Shown one piece after another: positions 1 to 64,000 of a stretch of DNA of 64,000 nucleotides. Source of the stretch: Nitrospirae bacterium GWF2_44_13. Lineage in GTDB: Bacteria > Nitrospirota > Thermodesulfovibrionia > Thermodesulfovibrionales > UBA1546. Positions within the stretch are counted from its first letter, which is position 1. Each line of letters starts with the position of its first letter. The stretch spans positions 23,826-87,825 of the forward strand of contig MHEE01000013.1 of the NCBI GenBank assembly GCA_001805105.1, read 5' to 3'. Made by a program: the position numbers and the translations under genes. The notes below the pieces were generated by a model. The model was not told where the DNA came from, did no database searches, and saw only the letters and a program-made list of their open reading frames with translations.

Positions 1-587
1 ATGCATCTTTCCTTAAAATGGAAATACTGTTCCGCCGCATCAACCTCTTCTTTGACAAGTTTGGGCACGATAGGAAGGGCGATAAGCTGGCTGTGCGTAT
101 GTTCAAGCGAAGCGCCGGCATCCTCGCCTTCATTCTTGAATATCAGGACATACCTGAATCTCCGGTCTTTCTTCAGGTCGTTAAGTCTCATATAATATGC
201 CCACAACGCATCTTCAACCGCCTTTAAGGGCATGGTTGAGAGTGAAAGATTATGCTCCGGCGTCTCTATCACAACCTCATGAGCGCCTATACCGTTAATC
301 TTGTCAAATATCCCCTCCCCTGTCTTGTTCAATTCTCCATGTATCTGAAGCGCAGGGAACTTATTCGGTACAACTCTCAATGTCCAGCCCGGAGAATCAG
401 GCATAGTGCCCGGAGGCCTGAATGCCATTATCTCAGGCGGAGCCGTATGCTCATTGCCATGACAAAACGGACAGAACCCGCCTTTCTTTCTCTGTGAAGG
501 CGATATAAAGTCCGTCGGCCTTTTGCCCCTTTCGACAGAGATTATAACCCACCGCCCGGCAACCGGATCTTTTCTAAGTTCAGACAT
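1..587 (-). CDS. galT: galactose-1-phosphate uridylyltransferase family protein (HIT superfamily); 3' end cut by window edge
   Basis: Not in the ORF track because no stop lies in the window. Manual minus-strand translation from ATG at 587 (GGAGGA just upstream) gives MSELRKDPVAGRWVIISVERGKRP..GGFCPFCHGNE..RVVPNKFPAL..GAHEVVIETPEHN..ASLEHTHSQLIALP. The CxxC Zn site and HxHxQ active-site motif are typical of GalT. Confidence 0.7.
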   Translation of the reverse strand, partial: MSELRKDPVAGRWVIISVERGKRPTDFISPSQRKKGGFCPFCHGNEHTAPPEIMAFRPPGTMPDSPGWTLRVVPNKFPALQIHGELNKTGEGIFDKINGIGAHEVVIETPEHNLSLSTMPLKAVEDALWAYYMRLNDLKKDRRFRYVLIFKNEGEDAGASLEHTHSQLIALPIVPKLVKEEVDAAEQYFHFKERC

Positions 588-672
588 TGGTCCTCCAATT
601 AACAAATTCAAAATTAAGGGATTCATTAACTTTTAATTTTTATTATTATATCACAATAGGATATAATCCCCT

Positions 673-1644
673 ATGAAACCGACTTTTCATCACAGGCCCA
701 TAAACAGCCCCTTTGACGACCCTTGCGTATATGTCAGGGTGCTCAGGGAGAAACGGGCACTTCTATTTGACCTTGGCTATACAAACAGATTAAGACCAAA
801 CGACATCCAGAAAATAACAGACGTCTTTGTAACACATACTCATATAGACCATTTCATAGGTTTTGACAGTCTTTTAAGAGCGCTCCTGAGAAGAGAGGCT
901 CCACTAAGGATATTCGGGCCATCCAGCATCATAGAGTGCATTGAAGGAAAGCTTCATGGATACACGTGGAACCTTATAAAAGAGTACCCGCTAAAAATAG
1001 AGGCCTTCGGCATAAATGAAGACCATATCAGCCATGCAGGTTTTTATGCGGAGAATTGTTTTAACAAAACAGATTACGGCGAAAAACCATTTGACGGGAC
1101 ATTATTAAAAGAAGGATATTTTGAGGTTAAAGCAGCGTGCCTCACGCATCAGATGCCATGCCTCGGCTTTTCTCTTGAAGAGGATTTTCATATAAACATT
1201 GATAAGGCAGCGCTGAACAGGCTGGCGCTTCCTGTAGGGCCATGGCTTTCAGAATTTAAAAGGGCTGTCAGAGAGAATGCAGGGGGGGACACAGAATTTA
1301 AAATATCAGGCAGAATATATGCCAAAAAAGAACTCATGGAAATCGCGATAATAACAGAGGGGCAAAAGATATCCTACGTTGCTGATTCCTCAATGGATGA
1401 GGAGAATATAAGAAAAATAATAACCCTCGTTAAAGATTCCGATACTCTTTATTGCGAGGCTTACTTTCTTGAGGAAGACATGGAAAGGGCTATAGAGAGG
1501 CATCACCTCACTGCAAAAACCGCAGGAAGGATAGCGAGAGAGGCAGGCGTTAAAAACCTTGTTGTCATGCACTTTTCTCCGAAATACAGGGAATGCCCTG
1601 ACGCGCCTGAAAAAGAAGCGCTGATGGAATATAATAAAGAATAA
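673..1644 (+). CDS. MBL-fold metallo-hydrolase, RNase Z/ElaC-like
   Basis: ORF track, 323 aa. HTHIDH (HxHxDH) metallo-beta-lactamase motif, and a C-terminal VVMHFSPKY block as in RNase Z-like proteins. Confidence 0.7.
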   Translation: MKPTFHHRPINSPFDDPCVYVRVLREKRALLFDLGYTNRLRPNDIQKITDVFVTHTHIDHFIGFDSLLRALLRREAPLRIFGPSSIIECIEGKLHGYTWNLIKEYPLKIEAFGINEDHISHAGFYAENCFNKTDYGEKPFDGTLLKEGYFEVKAACLTHQMPCLGFSLEEDFHINIDKAALNRLALPVGPWLSEFKRAVRENAGGDTEFKISGRIYAKKELMEIAIITEGQKISYVADSSMDEENIRKIITLVKDSDTLYCEAYFLEEDMERAIERHHLTAKTAGRIAREAGVKNLVVMHFSPKYRECPDAPEKEALMEYNKE

Positions 1645-1715
1645 GTTAAAAGTTTAAAATTTAAAATTTCAGATAGTCTTTAACTCTTAACTCCTAACTT
1701 TTAACTCTAAACTTG
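1645..1715. repeat. inverted heptanucleotide arrays (AAAGTTN units, then their complement TTAACTC/CTAACTT units)
   Basis: Read directly: GTTAAAA GTTTAAA ATTTAAA ATTTC..., then TTTAACT CTTAACT CCTAACT TTTAACT CTAAACT. GTTAAAAGTT (1645-1654) is complementary to AACTTTTAAC (1696-1705). Confidence 0.8.
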
Positions 1716-1723
1716 TCGTTATT

Positions 1724-1795
1724 GCCGGGGTAGCTCAGTGGTAGAGCAGCTGATTCGTAATCAGCAGGCCGAGGGTTCAACCCCCTTCCCCGGCT
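1724..1795 (+). tRNA. tRNA-Thr (anticodon CGT)
   Basis: Manual cloverleaf: acceptor GCCGGGG/CCCCGGC, D-arm GCTC-AGTGGTA-GAGC, anticodon arm GCTGA-TTCGTAA-TCAGC, 5-nt variable loop, T-arm GAGGG-TTCAACC-CCCTT. 72 nt, CCA not encoded. Confidence 0.85.
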
Positions 1796-1905
1796 CTTAA
1801 TTTTCCCGACAAGTTAAACCGTTTCAGAAAAAAGATGGACATTGATTTGGATTTATACGGCCTCTAAAAAACCATTGCTGAGGGTGCTGAAGGAATGAAG
1901 GAGTG

Positions 1906-1937
1906 AAAGCAGTCCAGACAAGTCGGGACTGCTTTTT
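1906..1937 (+). terminator. rho-independent terminator between convergent tRNA-Thr and csp (probably bidirectional)
   Basis: Stem AAAGCAGTCC/GGACTGCTTT with a ~10-nt loop, followed by TTTTT on the + strand. An A-run on the other side gives a weaker minus-strand version. Confidence 0.6.
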
Positions 1938-1940
1938 GGC

Positions 1941-2141
1941 TTAGAGTTTTACAACGTTTGCTGCCTTTGGCCCCTTGGGGCTGTCAACAACATCAAAGCT
2001 CACTGCCTGCCCTTCAGATAGAGACTTAAAGCCATCTCCCTGAAGCTCAGAATAGTGAACAAAAACATCTCCGCCGTCTTCACTGGTTATGAATCCAAAA
2101 CCCTTGGATTCATTAAACCACTTAACGGTTCCTTTTGCCAC
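1941..2141 (-). CDS. csp: cold-shock protein, CspA family
   Basis: ORF track, 66 aa: [25 protein letters not shown] (RNP1/RNP2 motifs). GTG start preceded by AAGGAGG. Confidence 0.95.
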
Positions 2142-2296
2142 TGTGCTGTACCTCCTTATTAAAAAACTTCCAAAACTTCATTTGCTATTCTGGCACAGAA
2201 TTCCTGAAATATCAACCCCGTTAGAAACTATTGTGGGGGCTTGCCCCGTGTGAAGCGCTGCTTCTATCGGGGCTTGCTTTTTAACGGGGTCAATCC

Positions 2297-2863
2297 TTAT
2301 TTCTTGCCTTTTGGTTTTTCCTTCGGTTTTACTTTTGGCGTACCTTTAGGCTTCCCTTTTGATTCATTAAGCCTCGTTATAACTGCACTCGTAAGGTCAA
2401 GTTCTTTCTTGGCAGAGAGAACTACCTCGCTTCTTAATATAACCGCATATCCCTCCTCGTACCCGATAGCATCCACAATGTCACTCACGTCTTTAAGAAT
2501 TGCATTTGTAAGCTCATTTTCTTTTTTCTGCAATTCTGTTCTCGCCTCAGCTACAAGCCTTTGGATATCTCTCTGAAGCTTCTCAAACTCCTCCTCTTTA
2601 GCCTTCTTGGCCTCGGCAGAAAGAACGGAAGACTGCTTTGCAATCTCTCCTTCCATTTTTTTAAGAGCATTGACCTTCTCTTCTATCACTGCCTTTTTTG
2701 ATTTTTCAATTGCCTCAATGTCAGCCCTTGCCTTTTTGCCTGCGTCTGATTCTGAAAATATACGCGGTAAATCAACGAACCCTATCTTGAGCGCTTCAGC
2801 CGCTCCCGCAGGTGAGACATAAAGCAGGACTGAACACAATGTTAATAGCAATATCTTCCTCAT
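2297..2863 (-). CDS. skp: periplasmic chaperone Skp/OmpH
   Basis: ORF track. Signal peptide MRKILLLTLCSVLLYVSPAGA, coiled-coil Lys/Glu-rich body, position directly downstream of bamA. Start moved to the internal ATG that has AAAGGAGG upstream. Confidence 0.8.
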   Translation of the reverse strand: MRKILLLTLCSVLLYVSPAGAAEALKIGFVDLPRIFSESDAGKKARADIEAIEKSKKAVIEEKVNALKKMEGEIAKQSSVLSAEAKKAKEEEFEKLQRDIQRLVAEARTELQKKENELTNAILKDVSDIVDAIGYEEGYAVILRSEVVLSAKKELDLTSAVITRLNESKGKPKGTPKVKPKEKPKGKK

Positions 2864-2927
2864 TTTTCCTCCTTTTTCAAGCTGCACTCCAACTCTCAGC
2901 TTTCTGACTTCTGATAACTGTGCCTAT

Positions 2928-5189
2928 TTAAAAAGCCGTGCCAAATGTAAATTCCCATTTGCTTTTGCTTTCCCCTGTTTTTGGATTTAAATTATGTCCC
3001 CATTCCAGTCTAATCGGACCTATAGGAGAGAACCATCTGAAGCCTATTCCTGCCCCGTATTTAAAATCCCCGAAGTCTTTAAAAGAATCAAAGGCCCTGC
3101 CTGCGTCAAAAAAAGTAACGCCTTTGAGTTTTAATTCGCTGACAAGAGGGAAGATGTATTCTGTATTAAATATAAGCTGTTTTGTCCCGCCTATTACTTC
3201 ACCATTTGCATCGCGCGGCCCGCCCTCTCCGAAACCAATGCCTCTCACAGTGTAAATGCCTCCGACATAAAATCTTTCATAAAGAGGAAGCGGTTTGTTG
3301 AATATCCCTGTTGCCTGTCCGTATCGGCCCCTGAAAGCCAGCGTTGTCTCTTCTGTGGCAGGGAAAAACCATGAAGAGTCAACACCGCCTTTTATGAAAA
3401 AATTGTCTCCGCCAAGCCCCGCATAGGTCACATACAGCAGGTTTTTTGAGCCTGTGTGAGGGTCAAGAAAACTATTCCTTGAATCCCTAACAATTGCAGG
3501 CGTAATACTGCTTGTTATTTTTTTGCCTTCCTGATCTTTTATACTCCCTGATGCATTTGGAGATATATTGTGTATTGTTACATTTTCAAGGTTGTATGTC
3601 ACATCTGTTTTCCAGTATTCGGACAGGCTTTTGCCCAGCAGCACATCAAACCCTGACGCTTTTCTGTCAAATGCCGAATATTTCCTTGTCGTTTTATAGA
3701 TATCGGTTCCGAACAAGAGTTCTTTATCAAGAAACCATGGGTCCCTGTATCCAAGGCTATACGCTGTGCTTCTGCCGCCGAATTCACCCTTTAATTTTAT
3801 GAGCCGCCCTGTGCCAAACAGATTTGCCTGCGTGACATCAGCAGTAGCAATGAACTTGTCAACAGAGCTGTAACCGCCTCCAACGCTGAGCATTCCTGTC
3901 GGCTTTTCTTTCACCTTTACATCAATGTCCAAAAGTTTTTCCTCAGGTTTAGGTTTTGGCTGCAGATCAACAGCTTCAAAAAAATTAAGGTTATTAAGCC
4001 TTTCATAGCTCCTTTTCAGGAGTTTGCTGTTAAACGTGTCTCCCTCATCAAGCCTGATTTCCCTTCTTATGACCTTATCCATGGTCTTGATATTGCCTGA
4101 TATGTCTATCCTGCCTATCTTGTAAATACCGCCCTCATCTATCTTGAAGGTTATCTTAACCTGCCTTGCAGCAGCATCAGGCTCAATGTCAGGGCCAACA
4201 TTAACGAGGGCATACCCTTTCTCCGCATACGTCTCTCCGAGCGCAGCCACGTCACTTCTCAGCATCGCCCTGCTGAATACATTCTTCGGAGCGGATTTTA
4301 TTTTTTTCCTCAATTCAGCTTCTGTGAATGCCTTATTCCCCGTAATATTCACGGAAGATATACTGAATTGCTCTCCTTCAGATATCATAATTGAGATTAT
4401 CATCCCTTTTTTATCCTCTGTAAGCTGGATCTTCGGGTCAGATACGGCAACCTTTATATATCCTTTATTAAAGTAGAGATTTTTTATCCTCTCAATATCA
4501 AAGTTCATCTCGTCTTTTTTATAGTAACCTGATGATGTGAAGAACGAGAACAGCCACCATTCGCTTGTTTGGATTGCCTTTTTTATTTCCTTTTTTGAGA
4601 TAACCTTGTTGCCTTCAATCACTATGGACTTTATCTTTACCTTAGGCCCTTCCTCTATTTGATATGTAAGCGTAACCTCATCATCATTCACCTTGTTCAC
4701 AACAGGGACGATTTTTGACAGGTAGTAGCCTTCCTCTTCGTAAAAGGCGCGCAGCTTCTCGGCATTATCCTGTATCAGGACAGTATCTGCTATGGAGTTT
4801 GCCGTGATTGTTATCTTCTCTTTCAGGTCTGAATCTTCCTGTTTTTTATTGCCCTGAAAGTCTATACTTATAATGGTTGGTTTCTCTTTTATCAGGTATA
4901 TAACCCTCACACCGCCTTCAAGCGGCTCTATTTCAACCTGGACGTCGTCAAAATAGCCCATCTTGTAAATGTCTTTTATGTCATTTGTAGTCTTCTCTGA
5001 TGAAAGCGGTTCTCCTGTTTTCTGTGTTATCTTGGATTTCACAGCAGCTTCCTCTATCCTCTTAAGCCCCCTAACCTCCATAGAATTCACCAGAGGCAGA
5101 GAAATTTCCTGCGCTGATACGCTCTCTGTCCCGCCTATAAACACTGCAAGTATTATAAACCAGAAAAAAAGTAAAGACGATTTTCTCAT
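2928..5189 (-). CDS. bamA: outer membrane protein assembly factor BamA
   Basis: ORF track, 776 aa. Repeated POTRA-like segments, a C-terminal beta-barrel ending in F, signal peptide after the internal start MRKSSLLFFW, skp downstream. Confidence 0.9.
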   Translation of the reverse strand: MRKSSLLFFWFIILAVFIGGTESVSAQEISLPLVNSMEVRGLKRIEEAAVKSKITQKTGEPLSSEKTTNDIKDIYKMGYFDDVQVEIEPLEGGVRVIYLIKEKPTIISIDFQGNKKQEDSDLKEKITITANSIADTVLIQDNAEKLRAFYEEEGYYLSKIVPVVNKVNDDEVTLTYQIEEGPKVKIKSIVIEGNKVISKKEIKKAIQTSEWWLFSFFTSSGYYKKDEMNFDIERIKNLYFNKGYIKVAVSDPKIQLTEDKKGMIISIMISEGEQFSISSVNITGNKAFTEAELRKKIKSAPKNVFSRAMLRSDVAALGETYAEKGYALVNVGPDIEPDAAARQVKITFKIDEGGIYKIGRIDISGNIKTMDKVIRREIRLDEGDTFNSKLLKRSYERLNNLNFFEAVDLQPKPKPEEKLLDIDVKVKEKPTGMLSVGGGYSSVDKFIATADVTQANLFGTGRLIKLKGEFGGRSTAYSLGYRDPWFLDKELLFGTDIYKTTRKYSAFDRKASGFDVLLGKSLSEYWKTDVTYNLENVTIHNISPNASGSIKDQEGKKITSSITPAIVRDSRNSFLDPHTGSKNLLYVTYAGLGGDNFFIKGGVDSSWFFPATEETTLAFRGRYGQATGIFNKPLPLYERFYVGGIYTVRGIGFGEGGPRDANGEVIGGTKQLIFNTEYIFPLVSELKLKGVTFFDAGRAFDSFKDFGDFKYGAGIGFRWFSPIGPIRLEWGHNLNPKTGESKSKWEFTFGTAF

Positions 5190-5394
5190 CTCCCTCCTTA
5201 AAACAATATAGGTGTTCTCATAATTTAACGCTTGATTCACGGCATCCTTTAAAAACATAATACATCGTATATTTTACGGATATATTAAGCTCATATTTAA
5301 GGCTCCAGCGTGTTAGTATAGCTTTCCAAAAGGGCGCGTGTAAATAAAAAAATTAAACAATATCCATACGGTTCAGGTTAAAATTAAAACTGCA

Positions 5395-6324
5395 ATGATC
5401 TCGCATAGAGTAAAAGTTCAGAGAAAGGACTCTGGCAAACGTATAGATATCTTAGCCGTTGCTGAAACAGGGATTACCCGTTCACAGATACAGAGACTCA
5501 TAAAAAAGGGATCCCTGCTTGTTGACAGCAGGACTGTAAGCCAGAACTACAGGGTAAAAGCAGGTGACATTATCGTATTAACTGCCGAAGATGAAAAACG
5601 TGAACATCTCATTGCAGAAGCAATCCCTATTGAAATACTCTATATGGACAAACACCTTGTTGTGGTAAACAAACCATCAGGGATGGTGGTTTATCCGGCT
5701 GCCGGACATAGCAGCGGCACATTGATGAATGTCCTCTTCTACCACTGCAAGAAACTTGAAGCGCCGGGCGGCCCGCTAAGGCCCGGCATTGTGCATAGGC
5801 TTGACAAAGACACATCAGGAGTGATGGTAGTTGCTCTTGACAACGCCGCATACTACAACCTTGCAGAGCAATTCAAACAGCGGACCATAAACAGAAGATA
5901 TGTTGCGCTTATCTACGGAAACCCAAAAGAAAACAGCGGGCAGATCAGCCTTGCCATCGGACGCTCTGAGACTGACAGGAAAAAGATGTCAACAAGGGTA
6001 AGGAGGGGCAAAGAGGCCCTGACAATATGGAAGGTAATTGAAAGATTCCGGCAGGCAGCATTTATTGAAGCAAAACTGCGGACAGGAAGGACACACCAGA
6101 TACGCGTCCACTTTGCATCCGTCGGACATCCTGTGCTTGGAGACCGCACTTACGGCAAGAAGATTGAGATAGAGACAAAAGAAAGAGGGAGACTGACATT
6201 CCCGCGGCAGATGCTTCACGCTGAATCGCTCGGATTTATTCATCCGCTCACAGGCGAATGCCTTGAATTCCACAGCTCCATGCCTGAGGATATGGAGGAA
6301 AGAATAAAACAGTTGCGAGGCTAA
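5395..6324 (+). CDS. rluD: 23S rRNA pseudouridine synthase, RluA/RluD family
   Basis: ORF track, 309 aa. N-terminal S4 domain, HRLDKDTSG catalytic motif, GRTHQIRVH block. Confidence 0.9.
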   Translation: MISHRVKVQRKDSGKRIDILAVAETGITRSQIQRLIKKGSLLVDSRTVSQNYRVKAGDIIVLTAEDEKREHLIAEAIPIEILYMDKHLVVVNKPSGMVVYPAAGHSSGTLMNVLFYHCKKLEAPGGPLRPGIVHRLDKDTSGVMVVALDNAAYYNLAEQFKQRTINRRYVALIYGNPKENSGQISLAIGRSETDRKKMSTRVRRGKEALTIWKVIERFRQAAFIEAKLRTGRTHQIRVHFASVGHPVLGDRTYGKKIEIETKERGRLTFPRQMLHAESLGFIHPLTGECLEFHSSMPEDMEERIKQLRG

Positions 6325-6677
6325 AATTCCTTTTCTATTTTAGGGATTGTGGTCTTCAGAACAAATCTGCCCTTTCCGTAATTCCCCTCCGGCTTTATGA
6401 TGAGCGCAAAATAATAATCCTTATTTATCTTCCTCATTATAATTCCGCACTTATCGGAGATTATTGAAAATTCCCTTGCCTCGCCAAGACCGAGTGTCTC
6501 GGCGGCATTGCCTATGTCCTTAATCATTGCGGATGCCTCTGCGCTCAGGTCTTCCAGATTAATAAGCTTCTCGCTGGCATATTCCTCGACAGGCATGCCG
6601 TCCGAGCTTATTATCATAGCAGAAACTGCGCCGTCAACTTTCCCGACTGTTTCCTTAAGAACTTCTGAAAAGCTCAT
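6321..6677 (-). CDS. Roadblock/LC7 (MglB-like) domain protein
   Basis: ORF track. The pattern VDGAVSAMIISSDGMPV...SAEASAMI is typical of the Roadblock/LC7 fold. Start moved to the internal MSFSEV, which overlaps the end of the upstream TPR gene. Confidence 0.6.
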   Translation of the reverse strand: MSFSEVLKETVGKVDGAVSAMIISSDGMPVEEYASEKLINLEDLSAEASAMIKDIGNAAETLGLGEAREFSIISDKCGIIMRKINKDYYFALIIKPEGNYGKGRFVLKTTIPKIEKEF

Positions 6678-7752
6678 TTTTTTTCTCCCTAATCCTTTTA
6701 CCAAAGGTTTCCAGTCTATCAATCACCGCTTCCTTGTCTTTCCCAAGCATCTTGAGCAGCATCCTTAATTCTTCAACTTTCTGCATAACATATTTGTCCT
6801 GCGGATTAGCAGACAACATCTCCCTGTAAATACTCATTGCCTTCATGTAACCACCTATGGATATAAATTGTTCCGCATCATTCAGGCTATATGCGCCTTT
6901 ATCCTCCTTTTCAGGCAGCCTCTCTACAACTGGCGCTTTTTCTTCCCTTAACGCCTCAAAAGAAGAAAGGGGCTGTGCCGTATCCTGCTCCCCGAATGTC
7001 GCGGCATAGGACATTACTTCCTTTTCCGCCTCTTCCATTTCTTCATCTGAAATAACCTCTTCACCAAAAACATCTTCCGGCTGAGTACCCTCTTCAGCCT
7101 TCGTAGCCGAAGCTGCTTCGCCCTGCCCTGCCATAGACCTCTTAAATTCCTCAAACTCATCTCCATGCGGAGGCTGTAAAGGCTCTTCCGCAGGGAGAAC
7201 TCCAACTTCTTCTGCCCTGATTGTTTCTTCACCCGCCGTTTGTGTGGAGGGTTTACCCGTCGTCTGTGTGGAGGGCTCAACAGCTTCATTGCCCTGCACT
7301 GTAAATTCTTCAGGAGCGGATTCCTGCGCTGTTATGCTCTCCTCCTGCATAGGGACTCTCTGAAGAGTCTCAAGATTTGAGACCGCGTCATCATCAAAAG
7401 GGTTCAGTTTAAGCACTACCCTATATTCTCCTATCGCCCTTTCTTTCTCTCCTGAATCCCTGTATATCTCGGCCAATTTCTTATGCGCAAATAAATTATC
7501 AGGTATCGCAGATATCACCTTTTCGAATTCTTCCTTTGCCGCAGGCGCCATCTTTTTCTCAAGATATATCTTGCCTAGCGACACCCTTGCGCTTGTATAT
7601 CCCGGCTGGCTGGTAATTCCGGTCATCAGGACAGATATGGCCTCATCAAGCATCCCTGTTTTTCTGTATTCTTCAGCAAGAGGGACAAAAAGCTTTGAGT
7701 TGGGGTCCTTCTTCACTTTCTCTTTTAATTTGTCAATATCATCAAGCGCCAT
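6655..7752 (-). CDS. TPR-repeat protein with acidic low-complexity linker
   Basis: ORF track, 365 aa. N-terminal and C-terminal TPR-like helices (..AISVLMTGITSQPGYTSARVSLGKIYL.., ..AMSIYREMLSANPQD..) flank an E/P/T-rich linker. Confidence 0.6.
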   Translation of the reverse strand: MALDDIDKLKEKVKKDPNSKLFVPLAEEYRKTGMLDEAISVLMTGITSQPGYTSARVSLGKIYLEKKMAPAAKEEFEKVISAIPDNLFAHKKLAEIYRDSGEKERAIGEYRVVLKLNPFDDDAVSNLETLQRVPMQEESITAQESAPEEFTVQGNEAVEPSTQTTGKPSTQTAGEETIRAEEVGVLPAEEPLQPPHGDEFEEFKRSMAGQGEAASATKAEEGTQPEDVFGEEVISDEEMEEAEKEVMSYAATFGEQDTAQPLSSFEALREEKAPVVERLPEKEDKGAYSLNDAEQFISIGGYMKAMSIYREMLSANPQDKYVMQKVEELRMLLKMLGKDKEAVIDRLETFGKRIREKKNELFRSS

Positions 7753-7805
7753 ATTATATTCAAAAAAGCTTAACAGAACATCTGAAAAAGTTCAAGCTTA
7801 TGCTG

Positions 7806-8819
7806 TTAACTCCATACGCCCTCTATCGCCACGCCGCAGTTTAAACACTTCCCGTCTTTTATCCTGCTTTCTTGAATGCTGAAGCCGAATCTCAGGATAA
7901 GCAGTTCCCTGCAATTCGGGCAATAGGTATTCTCGCCGCCTTCGCCCGGCACATTCCCTTCATAAACATATTTAAGACCGGTATCAAAACCCATCTGACG
8001 CGCCCATCTCAGCGTCTTAATAGGAGTGCGCGGCGCATCTGTTAATTTATAAGTAGGATAGAACTGCGTCACATGCCACGGCATGGCAGGGTCAACAGAT
8101 TTTATAAATTCAGCAATGCTCTTCAAGTCTCCCTCGGCATCATTATAACCTGGGATTATCAATGTTGTAATCTCCACCCATACGCCAAGCTCTTTCATAA
8201 GCCTTATCGTATCCCTGACAGGCTTGGCTTTTGCCCCGCATACCTCCTTGTAAAACTTCTCGTTGCCTTTGAGGTCAATGTTGTTCCCGTCAAGATACGG
8301 CGCAATAGCCCTTACGCTCTCAGGCGTCATGAACCCGTTGCTGACAAATACATTCTTTATCCCCTTTCCTTTTGCAAGCATTGCACAGTCATATGCGAAT
8401 TCAAAGAATATCGTAGGCTCTGTATATGTATAAGCTATGCTCTTGCACCCGTATCTCTCTGCAATGTTCACAACCTCTTCAGGCGTCATATCCTCTCCGG
8501 GTATCGGGACATCAGGCCTTTCCCTCGGGAACTGGGATATCTCATAGTTCTGGCAGTGCTGGCACCTCAGGTTACATCCTGCTGTTGCTATGGAAAAAGA
8601 TGATGATGACGGCAGGAAGTGGAAAAGCGGTTTTTTCTCTATGGGGTCTACATGAGAGGCGACGACCTTACCGTATACAAGACTGAAGAGAACGCCGTCC
8701 ACGTTCTGCCTGACAGCGCATATTCCCCGTTTGCCGTTTGATATGTGACAGCGGTGAGCGCATAAGAAACACCCCACCTTTTTGTCTTCAAGCTTTTCGT
8801 ACAGCAGCGCCTCTTTCAT
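7806..8819 (-). CDS. amrS: AmmeMemoRadiSam-system radical SAM enzyme
   Basis: ORF track, 337 aa. CNLRCQHCQN (CxxxCxxC) radical-SAM cluster motif, an N-terminal Cys cluster CFLCAHRC, and a C-terminal CPNC..CLNC zinc ribbon, as in this family. Confidence 0.8.
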   Translation of the reverse strand: MKEALLYEKLEDKKVGCFLCAHRCHISNGKRGICAVRQNVDGVLFSLVYGKVVASHVDPIEKKPLFHFLPSSSSFSIATAGCNLRCQHCQNYEISQFPRERPDVPIPGEDMTPEEVVNIAERYGCKSIAYTYTEPTIFFEFAYDCAMLAKGKGIKNVFVSNGFMTPESVRAIAPYLDGNNIDLKGNEKFYKEVCGAKAKPVRDTIRLMKELGVWVEITTLIIPGYNDAEGDLKSIAEFIKSVDPAMPWHVTQFYPTYKLTDAPRTPIKTLRWARQMGFDTGLKYVYEGNVPGEGGENTYCPNCRELLILRFGFSIQESRIKDGKCLNCGVAIEGVWS

Positions 8820-8899
8820 GATTTAATTATAGCAGAGTATCAATTGACTTAAACGGCGCAGATGTGCAAAATAAATGAGTTTATACTTGGAGGTAAAAA

Positions 8900-9112
8900 A
8901 TGCCGATTTACGAATATAACTGCAGTAAATGCAAAAAGGCCTTTTCAGTCCTGCAAAAAACAGGGTCGTCAGAAAAAGATACTGTTTGCCCTGATTGCGG
9001 TTCCAATACCGTAAAGAAACTTCTGTCTGCATTTTCGTGCTCCGTTACCGGAGCCGGTACATTCAGCCCTTCATCTTCAGCCAGGGCCTGCGGCAGCGGT
9101 GGCGGCGGCTGA
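8900..9112 (+). CDS. FmdB-family zinc-ribbon putative regulatory protein
   Basis: ORF track, 70 aa. MPIYEYNCSKCKKAF...CPDCGS two CxxC pairs and a Gly-rich tail. Confidence 0.8.
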   Translation: MPIYEYNCSKCKKAFSVLQKTGSSEKDTVCPDCGSNTVKKLLSAFSCSVTGAGTFSPSSSARACGSGGGG

Positions 9113-9156
9113 GGGGTCTCTTCCTGCTGAGCCGTGAGCTCGGCAATTAAAAGAAC

Positions 9157-9184
9157 AGGAATTAGTTTTTAGGTATTAGGAATC
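9157..9184. repeat. heptanucleotide array AGGAATT AGTTTTT AGGTATT AGGAATC immediately upstream of dapF
   Basis: Read directly; four 7-nt units ending 6 nt before the dapF GTG start. Confidence 0.6.
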
Positions 9185-9190
9185 AGCAAA

Positions 9191-10084
9191 GTGAAGATTA
9201 ATTTTACAAAGATGCACGGCCTCGGCAATGACTTCATCTTAATTGACTGCATTACGCAGAAGTTAAAAGTTAAAAGTGAAGAGTTAAAAGTTCTAAGCAA
9301 AAAACTCTGCCACAGGCGGTTCGGCATAGGCTCTGACCAGTTACTCCTGCTTTATCCGTCCGGAACCGCTGATTTCAGGATGCGAATATTTAACGCTGAT
9401 GGCAGCGAGGTGGAGATGTGCGGCAACGGCATAAGATGCCTTGCTAAATATATCTGGAGCAGACGGTTATCCGGAAAGGCCCTTCTTAATATTGAAACCT
9501 TGGCAGGCCTAATAAGGCCTCAGAAAAAAGGCAAACTGGTAAGAGTTGATATGGGAGAACCGTTTTTTGAGCCTGAGAAAATACCCATAAAGATACAGGA
9601 TACACGATACGGGATACAGGATTATCGTGCATCATACATCACGAATCATGCATCACGACCAATCGTTGACTATCCCATAAGGATTGAAGACAGGGAGTTT
9701 AAATTAACCTGTGTTTCAATGGGTAATCCTCATGCTGTAATAGTTGTTGACAACGTTATGGCTTTCCCTGTAATTTATTACGGGCCCTTGCTTGAAATGC
9801 ATGAGATTTTCCCTAAAAGAACTAACGTGGAATTCATAGAGATATTAAATCCCTCGGAAATAAAAATGAGAGTGTGGGAAAGAGGCGCAGGCGAGACAAT
9901 GGCATGCGGCACAGGAGCATCTGCCGCTGCTGTCGCATCCAGCCTTAAAGGGCTTTCAAAGAAGAATGTTACAGTGCATCTCACAGGGGGAGATTTGCTT
10001 GTTGAGTGGGCAAAAGACAATCATGTTTATATGACAGGTACTGCAGAGGAAGTATTTACAGGGGAGATAAGTATTAAATTATAG
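9191..10084 (+). CDS. dapF: diaminopimelate epimerase
   Basis: ORF track, 297 aa. MHGLGNDF, NADGSEVEMCGNG and ACGTGA catalytic Cys blocks. GTG start. Confidence 0.95.
   Translation: MKINFTKMHGLGNDFILIDCITQKLKVKSEELKVLSKKLCHRRFGIGSDQLLLLYPSGTADFRMRIFNADGSEVEMCGNGIRCLAKYIWSRRLSGKALLNIETLAGLIRPQKKGKLVRVDMGEPFFEPEKIPIKIQDTRYGIQDYRASYITNHASRPIVDYPIRIEDREFKLTCVSMGNPHAVIVVDNVMAFPVIYYGPLLEMHEIFPKRTNVEFIEILNPSEIKMRVWERGAGETMACGTGASAAAVASSLKGLSKKNVTVHLTGGDLLVEWAKDNHVYMTGTAEEVFTGEISIKL
9258..9299. repeat. in-frame heptanucleotide array inside dapF (AGAAGTT AAAAGTT AAAAGTG AAGAGTT AAAAGTT CTAAGCA)
   Basis: Read directly. Encodes QKLKVKSEELKVLSKK. Confidence 0.8.
9592..9661. repeat. in-frame heptanucleotide array inside dapF (GATACAG GATACAC GATACGG GATACAG GATTATC GTGCATC ATACATC ACGAATC ATGCATC ACGACCA)
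   Basis: Read directly. Encodes IQDTRYGIQDYRASYITNHASRP, between the conserved MGEPFFEP and VSMGNPH blocks. Confidence 0.85.
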
Positions 10085-10093
10085 GGGGAAATT

Positions 10094-10372
10094 ATGGTTG
10101 AGCAAAGGCAATTTGAAAGGAAACCTTTTGACGAAACTTTTTATTGTGCCGTGACTGTCCTTGATATTGTGGACACAAAGATACTGAACCTTGTGGCAAG
10201 AGGCATTGATATCAGCGATGGCGGAATAGGCATTAAGACAGATTATCCGCTTGAACCCGGTCATGTACTGAGGCTTAATAAGCCCTTGAACCACAAAAAT
10301 GTCGGAGTTGTCAGGTGGTGCGGAAACGGAGAAATTAAGGGCATATACAGGGTCGGCGTAAAGTTTGTATAA
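10094..10372 (+). CDS. single-domain PilZ (c-di-GMP binding) protein
   Basis: ORF track, 92 aa. RQFER (RxxxR) and DISDGGIG (DxSxxG) PilZ signature motifs. Confidence 0.75.
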   Translation: MVEQRQFERKPFDETFYCAVTVLDIVDTKILNLVARGIDISDGGIGIKTDYPLEPGHVLRLNKPLNHKNVGVVRWCGNGEIKGIYRVGVKFV

Positions 10373-10391
10373 ACATAGAGAGGAGGCCAAT

Positions 10392-11264
10392 ATGTTTAAG
10401 GGTTCAACAGTTGCAATAGTCACCCCTTTTAAAAAAGGCAGGGTTGATGAAAAGGCTTTATGCAATTTAATAGAGTGGCATATAAAGCAGGGGACCAACG
10501 CCATTGTTCCGTGCGGAACTACCGGAGAATCAGCTACTCTTGATTATGGCGAACATATAAGGGTAATAGAGATAACAGTCAAGACAGTGAATAAACGCAT
10601 CCCTGTAATAGCCGGCACAGGGGCAAACGCCACAGATGAAACAATAATGATAACCAAGAAAGCGGAGAAGGCAGGAGCAGATGGAGCGCTCCTTGTTTCT
10701 CCTTACTACAACAAGCCTACTCAGGAAGGCATCTACAGGCATTACAAAGCAGTGGCAAAGGCTGTTGATATTCCGCTTGTCCTTTATAATGTGCCCGGAA
10801 GGACTGCATCAAACATCCTTCCGTCAACAGTTGCGCGCCTTGCAGAGATTAAGAACATAGCCGCCATAAAAGAGGCAACCGGAGACATGAAACAGGTAAG
10901 CGAGGTTATAAGGCTGTGCGGAGACAGGATATCGGTCGTCTCAGGCGATGATTTTACAACGCTCACACTCCTTGCGCTCGGCGGAAAAGGCGTAATCTCT
11001 GTTTCTGCTAATGTGGCTCCGAAGGATGTTTCCGACATGTGCGCTGCATGGGAAAAGGGGGACATAGCAAAAGCAAGAAAGCTTCACTATAAATTAGAGC
11101 CGCTGAATGCCTCAATGTTCATAGAGACAAACCCTATACCCGCTAAAACAGCGCTGGCAATGATGGGAAAGATAAAAGAGGAATTCAGGCTGCCCCTCTG
11201 CGAGATGTCTGATGCGAATAAAGATAAGCTTAAAAAAGCATTGAAGGATTACGGGCTGATTTAA
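10392..11264 (+). CDS. dapA: 4-hydroxy-tetrahydrodipicolinate synthase
   Basis: ORF track. GTTGES, YNKPTQEG and YNVPGRT blocks. Start moved to ATG at 10392, which has AGAGGAGG upstream. Confidence 0.95.
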   Translation: MFKGSTVAIVTPFKKGRVDEKALCNLIEWHIKQGTNAIVPCGTTGESATLDYGEHIRVIEITVKTVNKRIPVIAGTGANATDETIMITKKAEKAGADGALLVSPYYNKPTQEGIYRHYKAVAKAVDIPLVLYNVPGRTASNILPSTVARLAEIKNIAAIKEATGDMKQVSEVIRLCGDRISVVSGDDFTTLTLLALGGKGVISVSANVAPKDVSDMCAAWEKGDIAKARKLHYKLEPLNASMFIETNPIPAKTALAMMGKIKEEFRLPLCEMSDANKDKLKKALKDYGLI

Positions 11265-11295
11265 GTTATTGAATGCCTCGCCTTAAGCAACAGAA

Positions 11296-11487
11296 TCATT
11301 CTTCAAGTATAATCGCTTCTACGGGGCAGTTCTCTTCCGCTGCCTCGCAGCAGCCTGCGTAATCGCACCCGTCAGGGTCCACAATCTCTGACTTTCCTGT
11401 CACCTCATTAAGATGAAAAACCGCAGGGCATATCTCCTGACACGTCCCGCAGCCAATGCACTTATCCTCGTCAACTCTTACGTTCAT
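11296..11487 (-). CDS. small [4Fe-4S] ferredoxin
   Basis: ORF track, 66 aa. CIGCGTCQEICP plus a distal CxxxxxC..C..CP pattern. Start codon choice (11496 vs 11487) is uncertain. Confidence 0.8.
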   Translation of the reverse strand: MNVRVDEDKCIGCGTCQEICPAVFHLNEVTGKSEIVDPDGCDYAGCCEAAEENCPVEAIILEE

Positions 11488-11643
11488 GGTACACACATTT
11501 TACCACACTGGGCATATGTGCCACATTTTTAAACTGGAGATTTTAATTATATGCGCTTGCAGAGTTTGTTGCCGAACCCTTTGAGCGACATACCCTACAC
11601 CCATACAATTGCTTACTTTTTACTAAAATGATATATTAAACCC

Positions 11644-12120
11644 ATGAAAAAACTCACGCATATAGACGAAAAAGGCAGGCCTAAGATGGTTGATGTAGGC
11701 TCAAAGCCGTTAACCGAAAGGATGGCTGTTGCAATGGGCTCTGTCTATATGAAAAAAGAAACTTTTAAACTCATAAAAGCAGGCAAACTCTCAAAAGGCG
11801 ATGTTCTGAATGTTGCAAAACTTGCCGGGATTATGGCCGCAAAAAAGACATCCGAGATTATTCCTCTTTGCCATCCTCTTAATATCACATCCGTTTCCAT
11901 TGACTTCAAACTTGATGAGAAAAAAAGCAGAATAGATATAGAATCACGCGTTAAGATAACAGGACAGACAGGCGTTGAGATGGAGGCGCTTACTGCTATA
12001 TCTGCCGCTGCGCTCACAATCTATGACATGTGCAAGGCTGTGGATAAAGGGATGGTTATCTCTGATATTATGCTTATGGAAAAACGCGGCGGGAAAAGCG
12101 GGATATTCAAAAGAAAATAA
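11644..12120 (+). CDS. moaC: cyclic pyranopterin monophosphate synthase MoaC
   Basis: ORF track, 158 aa. [12 protein letters not shown] and [24 protein letters not shown] blocks. Confidence 0.95.
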
Positions 12121-12153
12121 CTATTTAAATCCTCTCTCTTTTCACCTATTCAC

Positions 12154-13818
12154 CTATTTACTCTCCTTTGCCTGTTTCAGCCCCTTCTGTGCCTTTACAT
12201 TTCCGGGGTCAAATTTCAATGCCTTTTCGAATTGCCCTGAGGCCCTCTTGTGCAGGCCTGCCTTAAGGTAAAGGGAGCCGAGATTTGCATAATGCTCTCC
12301 GTTTAAAGGTTCAAGTTTTATTGACTTAAGCAAAGCCTCTTCCGCTTCCTTCATTTTGTGAGGAACTTTTGAAAGCGACAGAGAGAGATAACTCCAGTAC
12401 TGCGGCTTTTCAGAATCTATATCTACTGCCTGCCTGAAAAGAGCAACAGCATCTTCAAACTTGCCCTTCTTGAATTCATCCACTCCCTTTTTGAACAGTT
12501 CCTCGCCCTCATCTTTTTCGCCTCTGCGAATCTCCGACACGATTTCTTTTTCTTCTTTTATTTCTTCTTCCTTTACCTCTTCCTCCAGCGTTCCTTCCAG
12601 AGGCACCTCTCCCCAAGACATTTCTTCTGCATGTTTCACTTCTTCAGGCATTCCCTCACCGGGCAGCTCGGGATGTGCCGCCTCTGTTTGTATTTCCTCT
12701 GCCTGTGCTTTCTCTTCCGGCATTTCATCTGCTTGTTTATTGAGAGAAGCGAAATATTCTTTTCTCTTATAGTCATCCTTCAAAACAGTATATGCCGCTG
12801 TAAGGGCGTCAAAGACTGCCGTAAGCTTATCCTTAAGCGCGGCGTCAGAGGTATTAAAATATCTGTCAGGGTGGAATTCCCGCGCAAGCCTGTAGTAATT
12901 CTTCTTGATTGCCTCCACATCAGCATCTTCGCCGGCCTCAAGGAGTTCGTTCAGTTTGAGCCTGTCAAGGTTTGAATATATCTCCTCCACCTTTTTTATC
13001 AACGTATCCTCTTCCTCGGCAAAGGGTTGGAGCAGTTCGTCCAATGATACGGTTCCGCCTGCTTCCTCTTTCTCCTCCTCCTCCCGAACAGCTTGGGACT
13101 TCTCAACTGTTTTTTCTTCAAGGATTCCGATAGACCACAAGACGTAAATAGTCTTCATCGCTTCAAATGAGTTCATCCACGAACTGTCAATAACCTCTTT
13201 GATTGTTTTTTTGCCGTCTATGATAGTGAGCATTTTCTTGTCATATGGGCTCAACTCCACATCCTGAAATAGGTTTAAAGGGTCTTTTGAAATGGTTAAC
13301 GCAATCCCTGTATCTGGCATCTCTCTCCTTATCCTGGTCCAGTTATCTATCCTTTTTACCCCTTCATGAATAAGATTGCCCATGCTCATCTTGAGGGTTA
13401 TGACCTCATCTGTCAGCACATCTCCTTCAACAAATTCACATTCGCCTTCCTCAAGCTGAAAAAGGCTGTAGATTATTTCTTTTACCTGATATTTAACTCC
13501 CCAGAAAAGGTCTTTAGGCGTCAGATACCCGAGGTCCACAAGTATTGCGCCCTGCCTTTTCTTCGTCCTTTTTAACATCTCCACGGATTTATCGTACTGC
13601 TCAACGGTAATCTTCCCAGCCTTAAGCAGCATTTCTCCGAGCCTGTCGTCTTCATACGATGAGGCTGCAAATATAACGTCACCCTTTACCAAATATGCCT
13701 TCTTAGTAAAATTAGGTGTGCTGACTGCAAGAGTTCCGGTTGCCCGCTTCCTGTGAAGATCGGTAAGTATTTTTGGAAGGCTGTATTCTCTTAGACTGCC
13801 TTTAAGTGCTGTTGCCAT
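12154..13818 (-). CDS. multidomain DUF4388(PATAN-like)/J-domain/TPR protein
   Basis: ORF track, 554 aa. N-terminal GSLREYSLPKILTDL..TGTLAV..GDVIFA (DUF4388 pattern). Central J-domain with NYYRLAREFHPDR. Acidic linker. C-terminal TPR repeats. Confidence 0.65.
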   Translation of the reverse strand: MATALKGSLREYSLPKILTDLHRKRATGTLAVSTPNFTKKAYLVKGDVIFAASSYEDDRLGEMLLKAGKITVEQYDKSVEMLKRTKKRQGAILVDLGYLTPKDLFWGVKYQVKEIIYSLFQLEEGECEFVEGDVLTDEVITLKMSMGNLIHEGVKRIDNWTRIRREMPDTGIALTISKDPLNLFQDVELSPYDKKMLTIIDGKKTIKEVIDSSWMNSFEAMKTIYVLWSIGILEEKTVEKSQAVREEEEKEEAGGTVSLDELLQPFAEEEDTLIKKVEEIYSNLDRLKLNELLEAGEDADVEAIKKNYYRLAREFHPDRYFNTSDAALKDKLTAVFDALTAAYTVLKDDYKRKEYFASLNKQADEMPEEKAQAEEIQTEAAHPELPGEGMPEEVKHAEEMSWGEVPLEGTLEEEVKEEEIKEEKEIVSEIRRGEKDEGEELFKKGVDEFKKGKFEDAVALFRQAVDIDSEKPQYWSYLSLSLSKVPHKMKEAEEALLKSIKLEPLNGEHYANLGSLYLKAGLHKRASGQFEKALKFDPGNVKAQKGLKQAKESK

Positions 13819-13834
13819 GGCTTTATCTTATCAG

Positions 13835-14347
13835 TTAGCGGTATCTTTTAACCTCAAACCTGAAGATTTTAACTTCCTCATTATCATATATGCCTGCCTT
13901 CATCTTTGCAATGCGGAGCTGCTCTTCAACGGTGTCAACACCTTCAAGGTCAGGCAAAAGCAATCCTTTCCTCTGCCCTCTGGAAACTATTACTCCGTAT
14001 TTTTTAGGATTAAGGTCTTCAATTCCCTTAACCTCTTCAGGCAGAGTCAGGACATCAACAGAATAGGCAAGCTCGCTCAGCTCTTCCTTTTGAATACAGT
14101 GGAATCTCGGGTCCTGTGTTGCGGCGCATATTGCGTTTCTTATAATCTCCCCGGCAATATTCTCGCAGGAAGGGATAAAAGTTCCTATGCAGCCTCTTAA
14201 TTCTCCGTGTTTTTTTATAGAGACAAATGCTCCTGCCTTTTGTTTCATCTCAGGCGTAAGCTCCGAGCTGCTCGGAGGCTCTATCACGCAGCGTTCATTA
14301 ACATAAGTCTCTACTGTCTGCCTTGCAAGTTGGACCAATGGATGCAT
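13835..14347 (-). CDS. amrA: AMMECR1-domain protein (AmmeMemoRadiSam system protein A)
   Basis: ORF track, 170 aa. [14 protein letters not shown] and [15 protein letters not shown] blocks are typical of AMMECR1. Confidence 0.85.
14261..14277. repeat. 17-nt perfect palindrome CTCCGAGCTGCTCGGAG inside amrA
   Basis: Read directly. Shares the 13-mer CCGAGCTGCTCGG with the copies at 14746 and 31504. Confidence 0.85.
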
Positions 14348-14348
14348 A

Positions 14349-15332
14349 TTATTTATCTCTTGCTATTGCATAGTCGGCAAGGCTCAGCATGGCGTCCTTA
14401 TCAGGAGAGTCAGGGAATATGGAAAGCTCCTCCTTTGCCTCATCAACAAGAGCCTGCGCCCTTTTGAGCGACTCTTCCAGAACGCTGTACTGCCTGAAGA
14501 GCGCAAGAATCTGCCTGAGTCCTTCTTCCGAGGGTTTTTCTATTATCCGTTTTATTTCCTCTTTCTCATCAGCCGAGACATTTTTTAAAAGATAAATAAC
14601 AGGCAATGTGATTTTCCCTTCCTCTATGTCCTTGCCGAGTTTCTTGCCAAGCTCGCTCTCTTCTGCCATGTAATCAAGAATATCATCCGCCATCTGAAAA
14701 GCCGTGCCTGCCTTGAGCCCGAACATTGCAAGGGCAGCTTCTTCAGCTCCGAGCTGCTCGGAGCTCAGCATTGCGCCAATCCTGCATGCCGCTGATATGA
14801 GCAGGCCTGTCTTGGCAGATATTATTTTTATATATTCGTCTTCTGTAATATTGATATCAGCGGTCTTCTGAAGCTGCAATATCTCTCCTTCTGTCATGCT
14901 TGTTGTCGCTTCTGAGAGGGATTCCATAATCTGCTGATTTCTGAATGAGACAACAACCCTCAGTGCATTTGAATAGAGATAATCTCCTACGAGAATGACA
15001 ATTTGATTCCCCCATACTGAATGGGCTGTCGGCCTGCCCCTGCGTGTATTTGCAGCGTCAACAACATCATCATGAAGCAGTGACGCCATATGTATCAGCT
15101 CAATAATGCTTGCAAGCATTATATGTTCATCGCCTTTATACCCTGCAAGCCTTGCGCTTGAAAGCAGGAAAAGCGGCCTTAATCTCTTGCCGCCGCTCTC
15201 AAGCAGATACCTGCCTATCAACGGTATAAGGGGAGCTTCGCTCTGGAACAGTCTTTCAAGCTTAGCCTCAACGAGACTTAATTCCCTCTCATACGCATCA
15301 AAAACCTTTTTAATGTCTGTTGTCTTAATCAT
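14349..15332 (-). CDS. polyprenyl diphosphate synthase (IspB/HepT-like, quinone side chain)
   Basis: ORF track, 327 aa. LLHDDVVD and MADDILD aspartate-rich (DDxxD) motifs. Confidence 0.9.
14746..14764. repeat. 19-nt perfect palindrome GCTCCGAGCTGCTCGGAGC inside the polyprenyl synthase gene
   Basis: Read directly across the line break 14751-14764. Confidence 0.85.
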
Positions 15333-15343
15333 GCCTCATTATC

Positions 15344-16402
15344 TCAGAGCCTGTACCCTTCAATGTTTGCGCTTTTTTTTGACAGCTTCTTCAGGTCTTT
15401 CGGCCTGAATGCGCCTTTTTCAGTGATAATTGCCGTCACATATTTTGCAGGAGTCACATCAAATGCCATATTTCTCACTTTCACGTTGTCAGGCGCAATC
15501 CGGCATCTGCCGAATATATGTGTAACTTCCTCTGCGCCTCTTTCTTCTATCGGAATCATATCGCCTGTCGGAATTGAAAAATCAATGCTGCTGAGTGGCG
15601 CGGCGACATAGAATGGTATTTTATGCTCTTTGCATAATACAGCTACAGAATACGTCCCGATTTTATTAGCCACATCTCCGTTCCTGACAGTTCTGTCAGT
15701 GCCGACAATGGCAAGGTCTATCTCGCCTTTTTTCATAAGCGCGCCCGCAGAGTTGTCTGTTATAAGCGTCACAGGCACGCCTGCCTGCATAAGCTCCCAT
15801 GCGGTAAGCCTCGCTCCCTGAAGCACTGGCCTTGTCTCATCAGCTATGACCTGTATCTTTTTCCCCTGTTCCATTGCTACAAATATCGGCGCTGTTGCCG
15901 TGCCGTACCCGCCTGTTGCAAGACTTCCTGCATTGCAGTGAGTGAGAACTGTATCGCCGTCTTTTATAAACTGCGCGCCCCATCTTCCTATTGCCTTATT
16001 AACCTCAATATCTTCTTCATGTATCTTTTTTGCCTCTTCAATGAGAAGTTCCTTTAACCGGGTAACCGATTCGCCGCGTCTCTCTTTTAAAAGCCTTTTT
16101 ATCCTCTCAACAGCCCATTTTATATTTACCGCCGTAGGCCTTGTTGAAAGCATGACATCAAATATGGCCTCTATGCCTTTTATGAAGTCCCTGTAATTCT
16201 TTGCCGTTATATCCTGTGCGCCAAGCGCAATTCCCATTGCCGCCGCAATGCCGATTGCAGGCGCGCCTCTTATCCAGAGTTTTTTTATGCCCTCCGCAAT
16301 GATATGATAATCAGCGCACTCTATGAATTTTACTTCCACGGGAAGAATGCTTTGGTCAAGCATTATAACCTTCCCGTCTCTCCACTCTATTGCCTTTACC
16401 AT
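15344..16402 (-). CDS. mtnA: S-methyl-5-thioribose-1-phosphate isomerase (eIF-2B alpha/beta/delta family)
   Basis: ORF track. IRGAPAIG, RPTAVN and CNAG..AT..GTA blocks. Start moved to MVKAIEW (ATG at 16402), which overlaps the upstream stop as TAATG. Confidence 0.85.
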   Translation of the reverse strand: MVKAIEWRDGKVIMLDQSILPVEVKFIECADYHIIAEGIKKLWIRGAPAIGIAAAMGIALGAQDITAKNYRDFIKGIEAIFDVMLSTRPTAVNIKWAVERIKRLLKERRGESVTRLKELLIEEAKKIHEEDIEVNKAIGRWGAQFIKDGDTVLTHCNAGSLATGGYGTATAPIFVAMEQGKKIQVIADETRPVLQGARLTAWELMQAGVPVTLITDNSAGALMKKGEIDLAIVGTDRTVRNGDVANKIGTYSVAVLCKEHKIPFYVAAPLSSIDFSIPTGDMIPIEERGAEEVTHIFGRCRIAPDNVKVRNMAFDVTPAKYVTAIITEKGAFRPKDLKKLSKKSANIEGYRL

Positions 16403-17643
16403 TAAATCTTTCCTCCCGCAGGCATTATGATTGTAACCACAAAAAATACAGCGAGACAGATTATAACCACTATTGTGCCCCACGATATGTAATTATAACT
16501 CTTCGGGTTTACATATTCTCCCATTATCTTTGCGTTGTTCACCAGCGACAGCGCATATATCAGAACAAAAGGCAGTAATATGCCGTTTACAACAGACGCC
16601 AGAATCATAAGGGAAACCAGTGGTGCGCCGGGAATCAATATCACCAACGCAGAAACAACTATGAGGGCGGTGTATATCCACATAAACTGAGGCGCTTCTC
16701 TGAATGTTTTATTGATGCCTGCTTCCCACCCCATTGCCTCGCATATGTAGTATGCTGTTGCCAGCGGGACTATTATCACTCCCAGAAGCGAACCATTGGC
16801 AAGGCAGAGAGCGAATATGAAAGACGCATATTCTCCAGCTAAAGGTTTGAGCGCAATTGCAGCCTCCGATGCCTCATTTATTCTTATGCCTGACGGAAAA
16901 AGCGTGGCTGCACATGTAACTATAATGAAAAAGGCAATTATGTCCGTTATAGAGCATCCCAGTATCACATCAAGCCTGGATGCTTTATAAGCCTCTTTTC
17001 TTATCCCCTTCTCTGCAATAGATGACTGGAGGTAAAACTGCATCCACGGTGTTATTGTTGTGCCTATTATTGCTATGCTAAGTATCGCATATTCGGAATC
17101 CCACTTTATTTGAGGCACAAATGTATTTTTGAAAACAGGAATCCAATCGGGTTTTGCCATAAACCCTGAGATAACATATCCGAAATATAAAAGGCACGCA
17201 AAGAGCAGCACTCTCTCAACTGCCCTGTAACTGCCTTTTGTAACAAGGAACCAAACTGACACCGCGCCAACAGGAACCATCACGTACTTGCTTAATCCGA
17301 GGATATCCATTGACGCTGCCCATCCTGCGAAATTAGCTAGAGTTGTGCCGAAATTTGCGATTAGAAGCGCTGCCATCATATAGAATGTTGATTTTACGCC
17401 ATAGTTTTCTCTTATGAGGTCTGAAAGCCCCTTGCCTGTGACAACTCCCATCCTTGCAACCATCTCCTGTATCACGACAAGCGCAACAGTCGTGGGTATC
17501 AAGGTCCAGAGCAATGAGTATCCGAACCTTGCGCCTGCCACAGAATAAGTGGTAATCCCGCTTGCATCATTATCTATATTTGCAGTTATGATGCCGGGCC
17601 CCATTACGCTCAGGAAGAGAAGAACTTTTTTGCTAAATCTCAT
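16402..17643 (-). CDS. NRAMP-related (SLC11 family) cation transporter with non-canonical metal-binding motifs
   Basis: ORF track, 413 aa, about 11 TM segments. Aligns to MntH (GPG..FGYSLLW), but DPGN is replaced by DASG and GAxxMPH by GTTITPW. Confidence 0.8.
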   Translation of the reverse strand: MRFSKKVLLFLSVMGPGIITANIDNDASGITTYSVAGARFGYSLLWTLIPTTVALVVIQEMVARMGVVTGKGLSDLIRENYGVKSTFYMMAALLIANFGTTLANFAGWAASMDILGLSKYVMVPVGAVSVWFLVTKGSYRAVERVLLFACLLYFGYVISGFMAKPDWIPVFKNTFVPQIKWDSEYAILSIAIIGTTITPWMQFYLQSSIAEKGIRKEAYKASRLDVILGCSITDIIAFFIIVTCAATLFPSGIRINEASEAAIALKPLAGEYASFIFALCLANGSLLGVIIVPLATAYYICEAMGWEAGINKTFREAPQFMWIYTALIVVSALVILIPGAPLVSLMILASVVNGILLPFVLIYALSLVNNAKIMGEYVNPKSYNYISWGTIVVIICLAVFFVVTIIMPAGGKI

Positions 17644-17664
17644 CAGACATACCTCTTAATATTT

Positions 17665-18927
17665 TTATACCCTTCTTCTCTTATGCTTTGCTGCCGGCGG
17701 CAGAATCCTGTCAATAATATCATCCACTGTAACAATGCCGAGGAGAAACCCTTCGCTGTCAACAACCGGAAGCGCAACAAGGTTATATTTCGATATAATA
17801 CCGGCAACCCGCATTTCATCAGTCTCAGGCGTGACTGTCTTGAACTTGGTTACCATAATATCCGACAGTTTTGTTTCAGGCGGAGAAAGCAGAATTTCCC
17901 TGAGCGACACCACCCCTTTGAGTTTCTCTTCAGCATCCGTTACATATATGTAATAGACGGTTTCAACTTCTTCTGCATCTCTTCTGAAACTTTCGATAGC
18001 CTCCTTTACGCTCGTTTCGGGCCTGTACGCTATAAACGCATTTGTCATAATACCGCCTGCTGTGTCTTCTTCATGCCCCATAAGTTCCTGAATGTCCTCT
18101 GCGTCCTCTTTTTCAAGACTGCCTAAAATTTCCTGCGCCTTTTCTGCGGACAGGTCGCTTATGACATCAGCAGCTTCATCAGGAGGCATCTCCTCTATGA
18201 TGTCAGCGGCTTTATCAGTATCCATCCCTGTTATTATTGCCGCCTGTGTCTCGGGTTCAAGTTCTGAAAGCGCCTCAGCAGCTGTTTCCGCATCAAGGCC
18301 CTTAAACAGAATAGCGCCCTCTTTGTGAGAAACCTGGCTTATTATCGCTGCCAGGTCCGCAGGATGCAGATCAGCCACCATCTGCCTTGGAACCGTGAGT
18401 GATATTGCAGTAAGTTTTGGTTCCAGCGGCTGTATATAATTCCAGCTTATAAGATTGTACGGCAGGTGCATCCTGAGAAGCCTCATCAGGTCTTCTCCGC
18501 CTCTCTCAACTCCGAGCCTCCTCATTATTCCCCTCATTCCCACATCAACGGCTAAAAGCACAGCCTCTGTGTTAAGCCCTTCGAGCTTGACGTCATTCAC
18601 CCTCACAACCTTTGCTCCATTTGCATCAACAATCTGCTTATCAAAAATATCCCTTGCCACAAGCAGGTCTTTCTCGCTGAGTTCGTAGGACTGAAGCCTT
18701 GCGCCGTAAATATTCGCGGCGATTATTCTTTTATTGAATATGCTCAAATCACTCCATTGGAGATTAAAGAGCTTTCTTTTCCTCTCGATAACAAGGTTGG
18801 AAATCTTCGGCAATGGCTCGCCTTTAACAACAACAAGGTCCTTCACCCTGCCGAGTTCTTCGCCTCTAGGGTCAAGGACAGGTTTTCTTAATATTTCACT
18901 TACAAAAAGTTCACTGAAAAAAGGCAT
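17665..18927 (-). CDS. soluble PRC-barrel / MgtE-N / CBS-pair protein (MgtE cytosolic sensor module without channel domain)
   Basis: ORF track, 420 aa. MgtE_N-like acidic helical repeat (DLHPADLAAII...DKAADIIEEMPPDEAADVISDL), then two CBS motifs. The protein ends after the CBS pair with no TM region. Confidence 0.75.
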   Translation of the reverse strand: MPFFSELFVSEILRKPVLDPRGEELGRVKDLVVVKGEPLPKISNLVIERKRKLFNLQWSDLSIFNKRIIAANIYGARLQSYELSEKDLLVARDIFDKQIVDANGAKVVRVNDVKLEGLNTEAVLLAVDVGMRGIMRRLGVERGGEDLMRLLRMHLPYNLISWNYIQPLEPKLTAISLTVPRQMVADLHPADLAAIISQVSHKEGAILFKGLDAETAAEALSELEPETQAAIITGMDTDKAADIIEEMPPDEAADVISDLSAEKAQEILGSLEKEDAEDIQELMGHEEDTAGGIMTNAFIAYRPETSVKEAIESFRRDAEEVETVYYIYVTDAEEKLKGVVSLREILLSPPETKLSDIMVTKFKTVTPETDEMRVAGIISKYNLVALPVVDSEGFLLGIVTVDDIIDRILPPAAKHKRRRV

Positions 18928-19043
18928 CTCTATCTCCTGGATATTATCGGGACTTAACTGCTAATTATAAAGTATAGCTTACTGGTTTTTATTTCAGCAA
19001 TACAGAAATGATACTGGTTAAAAGAAACGGGTAATAATTCAAA

Positions 19044-19892
19044 CTAAACGAATACCGGCTTTGACGATTTTTTTATTATCCCTCTCTCCTCTGCCATGTC
19101 CAGAAGTTTCCTTACGGCTCTTATGCCGTCATCGCCAAGGTCAATCGAATAATCATTGACATAGAGCTTGATATGTTCATCAATAACGGAATCATCAAGC
19201 TCCCGTGAATGCTCTTTTATATATTTCACCCCGAGCATCTCGGGGCGGCTCATTGCATATTGCACGCTTTCCCTTATAAGTCTCTCAATTTTGCTAATAA
19301 CATCTATCCCCAGACTTCTCTCTGCGATAATACAGCCCAATGGTATCGGCATATCTGTCTCCTTTTCCCACCACGCACCAAGGTCAATAATCTTTTTCAG
19401 CCCATAAGATGAATAAGTAAATCTTCCTTCATGGATTATCAGCCCTGCATCAGCTTTTCCCTCTTTAACCGCACCCATAATTTCATGAAACGGCATCGCT
19501 TTGACATTACTCCTGAAATCAGGGTCATAAAGCTGTAAGAGAAGATAAGCTGTGGTAAGCTCTCCGGGGATTGCTATTGTCTTTCCTTTCAAATCTTTCA
19601 TTTCACATTCTTTTGAAGCTACAACCAATGGCCCGCATCCCCTTCCAAGCGCTCCGCCTGAACGCAGAAGACAGTAATCATCCCTAAGATTCCCAAATGC
19701 GTTATATGAAACTTTTGTTATATCAAGCTCTCTTTTCATCGCACTCAGGTTGAGAGTTTCCACATCAAGCAGGATTTCCTTGAATTTTAAGCCACCTGTA
19801 TCTATCTTCCCATGCACAAGCGCATAAAAGATGAAGGTGTCATTCGGACAGGGGGAGTATCCAAGAGAAAGGGTTCTCATTTTAATGGACAT
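19044..19892 (-). CDS. mqnD: 1,4-dihydroxy-6-naphthoate synthase (futalosine pathway, MqnA/MqnD family)
   Basis: ORF track, 282 aa. LGYSPCPNDTFIFYALVHG N-terminal block, recalled as characteristic of MqnD. Confidence 0.7.
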   Translation of the reverse strand: MSIKMRTLSLGYSPCPNDTFIFYALVHGKIDTGGLKFKEILLDVETLNLSAMKRELDITKVSYNAFGNLRDDYCLLRSGGALGRGCGPLVVASKECEMKDLKGKTIAIPGELTTAYLLLQLYDPDFRSNVKAMPFHEIMGAVKEGKADAGLIIHEGRFTYSSYGLKKIIDLGAWWEKETDMPIPLGCIIAERSLGIDVISKIERLIRESVQYAMSRPEMLGVKYIKEHSRELDDSVIDEHIKLYVNDYSIDLGDDGIRAVRKLLDMAEERGIIKKSSKPVFV

Positions 19893-20518
19893 CCTTCACA
19901 AACAGGTTTTGGCTTGCAGAATTCTTTTCCTACTCTCACAAACAACGCATGATATTCGTTAAATAGCCTAACATCTTTTTTAAACGCAGAATGGAAAAGC
20001 TCCTGAAATTTATCGTATGCCTCATCATGCCCTAAAATATTATGCCTTGAGAGAACCCTTTTGGTATAAGCATCAATAACAAAAATGGGCTTATCAAGTA
20101 CATAGAGAAGAATAGAATCCGCTGTCTCAGGGCCCATGCCGTTAACATCAAGAAGTTTTTTCCTGAGTGAATGAATCTCTTCACTTCCCATCTTCTTCAT
20201 GCTTCCGTGATAAGCATTCATCAGAAAATTAATAAACGACTTAAGCCTTTTTGCTTTGATATTAAAATAACCTGACGGCTGTATTAATAAGGCAAGTTTT
20301 TTCACGGGCATATCATGAATAGCCTTTGCATTCAGGACTTTCTCTTTTTTTAGATTATTTATCGCCTTCTCAACGTTCCCCCAGTTTGTATTCTGCGTAA
20401 GTATTGCGCCGACTGCAACCTCAAAAGGCGTATCGCCCGGCCACCAGTTCTGCGGGCCAAAGGATTTGTAGAGTTTTTTGTAGATTGAGACAAGTTTTTT
20501 GTTTTTCATAACCTTCAC
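19877..20518 (-). CDS. HhH-GPD superfamily endonuclease III-related protein
   Basis: ORF track, 213 aa. ILTQNTNW, a helix-hairpin-helix LLDVNGMGPETADSILLY, and a C-terminal Cys cluster CKPKPVCEGCPL. Confidence 0.75.
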   Translation of the reverse strand: MKVMKNKKLVSIYKKLYKSFGPQNWWPGDTPFEVAVGAILTQNTNWGNVEKAINNLKKEKVLNAKAIHDMPVKKLALLIQPSGYFNIKAKRLKSFINFLMNAYHGSMKKMGSEEIHSLRKKLLDVNGMGPETADSILLYVLDKPIFVIDAYTKRVLSRHNILGHDEAYDKFQELFHSAFKKDVRLFNEYHALFVRVGKEFCKPKPVCEGCPLK

Positions 20519-22242
20519 CCCACCTTCACCTTTTTCTGCATCTCAAAAAGATCGATTATCTCCTTGACAGAATTAGCATCCTCGGGCTTTTTGTCTTCTC
20601 TCAGAAAGCCGACTGCCCTTGGGAAGCGCAGTGCGTAGCCTATGCCTTCCTTGTCCTTGCCTGCTGTATGTGAAGGAGAGCGTGTAATTTCATCTGCCGT
20701 GACTGTCACAACATATCTCGGCTCTACCCATACATCTGCCTCCATAACGGAATCTACCCTCGGATGCCTGTGAGAGATAGATATTTCATCAAGGATTTTT
20801 TTGAGCTGGAGAAATTCATCCTCTGAAAAGCCTGTGCCGACCTTGCTTACAGTCTTGAATGAGTCTGTCTTTGGCTCATAGACTGCGCCGAGAAAAGCCC
20901 CTACACCGAACTTTGCCCTTGCTCCCTTGCCCCTGAAATAACCGACTATGCACACATCAATCGTATCTGCAAGCTCTCCCCTGTAACTTCTCTTAAGTTT
21001 AATCCAGTTGAAGTTCCTGCCTCCCGCTGCATAGGGCGCATCAAGCCTTTTCGCAACAACACCCTCAAGCCCCCTTGCTATGGCATCCTCAAAATATTTT
21101 GTGATATCTTCATGCCTGTCCGTGATAAACAATTCAGACGGTTCAATCACAGAATTCTTCTTTATAATTTTTTTCAGCTTCTCTCTTCTTTCACTGAAAA
21201 GCTTTGGAGTATAGTCCTCTCCATCTGCATAAAGAAGATCAAAGGCAAAAAACTTCAGGGGATATTCTTTTGCAAGTTCCTCAATCCCGTGCTTTCTTTT
21301 TCTTTGAATCGTAATCTGAAATGGAAAAAGCTCGCCTGTTGATTCATTGTATGCAAGCGCTTCCCCTTCAATGATTGCAGTATCCGCAGTTATAAAATTT
21401 TTTACAGCCTCTTTTATCTCGGGGAACATGAGAGTTGTCCTCTCAAGGTTTCTTGAGAACATGTCAATATTATTTTTGTTTTTATGAATCTGCACCCTGA
21501 AACCGTCGTATTTAGCCTCTATGGCAGCTTCCCCTATTTTCTCTATAATCTCCTCCGATGAAGGAAGCCTTTCACACAACGCCATGCGTATCGGATAACC
21601 GACTCTCACATGAAATTTATTTACCCCCCCTATCCCCTTTTCAAGTAATGTTTTTGCAACAAGCCCCAGATCGGAGCAGAGGTTATAAGCCCTTTCAAGC
21701 TCGGGCCTTAATGATCTGTCTCCCTGCGCAAGCGCCAAGGCTTCGAGCACAGTTGGATCGCCGATTCCAAGCCTCAACCTACCGATAACAAACCGCGCAA
21801 TATACTTTGCCTCTTCCGGAGATACTCCCCTTAAAAGACTGCTTAGAAGCCCAATCTTCTTTTCAACGCTTCCTGTGCCTGAGGTCCGGGCAATGGCCGT
21901 AAGTTCTTCATAAACTTTTCTGACTGTAAGATTTTCTCCTTTGTTTTTTATCAATTCCACGGCAGTTTTCCCGAGGTCTCCTGTGTGTTTAAATACATCC
22001 TCAACTTTTTTTGTAGGCGTATTCGTCGCATCTGATATTGCCCTGACAAGAAGTTTTTCCGACATGCCCATCTCAAGGCCGTGAAAAGGCGGAAGAAGCT
22101 CCCCCTGGCCGAGATAGATTATCTTATCTATATCATCTGCATTTGATTCTTTGAAAAGCTGAGAAAGGATATGAAACATCTCAAGTCGCTTTGAGGTTGC
22201 CTCAAGCTTTTCAAAATATTCAACGAGTTTCAGAAATTTCAT
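20515..22242 (-). CDS. lig: ATP-dependent DNA ligase, three-domain (archaeal/eukaryotic Lig1-like)
   Basis: ORF track, 575 aa. Adenylation motif I EAKYDGFRVQIH, a long N-terminal DNA-binding domain and a C-terminal OB domain. Confidence 0.9.
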   Translation of the reverse strand: MKFLKLVEYFEKLEATSKRLEMFHILSQLFKESNADDIDKIIYLGQGELLPPFHGLEMGMSEKLLVRAISDATNTPTKKVEDVFKHTGDLGKTAVELIKNKGENLTVRKVYEELTAIARTSGTGSVEKKIGLLSSLLRGVSPEEAKYIARFVIGRLRLGIGDPTVLEALALAQGDRSLRPELERAYNLCSDLGLVAKTLLEKGIGGVNKFHVRVGYPIRMALCERLPSSEEIIEKIGEAAIEAKYDGFRVQIHKNKNNIDMFSRNLERTTLMFPEIKEAVKNFITADTAIIEGEALAYNESTGELFPFQITIQRKRKHGIEELAKEYPLKFFAFDLLYADGEDYTPKLFSERREKLKKIIKKNSVIEPSELFITDRHEDITKYFEDAIARGLEGVVAKRLDAPYAAGGRNFNWIKLKRSYRGELADTIDVCIVGYFRGKGARAKFGVGAFLGAVYEPKTDSFKTVSKVGTGFSEDEFLQLKKILDEISISHRHPRVDSVMEADVWVEPRYVVTVTADEITRSPSHTAGKDKEGIGYALRFPRAVGFLREDKKPEDANSVKEIIDLFEMQKKVKVG

Positions 22243-22369
22243 ATGCGATAGCCCCTAATTTTATTAAATTATAGCAGTGATATGATGGATATGTCATTGA
22301 AAAACAGAACGCTGTTATAGACATGGGCGGCTGCCCATATTACCCCCCGCTATGTTATCATCATTAACT

Positions 22370-23110
22370 ATGGAAGAACGTTTACAGAAGATACTTGCAA
22401 AGATGGGGATTGCTTCAAGAAGAGGCGCTGAGGAGATTATCCTTGAAGAAAGGGTCACTATAAACGGAAAGGTTGCATCCCTCGGTATGAAGGCAGACCT
22501 TTCAAAAGACCATATAAAATTAGACGGAAAACTTCTAACAAAACCTGAGCCGAAGGTCTATCTAATGATAAACAAGCCAAGGGGAGTTATTACAACCCTT
22601 GCAGAAGAGGAAGAAAGGCCGACTATAAAAGATTATTTAAGGAATATCAGATACAGGGTTTTCCCTGTTGGCAGGCTTGACTTTGATTCCGAAGGGCTGC
22701 TGCTGCTTACAAATGACGGTGATTTCGCACATTCAATTTTGCACCCGTCAAAGAAGATGCCAAAAACATATCATGTTAAAATAAAAGGCATCATTGAGGA
22801 CGAAAAGATAGAGAAGCTGAGAAAAGGGATAAGGCTTAAGGACGGAGTTACCGCGCCTGCCAAAGTAAAGAAACTCAGAAAAGCAGAGGAAAATTGCTGG
22901 ATTGAGATTACTATCTATGAAGGTAAAAAAAGGCAGGTAAGGAGAATGTGCGAGCAGGTCGGGCACCCTGTGCTTAAACTCAAACGCATAAAAATCAACG
23001 GCATAGATATTGGAAATCTTCGCTCAGGAGAGTTAAGATATTTAACTCCGGATGAGGTTAAAAAAATAAAGAAAGAGGCAATGAATGACTCGGGACAAAA
23101 GCTGCGGTGA
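22370..23110 (+). CDS. rluB: rRNA pseudouridine synthase, RsuA/RluB family
   Basis: ORF track. S4 domain ([15 protein letters not shown]) and [17 protein letters not shown] catalytic block. Start (22352 or 22370) is uncertain. Confidence 0.85.
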
Positions 23111-24878
23111 ACTCAGGGAATCTGACATAGGCTCAAATCTGAGCCTTGCCGGATGGGTATTCAGAAGGAGAGACCACGGAGGCCTCATATTCATTGATCT
23201 CAGAGACAGGAGCGGACTCTGCCAGATTGTATTCAATCCTGACATTGCAGGTGATTCGCATACTAACGCGCATGACTTGAGGGCTGAATATGTCATAGCT
23301 GTGTCAGGCGAGATACGAAGAAGGCCTGAAGGCACGGAAAATCCCAATATCCCAACAGGCGCAGTTGAGATGTACGTCAACAAACTTGAAGTCCTGAACG
23401 AGTCATCACCATTGCCTTATAACATGGAAGAAGCCGCAGACGCAGGAGAGGCATTACGGCTTAAGTACAGATATCTTGACCTCAGAAGGCCTGAGATGCA
23501 GCAGAACCTTACTACGCGTCACAAGATTACAAAGGCAACAAGAGATTATCTCGATGAGAGGGGATTTCTTGAGATAGAAACACCGATGCTTACAAAATCC
23601 ACACCTGAAGGCGCAAGGGATTATCTTGTTCCGAGCAGGCTGAACCCAGGGCATTTTTATGCTCTCCCGCAATCACCTCAGCTTTTCAAACAGATATTGA
23701 TGGTTGCAGGAATGGAGAAGTATTTCCAGATTGTGAAATGTTTCCGTGACGAAGACCTAAGGGCAGACAGACAGCCTGAATTTACACAGATTGATTTGGA
23801 GATGTCATTTGTCGACAGAGAAGATGTCATTTCTCTCATGGAAGAAATGATGAAGAAGATTTTTAAAGATGTGCTTTCAATTGATATAGAAACACCTTTT
23901 CAGAGATTAAGTTTTCATGAATCAATGGAGAGATTTGGAAACGACAAGCCTGATATGAGATTCGGGCTTGAACTTAAGGATATGGCAGACCTTGCCATGA
24001 AAGGCACATTCAAGGTATTTCTTGATGCAATAAATGACAGGGGAATGGTAAAGGCGCTTAACGGCAAGGGCATGGCAGGGCTTTCAAGGAAAGATATAGA
24101 CACGCTAACAGCAGAAGCGCAGTCTTATGGCGCAAAAGGCCTTGCATGGATAAAGGTCAAGTCTGCCTCAGGCGGAGGTTTTGAATCTCCTATAGCCAAG
24201 TTCTTCCCTGAAGAGATACTTAAAAAGATGGCTGAAAGGCTTGAAGCAAAAGAAGGCGATTTAATGATGTTCGTAGCTGATAAGCCCAAGATTACTTATG
24301 ACGCCTTAAGCAGGCTCAGGCTTGCGCTCGGCGAAAGATTAAACCTCATTAAGCCGGGATATAAATTTGTATGGATAACTGATTTTCCGTTGCTTGAATG
24401 GGATGAAGAGGAAAACAGGTTTCAGGCAATGCACCATCCCTTCACATCACCCATGAATGAAGATATAGAAAAAATGCTTTCGGGAAATATTAACGATAAA
24501 GACCTTCTCTCATCATTAAAGGCAAAGGCGTATGACATTGTTTTAAATGGTTATGAGATTGGCGGCGGAAGCATCCGTATTCACAGGCAGGACGTTCAGA
24601 AAAAGATGTTTGATGTCCTGAATATCTCAGAGGAAGAGGCTAAGGTGAAGTTCGGCTTCCTGCTTGATGCGCTCCAGTATGGCGCTCCTCCGCATGGAGG
24701 CATCGCCCTCGGACTTGACAGGCTTGTGATGATAATGGTCGGAGCAACATCTATAAGAGACGTTATCGCATTTCCCAAGACACAGAAGGCTGTCTGCATG
24801 ATGTCCGGAGCGCCTTCAACAGTAGAACCAAAACAACTGAGAGAGCTTTACATAAAGACAGATGTGCCAATAGAATAG
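23085..24878 (+). CDS. aspS: aspartate--tRNA ligase
   Basis: ORF track, 597 aa. Class II motifs ([33 protein letters not shown]) and a bacterial-type insertion domain. Confidence 0.97.
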
Positions 24879-24894
24879 AGTAGTCGTACACATC

Positions 24895-25211
24895 ATGGAA
24901 CAGCCCAAATCAAGGAATGCAGCCCAAAAAATACCATAGCCTTAGTTGTTATCACATTCCTTATCGCTGCAATCATAATCACAAGATTTTACTTAAAGGC
25001 AATAGGCATCCTGATAATATCTGCGGCTGTTCTCATCTATGTTTGGGTATCTTTTGCAAAACTGCCTAAGGAAGAAAAAAGAGCTGTGTTTGAAGCAATG
25101 GAGAAAAGCAATAAAACATCTCTCGGCAAAGCCGTTCAGTTCTTGCAATATCTGATTTACGCCTTAATCGCCGTTGCAGTAATCAGATTGTTTATTGGAC
25201 AGCCGAAATAG
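24895..25211 (+). pseudogene. small two-TM membrane protein ORF with apparent frameshift at an A6 run (or non-canonical start)
   Basis: Manual reading. ATG at 24895 opens MEQPKSRNAAQKIP*, which stops at 24937. The -1 frame continues from ~24930 as NTIALVVITFLIAAIIITRFYLKAIGILIISAAVLIYVWVSFAKLPKEEKRAVFEAMEKSNKTSLGKAVQFLQYLIYALIAVAVIRLFIGQPK*, ending at 25211. The ORF track lists no >=60 aa ORF here, consistent with a missing in-frame start. Confidence 0.35.
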
Positions 25212-25261
25212 ATCAAATAAAAGCAACACGTTCAAGGCTCAGCATTTATTAATATTTCCCC

Positions 25262-25291
25262 TTGTCAAGACATTCTCCACATGGATATAAT
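25262..25291 (+). promoter_or_regulatory. sigma70-like promoter TTGTCA-N18-TATAAT upstream of the sensor kinase
   Basis: Read directly. -35 TTGTCA at 25262-25267 and -10 TATAAT at 25286-25291. Similar architecture at 27634 and 54543. Confidence 0.45.
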
Positions 25292-25354
25292 AAAGCCAAT
25301 ACAGCCATTTGGAAGACACTATACCATGCATCAGGGGTAAAAGGATATTCTTAT

Positions 25355-27604
25355 ATGAAAAGCAAATCCGCAGAAAAACTTCTGAAAGATATTCAAAACC
25401 TTGAAATCCTTGAATCCATAGGTGATGCTGTCAGCATTCAAGATACTAACTTTAAGATTATCTTCCAAAATAAAATCAGTAAGGGGATTGTTGGGTACCA
25501 TGTTGGGGAATATTGCTACGAAGCCTATACCCTTAGAGATAAAACCTGTAAGGACTGTCCTCTGGCTCCAGTTTTTGCTGACGGTAAAACCCATACAGTA
25601 GAAAGAAACAAGCCGTCTGATAAAGGAATGGTTTATCTTGAAATCACAGCCTCGCCTCTAAGGAATTTAAAGGGGGAAATCATAGCAGGAATAGAGGTCA
25701 TGAGAGATATAACTAACCGCAAAGAAACTGAAGAAAGATTAAAGAATAGCGAGGAAAAGTTCAGAAATCTCTCAGAAAACTCTCCAAACATGATTTTTAT
25801 CAATAAAAAGGGTAGAGTGGTTTATGCCAATAAAAAATGTGAAGAAATTATGGGCTATAAGAAAGAAGAGTTTTACTCGCCTGACTTCAACTTTCATGTA
25901 TTGATCGCACCGCAATATCTTGATACAGTCAGCGGAAATTTTCAGAGGCATCTTAAAGGAGAAGAAGTCCCTCCTTATGAGTATACAGTTGTAACCAAAC
26001 AGGGCACGGTTATAGAGGTAATAATCACCACAAAATTAATAAATTACGAAGGAGATACCGCCATTCTTGGAATAATCACTGATATCTCAGAGCAGAAGAA
26101 GACTGAGGAGACGCTGCGGGAAAGCGAAGCACGCTTTCGCAAATTGGTTGAGACAGCCTTTGAAGGTATTGCGATTGCTGAAAATGGCATCTTCTTAGAA
26201 GCAAATAAACTGTTCGCTAAATTGTTTGAATATACATTACCCGAGATAATAGGACTACACATATCTAAGTTAGTAGCCCCAGAAAGTCTTGTTGATGTAA
26301 TGCAAAAGATTCAATCAGGATACGATAGACCTTACGAAGCTGTCTGCGTGACAAAAAATGGGAAACATTTTCCAGTGGAAGCCTGCGGCAAAGCAGTAAT
26401 TTACAACGGCCGGAAAGCAAGAATAACAGCTCTGAGAGACATATCAGGACGCAAAAGATCAGAAGAAGAATCCATAAAGATTCAAAAACTTGAATCGCTC
26501 GGCATACTCGCAGGCGGAATTGCGCACGATTTTAACAATCTTCTTACTGCTATACTTGGCAATGTTTCTTTAGCAAAAATGCATATAAATCCTGAAGATA
26601 AAATTTACGAACTATTGACAGAAGCTGAAAAAGCATCCATGAGGGCAAAAGACCTGACACAGCAACTGCTCACCTTTTCAAAAGGAGGAGAACCCGTCAA
26701 GAAAACTGTTTTGTTAAAGGGGCTTGTACACGATACGTCTTGCTTTGCCCTTAGAGGTTCAAAAACAAAAAGCGAATGCCGGTTTCCTGATAATCTCTGG
26801 CCTGTTGAAATTGACGAAGGTCAGATAACACAGGTGTTTCATAATCTTATCATAAATGCAGACCATGCCATGCCCGAGGGCGGAGTCGTTGATATACATG
26901 CTGAAAATATCACATCAACAGCTGACAAAGCAGGAGCACTACTCATGCCCGGCAAATATGTAAAAATCTCTGTGCATGACAATGGTGTTGGAATACCGAA
27001 AGATCATCTTCAGAAAATATTTGACCCTTATTTCACAACAAAACAGATGGGCAGCGGACTCGGACTTACAACAGCATATTCAATCATCAGAAAACATGAC
27101 GGGGCAGTAACTGTAGAATCTGAACTGGGTAAAGGGACTATTTTAAATATATATTTGCCGGCATCTTCAAAGGAAATTATTTTCCATGAGGAGATAACTG
27201 ACACTGTTTCTTCAGGCAAAGGGAAAATACTGGTAATGGATGACGATGATATGGTCAGGGATGTCGCAGGCGCGATTTTAAGAAGCTTAGGGTATAAGGT
27301 TGAATTTGCAAAAGACGGCACTGAAGCTATTGAACTTTACCAAAAAGCAATAATATCAGGAGAATCGTTTGATGTGGTTATAATGGATCTAACCATCCCA
27401 GGAGGGATGGGCGGAAAAGATGCAATAAAGAAACTGCTGAACATTGACCTGCAGGTTAAGGCGGTTGTATCAAGCGGTTATTCCAATGATCCCATAATGT
27501 CAAACTATAAAGCCCATGGATTCAGCGCAGTAATATCCAAGCCCTACAATGTTATTGATATGAGTAAGACATTGCATGAATTAATAAATAGTTGTATTCA
27601 CTAA
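25355..27604 (+). CDS. hybrid sensor histidine kinase (PAS repeats - HisKA - HATPase - receiver)
   Basis: ORF track. Several PAS/PAC segments, H-box GGIAHDFNNLL, N/G boxes, and a C-terminal receiver (ILVMDDDD...VIMDLTIPGG). Start moved to MKSKSAEK. Confidence 0.9.
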   Translation: MKSKSAEKLLKDIQNLEILESIGDAVSIQDTNFKIIFQNKISKGIVGYHVGEYCYEAYTLRDKTCKDCPLAPVFADGKTHTVERNKPSDKGMVYLEITASPLRNLKGEIIAGIEVMRDITNRKETEERLKNSEEKFRNLSENSPNMIFINKKGRVVYANKKCEEIMGYKKEEFYSPDFNFHVLIAPQYLDTVSGNFQRHLKGEEVPPYEYTVVTKQGTVIEVIITTKLINYEGDTAILGIITDISEQKKTEETLRESEARFRKLVETAFEGIAIAENGIFLEANKLFAKLFEYTLPEIIGLHISKLVAPESLVDVMQKIQSGYDRPYEAVCVTKNGKHFPVEACGKAVIYNGRKARITALRDISGRKRSEEESIKIQKLESLGILAGGIAHDFNNLLTAILGNVSLAKMHINPEDKIYELLTEAEKASMRAKDLTQQLLTFSKGGEPVKKTVLLKGLVHDTSCFALRGSKTKSECRFPDNLWPVEIDEGQITQVFHNLIINADHAMPEGGVVDIHAENITSTADKAGALLMPGKYVKISVHDNGVGIPKDHLQKIFDPYFTTKQMGSGLGLTTAYSIIRKHDGAVTVESELGKGTILNIYLPASSKEIIFHEEITDTVSSGKGKILVMDDDDMVRDVAGAILRSLGYKVEFAKDGTEAIELYQKAIISGESFDVVIMDLTIPGGMGGKDAIKKLLNIDLQVKAVVSSGYSNDPIMSNYKAHGFSAVISKPYNVIDMSKTLHELINSCIH

Positions 27605-27633
27605 CCTCCTCAACGTCTTTAATTTTCATGCCC

Positions 27634-27663
27634 TTGTCAATCCCCGCTCTGCACGGATATAAT
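27634..27663 (+). promoter_or_regulatory. sigma70-like promoter TTGTCA-N18-TATATA upstream of leuS
   Basis: Read directly. CCCTTGTCAA...GGATAT context shared with the 25262 promoter. AGAGGAG RBS downstream. Confidence 0.4.
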
Positions 27664-27696
27664 AAGTGCTATATTTCATAGAGGAGAAAAACTATC

Positions 27697-30234
27697 TTGT
27701 ACGAAAGATATGACCCCAAAAAAGTTGAGCTGAAATGGCAGAAGTACTGGGCTGAGAAAAATATTTTTAAAACAGAACCCGATGCTTCAAAAAAGAAATT
27801 CTACTGCCTTGAAATGTTCCCCTACCCTTCAGGGAAAATACACATGGGCCATGTCAGAAATTATGCAATCGGCGACGTAATAGCAAGATACAAGAGGATG
27901 AGAGGGTTCAATGTCATCCATCCGATGGGATGGGATGCATTTGGAATGCCTGCTGAGAACGCCGCGATAAAAGAGGGAATCCACCCTGCAAAATGGACCT
28001 ACGAAAATATCACCTACATGAAAAAACAGCTTAATCAGTTGGGGCTCAGCTATGACTGGGACAGAGAGGTTACAACATGCAGCCCTGATTACTACAAGTG
28101 GAATCAGTGGTTCTTCCTGAAGATGTATGAGAAGGGGATTGCATACAGGAAATCATCATTTGTGAACTGGTGCCCTTCATGCATGACTGTTCTTGCAAAT
28201 GAGCAGGTTATTGACAATGGATGCTGGAGATGCGATACAGCGGTAATCAAGAAAGAGTTGGAGCAGTGGTTTTTTCGTATTACGCATTATGCAAAAGACC
28301 TCCTGAAGGCGTGTGATGAGCTTAAGGGCTGGCCTGAAAAAGTTATCTTAATGCAAAAGAACTGGATTGGAAAGAGCGAGGGGCTTGAGGCTGATTTCAA
28401 AGTTGCAGGAAGGGACGAAAGAATCCGTATATTCACTACAAGGGCCGACACTTTATTTGGAGCCACATTTGTATGCCTTGCGCCTACACACCCTTTATCA
28501 GAAAAACTCGTTGTTGATAAAGAAGCTCTTAAGAAGGTCAAGGAACACTACGGCAAAGAAGATGAAAAAATTGGGCTCTTTACAGGACACTACGCAACCA
28601 ATCCCGCGAATGATGAGAAGATTCCAATTTATATAGCAAACTTCGTTCTGATGGAATACGGCACAGGAGCAATAATGTCCGTTCCTGCTCATGACCAACG
28701 GGATTTTGAATTTGCAAAAAAGTACAATCTGCCAATACGGGTGGTAATAGAACCAGAGCAGAAGTCAAAACTTACCGAAGCGTACGAAGATGAAGGCATT
28801 CTTGTTGATTCAAATTCTTTTAGCAAGCTAAGAAGTGATGTTGCAAGAATAGAGATAGCAAAGCACATAGAGAAAAAAGGCTTAGGCAAGAGGGTAATAA
28901 ATTACAAGCTCCGTGACTGGGGAATATCAAGGCAGAGATACTGGGGAACGCCGATACCGATAATTTATTGCGAGAAATGCGGTGTTGTTCCAGTCCCTGA
29001 ACAAGAACTGCCGGTAATCCTTCCAGAGGATGTGAAATTCACAGGCACAGGCGGGTCACCACTTGCAGAGTCAGAAAAATTTGTAAATACAATTTGTCCA
29101 AAATGCAAAGGCAAGGCAAGGCGAGAGACTGATACAATGGACACATTTGTTGATTCATCATGGTATTTCATTGCATATTGCGTTGACAATGGAAAGATTA
29201 ATTTCCAATCCCTAACCCCCAATCCCCAATCCCCAATAAGTTACTGGATGCCTGTTGACCAGTATGTCGGCGGTGTTGAACACGCAGTGCTTCATCTCCT
29301 CTATTCAAGATTTTTTACCCGTGTTATAAAAGACCTTGGAATCATTAACTCTCCGGAGCCTTTCACAAACCTTCTCACGCAGGGAATGGTATGTAAAGAA
29401 ACGTTGAAATGTCCTGAGCATGGCTGGCTCTTACCTGAAGATGTTAAGGATGAGAAGTGCATAAAATGCGGAAAGGCTGTTGACATAGGACGGGTTGAAA
29501 AGATGTCAAAATCAAAAAAGAATGTCATTGACCCTGACCATCTTATAAACAGATACGGGGCAGACACATCAAGGCTCTTTTCGCTCTTTGCTGCGCCGCC
29601 TGAAAGAGACCTTGAATGGTCAGACCAGGGGGTTGAGGGTGCATACAGATTCCTGAATAGGATATGGGGACTCTTATATAAAAATAAATTCAAAATTCAA
29701 AATTCAAAATTCAAAATTGAGGAGCTATCAAGCTATCAGCCATCAGCCGTGCGCCTTCTACGAAAAACACATCAGACCATAAAGCGGGTTACAAACGACA
29801 TGGAGCGCGAATACCACTTCAATACAGCGATTGCAGCGCTCATGGAGCTTGTGAATGATCTATGTTCGTTTGAGCCGAAATCAGACGACGACTGGAAAGT
29901 ATTCAGATTCGGCATTGAAGCGCTTCTGCTTTTGCTTTCTCCATTTTCTCCGCACATATCGGAAGAACTGTGGGAATCTATAGGCAACAAAAAAGGCATA
30001 CTTGAACAGAAATGGCCTTTATGGGATGAGAATATCGCAAAAGAAGAAGAAATAGAACTCGTTATTCAGATTAACGGCAAAGTAAAGGCAAAGATTATGA
30101 TAGCTGCGGGGCAGGCGGACGATGAAGTCAGGGGGAAAGCTCTTGGCGAACCCAGGATACAGGAAATTATAAAGGGGAAAACACTGAAAAAAGTCTTTAT
30201 TGTTAAAGGCAAACTTGTTAACATAGTAATATGA
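27697..30234 (+). CDS. leuS: leucine--tRNA ligase
   Basis: ORF track, 845 aa. HMGH and KMSKS class I motifs and a CP1 editing domain. TTG start according to the ORF track. Confidence 0.97.
29203..29237. repeat. in-frame heptanucleotide array inside leuS (TTCCAAT CCCTAAC CCCCAAT CCCCAAT CCCCAAT)
   Basis: Read directly. Encodes [12 protein letters not shown], between [10 protein letters not shown] and YWMPVDQY. Confidence 0.85.
29681..29751. repeat. in-frame heptanucleotide arrays inside leuS (AAAATAA ATTCAAA x4 ATTGAGG, then AGCTATCA AGCTATC AGCCATC AGCCGTG)
   Basis: Read directly. Encodes [24 protein letters not shown]. Confidence 0.85.
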
Positions 30235-30239
30235 CAAGA

Positions 30240-30740
30240 ATGAAAGTTAAAAGTTTTATGTTACTGTCTACTGTCTACTGTCTACTGTTTACTCTCTCCA
30301 GCTGCGGTTATACGCTGCAGGGCAGAGACACGCTGCCCTTTACCTCTGTCAAAATAGGCAGGATTGAAAACAAAACATTTGAACCGAAATTGGAAGATAA
30401 ATTCCAGAAAGCGCTTGCTGATGAACTCATAAGAAACGGAATAATGATTTCAAATAGCGCAAAACATATAATAAACGGCACTATAGATGACCTGAAGCTA
30501 AGCCCCCTCGCAGAAAAAGAAGGCGTAGCATCCGAATATCAGGTAATTATAAAAGCCAAATTTTTTCTTACATCCCCCGACGGGAAGGTCAAAGAGTTAA
30601 GAAACACAGGAGTTTTTATTGTATCTTTTCCAGGTTCGGGCAATATAGAAAGCTTAGTCGCGGCAAAAGAGCAGGCAACAGAAACTGCTATGAGAAATCT
30701 GGCTTCTGAGATACGTGCCGGAATAGTCTATGGCATGTAG
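30240..30740 (+). CDS. lptE: LPS-assembly lipoprotein LptE
   Basis: ORF track. Lipoprotein signal peptide with lipobox LSSC followed by GYTLQGR. Conserved leuS-lptE-holA gene order. Start (30231 or 30240) is uncertain. Confidence 0.7.
   Translation: MKVKSFMLLSTVYCLLFTLSSCGYTLQGRDTLPFTSVKIGRIENKTFEPKLEDKFQKALADELIRNGIMISNSAKHIINGTIDDLKLSPLAEKEGVASEYQVIIKAKFFLTSPDGKVKELRNTGVFIVSFPGSGNIESLVAAKEQATETAMRNLASEIRAGIVYGM
30241..30296. repeat. heptanucleotide array forming the lptE signal-peptide coding region (TGAAAGT TAAAAGT TTTATGT TACTGTC x3 TACTGTT TACTCTC)
   Basis: Read directly. Translates to KVKSFMLLSTVYCLLFTL. Confidence 0.85.
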
Positions 30741-31637
30741 ATGAGCATTAAAACCTTTTTGCAGGAAATAGACAAGGGACTGACCTCGCCTGCCTATCTT
30801 CTATATGCGGATAACGAGTACCCCATAGAAGAAGCTTTGTCTGCAATCAAAAAAACAATCCCTGAGACAGAGATGGATTTTAATTTCAATGTTTTTGACA
30901 TGGACTCTGCCGACAGTATCCCGGCTGTATGGGAAATAATTGACACCTTAAATACAATCTCTTTTTTCGGAAGCCGCAGGTATGTGGTCGTCAGGAATCT
31001 TCAAAAAATTTCTGCAAAGGAATTTAAAAAATTCCAATCCTACACAGCAAATCCGTCACCCAATTCGGCGCTTTTAATGTCCCATACCGGCACATTGAAA
31101 AAAGAAATGAAAGAAAGCACGAAAGGATTAAAGGCCATCTGCCTTGATATACGGGGAAATGACCTGTCTGTATGGATAAAAGAAAAGGCAAGGCAAAAGG
31201 GGATTACGATTAAAGATGACGCTGTGGAATACCTAATCGGAGTTGCCGGAGACGACATAGGGCTTCTGTCTTCGGAAATTGAAAAACTTGCATCATTTGG
31301 GAATGAGGCAATTACAATAAACAGCATAAAAGAAATTGTTGAGGGCAGCAGGGATTACAGCGTATTTGACCTCACAAATGCGCTGAGAGAAAGGAATGCC
31401 GAAAAAGTTCTCAGAATATACAAAAAACTCTCCGAGACAACAGAACCGTATAATCTCTTAGGCGCAATAAACTGGCACTACAGCAAGATGTCCGTGCAGG
31501 CAACCCCGAGCTGCTCGGGGCAACGGAAAGACTTTTCAAGAGCATTTGAAATCCTGAACGATGCCGATATACAGATAAAAACCTCAGGCGGCGCCTATCC
31601 GATGGAACACCTGCTTATCAGGCTGCTGCGTTTTTGA
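30741..31637 (+). CDS. holA: DNA polymerase III subunit delta
   Basis: ORF track, 298 aa. Position after leuS-lptE and typical size/helical pattern. Sequence similarity judged from memory only. Confidence 0.7.
   Translation: MSIKTFLQEIDKGLTSPAYLLYADNEYPIEEALSAIKKTIPETEMDFNFNVFDMDSADSIPAVWEIIDTLNTISFFGSRRYVVVRNLQKISAKEFKKFQSYTANPSPNSALLMSHTGTLKKEMKESTKGLKAICLDIRGNDLSVWIKEKARQKGITIKDDAVEYLIGVAGDDIGLLSSEIEKLASFGNEAITINSIKEIVEGSRDYSVFDLTNALRERNAEKVLRIYKKLSETTEPYNLLGAINWHYSKMSVQATPSCSGQRKDFSRAFEILNDADIQIKTSGGAYPMEHLLIRLLRF
31504..31520. repeat. 17-nt perfect palindrome CCCCGAGCTGCTCGGGG inside holA
   Basis: Read directly. Shares the 13-mer CCGAGCTGCTCGG with the copies at 14261 and 14746. Confidence 0.85.
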
Positions 31638-31914
31638 GAACTGCATTTGCCAGTTTTGAGAGCCTTGATATTTTTCTGGAAGCTGTATTTTTGTGCAATA
31701 CGCCTTTTGAGACAGCTGAATTTACAGCCCTTATTATCTCTCTCAAAAGCTTTTTTACATTTTCCTGATTTTTTTCAGTTATCGCTTCCTCAATCCTTTT
31801 CGAGACAGTTTTTATCTTTGAGCGGATTGAAGCATTGCGCAAATTGCGTTTCTGCGCCTGTCTTATTCTTTTTATTGCTGAAAGATTTTTCTTTTTTGCT
31901 GCTTTAGCCGGCAA
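31618..31914 (-). CDS. rpsT: 30S ribosomal protein S20
   Basis: ORF track, 98 aa. KRIRQAQKRNLRNASIRSKIKT basic helical pattern. Its 3' end overlaps the holA 3' end by 20 nt (convergent). Confidence 0.9.
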   Translation of the reverse strand: MPAKAAKKKNLSAIKRIRQAQKRNLRNASIRSKIKTVSKRIEEAITEKNQENVKKLLREIIRAVNSAVSKGVLHKNTASRKISRLSKLANAVLKNAAA

Positions 31915-32015
31915 TTCCTTCCTCCTTATAGGTCTGAGACCCCGAAAAATTTGGTCGTCTTTTTTAACATAATTTTAGTTATAAAATCAATCTTTTTATG
32001 TTAAAATTTTACACT

Positions 32016-32966
32016 ATGAAAAAATACAAGCCTGTCTCGCTGAAAAAGTTAAAGACATATCCCATCTCAAAAAGGAAGAGCAAGGTGGAGATTGACTTGA
32101 CTGCAGCCCCGCATAAAGCAGGACAGTCATTCAGCGATTTTATCCGTAATCTGCCCGGCATACTCGCGGCAAAGGACTTCAGGGCTGTTGTAATGGCCAT
32201 AGTTAATGCAAGAAAGAGAGAGAGGCCTGTTATTTTAGGCATGGGAGCACATCCAATAAAAGTGGGGTTATCCCCCATTATCATTGACCTTATGAACAGA
32301 GGCATAATAACTGCAATTGCTACAAACGGCGCTTGTATTGTTCATGACTTTGAGCTGTCTTTCATGGGTAAGACATCCGAAGATGTTGCAGCGGAGCTGT
32401 GCAAAGGCACTTTCGGAATGGCAAAGGAGACAGGGGGATACATTAATAAGGCTGTAAATACCGGAGTTAAAAAGGGACACGGCATAGGGGAATCGCTTGG
32501 AGAAATGATTTATAAGAGCAAGTTTAAGTTCAAGAACATGAGCATATTCGGCGCTGCATATAGGCATGGTATTCCTGCAACTGTCCATATCGCCATCGGC
32601 ACAGACATAATTCATATGCACCCCAACGCCGACGGCGCATCAATCGGCGAGGGGAGCCTTAGAGATTTCAAACTTTTCACATCCGTAGTGTCAGACCTTG
32701 AGGGAGGCGTTTATATAAATTTAGGCTCTGCTGTCATTATGCCTGAAGTTTTTTTAAAGGCATTGACGATAGCAAGAAACCTCGGCAGAAAGGTTGAAAA
32801 CATTACCACTGTCAACATGGATTTTATCCAGCACTACAGGCCTCATCAAAATGTCCTTAAAAGGCCTACCATGCAAAAAGGATGCTCGTATGCCCTCACA
32901 GGCCATCACGAGATAATGTTCCCGCTCTTGGCAGCAGCAGTGATTGAGGGGATCCGAATCAGTTAG
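32016..32966 (+). CDS. deoxyhypusine-synthase-like family protein (function unknown)
   Basis: ORF track. The block GAHPIKVGLSPIIIDLMNRGIITAIATNGACIVHDFELSFMGKTSEDV resembles bacterial proteins annotated as deoxyhypusine synthase family. Recognition is from memory, and the start is uncertain. Confidence 0.4.
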   Translation: MKKYKPVSLKKLKTYPISKRKSKVEIDLTAAPHKAGQSFSDFIRNLPGILAAKDFRAVVMAIVNARKRERPVILGMGAHPIKVGLSPIIIDLMNRGIITAIATNGACIVHDFELSFMGKTSEDVAAELCKGTFGMAKETGGYINKAVNTGVKKGHGIGESLGEMIYKSKFKFKNMSIFGAAYRHGIPATVHIAIGTDIIHMHPNADGASIGEGSLRDFKLFTSVVSDLEGGVYINLGSAVIMPEVFLKALTIARNLGRKVENITTVNMDFIQHYRPHQNVLKRPTMQKGCSYALTGHHEIMFPLLAAAVIEGIRIS

Positions 32967-33336
32967 ACAAATTTTTTAAAGCCCTTTTAAAACACCCTCA
33001 TTTTGCTATTTTTTATTCTTTCTCTTTGTTTTTAGGGAGTTATCTATGACGAGATAAAGACAGCATCAAAGCATTTACCAAGCATACATGTTGAAAAATT
33101 GTTAGCAACTTCAATTAAAGATTTTTCTTGCCTCTACAGTCCTCAACCCCAACATTTTGCCTGTTTTTTGTGCAGTTAACTTTTCTTTTAAAAACAATAG
33201 GTTACGTCTTTAGGATTGGCTTTGCAGTAACTTCATTTTAAAACCAATTGCAACGCCTTATTTATCAGGACATTGGCGCTATGTAATTAAAACTTTGTGG
33301 TTATAAACAATGGGAAGGGGCGTCTAACCGTTCTAC

Positions 33337-33900
33337 CTAATCCTGTTTGCCTTTATCCTTCATCGCTGACCGGTATCTGCCTATATAATCGTTAGCAACC
33401 TTTTCAGGATCAAGAGAGAGGTAACGGGCATATTCCATGATATACCCTTTCAGATAAACCTCTGCCGGAAGGGACGAAAATTTCTCGCGCTCTATATCTT
33501 CAAAATATTGTTTGCGGATCTTTGTAAAAACTGCCACATCTTTAAGGTTAACCCCAAGTTTTTCCCTTATCTCTCTTAACAATTCGCCGCTGAATGACGT
33601 CATACCGGACATATACTGCTTTAGTTCTTCACCCACAACAAAAGACGGTTTCTTGCTGCCTGCGGGGTCGCTGCCCTTATTCTCAAAAAAGTCGATAAGT
33701 TTTGTGTATGCCTCTTCTACCTGTTCCACAATGTCATGCCGCTTTTCTTCGGATAATTCATAGGCGATGGCCGAAGTCACAATGGAGTCATTTGAGTACA
33801 ATGATTTCAGATGCAGATACGAATTCCTTACCTCTGACAACTGGGAATCAGGACTAAGCTCAAGCGCCTCAAAGTATTTCTTATAATCTTCTATTGGCAT
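33337..33900 (-). CDS. degenerate J-like domain + RodZ-type helix-turn-helix protein
   Basis: ORF track, 187 aa. N-terminus YFEALELSPDSQLSEVRNSYLHLKSLYSND resembles a J-domain lacking HPD. C-terminus LREIREKLGVNLKDVAVFTKIRKQYFEDIE..YLKGYIMEYARYL is an XRE/RodZ-like HTH. Confidence 0.55.
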   Translation of the reverse strand: MPIEDYKKYFEALELSPDSQLSEVRNSYLHLKSLYSNDSIVTSAIAYELSEEKRHDIVEQVEEAYTKLIDFFENKGSDPAGSKKPSFVVGEELKQYMSGMTSFSGELLREIREKLGVNLKDVAVFTKIRKQYFEDIEREKFSSLPAEVYLKGYIMEYARYLSLDPEKVANDYIGRYRSAMKDKGKQD

Positions 33901-34837
33901 ATTTATCGGCCGTTACTGTTATCTGCCTGCCGTCTCTCAGATTTTCCGTAAGCTTGCTTATCTCTTTTGCCACATGTGAAAACGGGTGCGTAAGCATAAA
34001 AGGCAGCCTCTTGTTTATGCACCTCAACACAGTCTCATCGTATTCTATGTGCCCCGCATACTGCGCATCAAAACCCAGAAATTTCAGGCATACGCTTTTA
34101 ACAGACGCTCCAACCATAATCTCCCTGCCGCTTCTCACTTGATTCAGGACTATATGGATCCTGAAGGTTGCCAGTTCATTCTCAATAATATCCCTGATGT
34201 GAACCGAAGTGCCCATTAGATGCTCAACTACATCCTTAAGGTGTTTTATGCCGTGCGCATCCCTGTTCTTCCAGACATCCTGAATCACATCCTTCAGCCC
34301 GTGTGCGCTGAGTATAATCTTAAGTTTTCTGAAAAAAACATTTTTAATGAAATGATACATATTCTCAAGTGCGGTGATTTCGGGCAGTGTTACAACTATC
34401 ATCTTATCGGCCAACAAAAAAGTGTCGATGGTATTATTATGCGAGCCTGCTCCGAGGTCAATGAGAATATAATCCGTATCTATTGCCTTTATCTGCCTGA
34501 ACAGCTTGAGTTTCTGAGCATATTTTATATTCTCGGAGTCAAGCGAACTGAGAGTCCCTGACACCAATCCAATGTCGGGGATACCGCAATTTACTATAAT
34601 GTCCTTCAGTGATGCTTTTTTTTCAAAAAAATCAGTAAGAGAATTTCTTGGCTTGCTTACTCCAAGCAGAGTATGAAGGTTCGCTCCTCCGAGGTCTGCG
34701 TCAATCAGCACAACCTTGTTGCCCTTTGAAGCCAGATGCGTGCCTATGCTGCTTGTGACGAAACTCTTACCGGTCCCGCCCTTGCCTCCGCCAATAGCCC
34801 ATATTTCGCATCTTTTATCCTGCGCGCCGTTATTCAT
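33881..34837 (-). CDS. MinD/ParA/FlhG-family P-loop ATPase
   Basis: ORF track, 318 aa. Deviant Walker A GGGKGGTGKS, then VLIDADLGGANL and ILIDLGAG. Overlaps the downstream HTH gene by 20 nt. Confidence 0.8.
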   Translation of the reverse strand: MNNGAQDKRCEIWAIGGGKGGTGKSFVTSSIGTHLASKGNKVVLIDADLGGANLHTLLGVSKPRNSLTDFFEKKASLKDIIVNCGIPDIGLVSGTLSSLDSENIKYAQKLKLFRQIKAIDTDYILIDLGAGSHNNTIDTFLLADKMIVVTLPEITALENMYHFIKNVFFRKLKIILSAHGLKDVIQDVWKNRDAHGIKHLKDVVEHLMGTSVHIRDIIENELATFRIHIVLNQVRSGREIMVGASVKSVCLKFLGFDAQYAGHIEYDETVLRCINKRLPFMLTHPFSHVAKEISKLTENLRDGRQITVTADKYANRRL

Positions 34838-34924
34838 AAATTATATAGACAGCTTTTTATACGATAAAACCAGTCATATAGTCAAGCCCTGCACAAAATT
34901 AGCTGATAAAACCTTACAAACTAA

Positions 34925-34963
34925 AAAGGGGATGTTTCCAGATTTTATGGAAACATCCCCTTT
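34925..34963 (-). terminator. rho-independent terminator of hppA
   Basis: Stem AAAGGGGATGTTTCCA/TGGAAACATCCCCTTT with a 7-nt loop. On the minus strand it is followed by TTTTT. Lies 22 nt after the hppA stop. Confidence 0.8.
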
Positions 34964-34984
34964 AATTTCAGTCTTAATTCTCTT

Positions 34985-37057
34985 TTACAGCAGTGGAACA
35001 ATCAGAAGCGCAACAATATTAATAACCTTTATCATAGGGTTGATTGCCGGTCCTGCTGTATCCTTGTAAGGATCGCCGACTGTGTCGCCTGTTACAGAGG
35101 CTTTATGTCCATCGCTCCCCTTCTTGTGTACGACACCTTTGTCATCGGTAACGCCCTCTTCAAAGGATTTCTTGGCGTTGTCCCATGCGCCGCCGCCGCT
35201 TGTCATGGCGATAGCCTGGAAAAGTCCGGTAAGGATACTTCCGATAAGTACGCCTCCGAGGGCCTCTCTGCCGAGAGTAAGACCTACAACAACAGGAATA
35301 ACAACTGGGATAAGCGCAGGAACCATCATCTGCTTGATAGCGCCTTTTGTGACAATATCAACGCACTTGCCATATTCCGGCTTTGCCTTATATTCCATAA
35401 TGCCGGGGATCTCCCTGAACTGTCTTCTGACTTCATCAACAATGCTGCCTGCTGCCTTTCCAACAGCCTCCATAAGGAGTGAGCCGTAATAATAAGGGAG
35501 CAGACCGCCGATAAAGAGACCTGCCAGAACCATTGGATTTGAAAGGTCAAAATAAAGGATCTCGCTGAACGATCTTGAATACTCTGCAAAAAGAACCAGA
35601 GCTGCAAGACCTGCTGAACCGATTGCATAACCCTTTGTAACAGCCTTTGTTGTGTTTCCGACTGCATCCAAGGGGTCTGTGATGTTACGGATCTCTGCAG
35701 GAAGTCCTGACATTTCTGCGATACCGCCTGCGTTGTCAGTGATCGGTCCATACGAGTCGATAGCAACAACGATACCTGTCATCGAAAGCATTGAAACCGC
35801 TGACAATGCAATAGCAAAAAGACCGCCAGCTGCATCACCGGCAAATCCACCGCCTAAATGATAAGCTCCGAGAATTGAGGCAACGATAACTATAACAGGC
35901 GCAGCGGTTGATTTCATGCTGACAGCAAGACCTGCTATAACGTTTGTGCCGTGACCGGTCAGACTGGCCTTTGCAATGTGTTTCACCGGGGGATACTGCG
36001 AAGCAGTGAAGTACTCAGTTATAACCACGATCAGTCCGGTCAATGCAAGGCCGATAACCGCCATAAGGAAAACGTTCATCTGTGTAAATGAAGGGTGAGA
36101 GGCCATTGAAGTCGCATCTACGCCTTTCAGAAATTCACCTGTCACAAAATAAAATACTATTGCCGCGAGAACTCCGGCAACGGCAAGCCCCTTATAGAGG
36201 GCCCCCATGATGTACTGGCTTTTGCCAAGCTTTACGGCAAATGTTCCGATAATGGAAGCTATGATTGATATTCCGCCGAGGAGCATCGGGAATTCCACCC
36301 ATGGGCTCTCAGCGCCAAAAACAGTCTTTGCAAGAAGCATTGCCGCAACAAGCGTAACAGTGTATGTCTCATAAAGGTCTGCTGCCATGCCTGCGCAGTC
36401 GCCTACGTTATCACCAACGTTGTCCGCAATAACCGCAGGGTTTCTTGGATCATCCTCGGGGATACCTGCTTCAACTTTTCCAACAAGGTCAGCGCCTACG
36501 TCAGCAGCCTTTGTATAAATACCGCCTGCAATACGCGCAAACACGCTCATGAGTGAGCATCCGAAGCCAAGCCCTACCAGTGCATGGAATGCCATCTCAG
36601 GGGCTGCCTGCTTTGCTATAAAATAAAATCCCGCAAGGCCTATAATTCCGAGACCAACGACCATAACTCCTGTCACTGAGCCGCCCTTGAACGCAAGGCT
36701 GAGCGCAGACTGGAGGCCCTTGTACGCAGCCTGCGTGGTGCGTACGTTTGCGCGGACAGTAACCCACATGCCTACAAAACCGGCAAGCGCTGAACCGACT
36801 GTGCCGACGATAAAGCCGATAGCAGTCCAAATGCCGAGATTCATCGCCGCGATAAGGACAACGAGAATCACTGCAACCATCGCTACAGTTTTATATTCGC
36901 GTGCCAGGAAGGCATAAGCTCCCTCTTTAACAGCATTTGATATCTCCTGCATCTTCGCACTTCCTGCGTCCTGTTTTGATACCCACATTGCGGTCATCAC
37001 AGCGTATATCACGCCTAATAATCCGCAACCTAAGGCAAAAAGAATTGTTGAACTCAT
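34985..37057 (-). CDS. hppA: membrane-bound proton-translocating pyrophosphatase (K+-independent type)
   Basis: ORF track, 690 aa, polytopic. [26 protein letters not shown] and GNTTKA motifs. The Lys in GNTTKA marks the K+-independent subclass. Confidence 0.95.
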
Positions 37058-37172
37058 CTCTCCTCCTTCTAATTTTAATTATAAATCCTCTAATCTTGCG
37101 AAAACTTTAAATACACCAAAAAGATGATTTCGCCGTCACCTCCTTCGATTCTTTTTTCAAAAAACAGCTATT

Positions 37173-37199
37173 ATTATAGAAAAAAATTTTCCTAATCAA
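37173..37199 (-). promoter_or_regulatory. candidate sigma70 promoter for hppA (TTGATT-N15-TATAAT on the minus strand)
   Basis: Read directly from the reverse complement of 37173-37199. The spacing is short, so this is weak. Confidence 0.25.
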
Positions 37200-37212
37200 T
37201 CCGGGTCCGGAA

Positions 37213-38385
37213 TTACTTCACTTCACGTCCCGAATATTTTGCGAACACCAGAGCCGTAGTCCTGTATGCCATATGCGCCATCTTCGAAAACGGCGCATAG
37301 GCAAAAAGAAAAAATACAGCCACAAGATGAGTGAAATACACAGGATATGCGAGAATAGGGATATTAGCGAGCCTTAAAACCTCTGAAAGAATCCCGGTCG
37401 TCACGATAGTTAATATTACGCTGATAAAGAGCCAGTCATAATAGCTTCCGCTTCCTGCCTTTTCAGCATTCTTCTGCCTGTTTGTGATGACCAGAAGTAT
37501 TCCTGAAAGAAGCACGAGGGCGCTGATGTTTCCGAATATCTTCATAGGGTCATACTGAGGATAGGGTGTTTCTCCAAAGTGAAAGATGGCAGTCGGCTGA
37601 ATACCGAAAATTTCATAGCCATATAAATAGGCAACGCCCCAGGCAGTTGTAATAGCAAGGCCGACAAAACCAAAAAATACGAACATATGAGAATTAGCGC
37701 GCTCAACTGTTACATCACATTTCTTAAATCTCTTATGGGTCACGAACTCAAGAATAGTATTAATGATGATCATGAGCATCGGGCCTTTAACCTTCTTCTG
37801 CCACGGGTTGTCGCTTATATCCACGCCTGATTTAAGGTCTTTCCAGTATCTTGTTATTCCCATTATAAACCCGGCCAACGCAAACAATGCCGCGGCGCTG
37901 AATATAACGTCGATGTAGGGAACTTTCATGAAAGTCTCTGCATATACTATCTTTCCTTCAGGGATAAGGGAATGCCCCTGCATCATCAGAGCAAGTATAA
38001 AGATAATTACCGGCACCACGAGAAGAGCAAGCAGGGCTTTCGGACTGCCTACGGCCTTTCCGAGAAAGCTTGGGAAGGCGTAATGCTCTATGCTCAGTTT
38101 TCTTATCGCACCGAGCACTTCACCGGGCTTCGCCCCTCTGGGACAATATGCTGTGCAGTCGCTGCACTGATGACAGAGCCATATATCGGGATTGCTGAGA
38201 AGCTTATCTTTCAGCCCCCACTGCGCGTGCAGCATTTCTTTTCTCGGGAAAGGCTTGTCATCAGGCGTCACATTGCATACAACTGAGCAGGTTGCGCACT
38301 GAAAACATTTTTTGAGAGACTCTCCTCCGGAACTGATAACATCGTTTATAAAATTTAAGTCAGATTTAATAATCTGTTCTGCCAT
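37213..38385 (-). CDS. qmoC: quinone-interacting membrane-bound oxidoreductase subunit QmoC (HdrC-like FeS + heme-b membrane domain)
   Basis: ORF track, 390 aa. CFQCATCSVVC and CHQCSDCTAYCP ferredoxin-like motifs, then ~6 TM helices. Follows qmoAB. Confidence 0.85.
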   Translation of the reverse strand: MAEQIIKSDLNFINDVISSGGESLKKCFQCATCSVVCNVTPDDKPFPRKEMLHAQWGLKDKLLSNPDIWLCHQCSDCTAYCPRGAKPGEVLGAIRKLSIEHYAFPSFLGKAVGSPKALLALLVVPVIIFILALMMQGHSLIPEGKIVYAETFMKVPYIDVIFSAAALFALAGFIMGITRYWKDLKSGVDISDNPWQKKVKGPMLMIIINTILEFVTHKRFKKCDVTVERANSHMFVFFGFVGLAITTAWGVAYLYGYEIFGIQPTAIFHFGETPYPQYDPMKIFGNISALVLLSGILLVITNRQKNAEKAGSGSYYDWLFISVILTIVTTGILSEVLRLANIPILAYPVYFTHLVAVFFLFAYAPFSKMAHMAYRTTALVFAKYSGREVK

Positions 38386-38399
38386 TGACTCCTCCTCTT

Positions 38400-38469
38400 G
38401 TTATAAGTTATAAGTTTAAAGTTAGAAGTTTTTGAACTTTTCACTTTTCACTTTTAACTCTCAACTCCC
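38400..38469. repeat. inverted heptanucleotide arrays filling the qmoB-qmoC intercistronic spacer
   Basis: Read directly: GTTATAA GTTATAA GTTTAAA GTTAGAA GTTTTTG, then AACTTTT CACTTTT CACTTTT AACTCTC AACTCCC. The two arms are approximately complementary. Confidence 0.85.
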
Positions 38470-38473
38470 TTAT

Positions 38474-40699
38474 CTAAAATTCCTTAAACGGATTCGGTCC
38501 TATTTCTTCCACCCTGCTTACAAAATCCTCTATCATCTGGGGCAGCTTGTCGTATTCGTTTATTGCGACCTGCACAAGCTGGCATCTGTCGGATTCCAGT
38601 TGAAGCTTGTCGAGTGTCTCCTTGACCTTGCTAAACCTGTAATTTGCCAGTTCGCTTCCTTTTATAAAGTGGCATTGATAGTTCTCGCCGTACTTGCAGC
38701 CGAGAAGCATCAGCCCGTCAATCCCCCTTGAAAACGCATCAGAAACCCATACCAGGTTCATTGAGCCAAGACACCTCACAGGTATAATCCTTACCTTGGG
38801 ATTTAATTTAATGCGTTTTATCGCAGCGCTGTCCAATGCCGGGTATGCGTCATTTTCACATGCAAGCACTATTATCCTGAACTCGTCTTCATCCACTTCT
38901 ATGGACTTTATCATTGACCCGACCATATCAACGCTGAAGTCTTTGAATGATACAATTCTTTCAGGACAGGCGCCCATACATGTGCCGCATCTGCGGCAGC
39001 GGTTGAGCTTATAAAACGGCGTGCCCTTGTCATCTTCTTCTATTGCGCTGAAGGGGCATTCCTCCGTGCATCTTTTGCATGAAGTGCATTTGATCATCAT
39101 AGGATCAGGGAAGGTTACATCCCACGCCCTCGGATGGACTGCAATGCCTTTTGCAATATGTTCAACGCACTGAATTGCCTTTAAGGCCGCGCCTGCAGCG
39201 TCTTCCGTAGCGTCCGCCATTGTCATCGGCTGTTTTACGCAGCCGGCGGCATAGACTCCTGTTCTTCTTGTCTCATACTGAAAGCATATGAAGCCCGAGT
39301 CTGCAAATCCGTATGCGCCTTCAAGCGTCGGGATTTCGGGACCCTGTTTGTATGCAAGATTCAAAATAAATTCCGGTTTTGGTGTGTTATCAAGATATTC
39401 CTTCTTTGCTATATCGCCTTTCTTACCTGCTTCAGTAAGTCCATCAAGATATTCCTGCGGGGCGCGTGTGGCAGGCACTATGCCTGTGGCAAGCACGACA
39501 AGGTCCGCCTCCACCTTTATTTTTTCTCCAAGCAGCGTGTTCTCGGCCTCCACAAAAAGATTGCCGTTGCCGGCGTCGCTTATGCCTGTTACCTCAGCCT
39601 TTGTCAATAAAACACCGGGATCATTCTGCATGTTTTTATAGAAGATTTCTGTCTGTCCGGGTGTCCTGATATCTTTATAAAATATCATCGCAATTGCGTC
39701 GCCGTTTTTCTCTCTTATGTACTTGGCCTGTTTAAGTGAGGTGCCGCAGCAGAATGATGAGCAGTACGGGAGATGGTTCGGGTCCCTTGAGCCTGCGCAT
39801 TGAATGAATGCGACCTTCTTTGCCTCTTTACCGTCTGAAGGACGGGTTATCTTTCCCTTCTTTGCCATCTCTTCCATCTGGACATTCGTGATTACATTGG
39901 GCTTGCCGTATCCGAGATGTTCAAGCTTTGAGGCGTCATAGGGCTTCCATCCAACAGCCATGATGACCGCTCCTACCTTAACGGTTTCGCTGTTTCCGTT
40001 CTTTCTGATTGTCACGTCAAAAAGTCCGGGCTGCCCTTCGGTCTTTTCTATTGTCGATGATTTAAAAACCTTGATGTTGGAATGCGCCTCAACTTCTTTT
40101 ATCCTGTCAAATATCTTAGGTTCTTCCAGTTTGTCAAACGGCTCCTGCCTCGGCGTTTCCTTATAAAGTTTTGCAGCCCAGCCGCCAAGCTCTGCTTCCT
40201 TTTCTACAAGCACCACCTGATAACCTGCTTTGGCTGACTCAATCGCTGCAGACAGTCCAGCAGTTCCTCCGCCAACGACGAGTATGGTATTGCTAAGGTC
40301 AGGGAGGATACTAGGTTCAGGAAGGTCACCTTTCTGCGTCTTGATTATTCCCATTACCATATAATCGTCTGCAAGGCTTTGTGCGTCACTGCTCATCGGC
40401 TCCGCAGTCCACGCAACAAATTCTCTCAGGTTGACCCTTTCCGTTATAGTGCAGGGGAAATCAAATTCATCTGTTTTTACACGCGGCGAACATGCGCCGA
40501 TGATTAAAGTATTTGTGCCTTCTTTTATATCATTTTTTATTAACTCCAAACCTTCAGGGCCGCATAAGACCTGGTGCTCTTTTATAATATCTGCAGGGAC
40601 CTTGCCCTTTAATGCGACCCTTTTTTTGAGTTTTTCAAAATCAATCGCTTCACCGATGCCGCAGCCTTTGCACATATATACGCCGAATTTCTTTTCCAT
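38474..40699 (-). CDS. qmoB: QmoB (HdrA-like flavoprotein with FeS and MvhD-like domains)
   Basis: ORF track, 741 aa. FAD-binding VVGGGTAGLSAA, CxxCxxCxxxCP clusters, and its position between qmoA and qmoC. Confidence 0.9.
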   Translation of the reverse strand: MEKKFGVYMCKGCGIGEAIDFEKLKKRVALKGKVPADIIKEHQVLCGPEGLELIKNDIKEGTNTLIIGACSPRVKTDEFDFPCTITERVNLREFVAWTAEPMSSDAQSLADDYMVMGIIKTQKGDLPEPSILPDLSNTILVVGGGTAGLSAAIESAKAGYQVVLVEKEAELGGWAAKLYKETPRQEPFDKLEEPKIFDRIKEVEAHSNIKVFKSSTIEKTEGQPGLFDVTIRKNGNSETVKVGAVIMAVGWKPYDASKLEHLGYGKPNVITNVQMEEMAKKGKITRPSDGKEAKKVAFIQCAGSRDPNHLPYCSSFCCGTSLKQAKYIREKNGDAIAMIFYKDIRTPGQTEIFYKNMQNDPGVLLTKAEVTGISDAGNGNLFVEAENTLLGEKIKVEADLVVLATGIVPATRAPQEYLDGLTEAGKKGDIAKKEYLDNTPKPEFILNLAYKQGPEIPTLEGAYGFADSGFICFQYETRRTGVYAAGCVKQPMTMADATEDAAGAALKAIQCVEHIAKGIAVHPRAWDVTFPDPMMIKCTSCKRCTEECPFSAIEEDDKGTPFYKLNRCRRCGTCMGACPERIVSFKDFSVDMVGSMIKSIEVDEDEFRIIVLACENDAYPALDSAAIKRIKLNPKVRIIPVRCLGSMNLVWVSDAFSRGIDGLMLLGCKYGENYQCHFIKGSELANYRFSKVKETLDKLQLESDRCQLVQVAINEYDKLPQMIEDFVSRVEEIGPNPFKEF

Positions 40700-40705
40700 A
40701 TGTCT

Positions 40706-41959
40706 CTACCTCCTCGCGCTCTGAATGGTTTTGATTGCGACCCCTGTTGCATCCTGAACCGATTTTGCAACGTCAACAGGACTCTTCGCCGTTCCGACCG
40801 CGTACATGCCTTTCTTTAAGTATGACGCTACTACAAAACCATCGTGTGTATATGAAATCTCGCCAGGTACCTTTGAAGCCTTTGTTGAGGGCACCATACC
40901 GGCTGCAAGTACAACCATATCGTATTTTTCAGTAATCTTATTGCCCGCCAATACGTCTTCTACCACTAATTCAACATCACCGGTCGCGCTGTCTTCCGTA
41001 ATCTTGGCGACCTTGCCCTTTGTCAGCGTTACATTCGGGTCTTCCTTGACCTTCCAGTAAAACTGTTCATACCTGCCGGGGGTCCTGATGTCAATATAGA
41101 ATATCCGCACCTTGGAATCAGGATACTGCTCCCTTAAATATGTGGCCTGTTTCAAAGAAGCCATGCAGCAGATATATGAGCAGTACGGCAGGTGGTTTTC
41201 ATCCCTGCTCCCGGCGCACTGGACAAAGGCGATGTTCTTGACTTCCTTTCCGTCGGATGGCCTCAGTATCTTACCGGATGTCGGACCATTTATCGAGGCG
41301 AGCCTCTCCATCTGCATATTAGTTATTACATTCTTGATATTCCCGCCGCCGAGGTTATCCAGCTTGGCCGTGTCATATAAGTCCCAGCCTGTTGCAATAA
41401 CAACTGACGCCACATTCAGATTGACCGTATCGGGCTTCATATCAAGATCAATTGCATCGTATTTGCATGCCTCAACGCATTTTGCGCATGACTTCCCCTT
41501 ACAGTGCTTGCCGTCAATGGCATACTTAAACGGAAAAGCTTGATTGTGGGTAATGTATGCGGCCTTTGTCTTATCGAGACCGAAGTTGAATTCATTCGGC
41601 ATCTCAACAGGACATGCCTCATTGCAGGCATTGCAGCCGACACACTTGTCATTAATAAACCGCGAGTTAATTTTTATTGTGACATTGTAATTCCCTTCCT
41701 GGCCGGAAATACTCTCAACCTCTGCAAGGGTATAAAAGGAAATGTCCGCATTGTTTTTGATCCTCTTAAAATTTATCTCCAGTCCGCAGTTTGGAGGACA
41801 CAGTTTCGGGAAATACTTATTCAATTGGGTTACCCTTCCTCCGAGAAACGGGGTCTTTTCCACAATAACCACATCTGATCCTGCCTCAGCCGATTCAACT
41901 GCGGCAGTAAGCCCGCTGAACCCTCCTCCGATTACTAAAACCTTTTTCTTTTCTGCCAT
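40706..41959 (-). CDS. qmoA: QmoA (HdrA-like flavoprotein)
   Basis: ORF track, 417 aa. VIGGGFSGLTAA dinucleotide fold and CVGCNACNEACP cluster. Directly downstream of aprA. Confidence 0.9.
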   Translation of the reverse strand: MAEKKKVLVIGGGFSGLTAAVESAEAGSDVVIVEKTPFLGGRVTQLNKYFPKLCPPNCGLEINFKRIKNNADISFYTLAEVESISGQEGNYNVTIKINSRFINDKCVGCNACNEACPVEMPNEFNFGLDKTKAAYITHNQAFPFKYAIDGKHCKGKSCAKCVEACKYDAIDLDMKPDTVNLNVASVVIATGWDLYDTAKLDNLGGGNIKNVITNMQMERLASINGPTSGKILRPSDGKEVKNIAFVQCAGSRDENHLPYCSYICCMASLKQATYLREQYPDSKVRIFYIDIRTPGRYEQFYWKVKEDPNVTLTKGKVAKITEDSATGDVELVVEDVLAGNKITEKYDMVVLAAGMVPSTKASKVPGEISYTHDGFVVASYLKKGMYAVGTAKSPVDVAKSVQDATGVAIKTIQSARR

Positions 41960-42000
41960 CTTTATCCTCCTTAAGGCAGTAAGTATTTCTCTTTAGTCCA

Positions 42001-42068
42001 TTGTCATTTCTGCGAAAACAGGAATCTGTATTTTCTCATCCGGATTCCCGCTTTTGCGGGAATGACAA
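42001..42068. repeat. REP-like hairpin doublet in inverted orientation (intact copy ATTCCCGC-TTTT-GCGGGAAT plus degenerate copy)
   Basis: Read directly. 42001-42026 is TTGTCATTTCTGCGAAAACAGGAATC. The reverse complement of 42041-42068 is TTGTCATTCCCGCAAAAGCGGGAATCCG. Identity is 21/26. Confidence 0.7.
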
Positions 42069-42119
42069 AACAATAACATTTACTAACTGAAAACTTTTTG
42101 CAACTTGCTGTAAACTTAT

Positions 42120-42148
42120 GGGGAGGGCTTAGCTTATTAGCCCTCCCC
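42120..42148 (-). promoter_or_regulatory. strong stem-loop 12 nt after the aprA stop (mRNA stabiliser or partial terminator)
   Basis: GGGGAGGGCT / AGCCCTCCCC 10-bp stem with a 9-nt loop. No clear U-run on the minus strand. Confidence 0.55.
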
Positions 42149-42160
42149 ATATAACATCAT

Positions 42161-44164
42161 CTACTTGAACATCTGAACGTACGGCACTTTCTTTAACTCC
42201 CATGTGTTGTTTTCTGCATTGTATGTAGAGTTTGTGAAGCACTTCCAGTTCGCATCATCAATCTTGTTGTAGTCACCCCTGTAGTAGTAACCGGGATATC
42301 TGGATTCCTCTCTGAAGAGCATATGCCTTGCATGTGCCTCTACCGACAGAATTCTGTGGTAATTTTCAAAGCATCTCAAGAGATCATGGAGATTTGATGC
42401 CGCCATCTTGCCTGCATCCTCTTTGAGCATCTCAAGCTGCTTTAATCCTTCTTCAAGCATGGTTTTTGAGGTCATGTACCATGTGGCTACTCCGCCAAAG
42501 TATTCATCCGATATCTTCATCAGTCTTGCCTGAAGCGCTTTCGGTCCAATATAGTTCGGGTTAACGCCAGGTTCGGTTGTATAGGTTTTGTGTTTCTCAT
42601 AAATCTCAAACGGCAGATAAAGTTCGGCCGCAATCTCATCAAGAGACATTTTGGGCGCCGGCTTGTAGCCTGCATTATCGAGGATGTATGCTATTGCACC
42701 CTTTGCTGCCTGCCTGCCCTCTGCATGAGACCCTGATGAGAATTTGTGTCCCGATGCTCCGACAACGTCGCCTGCCATAAAGAGACCGGGTACAGTAGAC
42801 ATTCTGTTATATCCCCAAGAATAATGCTCGGGTGTGCCGGCAATATCGCCAGGGCCGCTTACCCAGAACCCTGCACAGCCTGCGTGCGAGCCGAGCAGAT
42901 AAGGCTCTGTAGGCATAATCTCGGAAACGCTCTTATCCGGCTCAATGTTCCTTGCTGCCCAAAGAGACGCCTGTCCGATAGCCATGTCAAGGAAGTCTTC
43001 CCATGCCTCTGCCTCAAGGTGTTTCATCTTCTTGGCACCTTCTTTATCGCCAAGTTTCTCTTTAAAGGCTGTGCCTAATGCCTTCATCGCCGCAGGAGTT
43101 TGCATAAGAATCGGGCCTCTGCCGTCCTTCATGGCCCTCATCATTAGATGGTTTCTTATAGCTGTACCGAGACCTTTTGCATAGTCTCCGTATCTGGCTA
43201 CTGCGTCATCAAAATATTCCTTATCCGCACAGTAATCATTGCCAAAGCTGTCTGTTGCTTTAGCTTTAAAGAACAGAAACCATGCGCCGACAGGACCATA
43301 ACCATCTTTAAATCTTGCTGGTACGAACCTGTTTTCCATCAAGGTAAGCTCTGCTCCTGCCTGCATTCCGAAGGCATAACCTGAACCCGCGCTGAACACG
43401 GGATACCATGTCCTTCCCATACCCTCGCCGACCGACCTCGGCCTGAAGCAGTTAACCGCTCCGGCAGTTGCACAGATCATTGCCTTTGCCTTAAAGGAAT
43501 AAATCTTGTTTTCTCTTGTGCTGAATCCGATGGCTGCTGCCACGTTTTTGCCGTTCGTATCTTTTACGGCTTTCACTATGAATACCCTCTCAAAGTGGTT
43601 CTGCTCCATGCCGGTTTTTTCCCGGTTGGTCTGGAGCGCCTTCTTTGCTGCCTCTGCAACAATCACTTTGTAGGACTCACCGTTAATCATTATTTGCCAT
43701 TTGCCGGATCTGACCGGCATGCCACCATCCTTTAATGACTTCTTTCCGGCCTCAGCAGCCTGAAAACCGTCAAGTGAAAAACCGTCATCGCCTTTCTTCC
43801 AGATCGGAAGACCCCATTCTTCAAAGAGTTGAACTGAATCGTCAACATGCCTGCCAAGGTCAAATACAAGGTCCTCCCTAATTATACCCATCAGGTCATT
43901 TCTCACGTATTTGACATAATCCTCAACCTTGTTCTCACCGATATATGTATTGATCGCGGACAGACCCATTGCAACGGCGCCGCTTCTGTCTGTTGCTGCT
44001 TTATCAACCATGACAACCTTCAGTCCCTTTTCATTGGCCCAGCGGCATGCCTCATAAGCTGCGCCGCATCCTGCCATGCCTCCGCCCATGATCAGAAGAT
44101 CACACTCAACTTCGGTTACTTCAGGCCTCTTACAATATGAAAATGTACAAGTTTCTTTTTCCAT
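42161..44164 (-). CDS. aprA: adenylylsulfate (APS) reductase alpha subunit
   Basis: ORF track, 667 aa. FAD fold LIMGGGMAGCGAA, fumarate-reductase-like flavoprotein body, paired with aprB upstream. Confidence 0.95.
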   Translation of the reverse strand: MEKETCTFSYCKRPEVTEVECDLLIMGGGMAGCGAAYEACRWANEKGLKVVMVDKAATDRSGAVAMGLSAINTYIGENKVEDYVKYVRNDLMGIIREDLVFDLGRHVDDSVQLFEEWGLPIWKKGDDGFSLDGFQAAEAGKKSLKDGGMPVRSGKWQIMINGESYKVIVAEAAKKALQTNREKTGMEQNHFERVFIVKAVKDTNGKNVAAAIGFSTRENKIYSFKAKAMICATAGAVNCFRPRSVGEGMGRTWYPVFSAGSGYAFGMQAGAELTLMENRFVPARFKDGYGPVGAWFLFFKAKATDSFGNDYCADKEYFDDAVARYGDYAKGLGTAIRNHLMMRAMKDGRGPILMQTPAAMKALGTAFKEKLGDKEGAKKMKHLEAEAWEDFLDMAIGQASLWAARNIEPDKSVSEIMPTEPYLLGSHAGCAGFWVSGPGDIAGTPEHYSWGYNRMSTVPGLFMAGDVVGASGHKFSSGSHAEGRQAAKGAIAYILDNAGYKPAPKMSLDEIAAELYLPFEIYEKHKTYTTEPGVNPNYIGPKALQARLMKISDEYFGGVATWYMTSKTMLEEGLKQLEMLKEDAGKMAASNLHDLLRCFENYHRILSVEAHARHMLFREESRYPGYYYRGDYNKIDDANWKCFTNSTYNAENNTWELKKVPYVQMFK

Positions 44165-44177
44165 TTATACCTACCTC

Positions 44178-44597
44178 CTATTCTGTTCTTGCCGGCCCGT
44201 TAAAGAACCCCGGCTGTTTAAGCGTTGCAAAATCCGGCGCCGGCTTGCCTGCATACGGATCAACGGAACCTTCTGTTGTTGTTCTTATAGGGAACTTAAA
44301 TCTCTTCAATACCCCATTCCTGAACTTGATCGTCCACATAATAGAGTCGGTGCCTCTCAATGGGATAGTGCTGGACCCAAGGGGAACAAAGTCTGAATAA
44401 CCCCTGACCTCAATGGCCTGCTGAGGGCATATCTTCACACAGTTAAAGCACTCCCAGCACTGCTCGGGTTCCTGATTGTATGCCTTCATCTTTTCCCTGT
44501 CAAGCGCCATCAAATCATGAGGACAGATATACTGACATGCAGTCTTATCCTGCGCCTTGCAACCGTCACACTTTTCTGTAATAACAAAACTCGGCAT
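44178..44597 (-). CDS. aprB: adenylylsulfate (APS) reductase beta subunit
   Basis: ORF track, 139 aa. MPSFVITEKCDGCK...CQYICPHD and CWECFNCVKICP two-[4Fe-4S] motifs with an extended C-terminal tail. Confidence 0.95.
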   Translation of the reverse strand: MPSFVITEKCDGCKAQDKTACQYICPHDLMALDREKMKAYNQEPEQCWECFNCVKICPQQAIEVRGYSDFVPLGSSTIPLRGTDSIMWTIKFRNGVLKRFKFPIRTTTEGSVDPYAGKPAPDFATLKQPGFFNGPARTE

Positions 44598-44700
44598 TTT
44601 TACCTCCTTCAGCGATATTGTTTTTAATACAAAATCGGCTTTAGCTTAAAGCCGTAAATCTCTTACTTATTCCTTCACCCCCTTTTCATTAAGTTTATAG

Positions 44701-44764
44701 TGTCAGTGGCAAATCTTACTGACACTAGCCACTGATACTGAATACTGATTTACTGACACTGTTA
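44701..44764. repeat. heptanucleotide array of the ACTGNNN/CAGT family in the sat-aprB spacer
   Basis: Read directly: TGTCAGT ...TTACTGA CACTAGC CACTGAT ACTGAAT ACTGATT TACTGAC ACTGTTA. Confidence 0.7.
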
Positions 44765-44808
44765 TCTTATGCGCCTTTAGAATATTTATGAACTTTAATT
44801 TCGACAAT

Positions 44809-46008
44809 TTATTTTTCAAGACTCTGATAATACTTAATCAGAATTTCAGCCACTTCAGGACGTGAAAATTCTTTAGGCGGCGCAATACCCTTGCCTAACA
44901 TTTCACGAACTTTTGTACCTGAAAGCAGAACAAAGTCTTCTTTTGTATGATCAGGCGCTTCACACATCATCATAACCTTTTTCAGTTTCTTAGAGTATGC
45001 AGTGTGGTCAGCCTTGAAGATCTCAATTTTCAGCGCACCGGCAGGAACTTCCTTATCAAAGATGGTTTGCGCATCGAATGGACCGTAATGATCACCAACA
45101 CCTGCATGGTCACGGCCAACAATAAAGTGGGTTGCGCCCATGTTCTGACGGAATATAGCGTGCAATACACCCTCACGTGGGCCAGCATAAAGCATATCGA
45201 AACCGTAACCAGTAACCATTGCACTGTTTTTCGGGAAGTACAGCTCGACCATCTTACGGATCGCAGCATCACGAACAGGCGCAGGGATATCTCCTTTTTT
45301 CAATTTACCAAGCAACATGTGAATAACCAGGCCATCACAACCTAAACGGTCCATTGCCATATGGCAAAGTTCTTCGTGGGCCAGATGCATCGGGTTACGG
45401 GTCTGGAAAGCAACAACTTTCTTCCAGCCGCGCTCAGCGATTTCGTTACGGATTTCAACTGCGGTACGGAAAGTGTCAGGGAATTCATCCTGGAAGTAAG
45501 AGAAGTTTAGTACTTTAATTGGACCTGACAGACAAACCTTACCCTGAGCATTGAATGCTTCAACACCCGGATGCGCTTCGGGGGGCTTGGGACGGTAAAC
45601 TTTTTCAGACATCATCGCCATATCTGCATCGCTGAATTCTTCAACCGCTTTTACATCCATAACTGCCAGCACAGGATTGCCTTCGACATTTGGATCTTTG
45701 AGGGCAATACGGTCACCTGCTTTAATTTTTCCTGCGTCTTTAACCAGGTTTAAAATTGGGACAGGCCAGAACAAACCGGATGTTGTTTTCATATCTTTAG
45801 CAACAGACAAGGCATCCGCTTTATTCATGTAGCCTGTTAATGGGTTGAAGTAACCGCCACCAAGCATAACTGCATTCGCTGCAGTAGCTGAGCTTACAAT
45901 AATAGAAGGCAGACCTTCAGCTTCTTTCTGCAGGGCTTCATTTTTAGCCGTGTCATATACAAATAGTGGATTTAGTTCGTCTGAACCATGTGGTTTAATC
46001 AATGCCAT
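44809..46008 (-). CDS. sat: sulfate adenylyltransferase (ATP sulfurylase)
   Basis: ORF track. QTRNPMHLAHE and GRDHAGVG motifs. Start moved from the TTG at 46035 to ATG at 46008, which has AGGAGG 5 nt upstream. Confidence 0.95.
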   Translation of the reverse strand: MALIKPHGSDELNPLFVYDTAKNEALQKEAEGLPSIIVSSATAANAVMLGGGYFNPLTGYMNKADALSVAKDMKTTSGLFWPVPILNLVKDAGKIKAGDRIALKDPNVEGNPVLAVMDVKAVEEFSDADMAMMSEKVYRPKPPEAHPGVEAFNAQGKVCLSGPIKVLNFSYFQDEFPDTFRTAVEIRNEIAERGWKKVVAFQTRNPMHLAHEELCHMAMDRLGCDGLVIHMLLGKLKKGDIPAPVRDAAIRKMVELYFPKNSAMVTGYGFDMLYAGPREGVLHAIFRQNMGATHFIVGRDHAGVGDHYGPFDAQTIFDKEVPAGALKIEIFKADHTAYSKKLKKVMMMCEAPDHTKEDFVLLSGTKVREMLGKGIAPPKEFSRPEVAEILIKYYQSLEK

Positions 46009-46061
46009 TTCTTCCTCCTGTTTAGTTTTTATCAATAAAAAAAGCTTTTTCCCCTAAATTT

Positions 46062-46709
46062 CTATTTAAGCCCTAACACTTCACATACTTTTTTGAATAT
46101 GTCGTCTATGCTGCCGGTGCCCTGCACTGACTTCACCATGCCTTTTTTGCCGTAGTAGTCCATAAGCGGAGCTGTCTGGGCATTGTATACCTCAAGCCTC
46201 TTCTTTATAGTCGCTTCCTTGTCATCATCCCTCTGGAAAAGTTCCTTGCCGCACTTATCGCAAACGCCTTCTTTTTTAGGGGCATTAAAATAGATATTAA
46301 ACATCTGGCCGCAGGCCTTGCAGGTCCTTCTTCCGGTAAGGCGTTTCATGAGATCTTCAAATGGGACATCGACGCTGAGGGCCGCAGTTAAAGACATATC
46401 AAGGCTGGCGAGCATCTTATCGAGCTCTTCCGCCTGCTTTGTGTTTCTCGGGAACCCGTCAAGGATGTATCCCTTTTTGCAGTCATCCTTCTTAAGCCTG
46501 TCCTCCACAAGACCCAAAACTACCCTGTCAGGCACCAGTTCTCCTTTGTCCATATAGGACTTTGCCTCTTTGCCGAGCGGCGTGCCCTCCGCTACATTCT
46601 GCCTTAAGATATCGCCTGTTGAAATCTGCGGAATGCCGTATTTGTCAATAAGCTTCTTTGCCTGAGTTCCTTTGCCCGCTCCAGGCGCACCTAACAATAC
46701 TATCCTCAT
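46062..46709 (-). CDS. adk: adenylate kinase (Zn-lid type)
   Basis: ORF track, 215 aa. GAPGAGKGTQ P-loop and lid CKACG...CDKCG. About 53 nt upstream of sat on the same strand. Confidence 0.95.
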   Translation of the reverse strand: MRIVLLGAPGAGKGTQAKKLIDKYGIPQISTGDILRQNVAEGTPLGKEAKSYMDKGELVPDRVVLGLVEDRLKKDDCKKGYILDGFPRNTKQAEELDKMLASLDMSLTAALSVDVPFEDLMKRLTGRRTCKACGQMFNIYFNAPKKEGVCDKCGKELFQRDDDKEATIKKRLEVYNAQTAPLMDYYGKKGMVKSVQGTGSIDDIFKKVCEVLGLK

Positions 46710-46906
46710 ACTTACCCCCTTTATTTCCCTCTGCTGTCAGCTAACTTAAAAACAACGCAAAATACAAATCCGATAAAACAACTGCCTGTATTTAATGCAG
46801 GACTTTCAAAAAAATTTAAGCAGTCTTTGTATTTGTAAGTGTTACATACTATTCTAAACATTGGGTTTTTTCAAGAAAAAAATAAAAATTATTCTATTAA
46901 TTTTTC

Positions 46907-47512
46907 TTATAAACCCCTTTTAAGAAAGTCATAAAGCCTTCCAAGCGCCACGCCCCTGTGGCTGAGAAGGTCTTTTTCCTTATCTGACATCTCTGCAAAT
47001 GTCCTTCCATGCCCTTTTGGATAAAAAACAGGGTCGTATCCAAACCCGTTAGCCCCTTTTGGCTTCTTTCCTATCAACCCCTCCGCATATCCTGAAAAAG
47101 TTTCCACCCTGCTGTCAGGAAATGCCAGAGCTATAACACACACAAACCTCCCGATTCTTTTATCATCAGGCAGAGAATTCATTTCCTTCAGCAGCTTTTC
47201 ATAATTTTTTATGTCCTTTCTGTCGTCTGCGCCTTCTCCTGCATACCTCGCAGAGAAAACTCCGGGCGCTCCGTCCAAGGCGTAAACCTCAAGCCCCGAG
47301 TCATCGGCAAGGGCAGGCATCTTCGTATATTTTGAAACAGCCCTTGCCTTCTTCACGGCATTTTCTTCAAAGGTCTTGCCGTCTTCTTCAACTTTAGGGC
47401 ATTCGGGAAAATCATCAAGCGTGTAGATAGTGACAGGCATATCCTTCACAATCCTCTTTATCTCTTCAACCTTTTTCTTGTTTCTCGTTGCAAGGACTAT
47501 GTTCAAATCCAC
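46907..47512 (-). CDS. rdgB: non-canonical purine NTP pyrophosphatase (RdgB/HAM1)
   Basis: ORF track, 201 aa. ATRNKKKVEE, DDSGLEV and FGYDPVF motifs. Confidence 0.9.
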   Translation of the reverse strand: MDLNIVLATRNKKKVEEIKRIVKDMPVTIYTLDDFPECPKVEEDGKTFEENAVKKARAVSKYTKMPALADDSGLEVYALDGAPGVFSARYAGEGADDRKDIKNYEKLLKEMNSLPDDKRIGRFVCVIALAFPDSRVETFSGYAEGLIGKKPKGANGFGYDPVFYPKGHGRTFAEMSDKEKDLLSHRGVALGRLYDFLKRGL

Positions 47513-47563
47513 ACCTCAAAAATATGTAATGATACTCAGACTACGAGCCTGCCTCTGGCTTCC

Positions 47564-47895
47564 CCTAAAAATCAGGAAACATCTTGATTGAAAGCTCTTT
47601 ATTATCGCCAATAACCGCCTTTGCTGTAAGAATACCACCCTCAACATAGGCAAGGCTGAACTCCTTAAAACCTCTGCGGACGAATTCCTTTGCATCAGCA
47701 GGGCATCCTCTCTCGCACCCTGCTATCCCCCTCACCATTTGCGGGATCAGCCTCTTACATCAACGCCGTTAATAGCAGCGCCTTTTGAAGAACAGAATGC
47801 CCCTATCTGTCCTACAACAAAATCCACATCAATGTGGAATGGACTTTCGATGGCAATAGATATTGAATCACTTCCAACGCCAACGCTAATCTCCA
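47564..47895 (-). other. two adjacent short ORFs in different frames (49 aa + 57 aa); possibly one frameshifted gene of unknown function
   Basis: Manual translation. ORF1, 47895..47746: MEISVGVGSDSISIAIESPFHIDVDFVVGQIGAFCSSKGAAINGVDVRG*. ORF2, 47737..47564: MVRGIAGCERGCPADAKEFVRRGFKEFSLAYVEGGILTAKAVIGDNKELSIKMFPDF*. The ORF2 frame is open back to 47758 and so overlaps the ORF1 end. A TATAAT lies upstream at ~47972-47977 (minus strand). Confidence 0.3.
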
Positions 47896-48056
47896 TTGAT
47901 TCCCCCAAGGTGTTATTAAACTCCTGCGCTCTGACACTTTGATACTTTTGTTTTTCTTATGTGACAGCGTGGTATTATAGATTGATAACGCATCAGGCTT
48001 CAAGCTATATTGCATTTTTTGAAATGTTTCTACAAAATACCCTTACGGCGGCTGTT

Positions 48057-48737
48057 ATGAAAAAAGTCATTGTCACGGAAGATATTATCAGGATACTGAA
48101 AAAAGAGCAGAGCTTTCTTGACAGGTCCGGGTTCATGCTGCTGCCTGCCGGCTCGAACGGGGATGTCCTTGCCATTCATAAAAAAGAAAAGGCAGACCTC
48201 ATCGTGGCAAGCCTTGACTCAACTCCGGGCATCCCGGGGGAGACCCTCTGTTCCATCATACGCGAAGACCCTGAGATGTGCGCTGTCTCAATCATCATTG
48301 TCTGCTCCTCAGAGTCAGATTCAGACAGGTGCATGGCTTGCAAGGCTAACGCATTTCTCCCAAGCGCTGTAAGTTCGGCTATCCTTCTTCAGGAGATGCA
48401 CAGGCTGCTTAATATAGCTGCGAGGGGCTTTTGCAGGGTTCCACTTAAGATAAAGCTGGAGGGCAAAAAAACAGAGGCCTCATTTTCAGGCAGCGTAGAA
48501 AACATAAGCGCTTCAGGGATGCTGTTCAGTTCAGGCTCAGAGCTTTTTGAGGGCGATACGATAGCATGTTCATTCTCTCTTCCGGGCTCCGGAAGCACAA
48601 CAGCCGAGGCAGAGATTGTTCGCATTATAGAAAAAGAATCCAAAGACAAGCAGAACCTCTACGGAATATCTTTTACAGACCCTGACAACAACCTCATTTC
48701 AGCGATAGAGAATTTTATAACTAAAAAAAGTCCGTGA
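48057..48737 (+). CDS. receiver-like domain + PilZ domain protein
   Basis: ORF track (47961..48737). N-terminal CheY-like fold (KKVIVTED...DLIVASLD). C-terminal PilZ motifs RGFCR (RxxxR) and ENISASGML (D/NxSxxG). Start choice is uncertain. Confidence 0.65.
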   Translation: MKKVIVTEDIIRILKKEQSFLDRSGFMLLPAGSNGDVLAIHKKEKADLIVASLDSTPGIPGETLCSIIREDPEMCAVSIIIVCSSESDSDRCMACKANAFLPSAVSSAILLQEMHRLLNIAARGFCRVPLKIKLEGKKTEASFSGSVENISASGMLFSSGSELFEGDTIACSFSLPGSGSTTAEAEIVRIIEKESKDKQNLYGISFTDPDNNLISAIENFITKKSP

Positions 48738-48830
48738 AACAAGCGCAGGGGCTTCAGGGCTCAGAAGCAAACATGCCCCTTGAACTTTTACACATAGCGG
48801 CGTCTCTTTTTTAAAACTTCGTGGCTTAAG

Positions 48831-49979
48831 ATGAAAAAAACAAGAATTCTCATAACATGCCCCAAAGGAATTTCTCCATATCTTAAGGAAGAAATCCTGA
48901 GACTTGAATTCCCTGTCAAGTCCGATTCTGTTTCATGGGTTGAAACTGAGGGTTTCATGGAAGATACAATGAGGCTTAACCTTTTTTTAAGAACAGGCCA
49001 CAGGGTCCTCTATCACATCAGAGATTTCAATGCATCTAATCCTGAAGAGCTTTACGCTGAAGTCAGGAAAATACAATGGGAGGATTATCTTCATGAGGAT
49101 GGATATGTATGCGTAACATCATCAGTTAAAAACTCAACAATAAACGATACAAGATACCCAAATCTTAAATGTAAAGATGCAATAGCAGACAGGATGTCAG
49201 AGAAGTTTGGAAGGAGGCCTGACTCGGGCCCGCTGAGGGACAGGGCCGTCATCCACCTTTACTGGGAAGATAAAGATTGCAGCATATATATAGATACTTC
49301 CGGCGAACCCCTGTCCAAAAGGAGATACAGAAAAATCCCATTTAGGGCGCCGATGCAGGAAACTCTCGCTGCCGCTGTTATCATGGCAACAGGATGGAGC
49401 GGGGAGGGGAATTTCATAAACCCCATGTGCGGAAGCGGAACACTCGCTATAGAAGCAGCCAGTATTGCTCTGAACAGGCCGCCGGGCCTTCTCAGAGACA
49501 ACTTCGGCTTTATGCACATAAAAGGATTTAATAAGGAATTATGGGAACGCTTAAGGGAAAATGCAAAGTCCTCAATAAAAAAGCGGCTTGACTTCAGGAT
49601 AATAGCATCTGACGTAAGCAGTAAGGCCATAGAAGCTGCAAAAAATAATGCGGAAACAGCAGGCGTTGCACACCTCATCGAATTTCATGTCTGCGATTTC
49701 AGAGAAACACCGGTTCCGGAAGGAGGAGGGATAGTTATACTGAATCCTGAATATGGAGAGAGGATGGGAGAGGAAAAAGCTCTTGAAGATACATACGAGG
49801 GAATAGGCGATTTTTTCAAACAGAAATGCAAGGGCTACACAGGCTGCATATTCACGGGAAATCTTAACCTCGCAAAGAAGGTGGGACTTAAGGCAAAGAG
49901 GCGCATACAGTTCTTTAACGGCAGTATTGAATGCAGGCTGCTGGAATACGAGTTATACGAAGGAAGCAGGAAGCCCTAA
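48831..49979 (+). CDS. THUMP-domain class I SAM-dependent RNA methyltransferase (RlmL/UPF0020-like)
   Basis: ORF track, 382 aa. N-terminal THUMP, DPMCGSGT-like INPMCGSGTLAIEAA SAM motif, and ILNPEYGERM (N/DPPY-like) motif. Confidence 0.8.
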   Translation: MKKTRILITCPKGISPYLKEEILRLEFPVKSDSVSWVETEGFMEDTMRLNLFLRTGHRVLYHIRDFNASNPEELYAEVRKIQWEDYLHEDGYVCVTSSVKNSTINDTRYPNLKCKDAIADRMSEKFGRRPDSGPLRDRAVIHLYWEDKDCSIYIDTSGEPLSKRRYRKIPFRAPMQETLAAAVIMATGWSGEGNFINPMCGSGTLAIEAASIALNRPPGLLRDNFGFMHIKGFNKELWERLRENAKSSIKKRLDFRIIASDVSSKAIEAAKNNAETAGVAHLIEFHVCDFRETPVPEGGGIVILNPEYGERMGEEKALEDTYEGIGDFFKQKCKGYTGCIFTGNLNLAKKVGLKAKRRIQFFNGSIECRLLEYELYEGSRKP

Positions 49980-50004
49980 TCCGTCTGATGTATAATAAAC
50001 AGCC

Positions 50005-50985
50005 ATGCTTTCCATCGGACACATAAGGGTTAATTCTCCGTTAGTGCTTGCTCCCATGGCAGGTATAAGCGACCTGCCTTTCCGCATGATTAACAGGCCG
50101 TTCGGCTGTGAACTCGCATTCACAGAGATGATAAACGCCGGCTCGCTTGTGAGACAAAATGCAGCCACACTGAAAAACCTTTCTACGACAGTTGGTGACA
50201 GGCCCTTGGGTGTCCAGCTTCTCGGAGCAGATACTGATGTTATCAGAAGGGCTGTTGATATTGTATCAGGATATGCTTTCGATATAATAGATTTCAACGC
50301 AGCGTGTCCCGTAAACAAGATTGTATCAAGGGGCGAAGGCGCAGGGCTTCTCATGGAACCTCTGAGGCTGCAAAAAATCCTGACGATAATCGTAGAAAAT
50401 ACAGACAGGCCTGTTACAGTAAAGATACGCTCCGGCTGGGATGAATCATCTGTCAACGCATCCGAGACTGCGCTGCGCGCACAGGATGCCGGCGTTAAAG
50501 CCGTCATTATACACGGCAGGACAAGGCAGCAGGCATACAAGGGGAAGGTAGATTACGACATAATAAGAGGGGTGAAAGAGTCTGTTCAGATACCTGTAAT
50601 AGCCAGCGGTGATGCGCTTTCGCCGGAATTAATCAGAAAACTTTTTGATGAGACCGGCTGTGACGGCGTGGCTGTGGCGCGAGGCGCTCTCGGCAATCCA
50701 TGGATATTCAGAGAAACGGAAGAGCTTCTGAAAAAAGGTTCAGCGCCTTTAAGGCCTGATGTTCATGAGATTACTCAAACAATGAAAAAACATCTTGCTC
50801 TAAATATCTCATTCCACAGCGAGGAAAGAGGAGTCCTGCGTTTCAGGAAATTCTTTGGATGGTATACAAGGGGGATGCCGGTAAAGAGGCTAAAAATGAG
50901 GGCATTCCATTCAATAACCGGAGAAGACATGCAGCGTCTGATAGAAGAAGTGGAGGAGGATTATGTTTCTAAAAGTCGGGCATAG
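50005..50985 (+). CDS. dusB: tRNA-dihydrouridine synthase
   Basis: ORF track, 326 aa. LAPMAGISDLPFR, DFNAACP, VKIRSGWD and HGRTRQQ motifs. Confidence 0.9.
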   Translation: MLSIGHIRVNSPLVLAPMAGISDLPFRMINRPFGCELAFTEMINAGSLVRQNAATLKNLSTTVGDRPLGVQLLGADTDVIRRAVDIVSGYAFDIIDFNAACPVNKIVSRGEGAGLLMEPLRLQKILTIIVENTDRPVTVKIRSGWDESSVNASETALRAQDAGVKAVIIHGRTRQQAYKGKVDYDIIRGVKESVQIPVIASGDALSPELIRKLFDETGCDGVAVARGALGNPWIFRETEELLKKGSAPLRPDVHEITQTMKKHLALNISFHSEERGVLRFRKFFGWYTRGMPVKRLKMRAFHSITGEDMQRLIEEVEEDYVSKSRA

Positions 50986-51619
50986 AGGAGCAAGGGCATA
51001 CGAGGTTGAGAACACTCTTGACAGCTTTAAGAAGGCTATTGAGCTTGGCGTAAATGCTATTGAATTTGACGTGAGGGCATCAAAGGACGGAAAGCTTATT
51101 GTCTTTCACGACGATAACCTGAAAAGGGTATTTGGAAAGGACATCGAGTTAAATGCTTCGCCATTAAAAGAACTAAAGCATCTCACGGAAAACAAAATCC
51201 CGGCCCTTGAAGAGGCATTGCAATTCATCGGGAGAAAGGTAGAGAGGATACTCATTGAGCTGAAAGAAACAGGTTACGAAAAGAAAGTCCTTGCGGTTAT
51301 AAAGAAAGAAAAGCTCCTGGACCGCGCAATTATTGTCTCGTTCCATGAAGAGGCGCTCTCTGAAATCAGAAAACTGGACAGCGGGATTGAGACAGGGCTC
51401 ATCTATGCGAGGCACAAGAATCCTATATCTTCAGCCTTGAAATTAAAGGCGCAGTATCTCGTTGCCCTCTATAAGTTTACTCATACAAAAAATATTGAAG
51501 ACGCGCATAAGAAAAACCTCAAGGTAATTGTCTGGACGATTAATACAAAAGAAGAGGCAGAAGAATACCGCGCCAAAGGCGTTGACGGGATTGCAAGCGA
51601 TAAGCCGGATGTTCTGTAA
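50963..51619 (+). CDS. glycerophosphodiester phosphodiesterase family protein
   Basis: ORF track, 218 aa. GHRGA..ENT and IEFDVR GDPD motifs. Confidence 0.8.
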   Translation: MFLKVGHRGARAYEVENTLDSFKKAIELGVNAIEFDVRASKDGKLIVFHDDNLKRVFGKDIELNASPLKELKHLTENKIPALEEALQFIGRKVERILIELKETGYEKKVLAVIKKEKLLDRAIIVSFHEEALSEIRKLDSGIETGLIYARHKNPISSALKLKAQYLVALYKFTHTKNIEDAHKKNLKVIVWTINTKEEAEEYRAKGVDGIASDKPDVL

Positions 51620-51683
51620 CTGCGCATTGACACAATGCCTTAAACCCGTTATTGTAAAACCATATATACCAAAGGAGGCGCTC

Positions 51684-51863
51684 ATGAAAATCGAACTTGA
51701 AGGCACATTGATAAAAATGATACCTGAAAACGACAGAGAGAAAAATGAACTCAACCAACTCTGGGTAATCCTCATAGACTGCGTTAAAGAAAACAAGAAG
51801 CTTGTTCCTGTCGGGCAGTATCTTCAGGGCATGAAAGAAATAGCTACGTTTAATATCGAATAG
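51684..51863 (+). CDS. hypothetical small protein (59 aa)
   Basis: Part of ORF-track entry 51528..51863. The internal ATG at 51684 is preceded by AAAGGAGG, and the upstream part overlaps the GDPD gene. Confidence 0.45.
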   Translation: MKIELEGTLIKMIPENDREKNELNQLWVILIDCVKENKKLVPVGQYLQGMKEIATFNIE

Positions 51864-51888
51864 CGCCGTTTAAAGCCATGACATATTT

Positions 51889-52296
51889 ATGAAAAAAAAC
51901 CGTGTAGTATGCGCCGGAACGTTTGACCATTTTCACCCTGGGCATATTGATTTTTTGAAACAGGCGAAGGTTCTTGGGGATGAACTCGTTGTTATTGTTG
52001 CAAGGGATGAGAATGTCAAACGGATAAAAGGCATTATGCCTGAGCACAATGAAGAACAGCGCCGGGAGAATGTTGAAAAAATCGGTATACCTGACAGTGT
52101 TATTCTCGGATACACGGATAAGGATATTTTCTTGATACTGAAAGAACTCAAGCCTGACATAATCGCACTCGGATACGACCAGCGCGTAAGCGAAGAATCT
52201 GTAGTCAAAAGGCTTCCTAATTGCAAGGTCGTCAGGCTAAAGCCGTTCCATCCCGACAAATACAAATCGTCATATTTCAGAGCAAAGGCAAGATAA
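51889..52296 (+). CDS. cytidylyltransferase-fold nucleotidyltransferase, archaeal RibL-like FAD synthetase
   Basis: ORF track, 135 aa. VVCAGTFDHFHPGHIDFLKQAKVLGDELVVIVARDENVKRIKG closely recalls archaeal RibL (FMN adenylyltransferase). Recognition is from memory. Confidence 0.55.
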   Translation: MKKNRVVCAGTFDHFHPGHIDFLKQAKVLGDELVVIVARDENVKRIKGIMPEHNEEQRRENVEKIGIPDSVILGYTDKDIFLILKELKPDIIALGYDQRVSEESVVKRLPNCKVVRLKPFHPDKYKSSYFRAKAR

Positions 52297-52335
52297 AAAA
52301 GGGCCCGCCCCGATAATATCGGGACAAGCCCTTTT
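52297..52335. terminator. bidirectional terminator between the convergent ribL-like gene and atpE
   Basis: Outer stem AAAAGGGC/GCCCTTTT encloses inner stem CCCGATA/TATCGGG. T-runs follow on both strands. Confidence 0.7.
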
Positions 52336-52355
52336 AAACTAATCAGTTTCCTTTT

Positions 52356-52703
52356 TTAAAAGAAGAGTTTCTGGTTGATTAGGATACCCAATGCCACGAG
52401 CAGCGCATAGATTGCCAGAGACTCTATCATCGCAAGGCCGATGATCAGAAGGAGCTGAATCTTTGCGGTTGCACCAGGATTTCTGGCTGCACCTTCACAT
52501 GCCTTGCTAAGACCGATGCCCTGCCCAATGCCTGTGCCTAATGCAGCTATGCCTATTGCAAGCCCGGCAGCAAGAACTGCCATTGCCTTAACAGAAGAAT
52601 CACCAGATGCTACAGCCTTTGCTTCTTCTGCAAAAACAAATGGAGCAAGCAAACAGACAAGAGCAAGTGTCATTAAAATTACTGCGATTATTTTTCTCAT
52701 CAC
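52356..52703 (-). CDS. atpE: F-type ATP synthase subunit c with N-terminal hydrophobic extension
   Basis: ORF track, 115 aa. GTGIGQG ... ARNPG ... MIESLAIY hairpin, plus a ~35-aa signal-peptide-like N-terminus. Confidence 0.9.
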   Translation of the reverse strand: MMRKIIAVILMTLALVCLLAPFVFAEEAKAVASGDSSVKAMAVLAAGLAIGIAALGTGIGQGIGLSKACEGAARNPGATAKIQLLLIIGLAMIESLAIYALLVALGILINQKLFF

Positions 52704-52732
52704 TTTTCCCTCCTTTCTTTCAAACTCGTATT

Positions 52733-53428
52733 TTAATGTCCTTCTTCTACAGCGCCGGCAAGATATAGAGTGGTAAGAAGGACAAAGACAAATGCCTGTA
52801 TCAGACTAACTAGCGTCCCAAGTCCGAGTATAAGAATCGGAATAAACAATGGGGCAAGCGTTGCAAGCACACCAAGCATTATATGCTTTGCCGCCATGTT
52901 CCCGAAAAGCCTCACCGAAAGAGTAACAGGCCTGACAAGATGACCTATAAATTCTATTAAAAACATCAATACCATCAGCGGCAGTGCAAATACAGAACGA
53001 ATTGGGCCGAGGAAATGATTTAGGTATTTTATCCCATGAATCTTAATCCCGTAATAATGCGTTGCCAGAAACACAGGTATTGCCATTGCTGCATTTGTAT
53101 TTATGTTGCTCGTGGGAGAAGCAAACCCCGGGATGAGACCCATAAAATTGCAAATGAGTATAAACATGAACAATGTGCCGATCAAAGGGAAAAGAGTTCT
53201 GCCCCAGTGGTGACCTATGTTTTCTTCTGTGAGCTTAAGAAATGTCTCAACAACTACCTCAATAAAATTCTGGAAGCCTGTCGGCACCATTCTGAGAGAA
53301 CGCCTTATAACAAGCGCAGATGTTATAAGTATAACCGATGCCAGGACTGCATACGTAACATTATGTGGAATCTTATTTGGATCTATAATTGCGTCCATTA
53401 AAAGCACTTCGTGCATGCCAGCTGCCAT
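52733..53428 (-). CDS. atpB: F-type ATP synthase subunit a
   Basis: ORF track, 231 aa. Conserved LSVRLFGNM (essential Arg) block, polytopic. Confidence 0.9.
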   Translation of the reverse strand: MAAGMHEVLLMDAIIDPNKIPHNVTYAVLASVILITSALVIRRSLRMVPTGFQNFIEVVVETFLKLTEENIGHHWGRTLFPLIGTLFMFILICNFMGLIPGFASPTSNINTNAAMAIPVFLATHYYGIKIHGIKYLNHFLGPIRSVFALPLMVLMFLIEFIGHLVRPVTLSVRLFGNMAAKHIMLGVLATLAPLFIPILILGLGTLVSLIQAFVFVLLTTLYLAGAVEEGH

Positions 53429-53545
53429 AAAAGCCTCCTCTACGTAATCATAGACTACGGGAAAAATCGTTGATATCTTAATTAAAATTCCAACTCAAAG
53501 TCAAGGATTTTAGCATGGGATATGTTATATAAAAAATTTATGAAT

Positions 53546-54412
53546 CTATAATGCGCGTACTGTAACAATCCTCTCTATGCCTGCATAGTCCTTAATAACA
53601 GAGATATTCCGGAAACCGTTCTGCATAGCGATTTCTGAGACTTCCGCTGCCTGTCCTTCTCCGATTTCAAGAAAGACAACTCCGTTGAGCATCAGGTATT
53701 TGCGCGCCTCCGAAAGTATTGTCCTGTAATAATTGAGCCCATCCTCGCCGCCGTCAAGCGCATTCCTCGGCTCCCACTTCTTTATCTCGGGCTGAAGATT
53801 CGCTATGTCACTGCTTCTGATATATGGAGGGTTTGAGACAATCATATTAAAAGTGACGGGTGACGGGTGACGAGTCACAAGTTGCTTTAAAGGCTCAAAC
53901 AGCGAGCCCTTAAGAAATGTTACATTCCTTATATCGTTAAGCCTTGCATTCTCATTTGCGTACCTTATCGCATCTTTTGATATGTCAGTCCCGTATACCT
54001 CGGCGTCAGGGAAACGCTTTGCTATCGCAAGCGCAAGGCATCCGCTCCCTGTGCAGAGGTCAAGGACTGTGAACTGTGAACTGTGGACTGTGAACTGCTT
54101 TATAACTTCTTCTGCCAGTAATTCCGTCTCAGGCCTCGGAATAAGAACGCCTTTGCCAACCTTTATCTTTAATCCGTAAAATTCCACATATCCGAGGATA
54201 TACTGAAGCGGCTCTCTCTGAGCGCACCTCCGAAGAACAACATCGACGTCCTTTATATTTTTTTCAGAAAGAACAGGGTTATCTCTGTAAAGCGCCGTCT
54301 TGTCTATGCCGAGACAATGAGTAACAATAATTTCCGATTCTTTATGAGCATCGTCAATGCCGCAATTTTCAAGAAACGCTGTGATCTCTTTTATTTTCTC
54401 AAGAGCCTTCAT
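53546..54412 (-). CDS. prmC: peptide chain release factor N5-glutamine methyltransferase
   Basis: ORF track, 288 aa. LDLCTGSGCLA SAM motif and IVSNPPYI catalytic motif. Confidence 0.9.
   Translation of the reverse strand: MKALEKIKEITAFLENCGIDDAHKESEIIVTHCLGIDKTALYRDNPVLSEKNIKDVDVVLRRCAQREPLQYILGYVEFYGLKIKVGKGVLIPRPETELLAEEVIKQFTVHSSQFTVLDLCTGSGCLALAIAKRFPDAEVYGTDISKDAIRYANENARLNDIRNVTFLKGSLFEPLKQLVTRHPSPVTFNMIVSNPPYIRSSDIANLQPEIKKWEPRNALDGGEDGLNYYRTILSEARKYLMLNGVVFLEIGEGQAAEVSEIAMQNGFRNISVIKDYAGIERIVTVRAL
53853..53880. repeat. in-frame heptanucleotide array inside prmC (GTGACGG GTGACGG GTGACGA GTCACAA)
   Basis: Read directly. On the coding (minus) strand it encodes LVTRHPSPVT just before NMIVSNPPY. 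Confidence 0.85.
54065..54099. repeat. in-frame heptanucleotide array inside prmC (GACTGTG AACTGTG AACTGTG GACTGTG AACTGCT)
   Basis: Read directly. Encodes QFTVHSSQFTV immediately before LDLCTGSG. Confidence 0.85.
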
Positions 54413-54542
54413 GGTATTTATTACTATATCATTAATAAAGCACAGGAAGGCGAAATTTGAAGATCAGCCTGGAGCTGGCGTAGGATGCAAACAGAGTTCC
54501 GACAGACCTTATTTCTATCTCCCTGCTGAGCCTGAAATGTTC

Positions 54543-54572
54543 TTGTCACTGATTAGTTTATTATGATATTAT
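54543..54572 (+). promoter_or_regulatory. sigma70-like promoter TTGTCA-N18-TATTAT upstream of the DsrE-like gene
   Basis: Read directly. Same -35 hexamer and spacing as the promoters at 25262 and 27634. Confidence 0.4.
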
Positions 54573-54649
54573 TTGACCCATGAAGGGGAAAAGACCCCAA
54601 GAATATAGTAATTGTTAAAAGAAAAATAAATACATAAGGAGTATTCAAC

Positions 54650-54970
54650 ATGAAAATTGGAGTGCTTATTTCGAGCGATGATGCAGAAACCTGCTGGAAT
54701 GCATTAAGATATGCTAATTTCTGTATTGGACAAAAAGACGAAGTGAAAGTCTTTCTTACAGGAAAAGGTGTTGAATACCAACAGATCAGCACCGATAAGT
54801 TCAACACCATTGAGCAAGCCGCTAAATTTCTACAAACTGGCGGGAAGATTTTCGCTTGTGGAACATGCATCAAATCCCGTTCACAAGAAGGCTCTGAAAT
54901 GTGTCCAATTTCAACAATGAAGGACATGTATGAGATAATAAAAGAAAGTGACAAGATTATTACTTTTTAA
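54650..54970 (+). CDS. DsrE/DsrF-like family protein
   Basis: ORF track, 106 aa. MKIGVLISS...VKVFLTGKGV...IFACGTC pattern of the DsrE/YchN fold. AAGGAG RBS. Confidence 0.7.
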   Translation: MKIGVLISSDDAETCWNALRYANFCIGQKDEVKVFLTGKGVEYQQISTDKFNTIEQAAKFLQTGGKIFACGTCIKSRSQEGSEMCPISTMKDMYEIIKESDKIITF

Positions 54971-55099
54971 CAAGTCAATACAGCTGACCGTCGCTCCGCT
55001 CCGGCAGCTGATTTCGGATGTTCGGAGGAAAAGTGGTACCCTCCAAGAAATAGTAATGCCACGTAACCAGTTGAAAAGAAATACACAAGGAGAGCAATA

Positions 55100-55915
55100 A
55101 TGAATAAAACGATATTCATCACGGGTGCCAGTAGTGGCATCGGGAAAATCACCGCCAAGTACTTCCAGGAAAAAGGCTGGAACGTGGTGGCTACTATGCG
55201 CACCCCTGAAAAGGAAGAAGAACTGACTCTGCTGGATAATGTTCTGGTGACGCGACTTGATGTGCGGGATCCGGCTTCGATTAAAGGCGCCGTTAGTGCA
55301 GGCATTGAAAAATTTGGCAAGATCGATGTCCTACTTAACAACGCAGGCTATGGGGCCTATGGGCCGTTGGAAGCCACCCCGATGGAAAAGATTCGGCGTC
55401 AATTCGACGTAAACGTCATTGGCCTGATGGAAACCATCAAAGCCGTCTTGCCGCATTTCCGCATAAACAAGGACGGCATCATCATCAACATCTCGTCCAT
55501 TGGCGGCAAGATGACCTTTCCCTTAGGCTCGCTATATCACGGCTCGAAATTTGCCGTAGAGGGCCTGTCGGAAGCCTTGAGTTTTGAGATGGAGGCCATT
55601 GGGGTCAAGGTAAAGATCGTCGAACCCGGCATGATCAAAACCGATTTTGGCGGCCGTTCCTTTGACTTCAACAACGATGAGAACATGGTTGAGTATCAAG
55701 AAACGATCTCAAAGCTTTTTGCAGCCTTTAGCGTGGTAACTGAAACGGCATCTGATCCAATCGTTGTAGCAGAAGTCATCTACAAAGCTGTAACCGATGG
55801 CTCCGACCAGCTACGCTACACAGCAGGGGAAGATGCAAAAGCTATTGTGGCGCAGCGAAAGCAACTCAGCGATGCTGAGTTCATAGGCGGAATTAAGGCA
55901 CAGTTTGGCCTATGA
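55100..55915 (+). CDS. short-chain dehydrogenase/reductase (classical SDR)
   Basis: ORF track, 271 aa. TGASSGIG, NNAG, and the S...YxxxK (YHGSK) catalytic motif. Ile codons are mostly ATC/ATT, unlike the ATA-rich neighbours. Confidence 0.9.
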   Translation: MNKTIFITGASSGIGKITAKYFQEKGWNVVATMRTPEKEEELTLLDNVLVTRLDVRDPASIKGAVSAGIEKFGKIDVLLNNAGYGAYGPLEATPMEKIRRQFDVNVIGLMETIKAVLPHFRINKDGIIINISSIGGKMTFPLGSLYHGSKFAVEGLSEALSFEMEAIGVKVKIVEPGMIKTDFGGRSFDFNNDENMVEYQETISKLFAAFSVVTETASDPIVVAEVIYKAVTDGSDQLRYTAGEDAKAIVAQRKQLSDAEFIGGIKAQFGL

Positions 55916-56116
55916 ACTGAAACCTGAACAACCGTATTGAGACCAACGCCGAGAAGCGCGGTGGCGCTACGCGGCAAGGTCATTGGCGGCGGCATCGCAT
56001 GCTTTATGTTTTATTTCTTGTGGTCTCCTCCCCCAAAGCATAAAGGCTTTTCTGATCGTGACCGGCTCGAAGCAACCTCACGAGCTATGGGTGGGAGGAG
56101 TGCACCAAACAAAAAA

Positions 56117-56141
56117 GCCCCCGCTTCAAAAAAGCGGGGGC
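56117..56141 (-). terminator. rho-independent terminator of the rpoA-rplQ operon
   Basis: GCCCCCGC/GCGGGGGC stem with a 9-nt loop. On the minus strand it is followed by CTTTTTTG. About 30 nt after the rplQ stop. Confidence 0.85.
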
Positions 56142-56170
56142 TTTCAATTAACTTTATTCAAAACTAAAGA

Positions 56171-56602
56171 TTACTTTTTCCCTTCCTTTTTCTCTTCTTC
56201 TTTCTTCTCTGCCTTCGCCTTCTTCACTTTCGGCTTCTTTATGCTCTCGTAGTCTATGAATTCAAGAACAGCCATCGGCGCCCCGTCATTAACCCTGTTC
56301 CTTGTCTGCACTAGTCTCAGATACCCGCCGTTTCTGCCGCTGAACCTCGGCGCTATCTCGCTGAACAACTTTGCCACAACAGCCCTGTTCGGAACATATG
56401 AAAGCACAAGGCGTTTTGAATGGAGGTCGCCTTTTATCCCCATGGTTACAATTTTCTCAGCAATCACTTTTGCAGCCTTTGCCTTTGCAAGTGTTGTCTC
56501 TATCCTCTGATACTCTAATAACGAAGAGACTATCCCTTTCAGGAGCGCCTTCCTCTGGTTTGCCGTTCTTCCGAATAGCCTTCCGCTAACTTTATGACGC
56601 AT
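56171..56602 (-). CDS. rplQ: 50S ribosomal protein L17
   Basis: ORF track, 143 aa. MRHKVSGRLFGR...TTLAKAK; Lys/Glu-rich tail. Confidence 0.97.
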   Translation of the reverse strand: MRHKVSGRLFGRTANQRKALLKGIVSSLLEYQRIETTLAKAKAAKVIAEKIVTMGIKGDLHSKRLVLSYVPNRAVVAKLFSEIAPRFSGRNGGYLRLVQTRNRVNDGAPMAVLEFIDYESIKKPKVKKAKAEKKEEEKKEGKK

Positions 56603-57629
56603 CTTGTCCTACACTCCTGACCTGTGAAGTTGCCATTTTATTCACCATTTCCCTGTCAATCTTCATGCCGAAATTAAGCCCCATGTTTTGAAGCATTTCC
56701 TTTATCTCATTTAGAGACTTCCTGCCGAAATTTTTTGTCTTCAGCATCTCTGGCTCTGTTCTTTCAACAAGGTCTGCAATAATCTTGATGTCCGCATTTC
56801 TCATGCAGTTATATGCCCTTACGGAAAGCTCCAGTTCGTTAACGCTCTTCAGGAGATTGGGATTAAACGCCGGCGCATCTCCTGATGCCGATGAACTGCT
56901 ACTCATTTCAAACTCCGGGTTTTCCTCGTCTTGTTCAAGCATGAAAATACGCATATGGTCCGTAACTATAGCCGCAGCCTGAGAGACTGCTTTTTTAGGC
57001 GTTACGCTTCCGTCCGTCCATATCTCCATCACAAGCCTGTCGTAGTCTGTGGCCCTTCCGACCCTTGCCTTCTCAACCCAGAAATTCACTTTCCTGACCG
57101 GGCTGAAAACAGAGTCCACCGCAATCATGCCGACTGGAAGCTCTTCTTCCTTGTTAAGTTCGGCTGATACATACCCTCTGCCTTTCTTGATGTACATCTC
57201 AGCCTCAAAAACAGCCCCTTTGTCAAGGGTGGCTATAAGCTGTTCAGGATTAAGTATCTCAACGCTTGAATCAACCTGAATGTCATTGCCTTTAACTTCA
57301 CCCGGGCCCTTAACTTTGATTGTGGCGATCCGCTTTCCATCGGCGTGCATCTTGACCCTGAGCTTTTTTATGTTCAGGATGATGTCCACCACATCTTCTT
57401 TAACGCCGGTAATGGATGAAAGTTCATGAACAGAACCGGTTATTTTTACTGCTGTTACCGCCGCGCCTTCAAGGGACGACAGCAAAACTCTCCGTATGGA
57501 GTTCCCGAGTGTTGTCCCGAAACCGCGTTCTAACGGCTCCGCCACGAGCTTACCGTAGGTGCTCGTTAATGTCTCTTCATCAAACTCGCTGTTTTCAGGT
57601 AACTGAAAGCCTTTTTTCTTTAAATCCAT
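56592..57629 (-). CDS. rpoA: DNA-directed RNA polymerase subunit alpha
   Basis: ORF track, 345 aa. PLERGFGTTLGNSIRRVLLSS N-terminal domain and C-terminal LELSVRAYNCM. Confidence 0.97.
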   Translation of the reverse strand: MDLKKKGFQLPENSEFDEETLTSTYGKLVAEPLERGFGTTLGNSIRRVLLSSLEGAAVTAVKITGSVHELSSITGVKEDVVDIILNIKKLRVKMHADGKRIATIKVKGPGEVKGNDIQVDSSVEILNPEQLIATLDKGAVFEAEMYIKKGRGYVSAELNKEEELPVGMIAVDSVFSPVRKVNFWVEKARVGRATDYDRLVMEIWTDGSVTPKKAVSQAAAIVTDHMRIFMLEQDEENPEFEMSSSSSASGDAPAFNPNLLKSVNELELSVRAYNCMRNADIKIIADLVERTEPEMLKTKNFGRKSLNEIKEMLQNMGLNFGMKIDREMVNKMATSQVRSVGQDAS

Positions 57630-57665
57630 CTAAGGCCTCCCACGCCTCTTTTATTTTTAAAAACT

Positions 57666-58292
57666 CTACTTTGAATAAAGTTCAACTATCAACTGTTCCT
57701 GAACAGGCAGTTGCATCTCTTCCCTTGAGGGTATATGCAGCACCTTCCCTTTGAAGCTTGCGCTGTCAACCTCAACCCATGCAGGAATTCCTCTATTCTC
57801 AAGCCTTGACATATTATCAGCCAGGGTCGGGATCTTTCTGCTTTTCTCCTTAACCTCGATAACATCTTTCGCCTTAACAAGATAAGAAGGGATGCTTACT
57901 GCTTTTCCATTCACGGTAAAATGTCCGTGCGTTATAAACTGCCTTGCCTCTCTTCTGTTTATCGCAAATCCCATTCTGAACACTGCGCTGTCCAGTCGGC
58001 GCTCAAGAAGCTGTAAGAGTAATTCTCCAGTAGGGCCCTTCTTTCTTTCTGCCTCATGAAAATATATTCTGAACTGCTTCTCAAAAAGCCCGTAGCTCTT
58101 TCTTGTCTTCTGTTTTTCCCTAAGCTGGATACCGTAATCCGAGATTTTTGTACGTCTTTGCCCGTGCTGGCCCGGCGGATATTTCCTCCTCTCTACCGAA
58201 CATTTCTCAGTGAAACACCTGTCTCCCTTAAGAAACAGTTTGTCACCTTCTCTACGGCACACTCTGCATAAAGGCCCAGTATATCTTGCCAC
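57666..58292 (-). CDS. rpsD: 30S ribosomal protein S4
   Basis: ORF track, 208 aa. [16 protein letters not shown]... and S4 domain. Confidence 0.97.
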
Positions 58293-58294
58293 TT

Positions 58295-58681
58295 TTAAAC
58301 TCTCCTTCTCTTTGGAGGCTTACATCCATTATGAGGAACAGGAGTAACGTCCTTTATAAGGTTAACCTCAAGTCCGGCTATCTGCAATGCCCTGATAGCT
58401 GATTCTCTTCCGGCGCCCGGCCCTTTTACAAAAACGTCCAGCTGTTTCATCCCCACATCAATCGCCTTTTTAGCCGCTGATTCTCCTGCCATCTGCGCAG
58501 CATAAGGCGTTCCCTTCCTGGAACCCTTGAACCCAAGGCTCCCGGCGCTTGCCCATGCAACAACATTCCCGTTAGGGTCTGTTATGGAAACTATCGTATT
58601 ATTAAATGTTGCCTGAATATGCGCAGCTCCGACATTTACATGCTTCTTGTCTTTCCTTGCGCCCTTTTTCCGCTGAGCCAT
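58295..58681 (-). CDS. rpsK: 30S ribosomal protein S11
   Basis: ORF track, 128 aa. ...[14 protein letters not shown]...[13 protein letters not shown]. Confidence 0.97.
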
Positions 58682-58684
58682 CCG

Positions 58685-59059
58685 CTATGCCTCCTTCTTT
58701 TTGCCCATGATGGTTTTCCTCGGACCTCTGCGGGTGCGGGCATTTGTCTTTGTTCTCTGTCCCCTCACAGGAAGCCCTGTCTTATGCCTTAGGCCCCTGT
58801 AACAGCCAATTTCCATAAGCCTTTTTATCCCCATTGTGGTCTCACGCCTGAGGTCGCCCTCGACCTTATATTCCCTGTCAATGGCAGATCTTATTTTTAC
58901 AATGTCTTCGTCTGTTATATCTTTTACCCTTATGTCAGGATTAACTTTTGTCTCAGCCAGTATTTTCTTCGACAAAGACCTGCCTATCCCTAATATCCTT
59001 GTTAACCCTATCTCAATCCGTTCATTCTTTGGTAAATCCACTCCAGCGATTCTCGCCAT
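58685..59059 (-). CDS. rpsM: 30S ribosomal protein S13
   Basis: ORF track, 124 aa. [20 protein letters not shown]... Confidence 0.97.
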
Positions 59060-59070
59060 TTATTCTCCTA

Positions 59071-59135
59071 TTCAGTGTCAGTGTTTAGTATCAGTAAAGC
59101 CTTTTCTAACTGACACAGTTCACTGTCACTAATCA
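59071..59135. repeat. inverted heptanucleotide arrays (CAGT/ACTG family) filling the rpmJ-rpsM spacer
   Basis: Read directly: TTCAGTG TCAGTGT TTAGTAT CAGTAAA ... CTAACTG ACACAGT TCACTGT CACTAAT. Confidence 0.75.
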
Positions 59136-59141
59136 CTTTAA

Positions 59142-59255
59142 TCATCCCTGCCTTTGCTTGTGGCGGGGATTTTCGCATATTATTCTTCTAACGCCCTTCC
59201 TTTTTACAACCTTGCATTTAGCGCATATTGGTTTTACAGATGAACGAACTTTCAT
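59142..59255 (-). CDS. rpmJ: 50S ribosomal protein L36
   Basis: Below the ORF-track size cut-off. Manual translation gives [37 protein letters not shown]. Lies in the expected infA-rpmJ-rpsM position. Confidence 0.9.
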
Positions 59256-59285
59256 GTCTACCCCTGCTCTTTCTAACTTTTAACT

Positions 59286-59504
59286 TTATTTAAACCTGTA
59301 TGTTATCCTGCCTCTTGTAAGGTCATAAGGCGAGAGTTCCACTGTAACCTTATCACCCGGCAGTATCTTTATAAAATGCATCCTCATCTTGCCGGAAATA
59401 TGAGCGAGGATTATCTGCCCGTTCTCAAGTTTTACCCTAAACATCGCATTGGGCAGCGTTTCAACAATCTTTCCCTCTACCTCTATATTTTCCTCTTTAG
59501 GCAT
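59286..59504 (-). CDS. infA: translation initiation factor IF-1
   Basis: ORF track, 72 aa. ...[21 protein letters not shown]...HISGKMR. Confidence 0.97.
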
Positions 59505-59528
59505 TAGCTGAGAAGTATAACATCTATA

Positions 59529-60275
59529 TTATATTTTCGTCAAGATTCTTGCGTCTCCGTCAGTAATGGCAATCGTATGCTCAAAGTGAGCGGAGAGTCC
59601 GCCGTCAAGGGTAACTGCCGTCCATCCATCGTCAAGTATGCTGACCTCATGCCCGCCTGTATTAACCATAGGCTCAATTGCGAGGGTCATGCCTTCCTTT
59701 AGTCTCGGCCCCTGCCCTGAGACGCCAAAATTCGGGACCTGAGGTTCTTCATGAAGCGACATCCCAATCCCGTGTCCGACAAATGCCTTCACTACGGAAA
59801 AACCGTTTGCCTCAACATAATTCTCAATGGCAGATGATATATCCGAAACCCTGTTGCGGGGCGTCGCTTTATCTATCCCCTTATAAAGGGCTTCCTCTGT
59901 TACCTTTAAAAGTTTTTTTGCAAGCGGGCTTACCTCCCCGACAGGCATGCTGACTGCCCCGTCTCCATAAAAACCATCCCTATAGACTCCAAGGTCTATG
60001 CTTAACACATCCCCGTCGTTAAGCCTCACACGAGAGGGTATCCCGTGAACAACCTGATTATTCACAGACGTACAGATACTGGCAGGGTATCCCCTGTATC
60101 CTTTAAATGCGGGTGTTCCGCCTTTTGAAGTTATTTTTTCTTCTGCAAACATTTCTATCTCTTTTGTTGTAATACCGGGCTTCACAAACGCCTTCAGATC
60201 TTCCAGTATCTCGGCAACTATTTTACAGGCTTTCGCCATCTTCTCAATCTCCTCAGGAGTCTTTATGACAATCAT
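59529..60275 (-). CDS. map: type I methionine aminopeptidase
   Basis: ORF track, 248 aa. VVHGIP, D..D metal ligands, HGIG, EP..., EHT. Confidence 0.95.
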   Translation of the reverse strand: MIVIKTPEEIEKMAKACKIVAEILEDLKAFVKPGITTKEIEMFAEEKITSKGGTPAFKGYRGYPASICTSVNNQVVHGIPSRVRLNDGDVLSIDLGVYRDGFYGDGAVSMPVGEVSPLAKKLLKVTEEALYKGIDKATPRNRVSDISSAIENYVEANGFSVVKAFVGHGIGMSLHEEPQVPNFGVSGQGPRLKEGMTLAIEPMVNTGGHEVSILDDGWTAVTLDGGLSAHFEHTIAITDGDARILTKI

Positions 60276-61582
60276 TACCTCCGGCCCTTTATCCTGCCCT
60301 TCTTTAAAAAGCCTTCGTATGAGCGGGTAACGAGGTGCGACTCAATCTGTGACACTGTGTCAAGGGCAACGCCGACAACAATCAGCAGCGATGTCCCGCC
60401 AAAATAAAAAGGGACGTTGAACCTCTGTATGAGAATCTCAGGAATAATACACACAACTGCAAGATATACTGCGCCGACAAATGTTAATCTCGACATAACC
60501 CTGTAAATGTATTCCGATGTCTTCTGTCCCGGCCTTATGCCCGGAATGTATCCCCCATATTTTTTAAGATTGTCCGCTATATCCACGGGGTTAAACACAA
60601 TTGCAGTGTAAAAATAAGCAAAAAAGAATATCATGCCAACGTAGAGCATTGTATAAAAAACAGTGCCCGGAGAAAGTTGCTTTGCTATGCCCTGAACCCA
60701 CGGGATTGCTATAAAACCGGCGATAGTCGCAGGGAACATTATTATGGAAGATGCAAATATAGGCGGAATAACGCCTGATGTGTTTACCTTCAAAGGAAGG
60801 TGAGTGCTCTGGCCGCCGTATATCTTGCGGCCGACAAGCCGCTTTGCATATTGAACAGGTATCTTTCTCTGCCCTCTCTCGATAAATATAATCACGCCGA
60901 TAACGGCAACCATCATCGCAATAAGAAAGATAACAAGGAATATTGACAGTTCTCCGGCTTTTAACAGTTGATATGTGCTGATTACAGCGTTAGGGAATCT
61001 TGCAACAATACCGGCAAAGATAATAAGAGATATGCCGTTGCCTATCCCTCTTTCCGTAATCTGTTCTCCAAGCCACATTATGAATGCTGTGCCGGACGTA
61101 AGGGTTATCATTGTAATTAACCTGAATGACCAGCCGGGACTCTGTATAAAAGCGCCTCCTGCCATGCTCTCAAGGCCAATCGCAATACCCATTGACTGGA
61201 TTGCGCTTATAACAACTGTTGCGTATCTTGTATATCTTGTTATCTTCTTCCTGCCGGCTTCTCCCTCTTTGGCAAGCTTACCGATTGCAGGGATAACGAC
61301 TGTCAGGAGCTGAAAAATAATCGAGGCGCTTATGTAAGGCATAATCCCAAGGGCAAATATGGTAACCCTTGAAAGCGCTCCGCCTGAAAACATATCAAAG
61401 AACCCCATAAGAGCGCCAGCGCCGCTTGCAGCAAGGAATTTGCTCAGTTCCTCGCCGTTTATGCCCGGGGTCGGGATATGGCCGCCTATCCTGTATACAA
61501 TAAGTAGTGCAAGCGTAAAGAGAACCCTGTTTTTTAACTCAGGGACTTTAAATATGTTCTGAAAGTTTGAAAGAATTCCCAT
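60275..61582 (-). CDS. secY: preprotein translocase subunit SecY
   Basis: ORF track. 10-TM pattern, GIMPYISASII and LGEQITERGIGNGISL. Start moved to MGILSNF, 20 nt after the rplO stop. The secY stop overlaps the map ATG. Confidence 0.95.
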   Translation of the reverse strand: MGILSNFQNIFKVPELKNRVLFTLALLIVYRIGGHIPTPGINGEELSKFLAASGAGALMGFFDMFSGGALSRVTIFALGIMPYISASIIFQLLTVVIPAIGKLAKEGEAGRKKITRYTRYATVVISAIQSMGIAIGLESMAGGAFIQSPGWSFRLITMITLTSGTAFIMWLGEQITERGIGNGISLIIFAGIVARFPNAVISTYQLLKAGELSIFLVIFLIAMMVAVIGVIIFIERGQRKIPVQYAKRLVGRKIYGGQSTHLPLKVNTSGVIPPIFASSIIMFPATIAGFIAIPWVQGIAKQLSPGTVFYTMLYVGMIFFFAYFYTAIVFNPVDIADNLKKYGGYIPGIRPGQKTSEYIYRVMSRLTFVGAVYLAVVCIIPEILIQRFNVPFYFGGTSLLIVVGVALDTVSQIESHLVTRSYEGFLKKGRIKGRR

Positions 61583-61601
61583 AATAGAAATTATTTGATT
61601 T

Positions 61602-62042
61602 TTAGATTGTTTCTGCTTTACCGCCTGCAGCGGCAATCTTGGCTGCAGCTGCAGCGCTGAATATTTTCGCCTTTATTGTAACGGGTCTTTTTATCTCGCC
61701 GGCACCGAGTATCTTGATTCCGTCTTTAATCTGCCTGACTACCCCTCTTTCAACAAGCAGTCCAGGTGTTATAACATCACTGTCTTCAATCCTTGCAAGG
61801 TCTTTCAGGTTTATTACTGCATATTCCTTAGCAAAATGATTTTTAAACCCTCTCTTGGGGATTCTCCTCTGCAACGGCATCTGCCCACCTTCAAAACCTG
61901 CTCCTTTTCCGCTGCCGGCGCGCGCTTTCTGCCCTTTATGACCCTTGCAGGACGTCTTGCCATGGCCCGAACCTATTCCGCGGCCTACTCTCTTATTTCT
62001 TTTTCTGCAGCCGTCTGCGGGCTTTAAATCATCTAGCCTCAT
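61602..62042 (-). CDS. rplO: 50S ribosomal protein L15
   Basis: ORF track, 146 aa. [23 protein letters not shown] overlap with the rpsE stop. Confidence 0.97.
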
Positions 62043-62560
62043 CTAACTCCTCCGCTATTTTCCTGCGCTTCTTCCTCTGTCCTTCCCCTCAATCTGCGGA
62101 CTGCATCAGGGTCCTTAAGCTTTAACAGCCCGTCAATAGTAGCCTCTGCGGTATTGTAAGGATTATGGCTGCCGATTGCTTTGGCAACAATATCCTGTAT
62201 GCCGGCAACATCCAGCACTGCCCTTACAGCGCCGCCTGCGATAAGTCCTGTGCCTTTGACTGCAGGATTCATAACGATATAACCGGAACCGAACCTGCCT
62301 GTTATCCTGTGGGGGATTGTTCCATCTTTCATGGGGAATTTAACCAATGATTTCTTTGCCTGCTCAACAGCCTTTCTTATTGCCTCAGGGACTTCTTTTG
62401 CCTTGCCTTTACCAATGCCCACGATGCCGTCTCCATTTCCAACAGCAACCAGCGCAGCAAAAGAAAATCTTCTTCCGCCCTTCACAACCTTTGCAACTCT
62501 GTTTATAAATACAACCTTATCTTTTAAAGTCAGTCCATCCGGATCAATTCTTTTCACCAT
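62039..62560 (-). CDS. rpsE: 30S ribosomal protein S5
   Basis: ORF track, 173 aa. ...[21 protein letters not shown]... Confidence 0.97.
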
Positions 62561-62573
62561 ACCCCCTGTTACA

Positions 62574-62664
62574 AAAAGTTCAAAGTTGAAAGTTCAAAGT
62601 TGACAATTAACAATTCAAAATGAAGGATTCCATAATTTTTCATTTTGCTTTTTGAATTTTGCAT
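62574..62664. repeat. inverted heptanucleotide arrays filling the rplR-rpsE spacer
   Basis: Read directly: AAAAGTT CAAAGTT GAAAGTT CAAAGTT GACAATT AACAATT CAAAATG ... TTTTCAT TTTGCTT TTTGAAT TTTGCAT TTTAAAA. CAAAATGA pairs with TCATTTTG. Confidence 0.85.
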
Positions 62665-62665
62665 T

Positions 62666-63034
62666 TTAAAACTCAAGTCCGTTTTCTCTGGCAGCATCAG
62701 CTAAGGCCTTAACCCTGCCATGATAAAGATAGCCGCCCCTGTCAAAAACAACCCTCTTTATCCCCTTTTTTAATGCCTTCTTGGCTATGAGCTCGCCAAC
62801 TTGCTTTGCCGCACTAATATTGCCCTTTCCGGACTTCTTATCTTTACCTTTCAGCTCTTTATCAAGGCTTGATGCGGCAGCAATAGTGCTGCCCTTGAAA
62901 TCATCTATAATCTGTGCATACATATGTGACAGGCTCCTGTAAACTGACAGCCTCGGCCTCTCAGTTGTGCCCGCAACTTTTTTCCTTATTCTTTCATGCC
63001 TTCTTGTTCTTGCGTCCTTTATCTCTGCTGCCAA
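62666..63034 (-). CDS. rplR: 50S ribosomal protein L18
   Basis: ORF track, 122 aa. ...[18 protein letters not shown]...[17 protein letters not shown]. Confidence 0.97.
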
Positions 63035-63052
63035 CTTGCAACCTCCAATATA

Positions 63053-63087
63053 ATTTTAAAATTCATTAATTTTGAATTTTGAATTTA
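63053..63087. repeat. heptanucleotide array (NAATTTT units) in the rplF-rplR spacer
   Basis: Read directly: ATTTTAA AATTCAT TAATTTT GAATTTT GAATTTA. Runs from the rplF stop codon towards the rplR RBS. Confidence 0.65.
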
Positions 63088-63627
63088 TTTCTTGCCTGCC
63101 TTGCCTACCTTAAGCTTCAATCTCTGGCCTGCGTATCTTACCCCTTTGCCTTTATAAATATCAGGAGGCCTCAGCGCCCTTAAATCTGCGGCAATCTGTC
63201 CCATCTGCTGTTTGTCAATGCCCGTCAATGTAATCTGCGTCTGCTTCTGGTCTACGGCAGCCTTAATGCCGGGCGGAAGAATAAATTCCACAGGATGAGA
63301 ATATCCCAGAGCAAGCAGAAGTTTATTACCCTGAACCTGAGCCCTGTAACCTGTGCCCGTAATTTCAAGCACTCTCTGGTAACCTGATGAAACTCCGGAT
63401 ACCATATTTGATATAAGACTCCTTGTAAGTCCATGCAATGCCCGAATATTCTTAGTTTCTCCTGTCCTTTCAACCACTACCTTCCCTTCATCTACTTTAA
63501 CCAGCACTCCAACAGGGAACCCAGATGAAAGCTCGCCTTTCGGCCCTTTGACATTAACAGTTGTATCTGCAATTTTTACATCTACGCCTTTTGGTATATC
63601 TATCGGTTTTTTCCCTATTCGAGACAT
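63085..63627 (-). CDS. rplF: 50S ribosomal protein L6
   Basis: ORF track, 180 aa. MSRIGKKPIDIPKGV... Confidence 0.97.
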   Translation of the reverse strand: MSRIGKKPIDIPKGVDVKIADTTVNVKGPKGELSSGFPVGVLVKVDEGKVVVERTGETKNIRALHGLTRSLISNMVSGVSSGYQRVLEITGTGYRAQVQGNKLLLALGYSHPVEFILPPGIKAAVDQKQTQITLTGIDKQQMGQIAADLRALRPPDIYKGKGVRYAGQRLKLKVGKAGKK

Positions 63628-63642
63628 TTATTCCCCTCTCTT

Positions 63643-64000
63643 TTACCACACATAACAAAGAATCTCACCGCCGACACCTTCGCGGCGACAGGTACTGTCA
63701 GTAGCGACGCCCTTGTGCGTTGTCAGTACAGCCATGCCTATGCCTCCCATTACCCTTGGGATCTTTTTGCTGTTTACATAAACCCTGCGTCCGGGTTTAC
63801 TTATCCTTTTCAATCCGGATACAACATTATTCCCATCAACATATTTAAGCGTAATCCTTAAAACACCCTGCTTATCATCTTTTAAGATTTTATATGCCTT
63901 TATGAAACCCTCTTCCTTCAGGATTTTCACTATTTCAAGCTTAAGCTTAGAGGCAGGAATATCAACTTTTTCTGCACGAATAGTAATCGCATTTCTAACG
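63643..64000 (-). CDS. rpsH: 30S ribosomal protein S8 (5' end beyond the window edge)
   Basis: The ORF track shows the C-terminal 95 aa. Manual extension to the window end reads ..RNAITIRAEKVDIPASKLKLEIVKILKEEGFIKAY.., typical of S8. Confidence 0.9.
   Translation of the reverse strand, partial: VRNAITIRAEKVDIPASKLKLEIVKILKEEGFIKAYKILKDDKQGVLRITLKYVDGNNVVSGLKRISKPGRRVYVNSKKIPRVMGGIGMAVLTTHKGVATDSTCRREGVGGEILCYVW

Follow-up and report, generated by a model that had tools for sequence, protein, structure and literature searches.

The dapF gene of Nitrospirae bacterium GWF2_44_13 contains two segments built from degenerate 7-nt units joined head to tail. A housekeeping biosynthetic gene, core to the cell-wall and lysine pathway, is thus repetitive at a period that is not a multiple of three. 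How did such arrays come to lie in frame inside this gene, and does the peptide that they encode matter? We addressed these questions within a 64,000-nt stretch of contig MHEE01000013.1 (hereafter the window, to which all coordinates refer) and in related loci. The reading that we favour, with a probability of about 0.72, is that the arrays are heptameric microsatellites generated by slippage and kept where they were stop-free, in frame and tolerated, the encoded peptide evolving roughly neutrally.

The gene for diaminopimelate epimerase spans positions 9191-10084 of the plus strand, starts with GTG and encodes 297 aa; the assignment comes from the open reading frame list, the Pfam family PF01678, PDB matches and an AlphaFold2 model. 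PF01678 matched the product in two stretches (E=8e-67), its 223 bits being well above the Pfam gathering score of 34.7, and a sequence search of the PDB retrieved solved DapF structures with E values down to 6e-73. The catalytic residues Cys77 (in EMCGNG, codon 9419-9421, plus strand) and Cys239 (in ACGTGA, codon 9905-9907, plus strand) do not vary among 52 clade sequences, and the MCGNG and ACGTGA motifs of solved DapFs align with them. The product therefore has the two domains, the catalytic cysteine pair, one per domain, and the fold of a DapF. Its best homologues all come from metagenome-assembled genomes of Nitrospirota/Thermodesulfovibrionales. Its orthology and its position next to dapA indicate that it is presumably an active epimerase and essential in this organism.

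Array 1 (9258-9292, plus strand; residues 23-34, QKLKVKSEELKV) consists of the units AGAAGTT, AAAAGTT, AAAAGTG, AAGAGTT and AAAAGTT, which agree with the consensus AAAAGTT at 6, 7, 6, 6 and 7 of 7 positions. TRF reported it at 9260-9292 with period 7, 4.7 copies and 84% matches. Array 2 is composite (9592-9658), with 4.4 copies of GATACAG followed by units of the ATGCATC type. Its first part, array 2a (9592-9626, plus strand; residues 135-146, IQDTRYGIQDYR), reads GATACAG, GATACAC, GATACGG, GATACAG and (GATTATC), with 7, 6, 6, 7 and 3 of 7 positions in agreement with the consensus; TRF gave period 7, 4.4 copies and 83% matches over 9592-9622. The second part, array 2b (9627-9658, plus strand; residues 146-156), holds decayed units of the ATGCATC/CRTGCAT type (GTGCATC, ATACATC, ACGAATC, ATGCATC), and was reported by TRF at 9631-9658 with two copies of period 14 and 92% matches, that is, with a 14-nt super-period. 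The first-pass annotation had placed the arrays at 9258-9299 and 9592-9661. Its sequences and translations for these intervals are correct and its main units hold, but the terminal units that it included, CTAAGCA (3 of 7 positions) and ACGACCA (2 of 7), are conserved flank. A minus-strand ORF of 52 aa (9169-9327), overlapping array 1 within dapF, was considered spurious.

Lag-7 self-identity was 0.74 over 9258-9299 and 0.63 over 9592-9661, and neighbouring lags gave 0.1-0.4. The top 35-nt segment of dapF had 23 lag-7 matches out of 28. In 2000 synonymous-codon shuffles the score never rose above 22, and 2000 codon permutations gave at most 19. A lag-7 signal no higher than in codon-shuffled controls, named at the outset as a result that would speak against the arrays, was thus not obtained. 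With at least three head-to-tail copies and a periodicity above chance, the dapF arrays qualify as heptameric SSRs.

Consecutive heptamers in dapF are read in three different phases, and the 7-aa period of the peptide repeat IQDTRYG/IQDYRAS in array 2 is accounted for by three times 7 nt. A coiled-coil or heptad peptide repeat was considered and discarded, the IQDTRYG/IQDYRAS segment being predicted non-helical and disordered. In array 1, a perfect (AAGTTAA)n translated in the dapF frame would give QKLKVKS*KLKV, as against the actual QKLKVKSEELKV. The would-be in-frame TAA is replaced by a GAA codon (E30; 9278-9280, plus strand) through a T-to-G departure from the array consensus. This change at 9278 averts a stop codon and shows selection at work on array 1. 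RNA folding of the dapF arrays revealed no structure beyond that of shuffled sequences (z of +0.43 and -0.14), which rules out a structural RNA element in the gene. The array 2 insert is expected to be translated into protein. Its tryptic peptides, if so, would include YGIQDYR and ASYITNHASRPIVDYPIR.

The AlphaFold2 model of the dapF product, built with a 52-sequence alignment, had a mean pLDDT of 85.7. Compared by Foldseek with structures 8qzy, 4ijz, 5ha4, 2otn and 9mro, it gave target-normalised TM scores of 0.86-0.92. The sole segment with pLDDT below 50 comprises residues 140-157 (9608-9661, plus strand), which make up the portion of the inserted loop predicted to be disordered. In HMMER alignments the array 2 segment is gapped in 9mro, 2otn and 5ha4, and it is 16-17 aa longer than its counterpart in 9mro and 2otn. 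The model supports the earlier suggestion that the array 2 insert is tolerated, as a disordered loop in an otherwise intact DapF fold. Both arrays had been expected in surface loops, and here the two part company. Array 2 falls in a predicted disordered loop, but array 1 runs from the last part of a short helix (H20-23) through a turn into the first part of helix alpha-1 (H29-39), at pLDDT 83-88. The length of array 1 falls in the normal DapF range. Given this normal length and structured placement, array 1 is a rewritten structured segment and not an inserted loop.

We then followed the two sites among relatives, in a protein alignment of 120 DapF homologues and in a set of at least 164 dapF genes, the window's own included; 119 loci of this set were found on metagenome contigs by a clade-specific DNA pattern, and interrupted frames were left out. 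The segment from IPVKI to IIDYPL varies from 8 to 47 aa across the 120 homologues. It measures 27 aa in the window, 19 more than in the shortest clade members, P0044, P0068 and P0082, and basal members of the clade have 8 aa. The array-free sister lineages of L107 and L138 likewise have the 8-aa loop. In the set of at least 164 genes, the counterpart of query residues 133-159 spans 8-11 aa in nearly all DapFs below about 57% identity. Within the Thermodesulfovibrionales subclade (63% identity or more) it spans 9-32 aa, and at least 12 aa at every locus save one. Array 2 is thus a lineage-specific insertion, as first surmised from the spacer of the E. coli enzyme, which is about 20 aa shorter. 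Homologous peptides of the same length but free of 7-nt periodicity, in orthologues from unrelated phyla, would have argued otherwise and were not encountered.

In the relatives, the loop inserts are near-perfect heptamer arrays whose units differ, each array starting straight after the IPVKI codons. We found (AAGTCAG)x5 in locus L142, (AAGTTCA)x4 followed by (AAAACTY)x4 in L182, (TCAGCAG)x4-5 in L148 (four copies) and L139, (AGTTSAA)x5 in L190, L157 and L111, (GAAGGCA)x4 in L165, (GGGGCAA)x4 in L185, (CCATCAC) in L122 and (CCTTCAT) in L106. The (TCAGCAG)n arrays presumably resemble the cyanobacterial STRR3 unit CAACAGT, although only at the level of a one-mismatch similarity. Lag 7 was the best lag for almost every inserted loop of the set of at least 164 genes, and the loop peptides have the appearance of translated heptamers (NSKLKTQNSKL, QKSEVRSQKSE, QQSAVSSQQS, LSTLNSQLSTL). 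An origin at the DNA level, proposed at first because the peptide repeats only every 21 nt, is therefore upheld on two counts: the periodicity exceeds that of synonymous shuffles, and the same sites in relatives hold near-perfect arrays made of other units. Arrays start at exactly the same codon boundary in different lineages, which may plausibly be due to a single ancient array that has turned over continuously.

Most relatives have 21 aa at the N-terminal site (residues 20-40), with a lineage-specific sequence. Both DapF sites in relatives also hold an in-frame GC-rich palindrome encoding NPPLPPFxKGGxGG, which folds as a hairpin (z of -3.3 and -2.4). As an unrelated palindrome was accepted at the same two places, the sites appear permissive. 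A pattern search for this palindrome (CCCCCYTT...AARGGGGG) found no copy in the window.

Close relatives made it possible to see the arrays change. The same arrays were present in independent assemblies (L204, L200, L201, L202 and L203), which rules out an assembly artefact. L204, 99.4% identical to the window, has the same arrays. In L200, which is 88% identical, the counterpart of array 2b is (CGTGCAT)(CGTGCAT)(CATGCAT)(CATGCAT), a regular (CRTGCAT)x4, of which array 2b of the window reads as a decayed version. The claim of heptamers in the second half of array 2 thus finds a clear period 7 in L200 but a strongly decayed one in the window itself. Compared with the window, L203 has exactly 21 nt fewer in array 2a, corresponding to three GATACAG units and to the smallest slippage product that preserves the frame. 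Relative to near neighbours, P0011, P0014, P0020 and P0027 have 7 aa more, and P0048 7 aa fewer. Copy number, which the first-pass annotation had proposed to compare in sister genomes, is therefore polymorphic between relatives. All variants seen are 3-unit variants and none is a single-unit variant, as expected under selection for the reading frame. Loop lengths of close pairs, which are phylogenetically non-independent, differed by 7 aa in 71 cases, by 6 aa in 37 and by 8 aa in 22, a difference of 4 aa being equally common.

Substitutions tell a similar story at the N-terminal site, where the window and L200 are equal in length and a single set of three substitutions (xAGTTAA versus xAACTCA) recurs in three adjacent units. 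Such sharing by adjacent units points to concerted evolution within the array. The loop arrays are 87% identical to those of L200 and 80% identical to those of L203, and third-codon positions in the rest of dapF are 83% and 81% identical, respectively. Judged from these two relatives, the loop arrays diverge at about the third-codon rate, and their peptide would be roughly neutral. Identity of the N-terminal array was lower, 64% to L200 and 52% to L203. This array outpaces third-codon sites, which implies an added process of repeat turnover. At the protein level, the loop core was 68% identical where the remaining protein was 93% identical.

Period 7 is not peculiar to dapF. A strict scan of the window at lags 4-15 found arrays at two lags alone, six at lag 7 and one at lag 14. 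We extended the count with TRF to 23 clade loci (244 kb, made up of the 64 kb window and about 180 kb of related loci, hence loci and not whole genomes), which contained 18.8 period-7 and 8.2 period-14 arrays per 100 kb. Other DapF-bearing loci (787 kb) contained 6.6 and 2.7 per 100 kb, respectively. Periods besides 7 and 14 were not enriched by TRF in the clade loci relative to the other loci. Within the window and related loci, the lineage is thus enriched in period 7. The 46 clade arrays reduce to 37 canonical units in TRF, a diversity that speaks for a process specific to unit length and against one mobile sequence. One family does recur. The motif AAAGTTNAAAGTT, searched with at most one mismatch, had 15 matches in the window versus 0.91 expected, 15 being reached in 0 of 100 shuffles, and its matches are spread over about seven loci. 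The AAAGTTN unit noticed in array 1 is thus indeed shared with intergenic arrays, and its recurrence may be a sign that a preferred sequence or a binding protein is involved, and not a process driven by length alone.

Several other genes of the window carry in-frame arrays, at variable positions. leuS has (CCAATCC) at 29205-29237, which adds 5 aa relative to 6q89, and (AAATTCA) at 29686-29718, where the length is unchanged relative to 6q89. prmC has (GTGACGG) at 53853-53872 and (ACTGTGA) at 54066-54097, adding 6 aa and 1 aa, respectively, relative to 1sg9. In lptE, (TACTGTC)x4-5 at 30262-30297 encodes the signal-peptide core, LLSTVYCLLFTL. Outside genes, arrays immediately precede the starts of ribosomal-protein genes (62575-62603 and 63068-63086) or follow stop codons (1643-1713), the latter about 200 nt from a gene for a cold-shock-domain (CSD) protein (about 1917-2117, minus strand). 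Inverted heptamer arrays with the potential to form hairpins occur at 38400-38459.

Heptamers as such are a known class of repeat. As reported through two later papers (PMC4679880, PMC4692102), Mrazek et al. (2007) described them as the most abundant long SSRs in many prokaryotes and proposed polymerase-linked slippage; in coding regions, according to the same indirect account of Mrazek, Guo & Shah (2007), units divisible by three are the likeliest. To the extent that these SSRs are described there, they resemble ours in their head-to-tail 7-nt units, their period-7 excess, their genome-wide occurrence with intergenic preference and the slippage proposed. On the same partial description, our arrays differ in lying inside conserved enzymes, at fixed sites, clade-wide and with turnover of units. 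A second system is formed by the TAACTGA arrays (2-6 copies) of marine Beggiatoaceae, some cyanobacteria and Bacteroidetes (MacGregor 2015, PMC4679880). Many of them lie just 5' of start codons, including those of ribosomal-protein operons, and CSP/S1 binding was proposed; a few copies are translated in frame, as 7-aa repeats (LSVISYQ), and most of these belong to hypothetical proteins or sit at the end of a protein (PMC4679880). Here too arrays are short, some are upstream of ribosomal-protein genes and some are in frame. However, the TAACTGA system has one dominant unit, whereas we find dozens, internal to DapF, LeuS and PrmC. Neither TAACTGA nor its complement was present among the TRF consensus units of the window, and its arrays do not belong to that family.

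The cyanobacterial STRR heptamers and the GGGNATC repeats of Nostoc and Xanthomonas are dispersed families, sometimes with inverted, hairpin-capable arrays (Rehm et al. 2015, PMC4692102), and they are G-rich and G-quadruplex-forming, lie mostly between genes and are depleted in coding sequence (PMC4692102). Dispersed tandem heptamer families are common to both cases, as are inverted arrays, those of the window being at 38400-38459, but the present units differ in sequence and are for the most part rich in A/T. Our search of the literature, in which subscription journals were thinly covered, found no report on heptamer or tandem repeats in Nitrospirota (Thermodesulfovibrionales), and none on clade-wide in-frame heptamer arrays with unit turnover in conserved enzymes. 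The heptameric SSR class is already established; what appears to be new is the clade-wide presence of in-frame arrays, with unit turnover, in conserved enzymes.

We propose the following course of events. The Thermodesulfovibrionales lineage would have a strong, length-specific tendency toward 7-nt tandem arrays, which most likely form by slipped-strand mispairing at replication or repair, a mechanism suggested by the polymorphism and the concerted units. Arrays would arise everywhere, and those surviving in coding DNA would be stop-free in three phases, of a net length that is a multiple of 3, and placed at structurally tolerant sites. DapF would offer two of these: one is the loop that follows the IPVKI strand, where the C-terminal domain begins, and the other is the turn with the start of helix alpha-1. 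Once established, arrays would expand and contract, with 3-unit changes (21 nt, 7 aa) alone surviving; variant units would spread along the array by concerted evolution, and point mutations would degrade it. The peptide would be a by-product, roughly neutral, and not a selected motif. The arrays of the window, being old and decayed, would be stabilised ones.

Among the alternatives, those that leave the peptide aside weigh the most, and the foremost is that heptamer arrays are cis-elements, for instance CSD/S1 binding sites, the dapF copies modulating translation or stability of the mRNA. The positions of the intergenic arrays speak for it, abutting ribosomal-protein starts (62575-62603, 63068-63086) or following stops near the CSD gene (1643-1713), and so do the likeness to the Beggiatoaceae TAACTGA arrays, with the CSP/S1 binding proposed there (PMC4679880), and the over-representation of the AAAGTTN family. 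In dapF, however, wholly different units occupy the same site in different lineages, in keeping with the 37 unit types among 46 arrays; the arrays are decayed and diverge at the third-codon rate, and their RNA folds no better than random. We consider this explanation improbable for dapF. Next in weight, and likewise doubtful as a full account, comes the import of ready-made arrays into dapF by recombination, repeat-writing or a mobile mechanism, in place of growth on the spot. A family of AAAGTTS units does occur in the DapF loops of L190, L157, L111, L182 and L001, as well as at many loci elsewhere, the GC-rich palindrome landed at both DapF sites, and all four combinations of N-terminal site type and loop type are found among close relatives, so that recombination or import of ready-made arrays would have contributed. 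Against import as the sole source, neither target duplications nor element ends were visible at the borders of the DapF arrays in the relatives' loci, units are highly diverse, and the 3-unit deletion and the substitutions shared unit by unit fit turnover in place. Import is partly compatible with slippage followed by in-frame retention, and recombination probably contributes beside in-place turnover, not instead of it.

Readings that give the peptide or the frame a function are poorly supported. Protein-level selection on 7-residue repeats, as in a new interaction or regulatory loop, could explain why the insert is retained through the whole subclade with the frame always open. Yet the peptides are wholly different between lineages, the DNA periodicity goes beyond what the peptide needs (no synonymous shuffle out of 2000 attained it), consecutive units fall in three phases, the model predicts disorder for the loop, and the loop core is far less conserved than the remaining protein; we regard such selection as very unlikely. 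Still harder to credit is a phase-variable contingency locus, switched by single-unit slippage. dapF shares with such loci a non-triplet SSR unit inside the reading frame, so that a change of one unit shifts the frame, and some relatives have perfect 5-unit arrays. It differs from them in being a housekeeping gene with degenerate, interrupted arrays, in which in-frame 3-unit variants alone were seen. At least 163 near-full-length related loci have an uninterrupted dapF ORF, in a count that leaves out loci with interrupted frames, and the perfect tract with on/off single-unit variants among strains that marks a phase-variable locus was not found.

A more speculative extension, to which we accord a small chance, slightly ahead of the rivals above, is that a process of this lineage, dedicated or intrinsic to its polymerase, writes 7-nt arrays as sites for a single-strand-binding regulator, and that the arrays spill into coding DNA, where they act as a lasting generator of novel and quickly replaced peptide loops in core enzymes. 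The regulator may be the cold-shock-domain protein encoded beside one of the arrays, acting at gene starts and ends. If this were true, the DapF loop, in which nearly every lineage has another array at one fixed codon boundary, would be a direct readout of that process.

Under the slippage reading, which we prefer, the DapF loop is a clear case of protein sequence that comes from a repeat process at the DNA level and not from selection on the peptide. It also calls for caution, as the low-complexity, hypervariable loops of housekeeping proteins in these genomes derive from repeats and will mislead alignment and phylogeny. The phenomenon reaches well past dapF alone. Unit replacement, 3-unit insertions and deletions, and concerted evolution are all visible between relatives at fixed, tolerant sites of enzymes, and the clade thereby offers a natural series in which the birth, turnover and decay of heptamer arrays under reading-frame constraint can be measured.

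Besides the two in dapF (9191-10084, + strand), in-frame tandem arrays of 7-nt units lie in other protein-coding genes of the window. Two are carried by leuS (leucyl-tRNA synthetase, 27697-30234, +). The first, (CCAATCC)x4.7 at 29205-29237 (+), encodes a 12-residue peptide, amounts to approximately 5 extra amino acids relative to the comparison structure PDB 6q89, and immediately precedes a 12-residue motif. The second, (AAATTCA)x4.7 followed by two copies of AGCTATCA (29686-29738, +), encodes 23 residues and leaves the length of the protein unchanged at that place. Two more are found in prmC/hemK, the release-factor glutamine methyltransferase gene (53546-54412, - strand): (GTGACGG)x2.9 at 53853-53872 (-), which adds 6 amino acids relative to the structure 1sg9, immediately ahead of the NPPY motif, and (ACTGTGA)x4.6 at 54066-54097 (-), which encodes KQFTVHSSQFTV and adds a single residue. 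In lptE (30231-30740, +), the repeats are near the gene start. The predicted lipoprotein signal peptide, 25 residues long, is mostly encoded by AAAGTTAAAAGTT and (TACTGTC)x4-5 (30243-30297), and its hydrophobic core therefore appears to be repeat-derived.

Heptamer arrays are also present between genes. In the ribosomal protein operon, they occupy 62575-62667 and 63068-63086 (-), between rplF, rplR and the next downstream gene (62039-62560, -). In mRNA orientation, (CAACTTT/GAACTTT)x4 stops approximately 15 nt upstream of this downstream gene's start codon, and (AAATTCA)x2.7 is 30-50 nt upstream of the rplR start. This placement is like that of the TAACTGA repeats reported within ribosomal-protein operons of Beggiatoaceae (PMC4679880). 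Two further intergenic arrays, at 38400-38459 and 1643-1713, are inverted pairs, in which AAGTTNN units are followed by their complement. The pair at 38392-38470 folds, at -17.5 kcal/mol (z -2.7 relative to shuffled sequences), into a long hairpin. For the other pair, at 1636-1720, which directly follows the stop codon of the gene at 673-1644, folding was no better than in shuffles (z 0.03). A cold-shock-domain protein gene (about 1917-2117, -) is located some 200 nt from the 1643-1713 arrays, an observation of proximity alone; cold-shock proteins have been proposed as binders of heptamer repeats (PMC4679880).

In many relatives, the two permissive sites of DapF, the N-terminal one (residues 20-40) and the loop after IPVKI, carry an inserted palindrome, GC-rich and about 40 nt long, AATCCCCCCTYACCCCCCTTT...AAAGGGGGGCAGGGGGG, which is in-frame and encodes NPPLPPFxKGGxGG (dapF loci L111, L168, L002, L185, L157 and L084). 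It folds into a hairpin (z -3.3 and -2.4), and a heptamer array often adjoins it. A pattern search found no copy of this element within the 64-kb window.

Among DapF proteins at least 84% identical to that of the window, read from the homologues P0002, P0003 and P0006 together with the window protein, the N-terminal site is of the KVKSEE or the KTQDSE type and the loop is QDTRY... or SSKF..., and all four combinations of the two were found. Moreover, the window loop type is present in homologue P0024, 75% identical, and absent from P0003, 86% identical. These patterns suggest recombination inside dapF among related populations.

Follow-up and report, generated by a model that had tools for sequence, protein, structure and literature searches.

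Recurrent in-frame palindromes in a Thermodesulfovibrionales lineage point to a so far unknown route for copying very short DNA

The window analyzed here, i.e., a 64,000-nt stretch of contig MHEE01000013.1 of Nitrospirae bacterium GWF2_44_13, contains palindromes that recur in frame within genes and that point to a so far unknown route for the copying of very short DNA. Judging from sequence comparisons, the 13-mer that they share, CCGAGCTGCTCGG, stands an even chance of being the GC-rich apical “head” of tagged hairpin repeats belonging to one subfamily. With equal confidence, it is proposed that apical fragments of such repeats would be copied to new sites by a short-patch, microhomology-templated process, and that only in-frame, tolerated copies would survive. 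The copies inside genes are themselves most likely functionless.

Occurrence of the palindrome in the window

As reported in the initial annotation, the 13-mer was found three times in the window (14263-14275, 14749-14761 and 31506-31518). Its excess over chance, also proposed there, was confirmed: Markov models of orders 1-4 gave an expectation of 0.7-1.4e-3 copies, with P(≥3) of ~1e-10, a probability that stays significant after correction over the 4^7 possible 6+1+6 palindromes, and 0/100 dinucleotide shuffles of the window contained any copy. The first copy, CTCCGAGCTGCTCGGAG (14261-14277), lies in amrA (AMMECR1; 13835-14347, - strand) and encodes P-SSS-E. The second, AGCTCCGAGCTGCTCGGAGCT (14745-14765), lies in the polyprenyl synthase gene ispB (14349-15332, - strand) and encodes SSEQLGA, and the third, CCCCGAGCTGCTCGGGG (31504-31520), lies in holA (30741-31637, + strand) and encodes TPSCSG; the host genes and peptides given previously are correct (here PPSSSE, SSEQLG and TPSCSG). 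The palindromes around the 13-mer are perfect in all three cases, over 17 nt in amrA and holA, but the ispB one extends over 21 nt and not 19 nt, which exceeds the range of 17-19 nt first given. Likewise, both strands and two frames are used, as had been suggested, but the amrA and holA copies share one palindrome frame, on opposite strands, ispB using the second. No stop codon occurs in the palindrome in any frame. The central base is T on the + strand in the three copies, but this is not a trait of the family, nine independent sites having 4 T vs 5 A in the orientation of the window and the holA copy having T, A or C depending on the relative. The common central T is a coincidence.

The list of three copies was incomplete. 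A variant with the same 7-bp arms and another loop, CCCCGAGCATCTCGGGG, is located in mqnD (19229-19245; gene 19044-19892, - strand), where it encodes RPEMLG, and a degenerate copy, CCGGGCAGCTCGGG, encoding HPELPG, is located in the hypervariable acidic region of a DnaJ/TPR gene (12659-12672; gene 12154-13818, - strand). In the latter, the single A:T pair of the arm has undergone a transition, and degenerate copies of the relatives L158 (zinc-ribbon gene) and L181 (holA) show this A>G or T>C change as well. Taking the window and its flanks (81 kb), 5 copies were counted, grouped within 17-19 kb; the 17 kb of flanks (10 kb upstream and 7 kb downstream) contained no additional one. No strand bias of the copies was observed, the GC skew tracking gene orientation only. 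The predicted fold of the stems is -6 to -14 kcal/mol.

Searches beyond this region gave few useful matches. No copy was found in another genome region (~50-60 kb) of more distant relatives, reached through the glutamate dehydrogenase of L046, another Nitrospirota MAG; there, the relatives of 80-90% identity have other neighbors and no copies, and this region is therefore uninformative for the species of the window. Viral contigs gave 24 single matches, about the chance number. A scan of genome contigs with CYCCGAGCTGCTCGGRG gave at least 120 matches, single and mostly high-GC chance ones (Actinomycetota and similar), L046 being the sole useful match among those listed. Rfam detected one tRNA in the window and nothing else, and a literature search with the 13-mer returned no relevant match. 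A CRISPR repeat was discarded as the origin, the type I-C repeats of relatives being unrelated to the palindrome. An assembly artefact was ruled out by independent ENA, NCBI, JGI and Logan assemblies, in which the exact holA and ispB proteins, patch included, were found on at least 23-24 contigs (at least 24 for the ispB protein).

Replacement patches in related genomes

Codon alignments with relatives of 58-97% identity revealed that every copy is a lineage-specific, in-frame replacement in a variable loop, with no intermediates. Approximately 5-15 nt of the loop are exchanged for 11-18 nt of palindrome, resulting in a net gain of 3 or 6 nt. The flanks are near-identical over tens of nt and 8-10 of the ~12 patch bases differ, which points to single complex events. 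At the amrA site, CCT CCT GCC GAG in relatives corresponds to CCT CCG AGC AGC TCG GAG (+6 nt) in the window and in L158, and the distribution of this patch conflicts with the local tree. At the ispB site, 14/14 relatives read AGC ATC AGC CCT TCT GCT or variants, and only the window reads AGC TCC GAG CAG CTC GGA GCT (+3 nt; 12 -> 15 nt). The C-terminal holA site is AAC GAC ACG CGC (NDTR) in 296-aa relatives and ACC CCG AGC NGC TCG GGG in the 298-aa clade (+6 nt; 12 -> 18 nt), and the mqnD site is AGG GAT GAG CCT in L159, L160, L161 and L166 and CCC GAG ATG CTC GGG (+3 nt) in the window, L155 and L156. Hence, the orthologues do not have the palindrome, but the suggestion that they might lack the corresponding 5-6 codons was only partly borne out, since bases were replaced and the net gain is only 1-2 codons. 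Pre-existing inverted repeats at the target sites were 1-3 bp at best and inconsistent.

The relatives have unrelated sequences and lengths at these sites, and two frames are used. The conservation is at the nucleotide level and not at the protein level, as initially claimed. The same observations bear on the idea that the palindromes were formed independently at each site, through quasipalindrome template switching, or arose as a coding coincidence through the peptide P-E-x-L-G, whose codons CCC GAG NNN CTC GGG are self-complementary. Seven of the nine sites are coding and six of the nine are in one frame, P-E-x-L-G, a pattern that would also be compatible with a selection filter. Moreover, a look-alike at 6490-6502, CCGAGTGTCTCGG (CCGAG-N3-CTCGG), and its L159 orthologue were rejected as family members, being truly explained by a conserved AETLG peptide with no indel in relatives. 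Hairpin-templated mutagenesis is also active in the lineage. This is illustrated by the holA copy of L178, lengthened to a 25-nt perfect palindrome through two flank substitutions, and by a 20-nt perfect palindrome in ispB, ATAATGCTTGCAAGCATTAT (15103-15122), which is an imperfect inverted repeat in relatives and shows hairpin-templated “perfecting” in the lineage of the window. However, the three window copies lie in two frames and on both strands, their codons are atypically GC-rich for a genome of 44% GC, only about 1e-3 copies are expected, and different local templates cannot yield identical 17-19-mers. Local formation or coding coincidence is refuted for the three window copies by the alignments and the Markov expectation, and for the family as a whole we regard it as extremely improbable.

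The turnover of the copies is quick. Close relatives carry more of them elsewhere, in a TPR gene and, as a separate +6 nt patch, in a zinc-ribbon gene (both in L158), at the holA N-terminus (L181; 12 -> 15 nt) and in intergenic DNA, so that new copies are found at differing sites between genomes ~90% identical. The arms are constant while the loop varies (T/A/C in holA, ATG and CAA variants elsewhere), and patch alleles have spread among lineages by recombination. Intact arms, a variable loop, clustering in 17-19 kb of 81 kb and movement of alleles between lineages could be accounted for by a functional recognition site, i.e., a 15-bp inverted repeat for a dimeric DNA-binding protein (chromosome organization like matS/parS/NBS, or an uptake/recombination signal), built up by selection or molecular drive. 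This explanation, considered in the initial annotation, is disfavored and seems to us quite unlikely: parS, matS, NBS and SBS keep their position among close relatives, within a single chromosomal domain, whereas presence or absence varies here at ~90% identity and one copy is located in an unrelated region of the genome of another MAG. Besides, degenerate copies persist, at least three different palindrome sequences show the same behavior, no strand bias exists, and the same head is the apex of a known selfish or REP-like kind of repeat. DNA uptake sequences (DUS/USS), which belong to naturally competent organisms, have ~1 copy per 1-2 kb and a non-palindromic core and arise by point substitution, whereas 5 palindromic copies were counted here in 81 kb, written as indel patches. 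HIP1 of cyanobacteria (GCGATCGC), an 8-bp palindrome with thousands of copies, is likewise over-represented within genes in several reading frames, but it arises by substitutions.

Other palindromes are also patched into genes. A third type, TCTGCCTCAGGCGGA (consensus TCCGCC-N3-GGCGGA), lies on the + strand of the window in aspS (24162-24176; gene 23085-24878), where it encodes SASGG as a +12-nt in-frame patch that is missing in L180, and the same 15-mer was patched into amrA of L158, L159 and L161. The 10-mer TCAGGCGGAG has 5 copies, of which those in mqnD and secY were rejected because they encode a common SGGAL peptide, the patch being present in aspS only. Over the clade loci, GC-rich 6+3+6 palindromes were ~5-fold more frequent than in shuffles.

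Relationship to tagged hairpin repeats

Repeats with the architecture TGTCATTCC-[head]-GGAATC(C), which belong to the Ssn-related motif (SRM)/NTS-dRS3/CGTC-type REP kind, were identified in the groundwater lineage of the Thermodesulfovibrionales (Nitrospirota) clade, the full units starting mostly with TGTC or GTCA. In ~425 kb of partly orthologous clade loci, 19 GTCATTCC scaffolds with 11 different heads were counted. A search for the palindrome itself led to a full tagged repeat with the 13-mer head in L046, TGTCATTCC-CCCGAGCTGCTCGGG-GGAATC, in a genome region unrelated to the window; it is the one tagged repeat found with exactly this head. The sequence concerned (L046:2260-2292), TGTCATTCCCCCGAGCTGCTCGGGGGAATC, holds the studied head and fits the published SRM pattern, HGTCWY-N(0-2)-YYVSBRH-N(0-5)-WNVSBRG-N(0-2)-RNCYNB (5' GTCW tag, hairpin, 3' tail; PMC11893778), applied as a regular expression. 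The direction could be the opposite, the palindrome having been patched into the heads of repeats. A second type of scaffold, GTCATTGCGAG...GGCAATC, carries the L178 copy as its head.

The same scan matched L158:9846, L161:7564, L183:5801 and one position of the window (42040-42067; 1 match vs 0.2 in shuffles), and none of the copies at 14261, 14745, 31504, 19229 and 12659. The three window copies fail the pattern because the GTCW tag, the ATTCC/GGAAT lower stem and the 3' tail are absent. As the intragenic copies of the window have neither GTCA tag nor lower stem, they are head-only, and the patches begin where the AT-rich lower stem would stop (TCCG.../CCCC...). The match at 42040-42067 (- strand) is an intergenic, full-length tagged hairpin repeat of the NTS/SRM type, TGTCATTCCCGCAAAAGCGGGAATCCGG, which shows that the genome of the window carries the repeat superfamily. 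Its partner unit in inverted orientation, TGTCATTTCTGCGAAAACAGGAATCTG (42002-42028, + strand), was read directly from the sequence, the two NTS-like units (42002-42067) forming a REP-dimer-like inverted pair. Other head types occur with and without tags. A tag-less second type, CCCGATAATATCGGG (52309-52323, intergenic, within a terminator-like hairpin), recurs in L158 inside full tagged repeats. The CCCGAT-AWT-ATCGGG head, found with and without tag, is present in truncated form at 18939-18953 (intergenic), 4 nt shorter than in L156 and absent in L155. No tagged repeat with a TCCGAG or TCCGCC head was found in the clade loci examined.

The presence of the same head in coding loops and in the GTCATTCC and GTCATTGCGAG scaffolds, three contexts unrelated to one another, the coexistence of several distinct head families, as for REP families, and the fast turnover among close relatives would fit an autonomous miniature mobile palindrome, for which another part of the genome would encode a sequence-specific enzyme (an Ssn-like GIY-YIG nuclease, a RAYT/IS200-type HUH transposase or similar). 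This enzyme would then cut and paste the 15-19-nt hairpin into single-stranded DNA of genes, intergenic DNA and loops of other repeats. This scenario is considered unlikely, since target bases are replaced and not added to, without target-site duplications or constant junctions, and since the copies do not have the conserved 5' tag required by known Ssn and RAYT enzymes (PMC11893778). In addition, no candidate enzyme gene was seen in the clade loci examined: neither a RAYT gene nor, in a crude motif scan, GIY-YIG-like ORFs were found, and the gene tables contained no PF01541.

Target bases lost and foreign bases gained are typical of break repair with filler DNA, and MITE-like elements with 12-nt terminal inverted repeats are present in the clade, one of them containing the palindrome. 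The patches could in this respect have come from oligonucleotides joined as filler into resected double-strand breaks, or from the imprecise deletion of a larger inverted-repeat element (MITE/IS) that left remnants behind. However, a scar would be expected to derive from the element termini (GTCAT...ATGAC) and not from an internal head, and in the examined data no patch site held a full-length element and no patch held terminal-repeat bases. The window showed neither Ku nor LigD. In model bacteria, holA and ispB are essential, so that insertion of a large element into them followed by its excision is implausible. Filler capture or excision scars are, as a whole, very unlikely.

Comparison with known systems

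The SRM/Neisseria Transformation Sequence (NTS) and dRS3 repeats are substrates of the GIY-YIG single-strand nuclease SsnA, whose single-domain gene (cd10448, about 94 aa) typically has flanking repeats (PMC11893778). The clade repeats fit the SRM pattern, some differing from the Neisseria NTS at the first base only (TGTCATTCCCGCGAAAGCGGGAATCCAG), and the studied palindrome forms the head of the full SRM of L046. NTS flanks are likewise missing from about half of the dRS3 palindromes of Neisseria (PMC11893778), but the window copies differ in being in-frame replacements inside genes. The superfamily overlaps the CGTC-tagged REPs, including Rickettsia RPE-4/-6 (PMC3733652, PMC11893778), and intragenic CGTC-type REPs that are in frame, lack a counterpart in orthologues and frequently reside in genes for replication or repair were documented (PMC3733652). 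This is in line with our observations, in which short palindromes are in frame in genes, holA being one host, and absent from orthologues, as head-only replacement patches. However, the known cases are insertions of complete units with their tags, or of dimers (about 25-150 bp, 8-80 codons), whereas the intragenic copies are tag-less 15-21-nt apices that replace host bases for a net gain of 1-2 codons, in a free-living Nitrospirota. Classical Rickettsia palindromic elements are similarly longer (about 100-150 bp in frame) than the present 15-25 nt, net +3-6 nt. Therefore, the previous comparison with Rickettsia-like miniature in-frame insertions holds for the absence from orthologues and for the SRM/NTS-type head sequence, but not for the events themselves, which are replacements by tag-less apical fragments; it is still the closest to the evidence of the three readings first offered.

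Like REP/BIME (RAYT) elements, the clade repeats have GC-rich hairpins, form several families per genome, include inverted dimers (window 42002-42067) and, where intergenic, sit after genes, but they have no GTAG tag, their stems are perfect and not imperfect, and in the data examined the copies are mostly intragenic, whereas REPs are extragenic and flank a RAYT gene. In yeast mitochondria, mobile GC clusters, and in the organelles of Volvox, palindromic repeats have likewise spread as GC-rich palindromes through AT-richer genomes by no known mechanism, at times entering coding sequence, but they are organellar, longer (about 30-50 nt or more) and unrelated in sequence (PMC4478555, PMC2670323). 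As regards the events themselves, SPDIR, an established bacterial mutation type in which ectopic ssDNA replaces short patches of 3 to about 100 bp at microhomologies (bioRxiv 10.1101/2023.11.22.568220), may be comparable in its microhomology borders and variable net length, and for the ispB patch a matching putative donor lies 486 bp away. The donors of SPDIR are essentially random, whereas one hairpin sequence is used repeatedly here, so that either the supply or the stability of the donor must be biased. Since SPDIR is extremely rare in the single organism in which it was measured (bioRxiv 10.1101/2023.11.22.568220), some boost would be required.

Proposed mechanism of copying

The ispB copy is the youngest and carries the rare T/A-flanked subtype of its neighbor in amrA. 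The two copies have 19 nt in common and are 486 bp apart, and from these sequences the ispB copy looks copied from the amrA one. The borders of the ispB patch are C and GCT microhomology; the microhomologies are very short and were convincingly examined for this one event only. No unique donor can be named for the other patches. Copies tend to lie close to other copies, as illustrated by spacings of 486 bp, 604 bp, 2.0 kb and 3.1 kb (rough combined P ~0.01).

Under the proposed short-patch copying of repeat heads, the donor would be head-containing single-stranded DNA trimmed to the stable GC-rich stem-loop, or else a nascent strand would switch template onto an existing copy. Entry at the new site would take place through 1-3 nt microhomologies, at a replication fork or a repaired gap, in a short-patch or template-switch event replacing roughly a dozen bases. 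Selection would then retain only frame-preserving events in tolerant loops, the hairpin could later be lengthened through hairpin-templated correction of its flanks, and the alleles would pass between lineages through homologous recombination. More speculatively, and with clearly lower confidence, Ssn/NTS-type hairpin heads might be the smallest self-propagating DNA in bacteria: ssDNA fragments would be set free, e.g., by an Ssn nuclease or when hairpins are processed at forks, cut back to a GC-rich stem-loop of 15-19 nt and re-incorporated at forks, writing the palindrome into new loci including essential genes. If true, such heads would constitute a natural, biased short-patch “oligo recombination” remodeling protein loops.

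Significance

The multiplication of hairpin repeats of the REP, NTS and dRS3 types has long been a puzzle, above all in the CGTC/SRM class, for which we know of no transposase. The lineage described here gives dated and polarized events, i.e., genomes at ~90% identity in which single 15-nt patches are present or absent, the ancestral sequence of each site being known, from which junctions, donor proximity and the extent of copying are directly readable. In practice, the patches are spurious “insertions” in alignments of housekeeping markers (holA, ispB, aspS) of uncultured Nitrospirota. If the head-only patches stem from ssDNA of tagged repeats, the newly described Ssn nucleases would be linked to a mutational output, and it would be shown that templated microindels can occur in nature often enough to mold protein loops.

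Recurrence of the palindrome

The 13-mer CCGAGCTGCTCGG was found exactly three times in the window, at 14263, 14749 and 31506, each time centred on a T of the + strand. Markov models of order 1–4 trained on the window (44% GC) gave an expectation of about 0.001 copies (P(≥3) ~1e-10) and none of 100 dinucleotide shuffles of the window contained the 13-mer, in line with the initial annotation, which had regarded its recurrence as very unlikely by chance. Flanks included, the symmetry extends over 17, 21 and 17 nt. The copies are located at 14261–14277 in amrA (13835–14347, – strand), 14745–14765 in the polyprenyl synthase gene, here named ispB (14349–15332, – strand), and 31504–31520 in holA (30741–31637, + strand), where they encode PSSSE, SSEQLG and PSCSG, respectively, as first described. 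A hairpin census revealed a fourth member, CCCCGAGCATCTCGGGG, in mqnD (19229–19245), whose 7-bp arms are those of the holA copy, and a mismatch search added a degenerate fifth copy at 12659–12672. No copy was present in the 17 kb searched that flank the window. A look-alike at 6490 was rejected as a family member: the AETLG peptide encoded there is conserved, and no indel is present at this place in relatives. The sequences come from metagenome-assembled genomes (MAGs) of groundwater Nitrospirota from the Rifle site; since identical holA and ispB proteins, palindromic stretches included, occur on at least 23–24 contigs from independent assemblies, these sequences are not artefacts. The feature is real, non-random and evolutionarily active.

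In-frame replacement of host bases

Codon alignments, which proved unambiguous, were built with 15 relative loci (58–90% identical) retrieved when metagenomes were scanned once for the ispB protein, and 6 further relative loci from look-ups with holA homologues. In ispB, all relatives carry AGC ATC AGC CCT TCT GCT or variants of it, and AGC TCC GAG CAG CTC GGA GCT is restricted to the window. At the amrA site, the window and the relative L158 read CCT CCG AGC AGC TCG GAG where relatives have CCT CCT GCC GAG. The mqnD site is CCC GAG ATG CTC GGG in the window, L155 and L156, and AGG GAT GAG CCT otherwise. Most holA homologues have 296 aa and AAC GAC ACG CGC (NDTR) at this place, and a 298-aa subclade has ACC CCG AGC NGC TCG GGG (TPS[C/S/R/H]SG). 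At every aligned site about 5–15 nt were exchanged for a palindrome of 11–18 nt, with a net gain of 3 or 6 nt, in flanks that are near-identical over tens of bases. No intermediate between the patched and unpatched states was observed in any relative aligned. Judging from these alignments, each patch is a single complex event in a poorly conserved protein loop.

Turnover among relatives

Copies were also detected in relatives at sites that are devoid of one in the window. L158 contains one in a TPR gene (EPSPEQLGEE), replaced in the window by 41 nt of unrelated sequence, and another in the gene for a zinc-ribbon protein (CCCCGGGCAGCTCGGGG, +6 nt); near the holA N-terminus of L181, CCC GAG CAA CTC GGG stands in place of AGC ATC CCA ACT, and L178 carries a copy in intergenic DNA. 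The more distant relatives L160–L165, L182 and L183 (about 20 kb each) yielded no copies. Besides, the exact position of the TPR-gene palindrome is occupied in the window by an imperfect tandem duplication of 24 nt, CCCTCCACACAGACGACGGGTAAA / CCCTCCACACAAACGGCGGGTGAA (7225–7270, gene 6655–7752, – strand); this site is a length-change hotspot.

The window and L158 share the amrA patch, which L155, L156 and L157 lack. This distribution is at odds with the local tree, (window,(L157,(L158,(L155,L156)))), in which window and L158 group in only 1 of 200 bootstrap replicates, implying that the patch was either gained more than once or exchanged within a very short tract. Over nine sites, the centre base is T in four and A in five, so that the central T shared by the window copies, initially taken as a common trait, is due to chance. 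Six of these sites use the P-E-x-L-G frame and two P-S-x-S-G/E, the last being intergenic; the palindrome contains no stop codon in any frame. Loops vary (CTG, CAG, CCG, ATG, CAA), and all three degenerate copies show an identical transition, which affects the single A:T pair in the arm.

Relationship with tagged hairpin repeats

A genome scan with the motif, otherwise of little information, returned, as the sole Nitrospirota match among the matches listed, L046, an unrelated region of the MAG UBA8922 (43.5% GC). The motif there is an intergenic 25-nt perfect palindrome whose unit with flanks reads TGTCATTCC-CCCGAGCTGCTCGGG-GGAATC. In about 425 kb of clade loci, the scaffold TGTCATTCC-[head]-GGAATC(C) occurred 19 times with 11 different heads, including at window 42040–42067, and the related scaffolds GTCATTGC...GCAATC and GTCATTCT...AGAAT were found as well. 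In more distant relatives, about 50–60 kb surrounding the homologue of the L046 gene contained no copy.

These units resemble the repeats associated with Ssn nucleases, whose 2025 description reports CGTCATTCCCGCGMAVGCGGGAATCYRG as the Neisseria Transformation Sequence (NTS) and defines a generalised Ssn-related motif (SRM) by a degenerate pattern (PMC11893778). Scanning with this published pattern (PMC11893778) matched window 42040–42067, units in L161, L183 and L158, and the L046 unit, whose head is the studied palindrome. The L161 and L183 units are identical to the Neisseria NTS but for the first base, and the 42040–42067 unit differs from the NTS consensus mainly in the first base and loop; that Nitrospirota carry repeats so close to the NTS is in itself noteworthy. 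The 42040–42067 unit (– strand) forms an inverted pair of NTS/SRM-like hairpin repeats with 42002–42028 (+ strand), between genes ending at 41959 and 42161. In contrast, the intragenic copies of the window gave no match to the pattern, lacking the tag, lower stem and tail of SRM repeats. The family is best filed with the SRM/NTS-type hairpin repeats, as heads devoid of the tag that have been written into genes of this uncultured Nitrospirota lineage in keeping with the reading frame. CGTC-tagged REPs, a class overlapping SRM that includes Rickettsia RPE-4/-6, are occasionally intragenic, notably in replication and repair genes (PMC3733652). Neither ssnA nor RAYT was seen in the loci examined.

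The intergenic copy of L178 is the head of a GTCATTGCGAG-type unit within a MITE-like element of about 125 nt (L178:13839–13961) with 12-nt terminal inverted repeats, GTCATTGCGAGT / ACTCGCAATGAC. This element is missing from the window, L180 and L181; GTCATTGCGAG-type units also occur in L156, L164, L180, L183, L184 and L189.

Other palindromes and variable features

Two other head types behave alike. The CCCGAT-AWT-ATCGGG head carries the tag in L158 and lacks it at window positions 52309 and 18939. The 15-nt TCCGCC-N3-GGCGGA forms an in-frame patch (+12 nt, SASGG) in window aspS (24162–24176) and in amrA of L158, L159 and L161; outside the window, members of this family are located at L158:11349, L159:11343 and 11536, L161:11343 and L162:7530. 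The family is patchily distributed over the phylogeny and linked to a neighbouring SNP: in amrA, the patch and a SNP at a distance of 20 nt co-segregate, showing that homologous recombination also moves patch alleles between genomes. Across clade loci, GC-rich 6+3+6 palindromes exceed shuffle expectation about five-fold, a figure inflated by orthologous redundancy. The 10-mer TCAGGCGGAG occurs five times in the window (433, 17876, 19652, 24168, 61378). Its aspS copy is the patch just described; those in mqnD and secY have 16 nt in common and both encode SGGAL, and are thus probably a coding coincidence.

The window also contains five heptanucleotide tandem arrays of about 4.6–5.1 copies, all within coding regions (9260–9292, 29205–29237, 29686–29718, 30262–30297 and 54066–54097; with the different units AAGTTAA, CCAATCC, AAATTCA, TACTGTC and ACTGTGA). 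They reside in dapF, leuS (two arrays), the lptE signal peptide and one other host. The dapF and lptE arrays are kept in relatives with copy or sequence variation, and the leuS region is hypervariable, with different heptamer units in L180. The gap downstream of rpsT is a variable island, empty in the window (equivalent to about 31915–32000) and holding a type I-C CRISPR-Cas locus and array in L180 (11300–16600) and L183 (11200–20891), or, in L182 (11400–20891), Fic and PIN/MazE genes together with a restriction-modification system of type I. In L181 (332–694), a bAvd/23S-rRNA-IVP family gene (diversity-generating retroelement accessory protein) without window counterpart adjoins mqnD.

Probable mechanism of copying

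The copies are derived, replace host bases, comprise the head only and have arisen repeatedly. They were most likely made from existing hairpins, which would be patched into new sites by short-patch copying guided by microhomology. The best single case for templated copying is ispB, the youngest copy. It belongs to a rare T/A-flanked subtype found elsewhere only in amrA, 486 bp away; both copies have 19 nt in common, and the borders C and GCT are present at both sites. Copies tend to be near each other (486 bp, 604 bp, 2.0 kb and 3.1 kb to other copies), with a rough combined P of 0.009, although these loci had been selected around copies already known. The main uncertainty is the direction, as a free palindrome could instead have been patched into repeats and genes alike.

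If heads were copied out of repeats, single-stranded fragments might be trimmed down to the stable stem-loop before re-use as patches. Patches would then be expected to start where the AT-rich lower stem of the tagged unit ends, which is where they do start (TCCG... or CCCC...); the predicted folding energies of the stems are –6 to –14 kcal/mol. SPDIR, a type of mutation documented in bacteria, involves ectopic single strands annealing at microhomologies and replacing 3 to ~100 bp, and is very rare where measured (bioRxiv 10.1101/2023.11.22.568220). Therefore, a biased supply of donors would be needed; speculatively, an Ssn-type nuclease cleaving single-stranded DNA beside tagged repeats could provide it. 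Hairpin-templated mutagenesis in this lineage is independently indicated by the holA palindrome of L178, lengthened to 25 nt by two substitutions, and a 20-nt perfect palindrome in ispB, ATAATGCTTGCAAGCATTAT (15103–15122), which is an imperfect inverted repeat with 2–4 mismatches in all relatives. The latter is a textbook signature of quasipalindrome correction through template switching. Individual copies are probably without function, and their interest lies in the copying mechanism that they expose.

Follow-up and report, generated by a model that had tools for sequence, protein, structure and literature searches.

Two questions are raised by this locus: which cation is carried by the NRAMP-like protein encoded at positions 16402-17643, and what is the role of the soluble, MgtE-like protein encoded immediately upstream of it? 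The window, a 64,000-nucleotide stretch from the metagenome-assembled genome (MAG) "Nitrospirae bacterium GWF2_44_13," carries the two as adjacent ORFs on the minus strand, a 413-residue transporter and a 420-residue soluble upstream partner; the ORFs and their Pfam domains agree with what had been predicted. The gap between them measures 21 nt, not the 22 nt claimed earlier, and its AAGAGG sits 7 nt ahead of the transporter ATG. Since an identical protein is on record for this MAG and homologues of the transporter and of the partner each number in the thousands, both are considered real genes rather than chance ORFs. The window contains no further gene for an MgtE, NRAMP or CorA-like (GMN motif) protein. 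The features discussed below are:

15344..16402, minus strand: IF-2B/MtnA-family gene, downstream of the transporter
16402..17643, minus strand: NRMT-clade SLC11 transporter gene (413 aa), an ORF with a Pfam Nramp match at E 9.7e-100
16594..16596, minus strand: S350 of the transporter, at the TM10 Gln position (EleNRMT Q379), from an ungapped phmmer alignment with an offset of 29
17044..17064, minus strand: TM6 motif G194-T-T-I-T-P-W200
17332..17334, minus strand: N104, at the TM3 Glu position (EleNRMT E133, DraNramp E134)
17557..17568, minus strand: TM1 motif D26-A-S-G29 (EleNRMT D55..G58)
17644..17664, minus strand: intergenic spacer of 21 nt with the ribosome-binding site AAGAGG
17665..18927, minus strand: soluble MgtE-like partner gene (420 aa), comprising PRC, PRC, MgtE_N, CBS pair and basic tail
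17668..17688, minus strand: polybasic C-terminal tail KHKRRRV of the partner
17704..18051, minus strand: CBS pair (aa 293-408), two Pfam CBS domains
18064..18369, minus strand: MgtE_N (aa 187-288), Pfam PF03448, 99.8 bits
18415..18657, minus strand: divergent second PRC barrel (about aa 91-171) that contains an insertion of 22 residues, from hhalign against the first
18706..18912, minus strand: first PRC barrel (aa 6-74), Pfam PF05239 at 32.6 bits (cut-off 21.2)
18928..19043, minus strand: upstream intergenic region of 116 nt, AT-rich, with a GGAG ribosome-binding site

The transporter scores 334.5 bits against the Pfam Nramp model (PF01566; cut-off 29.8). Generic Nramp models match it, and models specific for MntH fall far short of their cut-offs (NF001923, 145.7 versus 430; TIGR01197, 71.9 versus 272.5). 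Its best solved relative is EleNRMT (PDB 7QIA; E 4.3e-106, compared with 4.5e-31 for DraNramp), and its identity is 44.6% to EleNRMT, 28.0% to DraNramp and 26.2% to E. coli MntH. In a neighbor-joining tree rooted on DraNramp and E. coli MntH, and computed without bootstrap, it nests within the NRMT clade and is parted from MntH by a long branch. The phylogenetic placement, the proximity to EleNRMT and the DxxG-TxxT site bear out the clade originally predicted: judged by its sequence, the protein is a member of the published clade of Nramp-related Mg2+ transporters (NRMT) and not a canonical Mn2+/Fe2+ NRAMP.

Alignment with DraNramp places N-D-A-S-G opposite M-D-P-G-N and G-T-T-I-T-P-W opposite G-A-T-V-M-P-H, so that the motif replacements noted previously are real; where canonical NRAMPs have DPGN and AxxM, this protein has DASG and TxxT. 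The Pfam family, the LeuT fold and the TM1 Asp are common to it, DraNramp and E. coli MntH, whereas the His, Glu and Gln of the canonical proton/metal network are all replaced. W200 takes the place of the proton-acceptor His and L205 lies at the second His position; T195 and T198 correspond to T224 and A227 of EleNRMT. The published NRMT signatures are DxxG in TM1 and TxxA/T in TM6, and both are present here. Among 64 full-length cluster representatives the TM6 variants TxxT, TxxS and TxxA occur 21, 16 and 14 times, respectively. The clade is reported to transport Mg2+ (and Mn2+), not Ca2+, independently of protons; the replacement of the TM6b His by Trp has been tied to uncoupled transport in EleNRMT, which carries Mn2+ besides Mg2+.

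EleNRMT (Ramanadane et al. 2022, eLife, PMC8806188) and the window transporter align over approximately 400 residues without large gaps. The equivalents of D55, G58 and T224 are kept and the TM6b His is Trp in both, whereas Thr replaces A227 (the second of the published variants), Asn replaces E133 and Ser replaces Q379. In EleNRMT, T224 is required for Mg2+ transport and the Q379A mutant is strongly impaired (PMC8806188). The TM3 Glu is conserved across SLC11, and E133 and Q379 are kept in most of the NRMT clade but not here; N or D at position 104 together with S or A at 350 is seen only in a Thermodesulfovibrionia subclade, which the comparison flags for its altered transport site. This loss of E133 (to Asn) and Q379 (to Ser) appears to be newly described. 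Membership in the clade stands, since both are conserved residues outside the published signature. Their absence nevertheless weakens the extrapolation of substrate from EleNRMT to this subclade, and functional equivalence of the two transporters would be less certain.

The partner was predicted to combine a PRC barrel, MgtE_N and a CBS pair with no membrane domain. Pfam confirms this architecture, to which a second PRC barrel must be added. The Pfam PRC match to the second barrel is weak (E 0.02); sub-alignments of the two barrels match each other in hhalign with 84% probability (E 7.5e-6). Residues D96, Q98, R109, N111, D112, G130, R136, R137 and W162 of this barrel are invariant in two alignments, of 21 and 15 sequences, that sample many phyla. 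Strong purifying selection acts on the partner, whose invariant residues hold from phylum to phylum. Conservation is highest in the tandem PRC module, a feature which appears not to have been described previously; module and invariant residues are singled out as the likely docking surface. A PDB profile search for a solved homologue of the module returned marginal PRC-barrel matches only (E ≥ 0.02). The AlphaFold2 model of the partner, built from 35 sequences of 52-98% identity, is poor (mean pLDDT 60.5, pTM 0.32), with pLDDT values of roughly 50-80 in the first barrel and about 30 over residues 88-181, where it is unreliable.

The best PDB match of the partner is the cytosolic domain of Thermus thermophilus MgtE (2yvy; E 4.5e-42, aa 180-411). 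The protein is not an MgtE channel, because the pore domain PF01769 finds no match in it, no transmembrane segment is present (the sole hydrophobic stretch, residues 383-402, corresponds to CBS β strands) and the TIGR00400 mgtE model reaches 186.7 against a cut-off of 232.75, covering profile positions 24-251 of 450. In the databases the transporter is labelled "Mn transporter" and the partner "magnesium transporter MgtE"; the comparison corrects this labelling.

Partner residues E218, D250 and D254 align with E59, D91 and D95 of MgtE (sites Mg7, Mg4 and Mg6; site assignments from PMC5882242), and D403 and D406 with D247 and D250; N382 is found at the position of D226. Across 57 partner proteins D91 is Asp in 88%, D95 in 96% and D247 in 89%; retention is weaker at E59 (Glu or Asp in 75%) and D250 (Asp or Glu in 67%). 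In the window protein most acidic Mg2+ ligands of the Thermus cytosolic domain are kept. Compared with T. thermophilus MgtE (PDB 2YVX, 2YVY), the partner has a homologous N domain and CBS pair with Mg4, Mg6, Mg7 and part of Mg5, lacks the plug helix, the transmembrane pore domain and sites Mg1-Mg3, and adds two N-terminal PRC barrels and the polybasic tail; the Mg2+ sites of MgtE can in this way be sorted into kept and lost. At the ATP site (residues from PMC5529423) Y326 and R343 are kept, whereas F227 and N203 of MgtE are absent, their places being taken by L383 and V359.

The KHKRRRV tail stands where MgtE has its plug helix, bearing the Mg2/Mg3 ligands E258 and D259, sites that in MgtE couple sensing to the pore; this replacement, too, appears to be newly described. 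A K/R-rich tail, defined as at least four K/R past the last CBS strand, is found in 29 of the 57 aligned partner proteins, including all those of Nitrospirota. In one relative (locus L042) the CBS C-terminus is instead followed by hydrophobic, MgtE-like transmembrane segments. Taken with the polybasic end seen here, this suggests that, as in MgtE, the CBS pair ends at the membrane.

The association of the two genes is strongly conserved, as a check of gene co-occurrence revealed. Among 76 related loci with sufficient upstream sequence, 57 have the partner directly upstream on the same strand, in Nitrospirota, Acidobacteriota, Deltaproteobacteria, Firmicutes, Planctomycetes and methanogenic archaea; in three further loci it is a direct neighbor on the opposite strand, and 15 of the 76 (20%) have none within 3.5 kb. 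The scan employed a 10-sequence transporter alignment, a 40-sequence one being too diverse. The linkage extends to more distant branches (L082, L088 and L089); several other distant branches are devoid of a partner. Spacers in 58 related loci have a median of approximately 35 nt, and in nine loci the genes overlap by 4 or 7 nt. No natural sensor-transporter fusion was found among the 150 best cluster representatives (the longest being 526 aa) or in 80 loci; apparent long fusion ORFs proved to be start-codon over-extensions in high-GC contigs. Sensor and transporter identities correlate in a mirror-tree comparison with r = 0.65 overall and 0.21 once close pairs are removed, which informs no further than shared phylogeny.

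The pairing had been put forward as uncharacterized. It was in fact described by Shin et al. 2014 (PLoS Genet, PMC4072509), who reported that most NrmT genes adjoin a gene for an MgtE cytoplasmic domain ("mgtE-nramp operons") and proposed feedback regulation by this neighbor, listing "metal chaperone" as an alternative role. Their operons (Ca_c0685, Ca_c3329, ACP2976/ACP2977) have the gene order seen here, with the MgtE-like gene upstream; in Clostridium acetobutylicum two separate genes make up the partner, which here is encoded by one. The partner is termed a "small protein" in PMC4072509, where the tandem PRC barrels of its first ~180 residues are not mentioned. In the sole co-expression test of that study, Mg2+ rescue of Bacillus subtilis by the Acidobacterium capsulatum NrmT was unchanged by its partner. 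This NrmT (ACP2977), the one partner-associated, riboswitch-less example assayed so far, rescued an Mn2+-uptake mutant fully and an Mg2+-uptake mutant only partially (PMC4072509). Ca_c0685 and Ca_c3329 (PMC4072509), as well as EleNRMT, transport without a partner; EleNRMT was studied alone, and PMC8806188 contains no discussion of such a protein. A search for later literature on the MgtE-like partner returned nothing.

No M-box riboswitch was detected by Rfam in the window at gathering threshold or in positions 17500-20600 at E-value threshold, nor was one found upstream of the 18 nearest related loci; promoter-like matches in 18928..19043 are no more frequent than in shuffles. The element is confined to a subset of the family, and its absence here, as in A. 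capsulatum, is counted among the new observations. It is present at L031, L042 and L080, and at the last two this Mg2+ riboswitch precedes partner-NRMT operons, which ties such operons to Mg2+ and reproduces the finding of Shin et al.

NRMTs constitute a fourth class of prokaryotic Mg2+ importers and are uncoupled; how cation overload is avoided therefore needs explaining, and an obvious candidate for the role of regulator is offered by the conserved MgtE-like partner. MgtE and CorA, which likewise take up Mg2+ electrophoretically, are closed by cytosolic Mg2+ sensors that form part of the proteins themselves (PMC5882242); NRMTs have no such sensor. With a probability of about one half, we consider the locus to be a two-gene cation-uptake module of the "mgtE-like fragment + nrmT" type, in which the partner would be the regulatory cytosolic domain of the carrier, acting in trans. 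By homology to EleNRMT the carrier would take up a hard divalent cation that is still largely hydrated, Mg2+ being the most likely one and Mn2+ a probable second. This uptake would not be coupled to protons, which we surmise from the His to Trp change shared with EleNRMT; the membrane potential would drive it. A cytosolic domain, which the carrier itself lacks, would be provided by the co-translated 420-residue protein. We propose that the tandem PRC barrels and the polybasic tail keep this protein at the membrane or on the carrier, and that at sufficient cytosolic cation it would slow or block transport. The sequences directly show the clade, the site residues, the domains, the kept Mg4, Mg6 and Mg7 ligands and the conserved linkage, whereas contact between the proteins, the sense in which regulation runs and the cation carried are what we infer. 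The window brings no new principle, and the comparison sharpens the regulation hypothesis.

Of the original proposal of an Mg2+ uptake pair, the NRMT clade and the conserved linkage stand; the Mg2+ substrate is not secure, because the A. capsulatum homologue acts mainly on Mn2+, no M-box is present here and two site residues important for function differ from EleNRMT. A somewhat improbable reading would accordingly make the module mainly an importer of Mn2+ or another transition metal, its partner responding not to Mg2+ but to another ligand, for instance Mn2+ or an adenine nucleotide. The rescue pattern of ACP2977, Mn2+ transport by EleNRMT, the missing M-box, the database annotation and the changes at E133 and Q379 would all fit. 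Against it, the residues on which transition-metal selectivity depends, the soft-ligand Met and the Asn, are missing, the equivalent of T224 is present and the partner keeps MgtE Mg2+ ligands; the adenine-stacking F227 and N203 of the MgtE ATP site are lost. The reading of the transporter as an ordinary H+-coupled Mn2+/Fe2+ MntH, next to an unrelated gene or a decayed, split MgtE, can appeal to the generic Nramp matches, yet it is refuted by the sequence evidence and is extremely improbable: the MntH-specific models fail, none of DPGN, AxxM and the TM6b His is preserved, the branch to MntH is long, and purifying selection on the partner speaks against decay.

It is also unlikely, in our estimation, that the partner is merely co-expressed and is a cytosolic cation or nucleotide binder serving as buffer, chaperone or regulator of another target. 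Such a role would agree with the chaperone alternative and the ineffective co-expression of Shin et al. 2014 (PMC4072509), with the lack of fusions and weak co-evolution signal, and with the fifth of NRMT loci that have no partner. Tight linkage in fixed order and strand over distant phyla, with 4-nt overlaps, is by contrast typical of subunits of one machine, and the invariant surface of the second PRC barrel together with membrane-directed C-termini fits docking better than a free cytosolic existence. The ineffective co-expression, the better rescue of Mn2+ uptake by ACP2977, transport by Ca_c0685, Ca_c3329 and EleNRMT on their own, the partner-less loci, the absence of an M-box and of Mg2/Mg3, the changes at E133 and Q379, the lack of fusions, the weak identity correlation and the poor AlphaFold2 model may likewise be held against the regulatory model itself.

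A more specific form of the in-trans module is offered tentatively. The partner could be a detachable subunit that docks through R109, N111, D112, R136, R137 and W162 of the second PRC barrel and through its membrane-directed C-terminus, gating a LeuT-fold carrier in response to cytosolic Mg2+; it would then be a trans-acting version of the sensors built into MgtE and CorA. In the Thermodesulfovibrionia subclade (E133N, A227T, Q379S) the transport site would be further remodelled, and cation preference would differ from that of EleNRMT.

The transporter stop codon and the ATG of the IF-2B/MtnA-family gene overlap (TAATG), an arrangement suggesting that these two genes are co-transcribed and translationally coupled; the same gene also lies 3′ of the transporter in 10 related Thermodesulfovibrionia loci.

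Both minus-strand open reading frames of the original prediction are present, and are listed here with the gene that follows them:

16402-17643, minus strand: transporter gene, 413 aa, with a full-length Pfam Nramp domain (334.5 bits)
17665-18927, minus strand: partner gene, 420 aa, with Pfam PRC (aa 6-74), MgtE_N (aa 187-288) and two CBS domains
15344-16402, minus strand: IF-2B/MtnA-family gene, the ATG of which overlaps the TAA stop of the transporter gene (TAATG, 16402-16404)

The 21-nt spacer between the partner and transporter genes contains an AAGAGG ribosome-binding site. A search of the minus strand for terminator-like sites gave none; with the TAATG overlap, this puts the pair inside a longer co-directional array. 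The same array encodes a 554-aa protein (12154-13818, minus strand) with DUF4388 and DnaJ domains and TPR repeats. At 10 related loci from Thermodesulfovibrionia (L001-L006, L008, L009, L014 and L041), the transporter gene is likewise followed by this IF-2B/MtnA-family (methylthioribose-1-phosphate-isomerase-like) gene. A protein identical to the transporter is recorded for the MAG Nitrospirae bacterium GWF2_44_13, of the Thermodesulfovibrionales.

The closest solved relative of the transporter is the Eggerthella lenta Nramp-related Mg2+ transporter EleNRMT (PDB 7QIA; E 4.3e-106, 44.6% identity); identity to the canonical NRAMPs DraNramp (28.0%) and E. coli MntH (26.2%) is lower. The phmmer alignment with EleNRMT is without gaps at a constant offset of 29, and published EleNRMT residue numbers therefore carry over directly: D26 corresponds to D55, G29 to G58, T195 to T224 and T198 to A227, and W200 is the Trp found in place of the TM6b His. 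The motifs given in the original prediction are correct, NDASG aligning with MDPGN of DraNramp and GTTITPW with GATVMPH. The NRMT site signature is DxxG-TxxA/T (Ramanadane et al. 2022, PMC8806188), and the window transporter carries DxxG-TxxT. In a set of 64 full-length sequences, each representing a cluster at 50% identity, the TM6 motif is most often TxxT (21/64), followed by TxxS (16/64) and TxxA (14/64). In a neighbor-joining tree with DraNramp and E. coli MntH as the root, the transporter belongs to a monophyletic branch of Thermodesulfovibrionia deep within the NRMT clade, and it scores far under the cut-offs of the MntH-specific NCBIfam models. The EleNRMT match, the signature, the tree and the low MntH-model scores thus uphold the predicted assignment to the NRMT clade.

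The TM3 Glu (EleNRMT E133) and TM10 Gln (EleNRMT Q379), which are kept in EleNRMT, most NRMTs and the canonical NRAMPs, are changed to N104 and S350 in the window transporter. Transport by EleNRMT Q379A is strongly compromised (PMC8806188), and near the site EleNRMT retains just two protonatable residues, of which E133 is one. In the sampled sequences the combination of N/D at TM3, S/A at TM10 and TxxT is limited to the Thermodesulfovibrionia subclade. These changes leave the transporter inside the NRMT clade and make extrapolation of its substrate from EleNRMT less safe.

The 420-aa partner lacks a transmembrane segment; it scores under the NCBIfam mgtE cut-off and matches only positions 24-251 of the 450 in that profile, that is, the cytosolic half. 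Over residues 180-411 the partner is homologous to the cytosolic part of Thermus thermophilus MgtE, its N and CBS domains (E 4.5e-42), and the first ~180 residues comprise two PRC barrels. The second barrel, uncalled by Pfam at default thresholds, aligns to the first in profile-profile comparison (84% probability, E 7.5e-6), carries a 22-residue insertion, and contains the majority of the residues that are invariant in the whole partner across bacteria and archaea (D96, Q98, R109, N111, D112, G130, R136, R137 and W162). No solved structures resembling the PRC module were found beyond marginal PRC hits, and the AF2 model of the partner is unreliable over this module. The C-terminus reads KHKRRRV, and K/R-rich tails are frequent in the partner family.

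The Mg2+ site assignments of MgtE (PMC5882242) were mapped onto the partner after the numbering offset had been checked on twelve known residues. The Mg4 ligands D91 and D247 correspond to partner D250 and D403, the Mg6 ligand D95 to D254, and the Mg7 ligand E59 to E218; at Mg5, D250 corresponds to D406, whereas D226 is replaced by N382. The mapped positions are acidic in 67-98% of 57 NRMT-linked partners from many phyla, with the exception of D226, which is usually Asn. The MgtE plug helix, with the Mg2/Mg3 ligands E258 and D259, is absent. Of the ATP site, Y170 and R187 are kept, whereas the two residues that contact adenine are changed (N203 to Val, F227 to Leu), which makes nucleotide binding by the partner doubtful.

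Gene-neighborhood analysis, proposed with the original prediction, reveals that the pairing is conserved. A scan with one genome taken for each species yielded 593 relatives; among the best 80 of these loci, the PRC-MgtE_N-CBS gene lies directly upstream on the same strand in 57 of the 76 with enough upstream sequence, with a median gap of ~35 nt and 4- or 7-nt overlaps in nine loci. It is adjacent on the opposite strand in three of the 76, and no partner was found within 3.5 kb in 15 (20%). The scan hosts include Nitrospirota, Acidobacteriota, Deltaproteobacteria, Firmicutes, Planctomycetes, Omnitrophota, Methanocellaceae and Methanobacteriaceae. The partner is present in 11/11 loci of the window's subclade, and nearly all full-length partners (413-457 aa) contain the PRC region. 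In spot checks of distant branches it adjoins three NRMTs of ~40% identity (L082, L088, L089); none was found at three others, one of them from the DGDTSYQQ group. The L082 partner gene (2-961), which adjoins an EleNRMT-like transporter, contains an in-frame stop when read with code 11, and translations of the called genes at this locus do not match the recorded proteins; both observations suggest a recoded stop codon. If the stop is read through, the C-terminal end of the L082 partner is one strongly hydrophobic segment, which could be a membrane anchor.

No M-box riboswitch was found in the window or in the 18 nearest loci. In a second sample of 18 diverse loci, two operons of partner and NRMT have an M-box upstream: L080, from a Firmicutes MAG, and L042, from a Coriobacteriia MAG. 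A further M-box (L031:3039-3205) is directly upstream of an NRMT without a partner within 3.5 kb, in Peptococcaceae bacterium CEB3. These M-boxes reproduce the published Mg2+ link, for those lineages only. The Coriobacteriia locus L042 is arranged as follows:

1195-1365: M-box
1648-3453: partner gene
3501-4712: transporter match

The L042 partner (601 aa) consists of PRC, MgtE_N and a CBS pair followed by C-terminal hydrophobic segments, whose match to the MgtE membrane domain is weak (24.5 bits, under cut-off). In evolution, the L042 partner could stand between MgtE and the soluble form of the partner. At two Smithella loci a PyrR-binding-site RNA motif scores just over the Rfam gathering score (L029:1945-2047; L030:1942-2046; both minus strand). 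In both, the motif precedes the partner gene by ~110 nt and is on the opposite strand.

The pairing, which had been thought uncharacterized, was already published by Shin et al. (2014, PLoS Genet 10:e1004429, PMC4072509), who named the NrmT group. In that study Acidobacterium capsulatum ACP2977 gave full rescue of Mn2+ uptake and partial rescue of Mg2+ uptake, and co-expression of ACP2976 with ACP2977, the one pair tested, made no change. The 2022 EleNRMT paper (PMC8806188) does not discuss the partner, and in the searchable library no later literature was found that characterizes it or names its PRC barrels. The biology originally proposed is essentially sound, the claim of novelty was wrong, and the substrate is uncertain.

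The most likely reading, to which we assign a probability of about one half, adds detail to the published one: an uncoupled carrier and a trans-acting MgtE-like sensor. The transporter would be an uncoupled, potential-driven carrier of hydrated Mg2+, probably also of Mn2+, and the partner would supply its missing cytosolic sensor in trans. Of MgtE, the partner keeps those Mg2+ sites between the domains by which the cytosolic domain is driven to close. In place of the plug-helix/pore coupling it has a PRC module and a presumably membrane-directed C-terminus, which is polybasic in the window partner and in L042 leads into hydrophobic TM segments of the MgtE type. Homology, site retention and linkage are shown by the sequences, whereas contact between carrier and partner, how regulation would act and which cation is carried are inferred. 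Confidence stays near one half because of the negative 2014 co-expression result, the 20% of loci without a partner, and the changes at E133 and Q379. The added value is modest, namely a pointer to the PRC module as a proposed docking element and to the subclade whose site is remodelled.

Elsewhere in the window, Pfam identifies sat (ATP sulfurylase), aprBA (APS reductase AprBA) and an H+-pyrophosphatase at 34985-37057 and 42161-46035 on the minus strand. These likely mark the host as a dissimilatory sulfate reducer, as would suit a sulfate-reducing species within the Thermodesulfovibrionales, and the ORFs lying between them (37213-41959) may encode an associated electron-transfer complex.

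Follow-up and report, generated by a model that had tools for sequence, protein, structure and literature searches.

A translated heptamer array as the probable signal peptide of the predicted lipoprotein LptE in Thermodesulfovibrionales

A wide range of random or simple hydrophobic sequences will act as signal peptides, and the heptanucleotide repeats of cyanobacteria are known as STRR. According to the lines of PMC4692102 that cite Mrazek (2007), heptameric repeats are over-represented in Xanthomonas and Nostoc, the units being GGGAATC and GGGGA(C/T)T. Direct repeats of the heptamer TAACTGA have been described in marine Beggiatoaceae and in some Cyanobacteria and Bacteroidetes (MacGregor, 2015; PMC4679880). 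These repeats form arrays of 2-6 copies across the genome. Most of the arrays stand shortly before a start codon, ribosomal-protein genes included; a few are within ORFs, where they encode heptapeptide repeats such as LSVISYQ, and indels occur in 7-nt increments (PMC4679880). In Neisseria, the opa genes carry pentamer coding repeats (CTCTT) in the leader peptide (PMC3960869) and use them as a high-frequency frameshift switch of non-essential surface adhesins. The over-representation of heptamers (PMC4692102), the TAACTGA arrays near gene starts and coding repeats in a leader peptide are therefore not new in themselves.

Here we analyse a heptamer array at the 5' end of lptE in a metagenome-assembled genome of a groundwater Nitrospirota lineage (Thermodesulfovibrionales). 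The window is the whole stretch of DNA that was analysed, 64,000 nt. The features that bear on the array, all on the forward strand, are as follows:

27697-30234, forward strand: leuS, the upstream gene, which overlaps lptE by 4 nt (Pfam)
29205-29237, forward strand: in-frame CCAATCC array in leuS (TRF)
29686-29718, forward strand: in-frame AAATTCA array in leuS, 4.7 copies (TRF)
30231-30740, forward strand: lptE ORF, 169 aa, predicted LPS-assembly outer-membrane lipoprotein (Pfam, AlphaFold/Foldseek, gene order)
30231-30233, forward strand: probable lptE start codon ATG, overlapping the TGA stop of leuS as ATGA (conserved overlap)
30243-30263, forward strand: remnant AAAGTTN array (AAAGTTA AAAGTTT TATGTTA), n-region KVKSFM (read directly)
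30262-30297, forward strand: TACTGTY heptamer array, h-region LLSTVYCLLFTL (TRF; perfect 27-nt run)
30294-30305, forward strand: lipobox L-S-S-C (PROSITE PS51257 core pattern; invariant Cys)
30741-31637, forward strand: holA, DNA polymerase III delta, the downstream gene (Pfam PF06144)

The array is like that of opa in that a tandem repeat whose unit is not divisible by 3 encodes the hydrophobic core of a signal peptide. However, the unit here is 7 nt long, the gene is the housekeeping gene lptE, the copy number is fixed in the lineage and the differences between lineages preserve the frame. The units are similar to those of the TAACTGA repeats (TTACTGA there, TTACTGY here), but the phylum here is Nitrospirota, with a different set of units that is also more diverse. 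TAACTGA and TTACTGA hold stop codons in forward frames, whereas the units found here are compatible with an ORF; the lptE array lies downstream of the start, inside the ORF, and its units are TACTGTY and AAAGTTN, not TAACTGA. Neither array-encoded signal peptides nor a comparable density of arrays in the loops of essential enzymes is reported in that study (PMC4679880). A period-7-specific excess, dispersed arrays and a preference for gene boundaries are shared with the cyanobacterial STRR and with the heptamers of Xanthomonas and Nostoc, but here there are at least seven in-frame arrays in four genes within 64 kb. The degeneracy of signal peptides accounts for a repeat-derived peptide serving as n-region and h-region; that principle is known from engineered or random sequences, whereas in this lineage a natural mutational process would supply the peptide and renew it across a clade.

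Literature searches returned nothing specific on heptamer repeats in Nitrospirae or Thermodesulfovibrio, or on signal peptides encoded by repeats in cases other than opa. Nitrospirota go unmentioned in the heptamer-repeat papers found, and 'Nitrospir' is absent from PMC4679880. The searches gave no report of a signal peptide encoded by a heptamer array in an essential housekeeping lipoprotein, of an array signal peptide maintained and renewed across a bacterial order, or of in-frame heptamer arrays at this density in essential enzymes.

The ORF at 30231-30740 is assigned to LptE by Pfam, by the fold of its model and by gene order. PF04390 matches residues 37-161 with 40.9 bits (E = 3.8e-10) against a gathering score cut-off of 23. 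In a Foldseek search with the AlphaFold model (pLDDT 84.3), the best PDB matches are LptE chains of LptDE complexes (5iv8_D, 9kn3_B and 4q35_B; E = 5e-9 to 4e-8). The order leuS-lptE-holA is also found in L001, L003 and L005, which encode an identical protein, and is that of E. coli as well. No LptE model matched the ORF in a search of NCBIfam, and a search of PDB sequences with the family profile gave no match, the LptE chains being found by the fold search. A position as a plug inside LptD and a role in LPS export are predicted. LptE is essential for this export in most Gram-negative bacteria.

The sequence at 30241-30296 consists of exactly the eight 7-nt units listed in the original prediction (TGAAAGT TAAAAGT TTTATGT TACTGTC TACTGTC TACTGTC TACTGTT TACTCTC). 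As was also claimed there, they translate to KVKSFMLLSTVYCLLFTL when read in frame with the ATGs at 30231 and 30240, which share one frame, and S-S-C comes next. All eight units are present, but only the last five belong to a single family: the first three are AAAGTTA, AAAGTTT and the transitional TATGTTA. These three are weak in the window, and relatives have a clear array of four to five AAAGTTN/AAAGTTC units at the identical position. The region is therefore made up of two adjacent arrays in one register, and after the comparison with relatives the description as one eight-unit array was dropped. The second array (30262-30297) is scored by TRF as 5.1 copies of TACTGTC with 89% matches (score 58); three perfect TACTGTC units are followed by TACTGTT and TACTCTC.

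The array is not due to chance, because the window has six perfect period-7 runs but no perfect run of another period between 4 and 15, and 30 shuffled sequences (first-order Markov, approximately dinucleotide-preserving) have none. TRF gives 49 rows for the window, 21 of them of period 7 (about 17 distinct arrays), and period 7 is the sole tandem period in excess. Additionally, the 13-mer TACTGTCTACTGT occurs seven times in the window with up to two mismatches, against 0.61 expected, and four of the seven occurrences are inside the lptE array. An assembly artefact was ruled out because identical DNA is present in nine loci from ENA, NCBI and JGI assemblies, and because one sequencing read is longer than the array. 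A structured RNA element in the segment 30205-30325 was ruled out by an RNA structure z-score of +0.53 and the lack of any meaningful inverted repeat within it.

The N-terminus of LptE has the properties of a type II (lipoprotein) signal peptide, for which export, cleavage by LspA and lipidation by Lgt and Lnt would be expected. It fits the PROSITE PS51257 lipoprotein core pattern. The Cys codon is at 30303-30305 and encodes the first residue of the predicted mature protein; this Cys is residue 25, or residue 22 when counted from a second in-frame ATG at 30240, and both lie within positions 15-35, as the lipobox rule for [LVI][ASTVI][GAS]C requires. C25-G26-Y27 is invariant in an alignment of 43 homologues. 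The n-region MTRMKVKS has positive charges at R3, K5 and K7 (K2 and K4 if the second ATG is used), so that K/R is present among the first seven residues, and 17 uncharged residues stand ahead of the Cys, within the length of about 7-22 residues that is usual for an h-region. The charged n-region, the uncharged run and the lipoprotein rule all agree with the claim that the array provides the n- and h-regions immediately before L-S-S-C. The AlphaFold model has a helix at residues 4-23, and the best 12-residue Kyte-Doolittle window of the signal peptide is 2.22. The array-encoded h-region is less hydrophobic than that of relatives without an array (mean Kyte-Doolittle 1.7 versus about 3.0 over residues -13 to -4). 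Over 21 nt a 7-nt unit passes through all three reading frames and therefore gives a repeating heptapeptide, here LLSTVYC. The cyclic peptide YCLLSTV of the TACTGTY unit is stop-free, uncharged and in the 92nd percentile of hydropathy.

The locus was compared with 117 related loci from genomes and metagenomes, all of these sequences being metagenome assemblies. Every one of the 117 loci has at least 12 uncharged residues ahead of the Cys, and in 113 of them there is an in-frame start with K/R after it. A period-7 array lies no more than 150 nt upstream of the Cys in 49 of the 117. Among the other periods tested at this site (5, 6 and 8-11), period 8 alone was found, in two loci. Arrays number about 2.8 per kb at the signal-peptide site but 0.28 per kb in the DNA that flanks it in the same loci; loci whose signal peptide has no array have 0.069 per kb. 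The site is therefore a hot spot, in genomes with a general tendency to carry heptamer arrays. The units found there are as follows:

TACTGTY: the window, L010 and L048-L053
CTGTTCA: L012, L013, L015, L017 and L019
CTCTCTG: L018
TTTTCAC: L039 and L108
AAATTCA, then its complement AATTTTG: L011
ATGCTCT: L032
TTACTGY: L074, L122 and others

The unit types across lineages also include TTACTGC and CTTGCTG. Relatives at 44-49% identity in the mature part share the plan ATG-(AAAGTTC)4-5-linker-(TTACTGY)5-lipobox, and variants of the unit are homogenised by lineage (AAAGTGC in L100 and AAAATTC in L068). Homogenisation within lineages points to concerted evolution, and the comparison indicates an old composite architecture whose units would be kept homogeneous in this way. 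The same two families, AAAGTTC and TTACTGY, persist across lineages in which synonymous sites are saturated. Such persistence is not predicted by pure neutral slippage.

The turnover of the signal peptide is fast and can be abrupt. In the 90% cluster of the window protein there are unrelated N-termini, among them MEKSKFKNSIQNSKFFINFALLIFNFAFLLAGC and long EQQSSRA-type extensions, on proteins whose mature parts are 95-97% identical. The mature part of L011 has 93% nucleotide identity and its signal-peptide region is unalignable. The seven loci below 40% mature identity all lack a period-7 array; their signal peptides, like those of the distant homologues P0055, P0056 and P0058 (for example MKKLVLLAALVCLFLSGC), are ordinary and free of repeats. 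The original prediction offered either exaptation of a repeat or overwriting of a signal peptide by repeat expansion. Overwriting fits better than exaptation de novo: the ordinary signal peptides of the most distant relatives suggest that the arrays replaced a pre-existing one, and this is the direction of change that we infer.

Taken together, the data make it probable that a translated composite heptamer microsatellite serves as the lipoprotein signal peptide of LptE, having arisen from a lineage-wide repeat process and been filtered by selection. The A-rich AAAGTTN array would encode the lysine-rich n-region and the TACTGTY array the uncharged hydrophobic h-region, which ends at L-S-S-C. 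A process common to the Thermodesulfovibrionales lineage would make and homogenise 7-nt tandem repeats, with slipped-strand mispairing as the presumed generator, and would fill 5' leaders and permissive coding segments with them. Selection could act as a filter because a signal peptide requires merely charge, then hydrophobicity and a lipobox. The h-region would retain stop-free, uncharged and hydrophobic units, the n-region would retain polar, K-rich units, and changes of unit number would survive only in steps of three units (21 nt), which leave the frame intact. On this model the ordinary ancestral signal peptide would have been replaced by arrays, which then underwent repeated turnover.

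The units themselves are consistent with such a filter. All eight stop-free h-region units tested are uncharged and lie in the 84th-99th percentile of hydropathy (ranked among stop-free heptamers), and the units of the n-region and of cytoplasmic loops are polar and lie in the 24th-51st percentile. The unit AAAGTTA would give an in-frame TAA every third unit; where the arrays are translated, T is the last base of the unit in that phase, both in the window and in units 2 and 5 of L017. In 69 distinct arrays, departures from the unit consensus fall on the three codon positions without bias (42/48/51, p = 0.63). This analysis was restricted to open frames, and to count 'stop-fixing' deviations in it would therefore be circular. 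The lack of bias means that the exact residues are weakly constrained, as expected of a signal peptide. There is thus no residue-level signal of purifying selection within the arrays, which is compatible with a loose filter and also with nucleotide-level constraints. A comparison of coding with non-coding arrays offers a way to measure how selection filters units by their stop codons, charge and hydropathy.

The heptamer process is general in this genome, with in-frame arrays in LeuS, DapF and PrmC. Both array sites in leuS are clade-specific hypervariable segments with a 7-aa periodicity in the LeuS alignment, and DapF and PrmC each contain two in-frame arrays. Arrays of the same unit families also lie between genes, a short way upstream of rpmJ, rpsE, rplR and an Fe-S protein gene, and some of these intergenic arrays are paired in inverted orientation. 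Both families in lptE had been said to occur elsewhere in non-coding spacers. This is so for AAAGTTN, but the sole other ACTGTNN array in the window is inside prmC and is coding.

The intergenic arrays lie close to the RBS or start of their genes, and this position would suit arrays that act mainly at the level of nucleic acid, as 5'-proximal motifs bound by an RNA- or DNA-binding factor. The peptide would then be a tolerated by-product, and the arrays would be inside lptE merely because the leuS/lptE overlap leaves no leader. The absence of codon-position bias and the conservation of AAAGTTC and TTACTGY over lineages with 44-49% mature identity are in keeping with this. So is the finding that a 5'-end lag-7 signal is confined to lptE among the 58 genes of the window (0.53 versus 0.17-0.35), the other exported proteins having ordinary signal peptides with no such signal. 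For comparable arrays, binding of S1, Csp or Csr has been proposed (MacGregor, 2015; PMC4679880). However, the h-region units vary between close relatives and yet converge on uncharged hydrophobic peptides, arrays are also found deep within leuS, dapF and prmC, far from start codons, no binding factor is known and the region carries no RNA structure signal. As the main explanation we consider this unlikely. A cis-acting role may nevertheless coexist with the coding role, and would account for how deeply AAAGTTC and TTACTGY are conserved.

Number of units and reading frame bear on whether the array is an opa-like switch, in which gain or loss of a single 7-nt unit shifts the frame and turns LptE on or off. 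The likeness is that the repeat is in the coding region of a leader peptide and its unit is not a multiple of 3, as with CTCTT in opa (PMC3960869). However, the TACTGTC type of the window has five units in all of about 15 variants (85-100% mature identity), which differ by point substitutions alone; a number fixed at five speaks against a phase switch. No frameshifted state was found among the 117 loci, and the differences in unit number between relatives are frame-preserving 21-nt steps. There is one CTGTTCA unit in L012 and L126 and there are four in L013, L015, L055 and L063; similarly, there are five TTTCACT units in L108 and two in L118. The 3-unit steps for which the original prediction proposed a test are thus seen in two clean cases among relatives, but not in the array type of the window itself. 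Just three of the units in this array are perfect, and an off state would be costly for a protein that is essential in most Gram-negative bacteria. A phase switch is on these grounds very unlikely.

With regard to ongoing slippage at the window locus, the variants of its array type, about 15 in number, show no variation in copy number. A scan of metagenome contigs for the pattern TTTATGTTACTGTC N{20,50} TGCGGTTATACGCT gave no match, and the same pattern does match the window and nine loci. The empty scan means either that the collection does not contain the lineage or that the flanks are variable.

It is scarcely credible that the array is untranslated, that is, 5' UTR or intergenic sequence through which the ORF appears to be extended because the repeat is stop-free, with the true start downstream. 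Stop-free arrays are by construction open in all frames, and 141-aa versions of LptE starting MQGRD (P0079, P0080, P0092 and P0094) have been produced by some annotation pipelines. However, there is no in-frame ATG, GTG or TTG between the array and the Cys codon in the window sequence, so the start downstream of the array by which the original prediction could have been refuted is not there. The 141-aa calls also drop the invariant lipobox Cys of a family-wide lipoprotein. The ATG at the leuS stop is conserved: the ATGA overlap is kept in the window, L010, L012, L013, L015 and L016, and in the remaining relatives the lptE ATG lies 0-7 nt past the leuS stop. The ATG at 30231 is most likely the start of lptE. 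The uncharged run before the Cys at every locus and the 21-nt steps of the indels likewise argue for translation. The array lies between the start and the lipobox Cys and no start follows it; it therefore encodes the n- and h-regions. To place the start past the array is an annotation problem, which loses the signal peptide and the lipobox and yields 141-aa 'LptE' entries.

Finally, that the periodicity reflects selection on a repetitive hydrophobic peptide, or codon bias, with no repeat process at the DNA level, might be proposed because signal-peptide h-regions are of low complexity and rich in Leu, but it is most improbable given that the repeats are perfect in the DNA, synonymous positions included, that period 7 is specific and recurs in non-coding spacers and cytoplasmic enzymes, and that the other signal peptides of the window lack the lag-7 signal.

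Beyond the reading of the array as a translated signal peptide, we put forward only tentatively, and with some doubt, that the arrays are an actively propagated, sequence-specific family with a GTTCA/ACTG core, which would have a nucleic-acid role near gene starts and would seed new peptides in essential proteins. The TAACTGA repeats known from Beggiatoaceae and Cyanobacteria may be relatives of such a family. If true, this would be a natural and ongoing birth of coding sequence from repeats, in signal peptides and surface loops, and the lptE signal peptide would be its clearest case, kept through the whole history of a bacterial order.

One might expect heptamers to be excluded from essential genes, because 7 nt does not match the codon period. 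The arrays described here suggest that a genome-wide habit of making repeats can rewrite the tolerant parts of essential proteins. Signal-peptide requirements would also seem to be loose in nature, since signal peptides can be unrelated where the mature parts are nearly identical. LptE in this lineage would thus be an example from nature of a lineage-specific mutational process that provides, and keeps renewing, the functional targeting sequence of an essential envelope protein of predicted function.

Two heptamer arrays lie in frame within leuS, which encodes leucyl-tRNA synthetase and is located upstream of lptE, and each encodes a stretch of 11 residues:
29205-29237, CCAATCC array, in frame in leuS
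29686-29718, perfect AAATTCA array (4.7 units), in frame in leuS
Both sites are hypervariable segments across the clade, and at both of them the peptide of seven-residue periodicity differs from relative to relative. At the first of the two, LeuS is approximately 9 aa shorter in outgroups.

Arrays are also found inside dapF (diaminopimelate epimerase) and prmC/hemK (release-factor methyltransferase):
9191-10084, plus strand, dapF (TIGR00652, E 4e-90)
9260-9292, plus strand, AAGTTAA array near the DapF N-terminus, encoding KLKVKSEELKV
9592-9658, plus strand, GATACAG array (4.4 units) and a 14-mer array (2 units) in dapF: IQDTRYGIQDYRASYITNHAS
53546-54412, minus strand, prmC/hemK, with two heptamer arrays inside
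54066-54097, minus strand, CAGTTCA units (sense strand) in prmC, encoding QFTVHSSQFTV shortly before the LDLCTGSG SAM motif
53853-53872, minus strand, CGTCACC units in prmC, encoding VTRHPSPVT before NPPY
The DapF of the window has approximately 25 aa of extra length in comparison with the family model. The CAGTTCA family in prmC differs by a single base from CTGTTCA, a unit that codes for LptE signal peptides in relatives.

Arrays also lie between genes:
59269-59287, 62575-62667 and 63068-63086, heptamer arrays in short spacers of the minus-strand ribosomal-protein operon
1643-1713, inverted array pair, flanked by a metallo-beta-lactamase-fold gene and by tRNA-Thr (1724-1796)
38400-38459, inverted array pair with an HdrA/FlpD-like gene on one side and an Fe-S protein gene on the other
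The operon spacer units are AAAGTTA, AAAGTTC/AAAGTTG, ATTTTGC and AATTTTG, and the arrays stand immediately 5' of the RBS or start of rpmJ (L36), rpsE (S5) and rplR (L18). This is similar to the TAACTGA arrays found 5' of start codons in Beggiatoaceae (MacGregor, 2015; PMC4679880). In each inverted pair, (AAGTTAA)n precedes its complement, (TTAACTY)n, and the pair could fold into a long hairpin.

Public entries of array-bearing lptE genes (P0079, P0080, P0092 and P0094, NCBI annotations of 141 aa, and P0072, 159 aa) have annotated starts at MQGRDTLP, which is past the lipobox Cys, or at MLLSTVYC, and the signal peptide or its n-region is therefore lost from the entry. These starts look like start-codon miscalls due to the repeat region. 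In some close relatives (loci L014 and L016; proteins P0006, P0007, P0015, P0017, P0061 and P0067) the putative LptE N-terminus is very long, with 55-64 aa ahead of the Cys, and contains period-8 arrays of CAGAGCAG, which would translate to EQQSSRAIEQQ; after these come CTACTGGG-type units, which are partly complementary.

Finally, the nearest relative with a different LptE signal peptide is locus L011, whose mature lptE is 93% identical to that of the window at the nucleotide level. In L011 (region 3444-3546) the n-region of the signal peptide is built from AAATTCA-type units, the same unit as in the leuS array at 29686-29718, which lies approximately 550 nt upstream in the window. Additionally, the leuS stop is changed from ATATGA to ATATAA in L011, and the overlapping start is therefore removed. 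Such a pattern could have arisen by ectopic copying between arrays.
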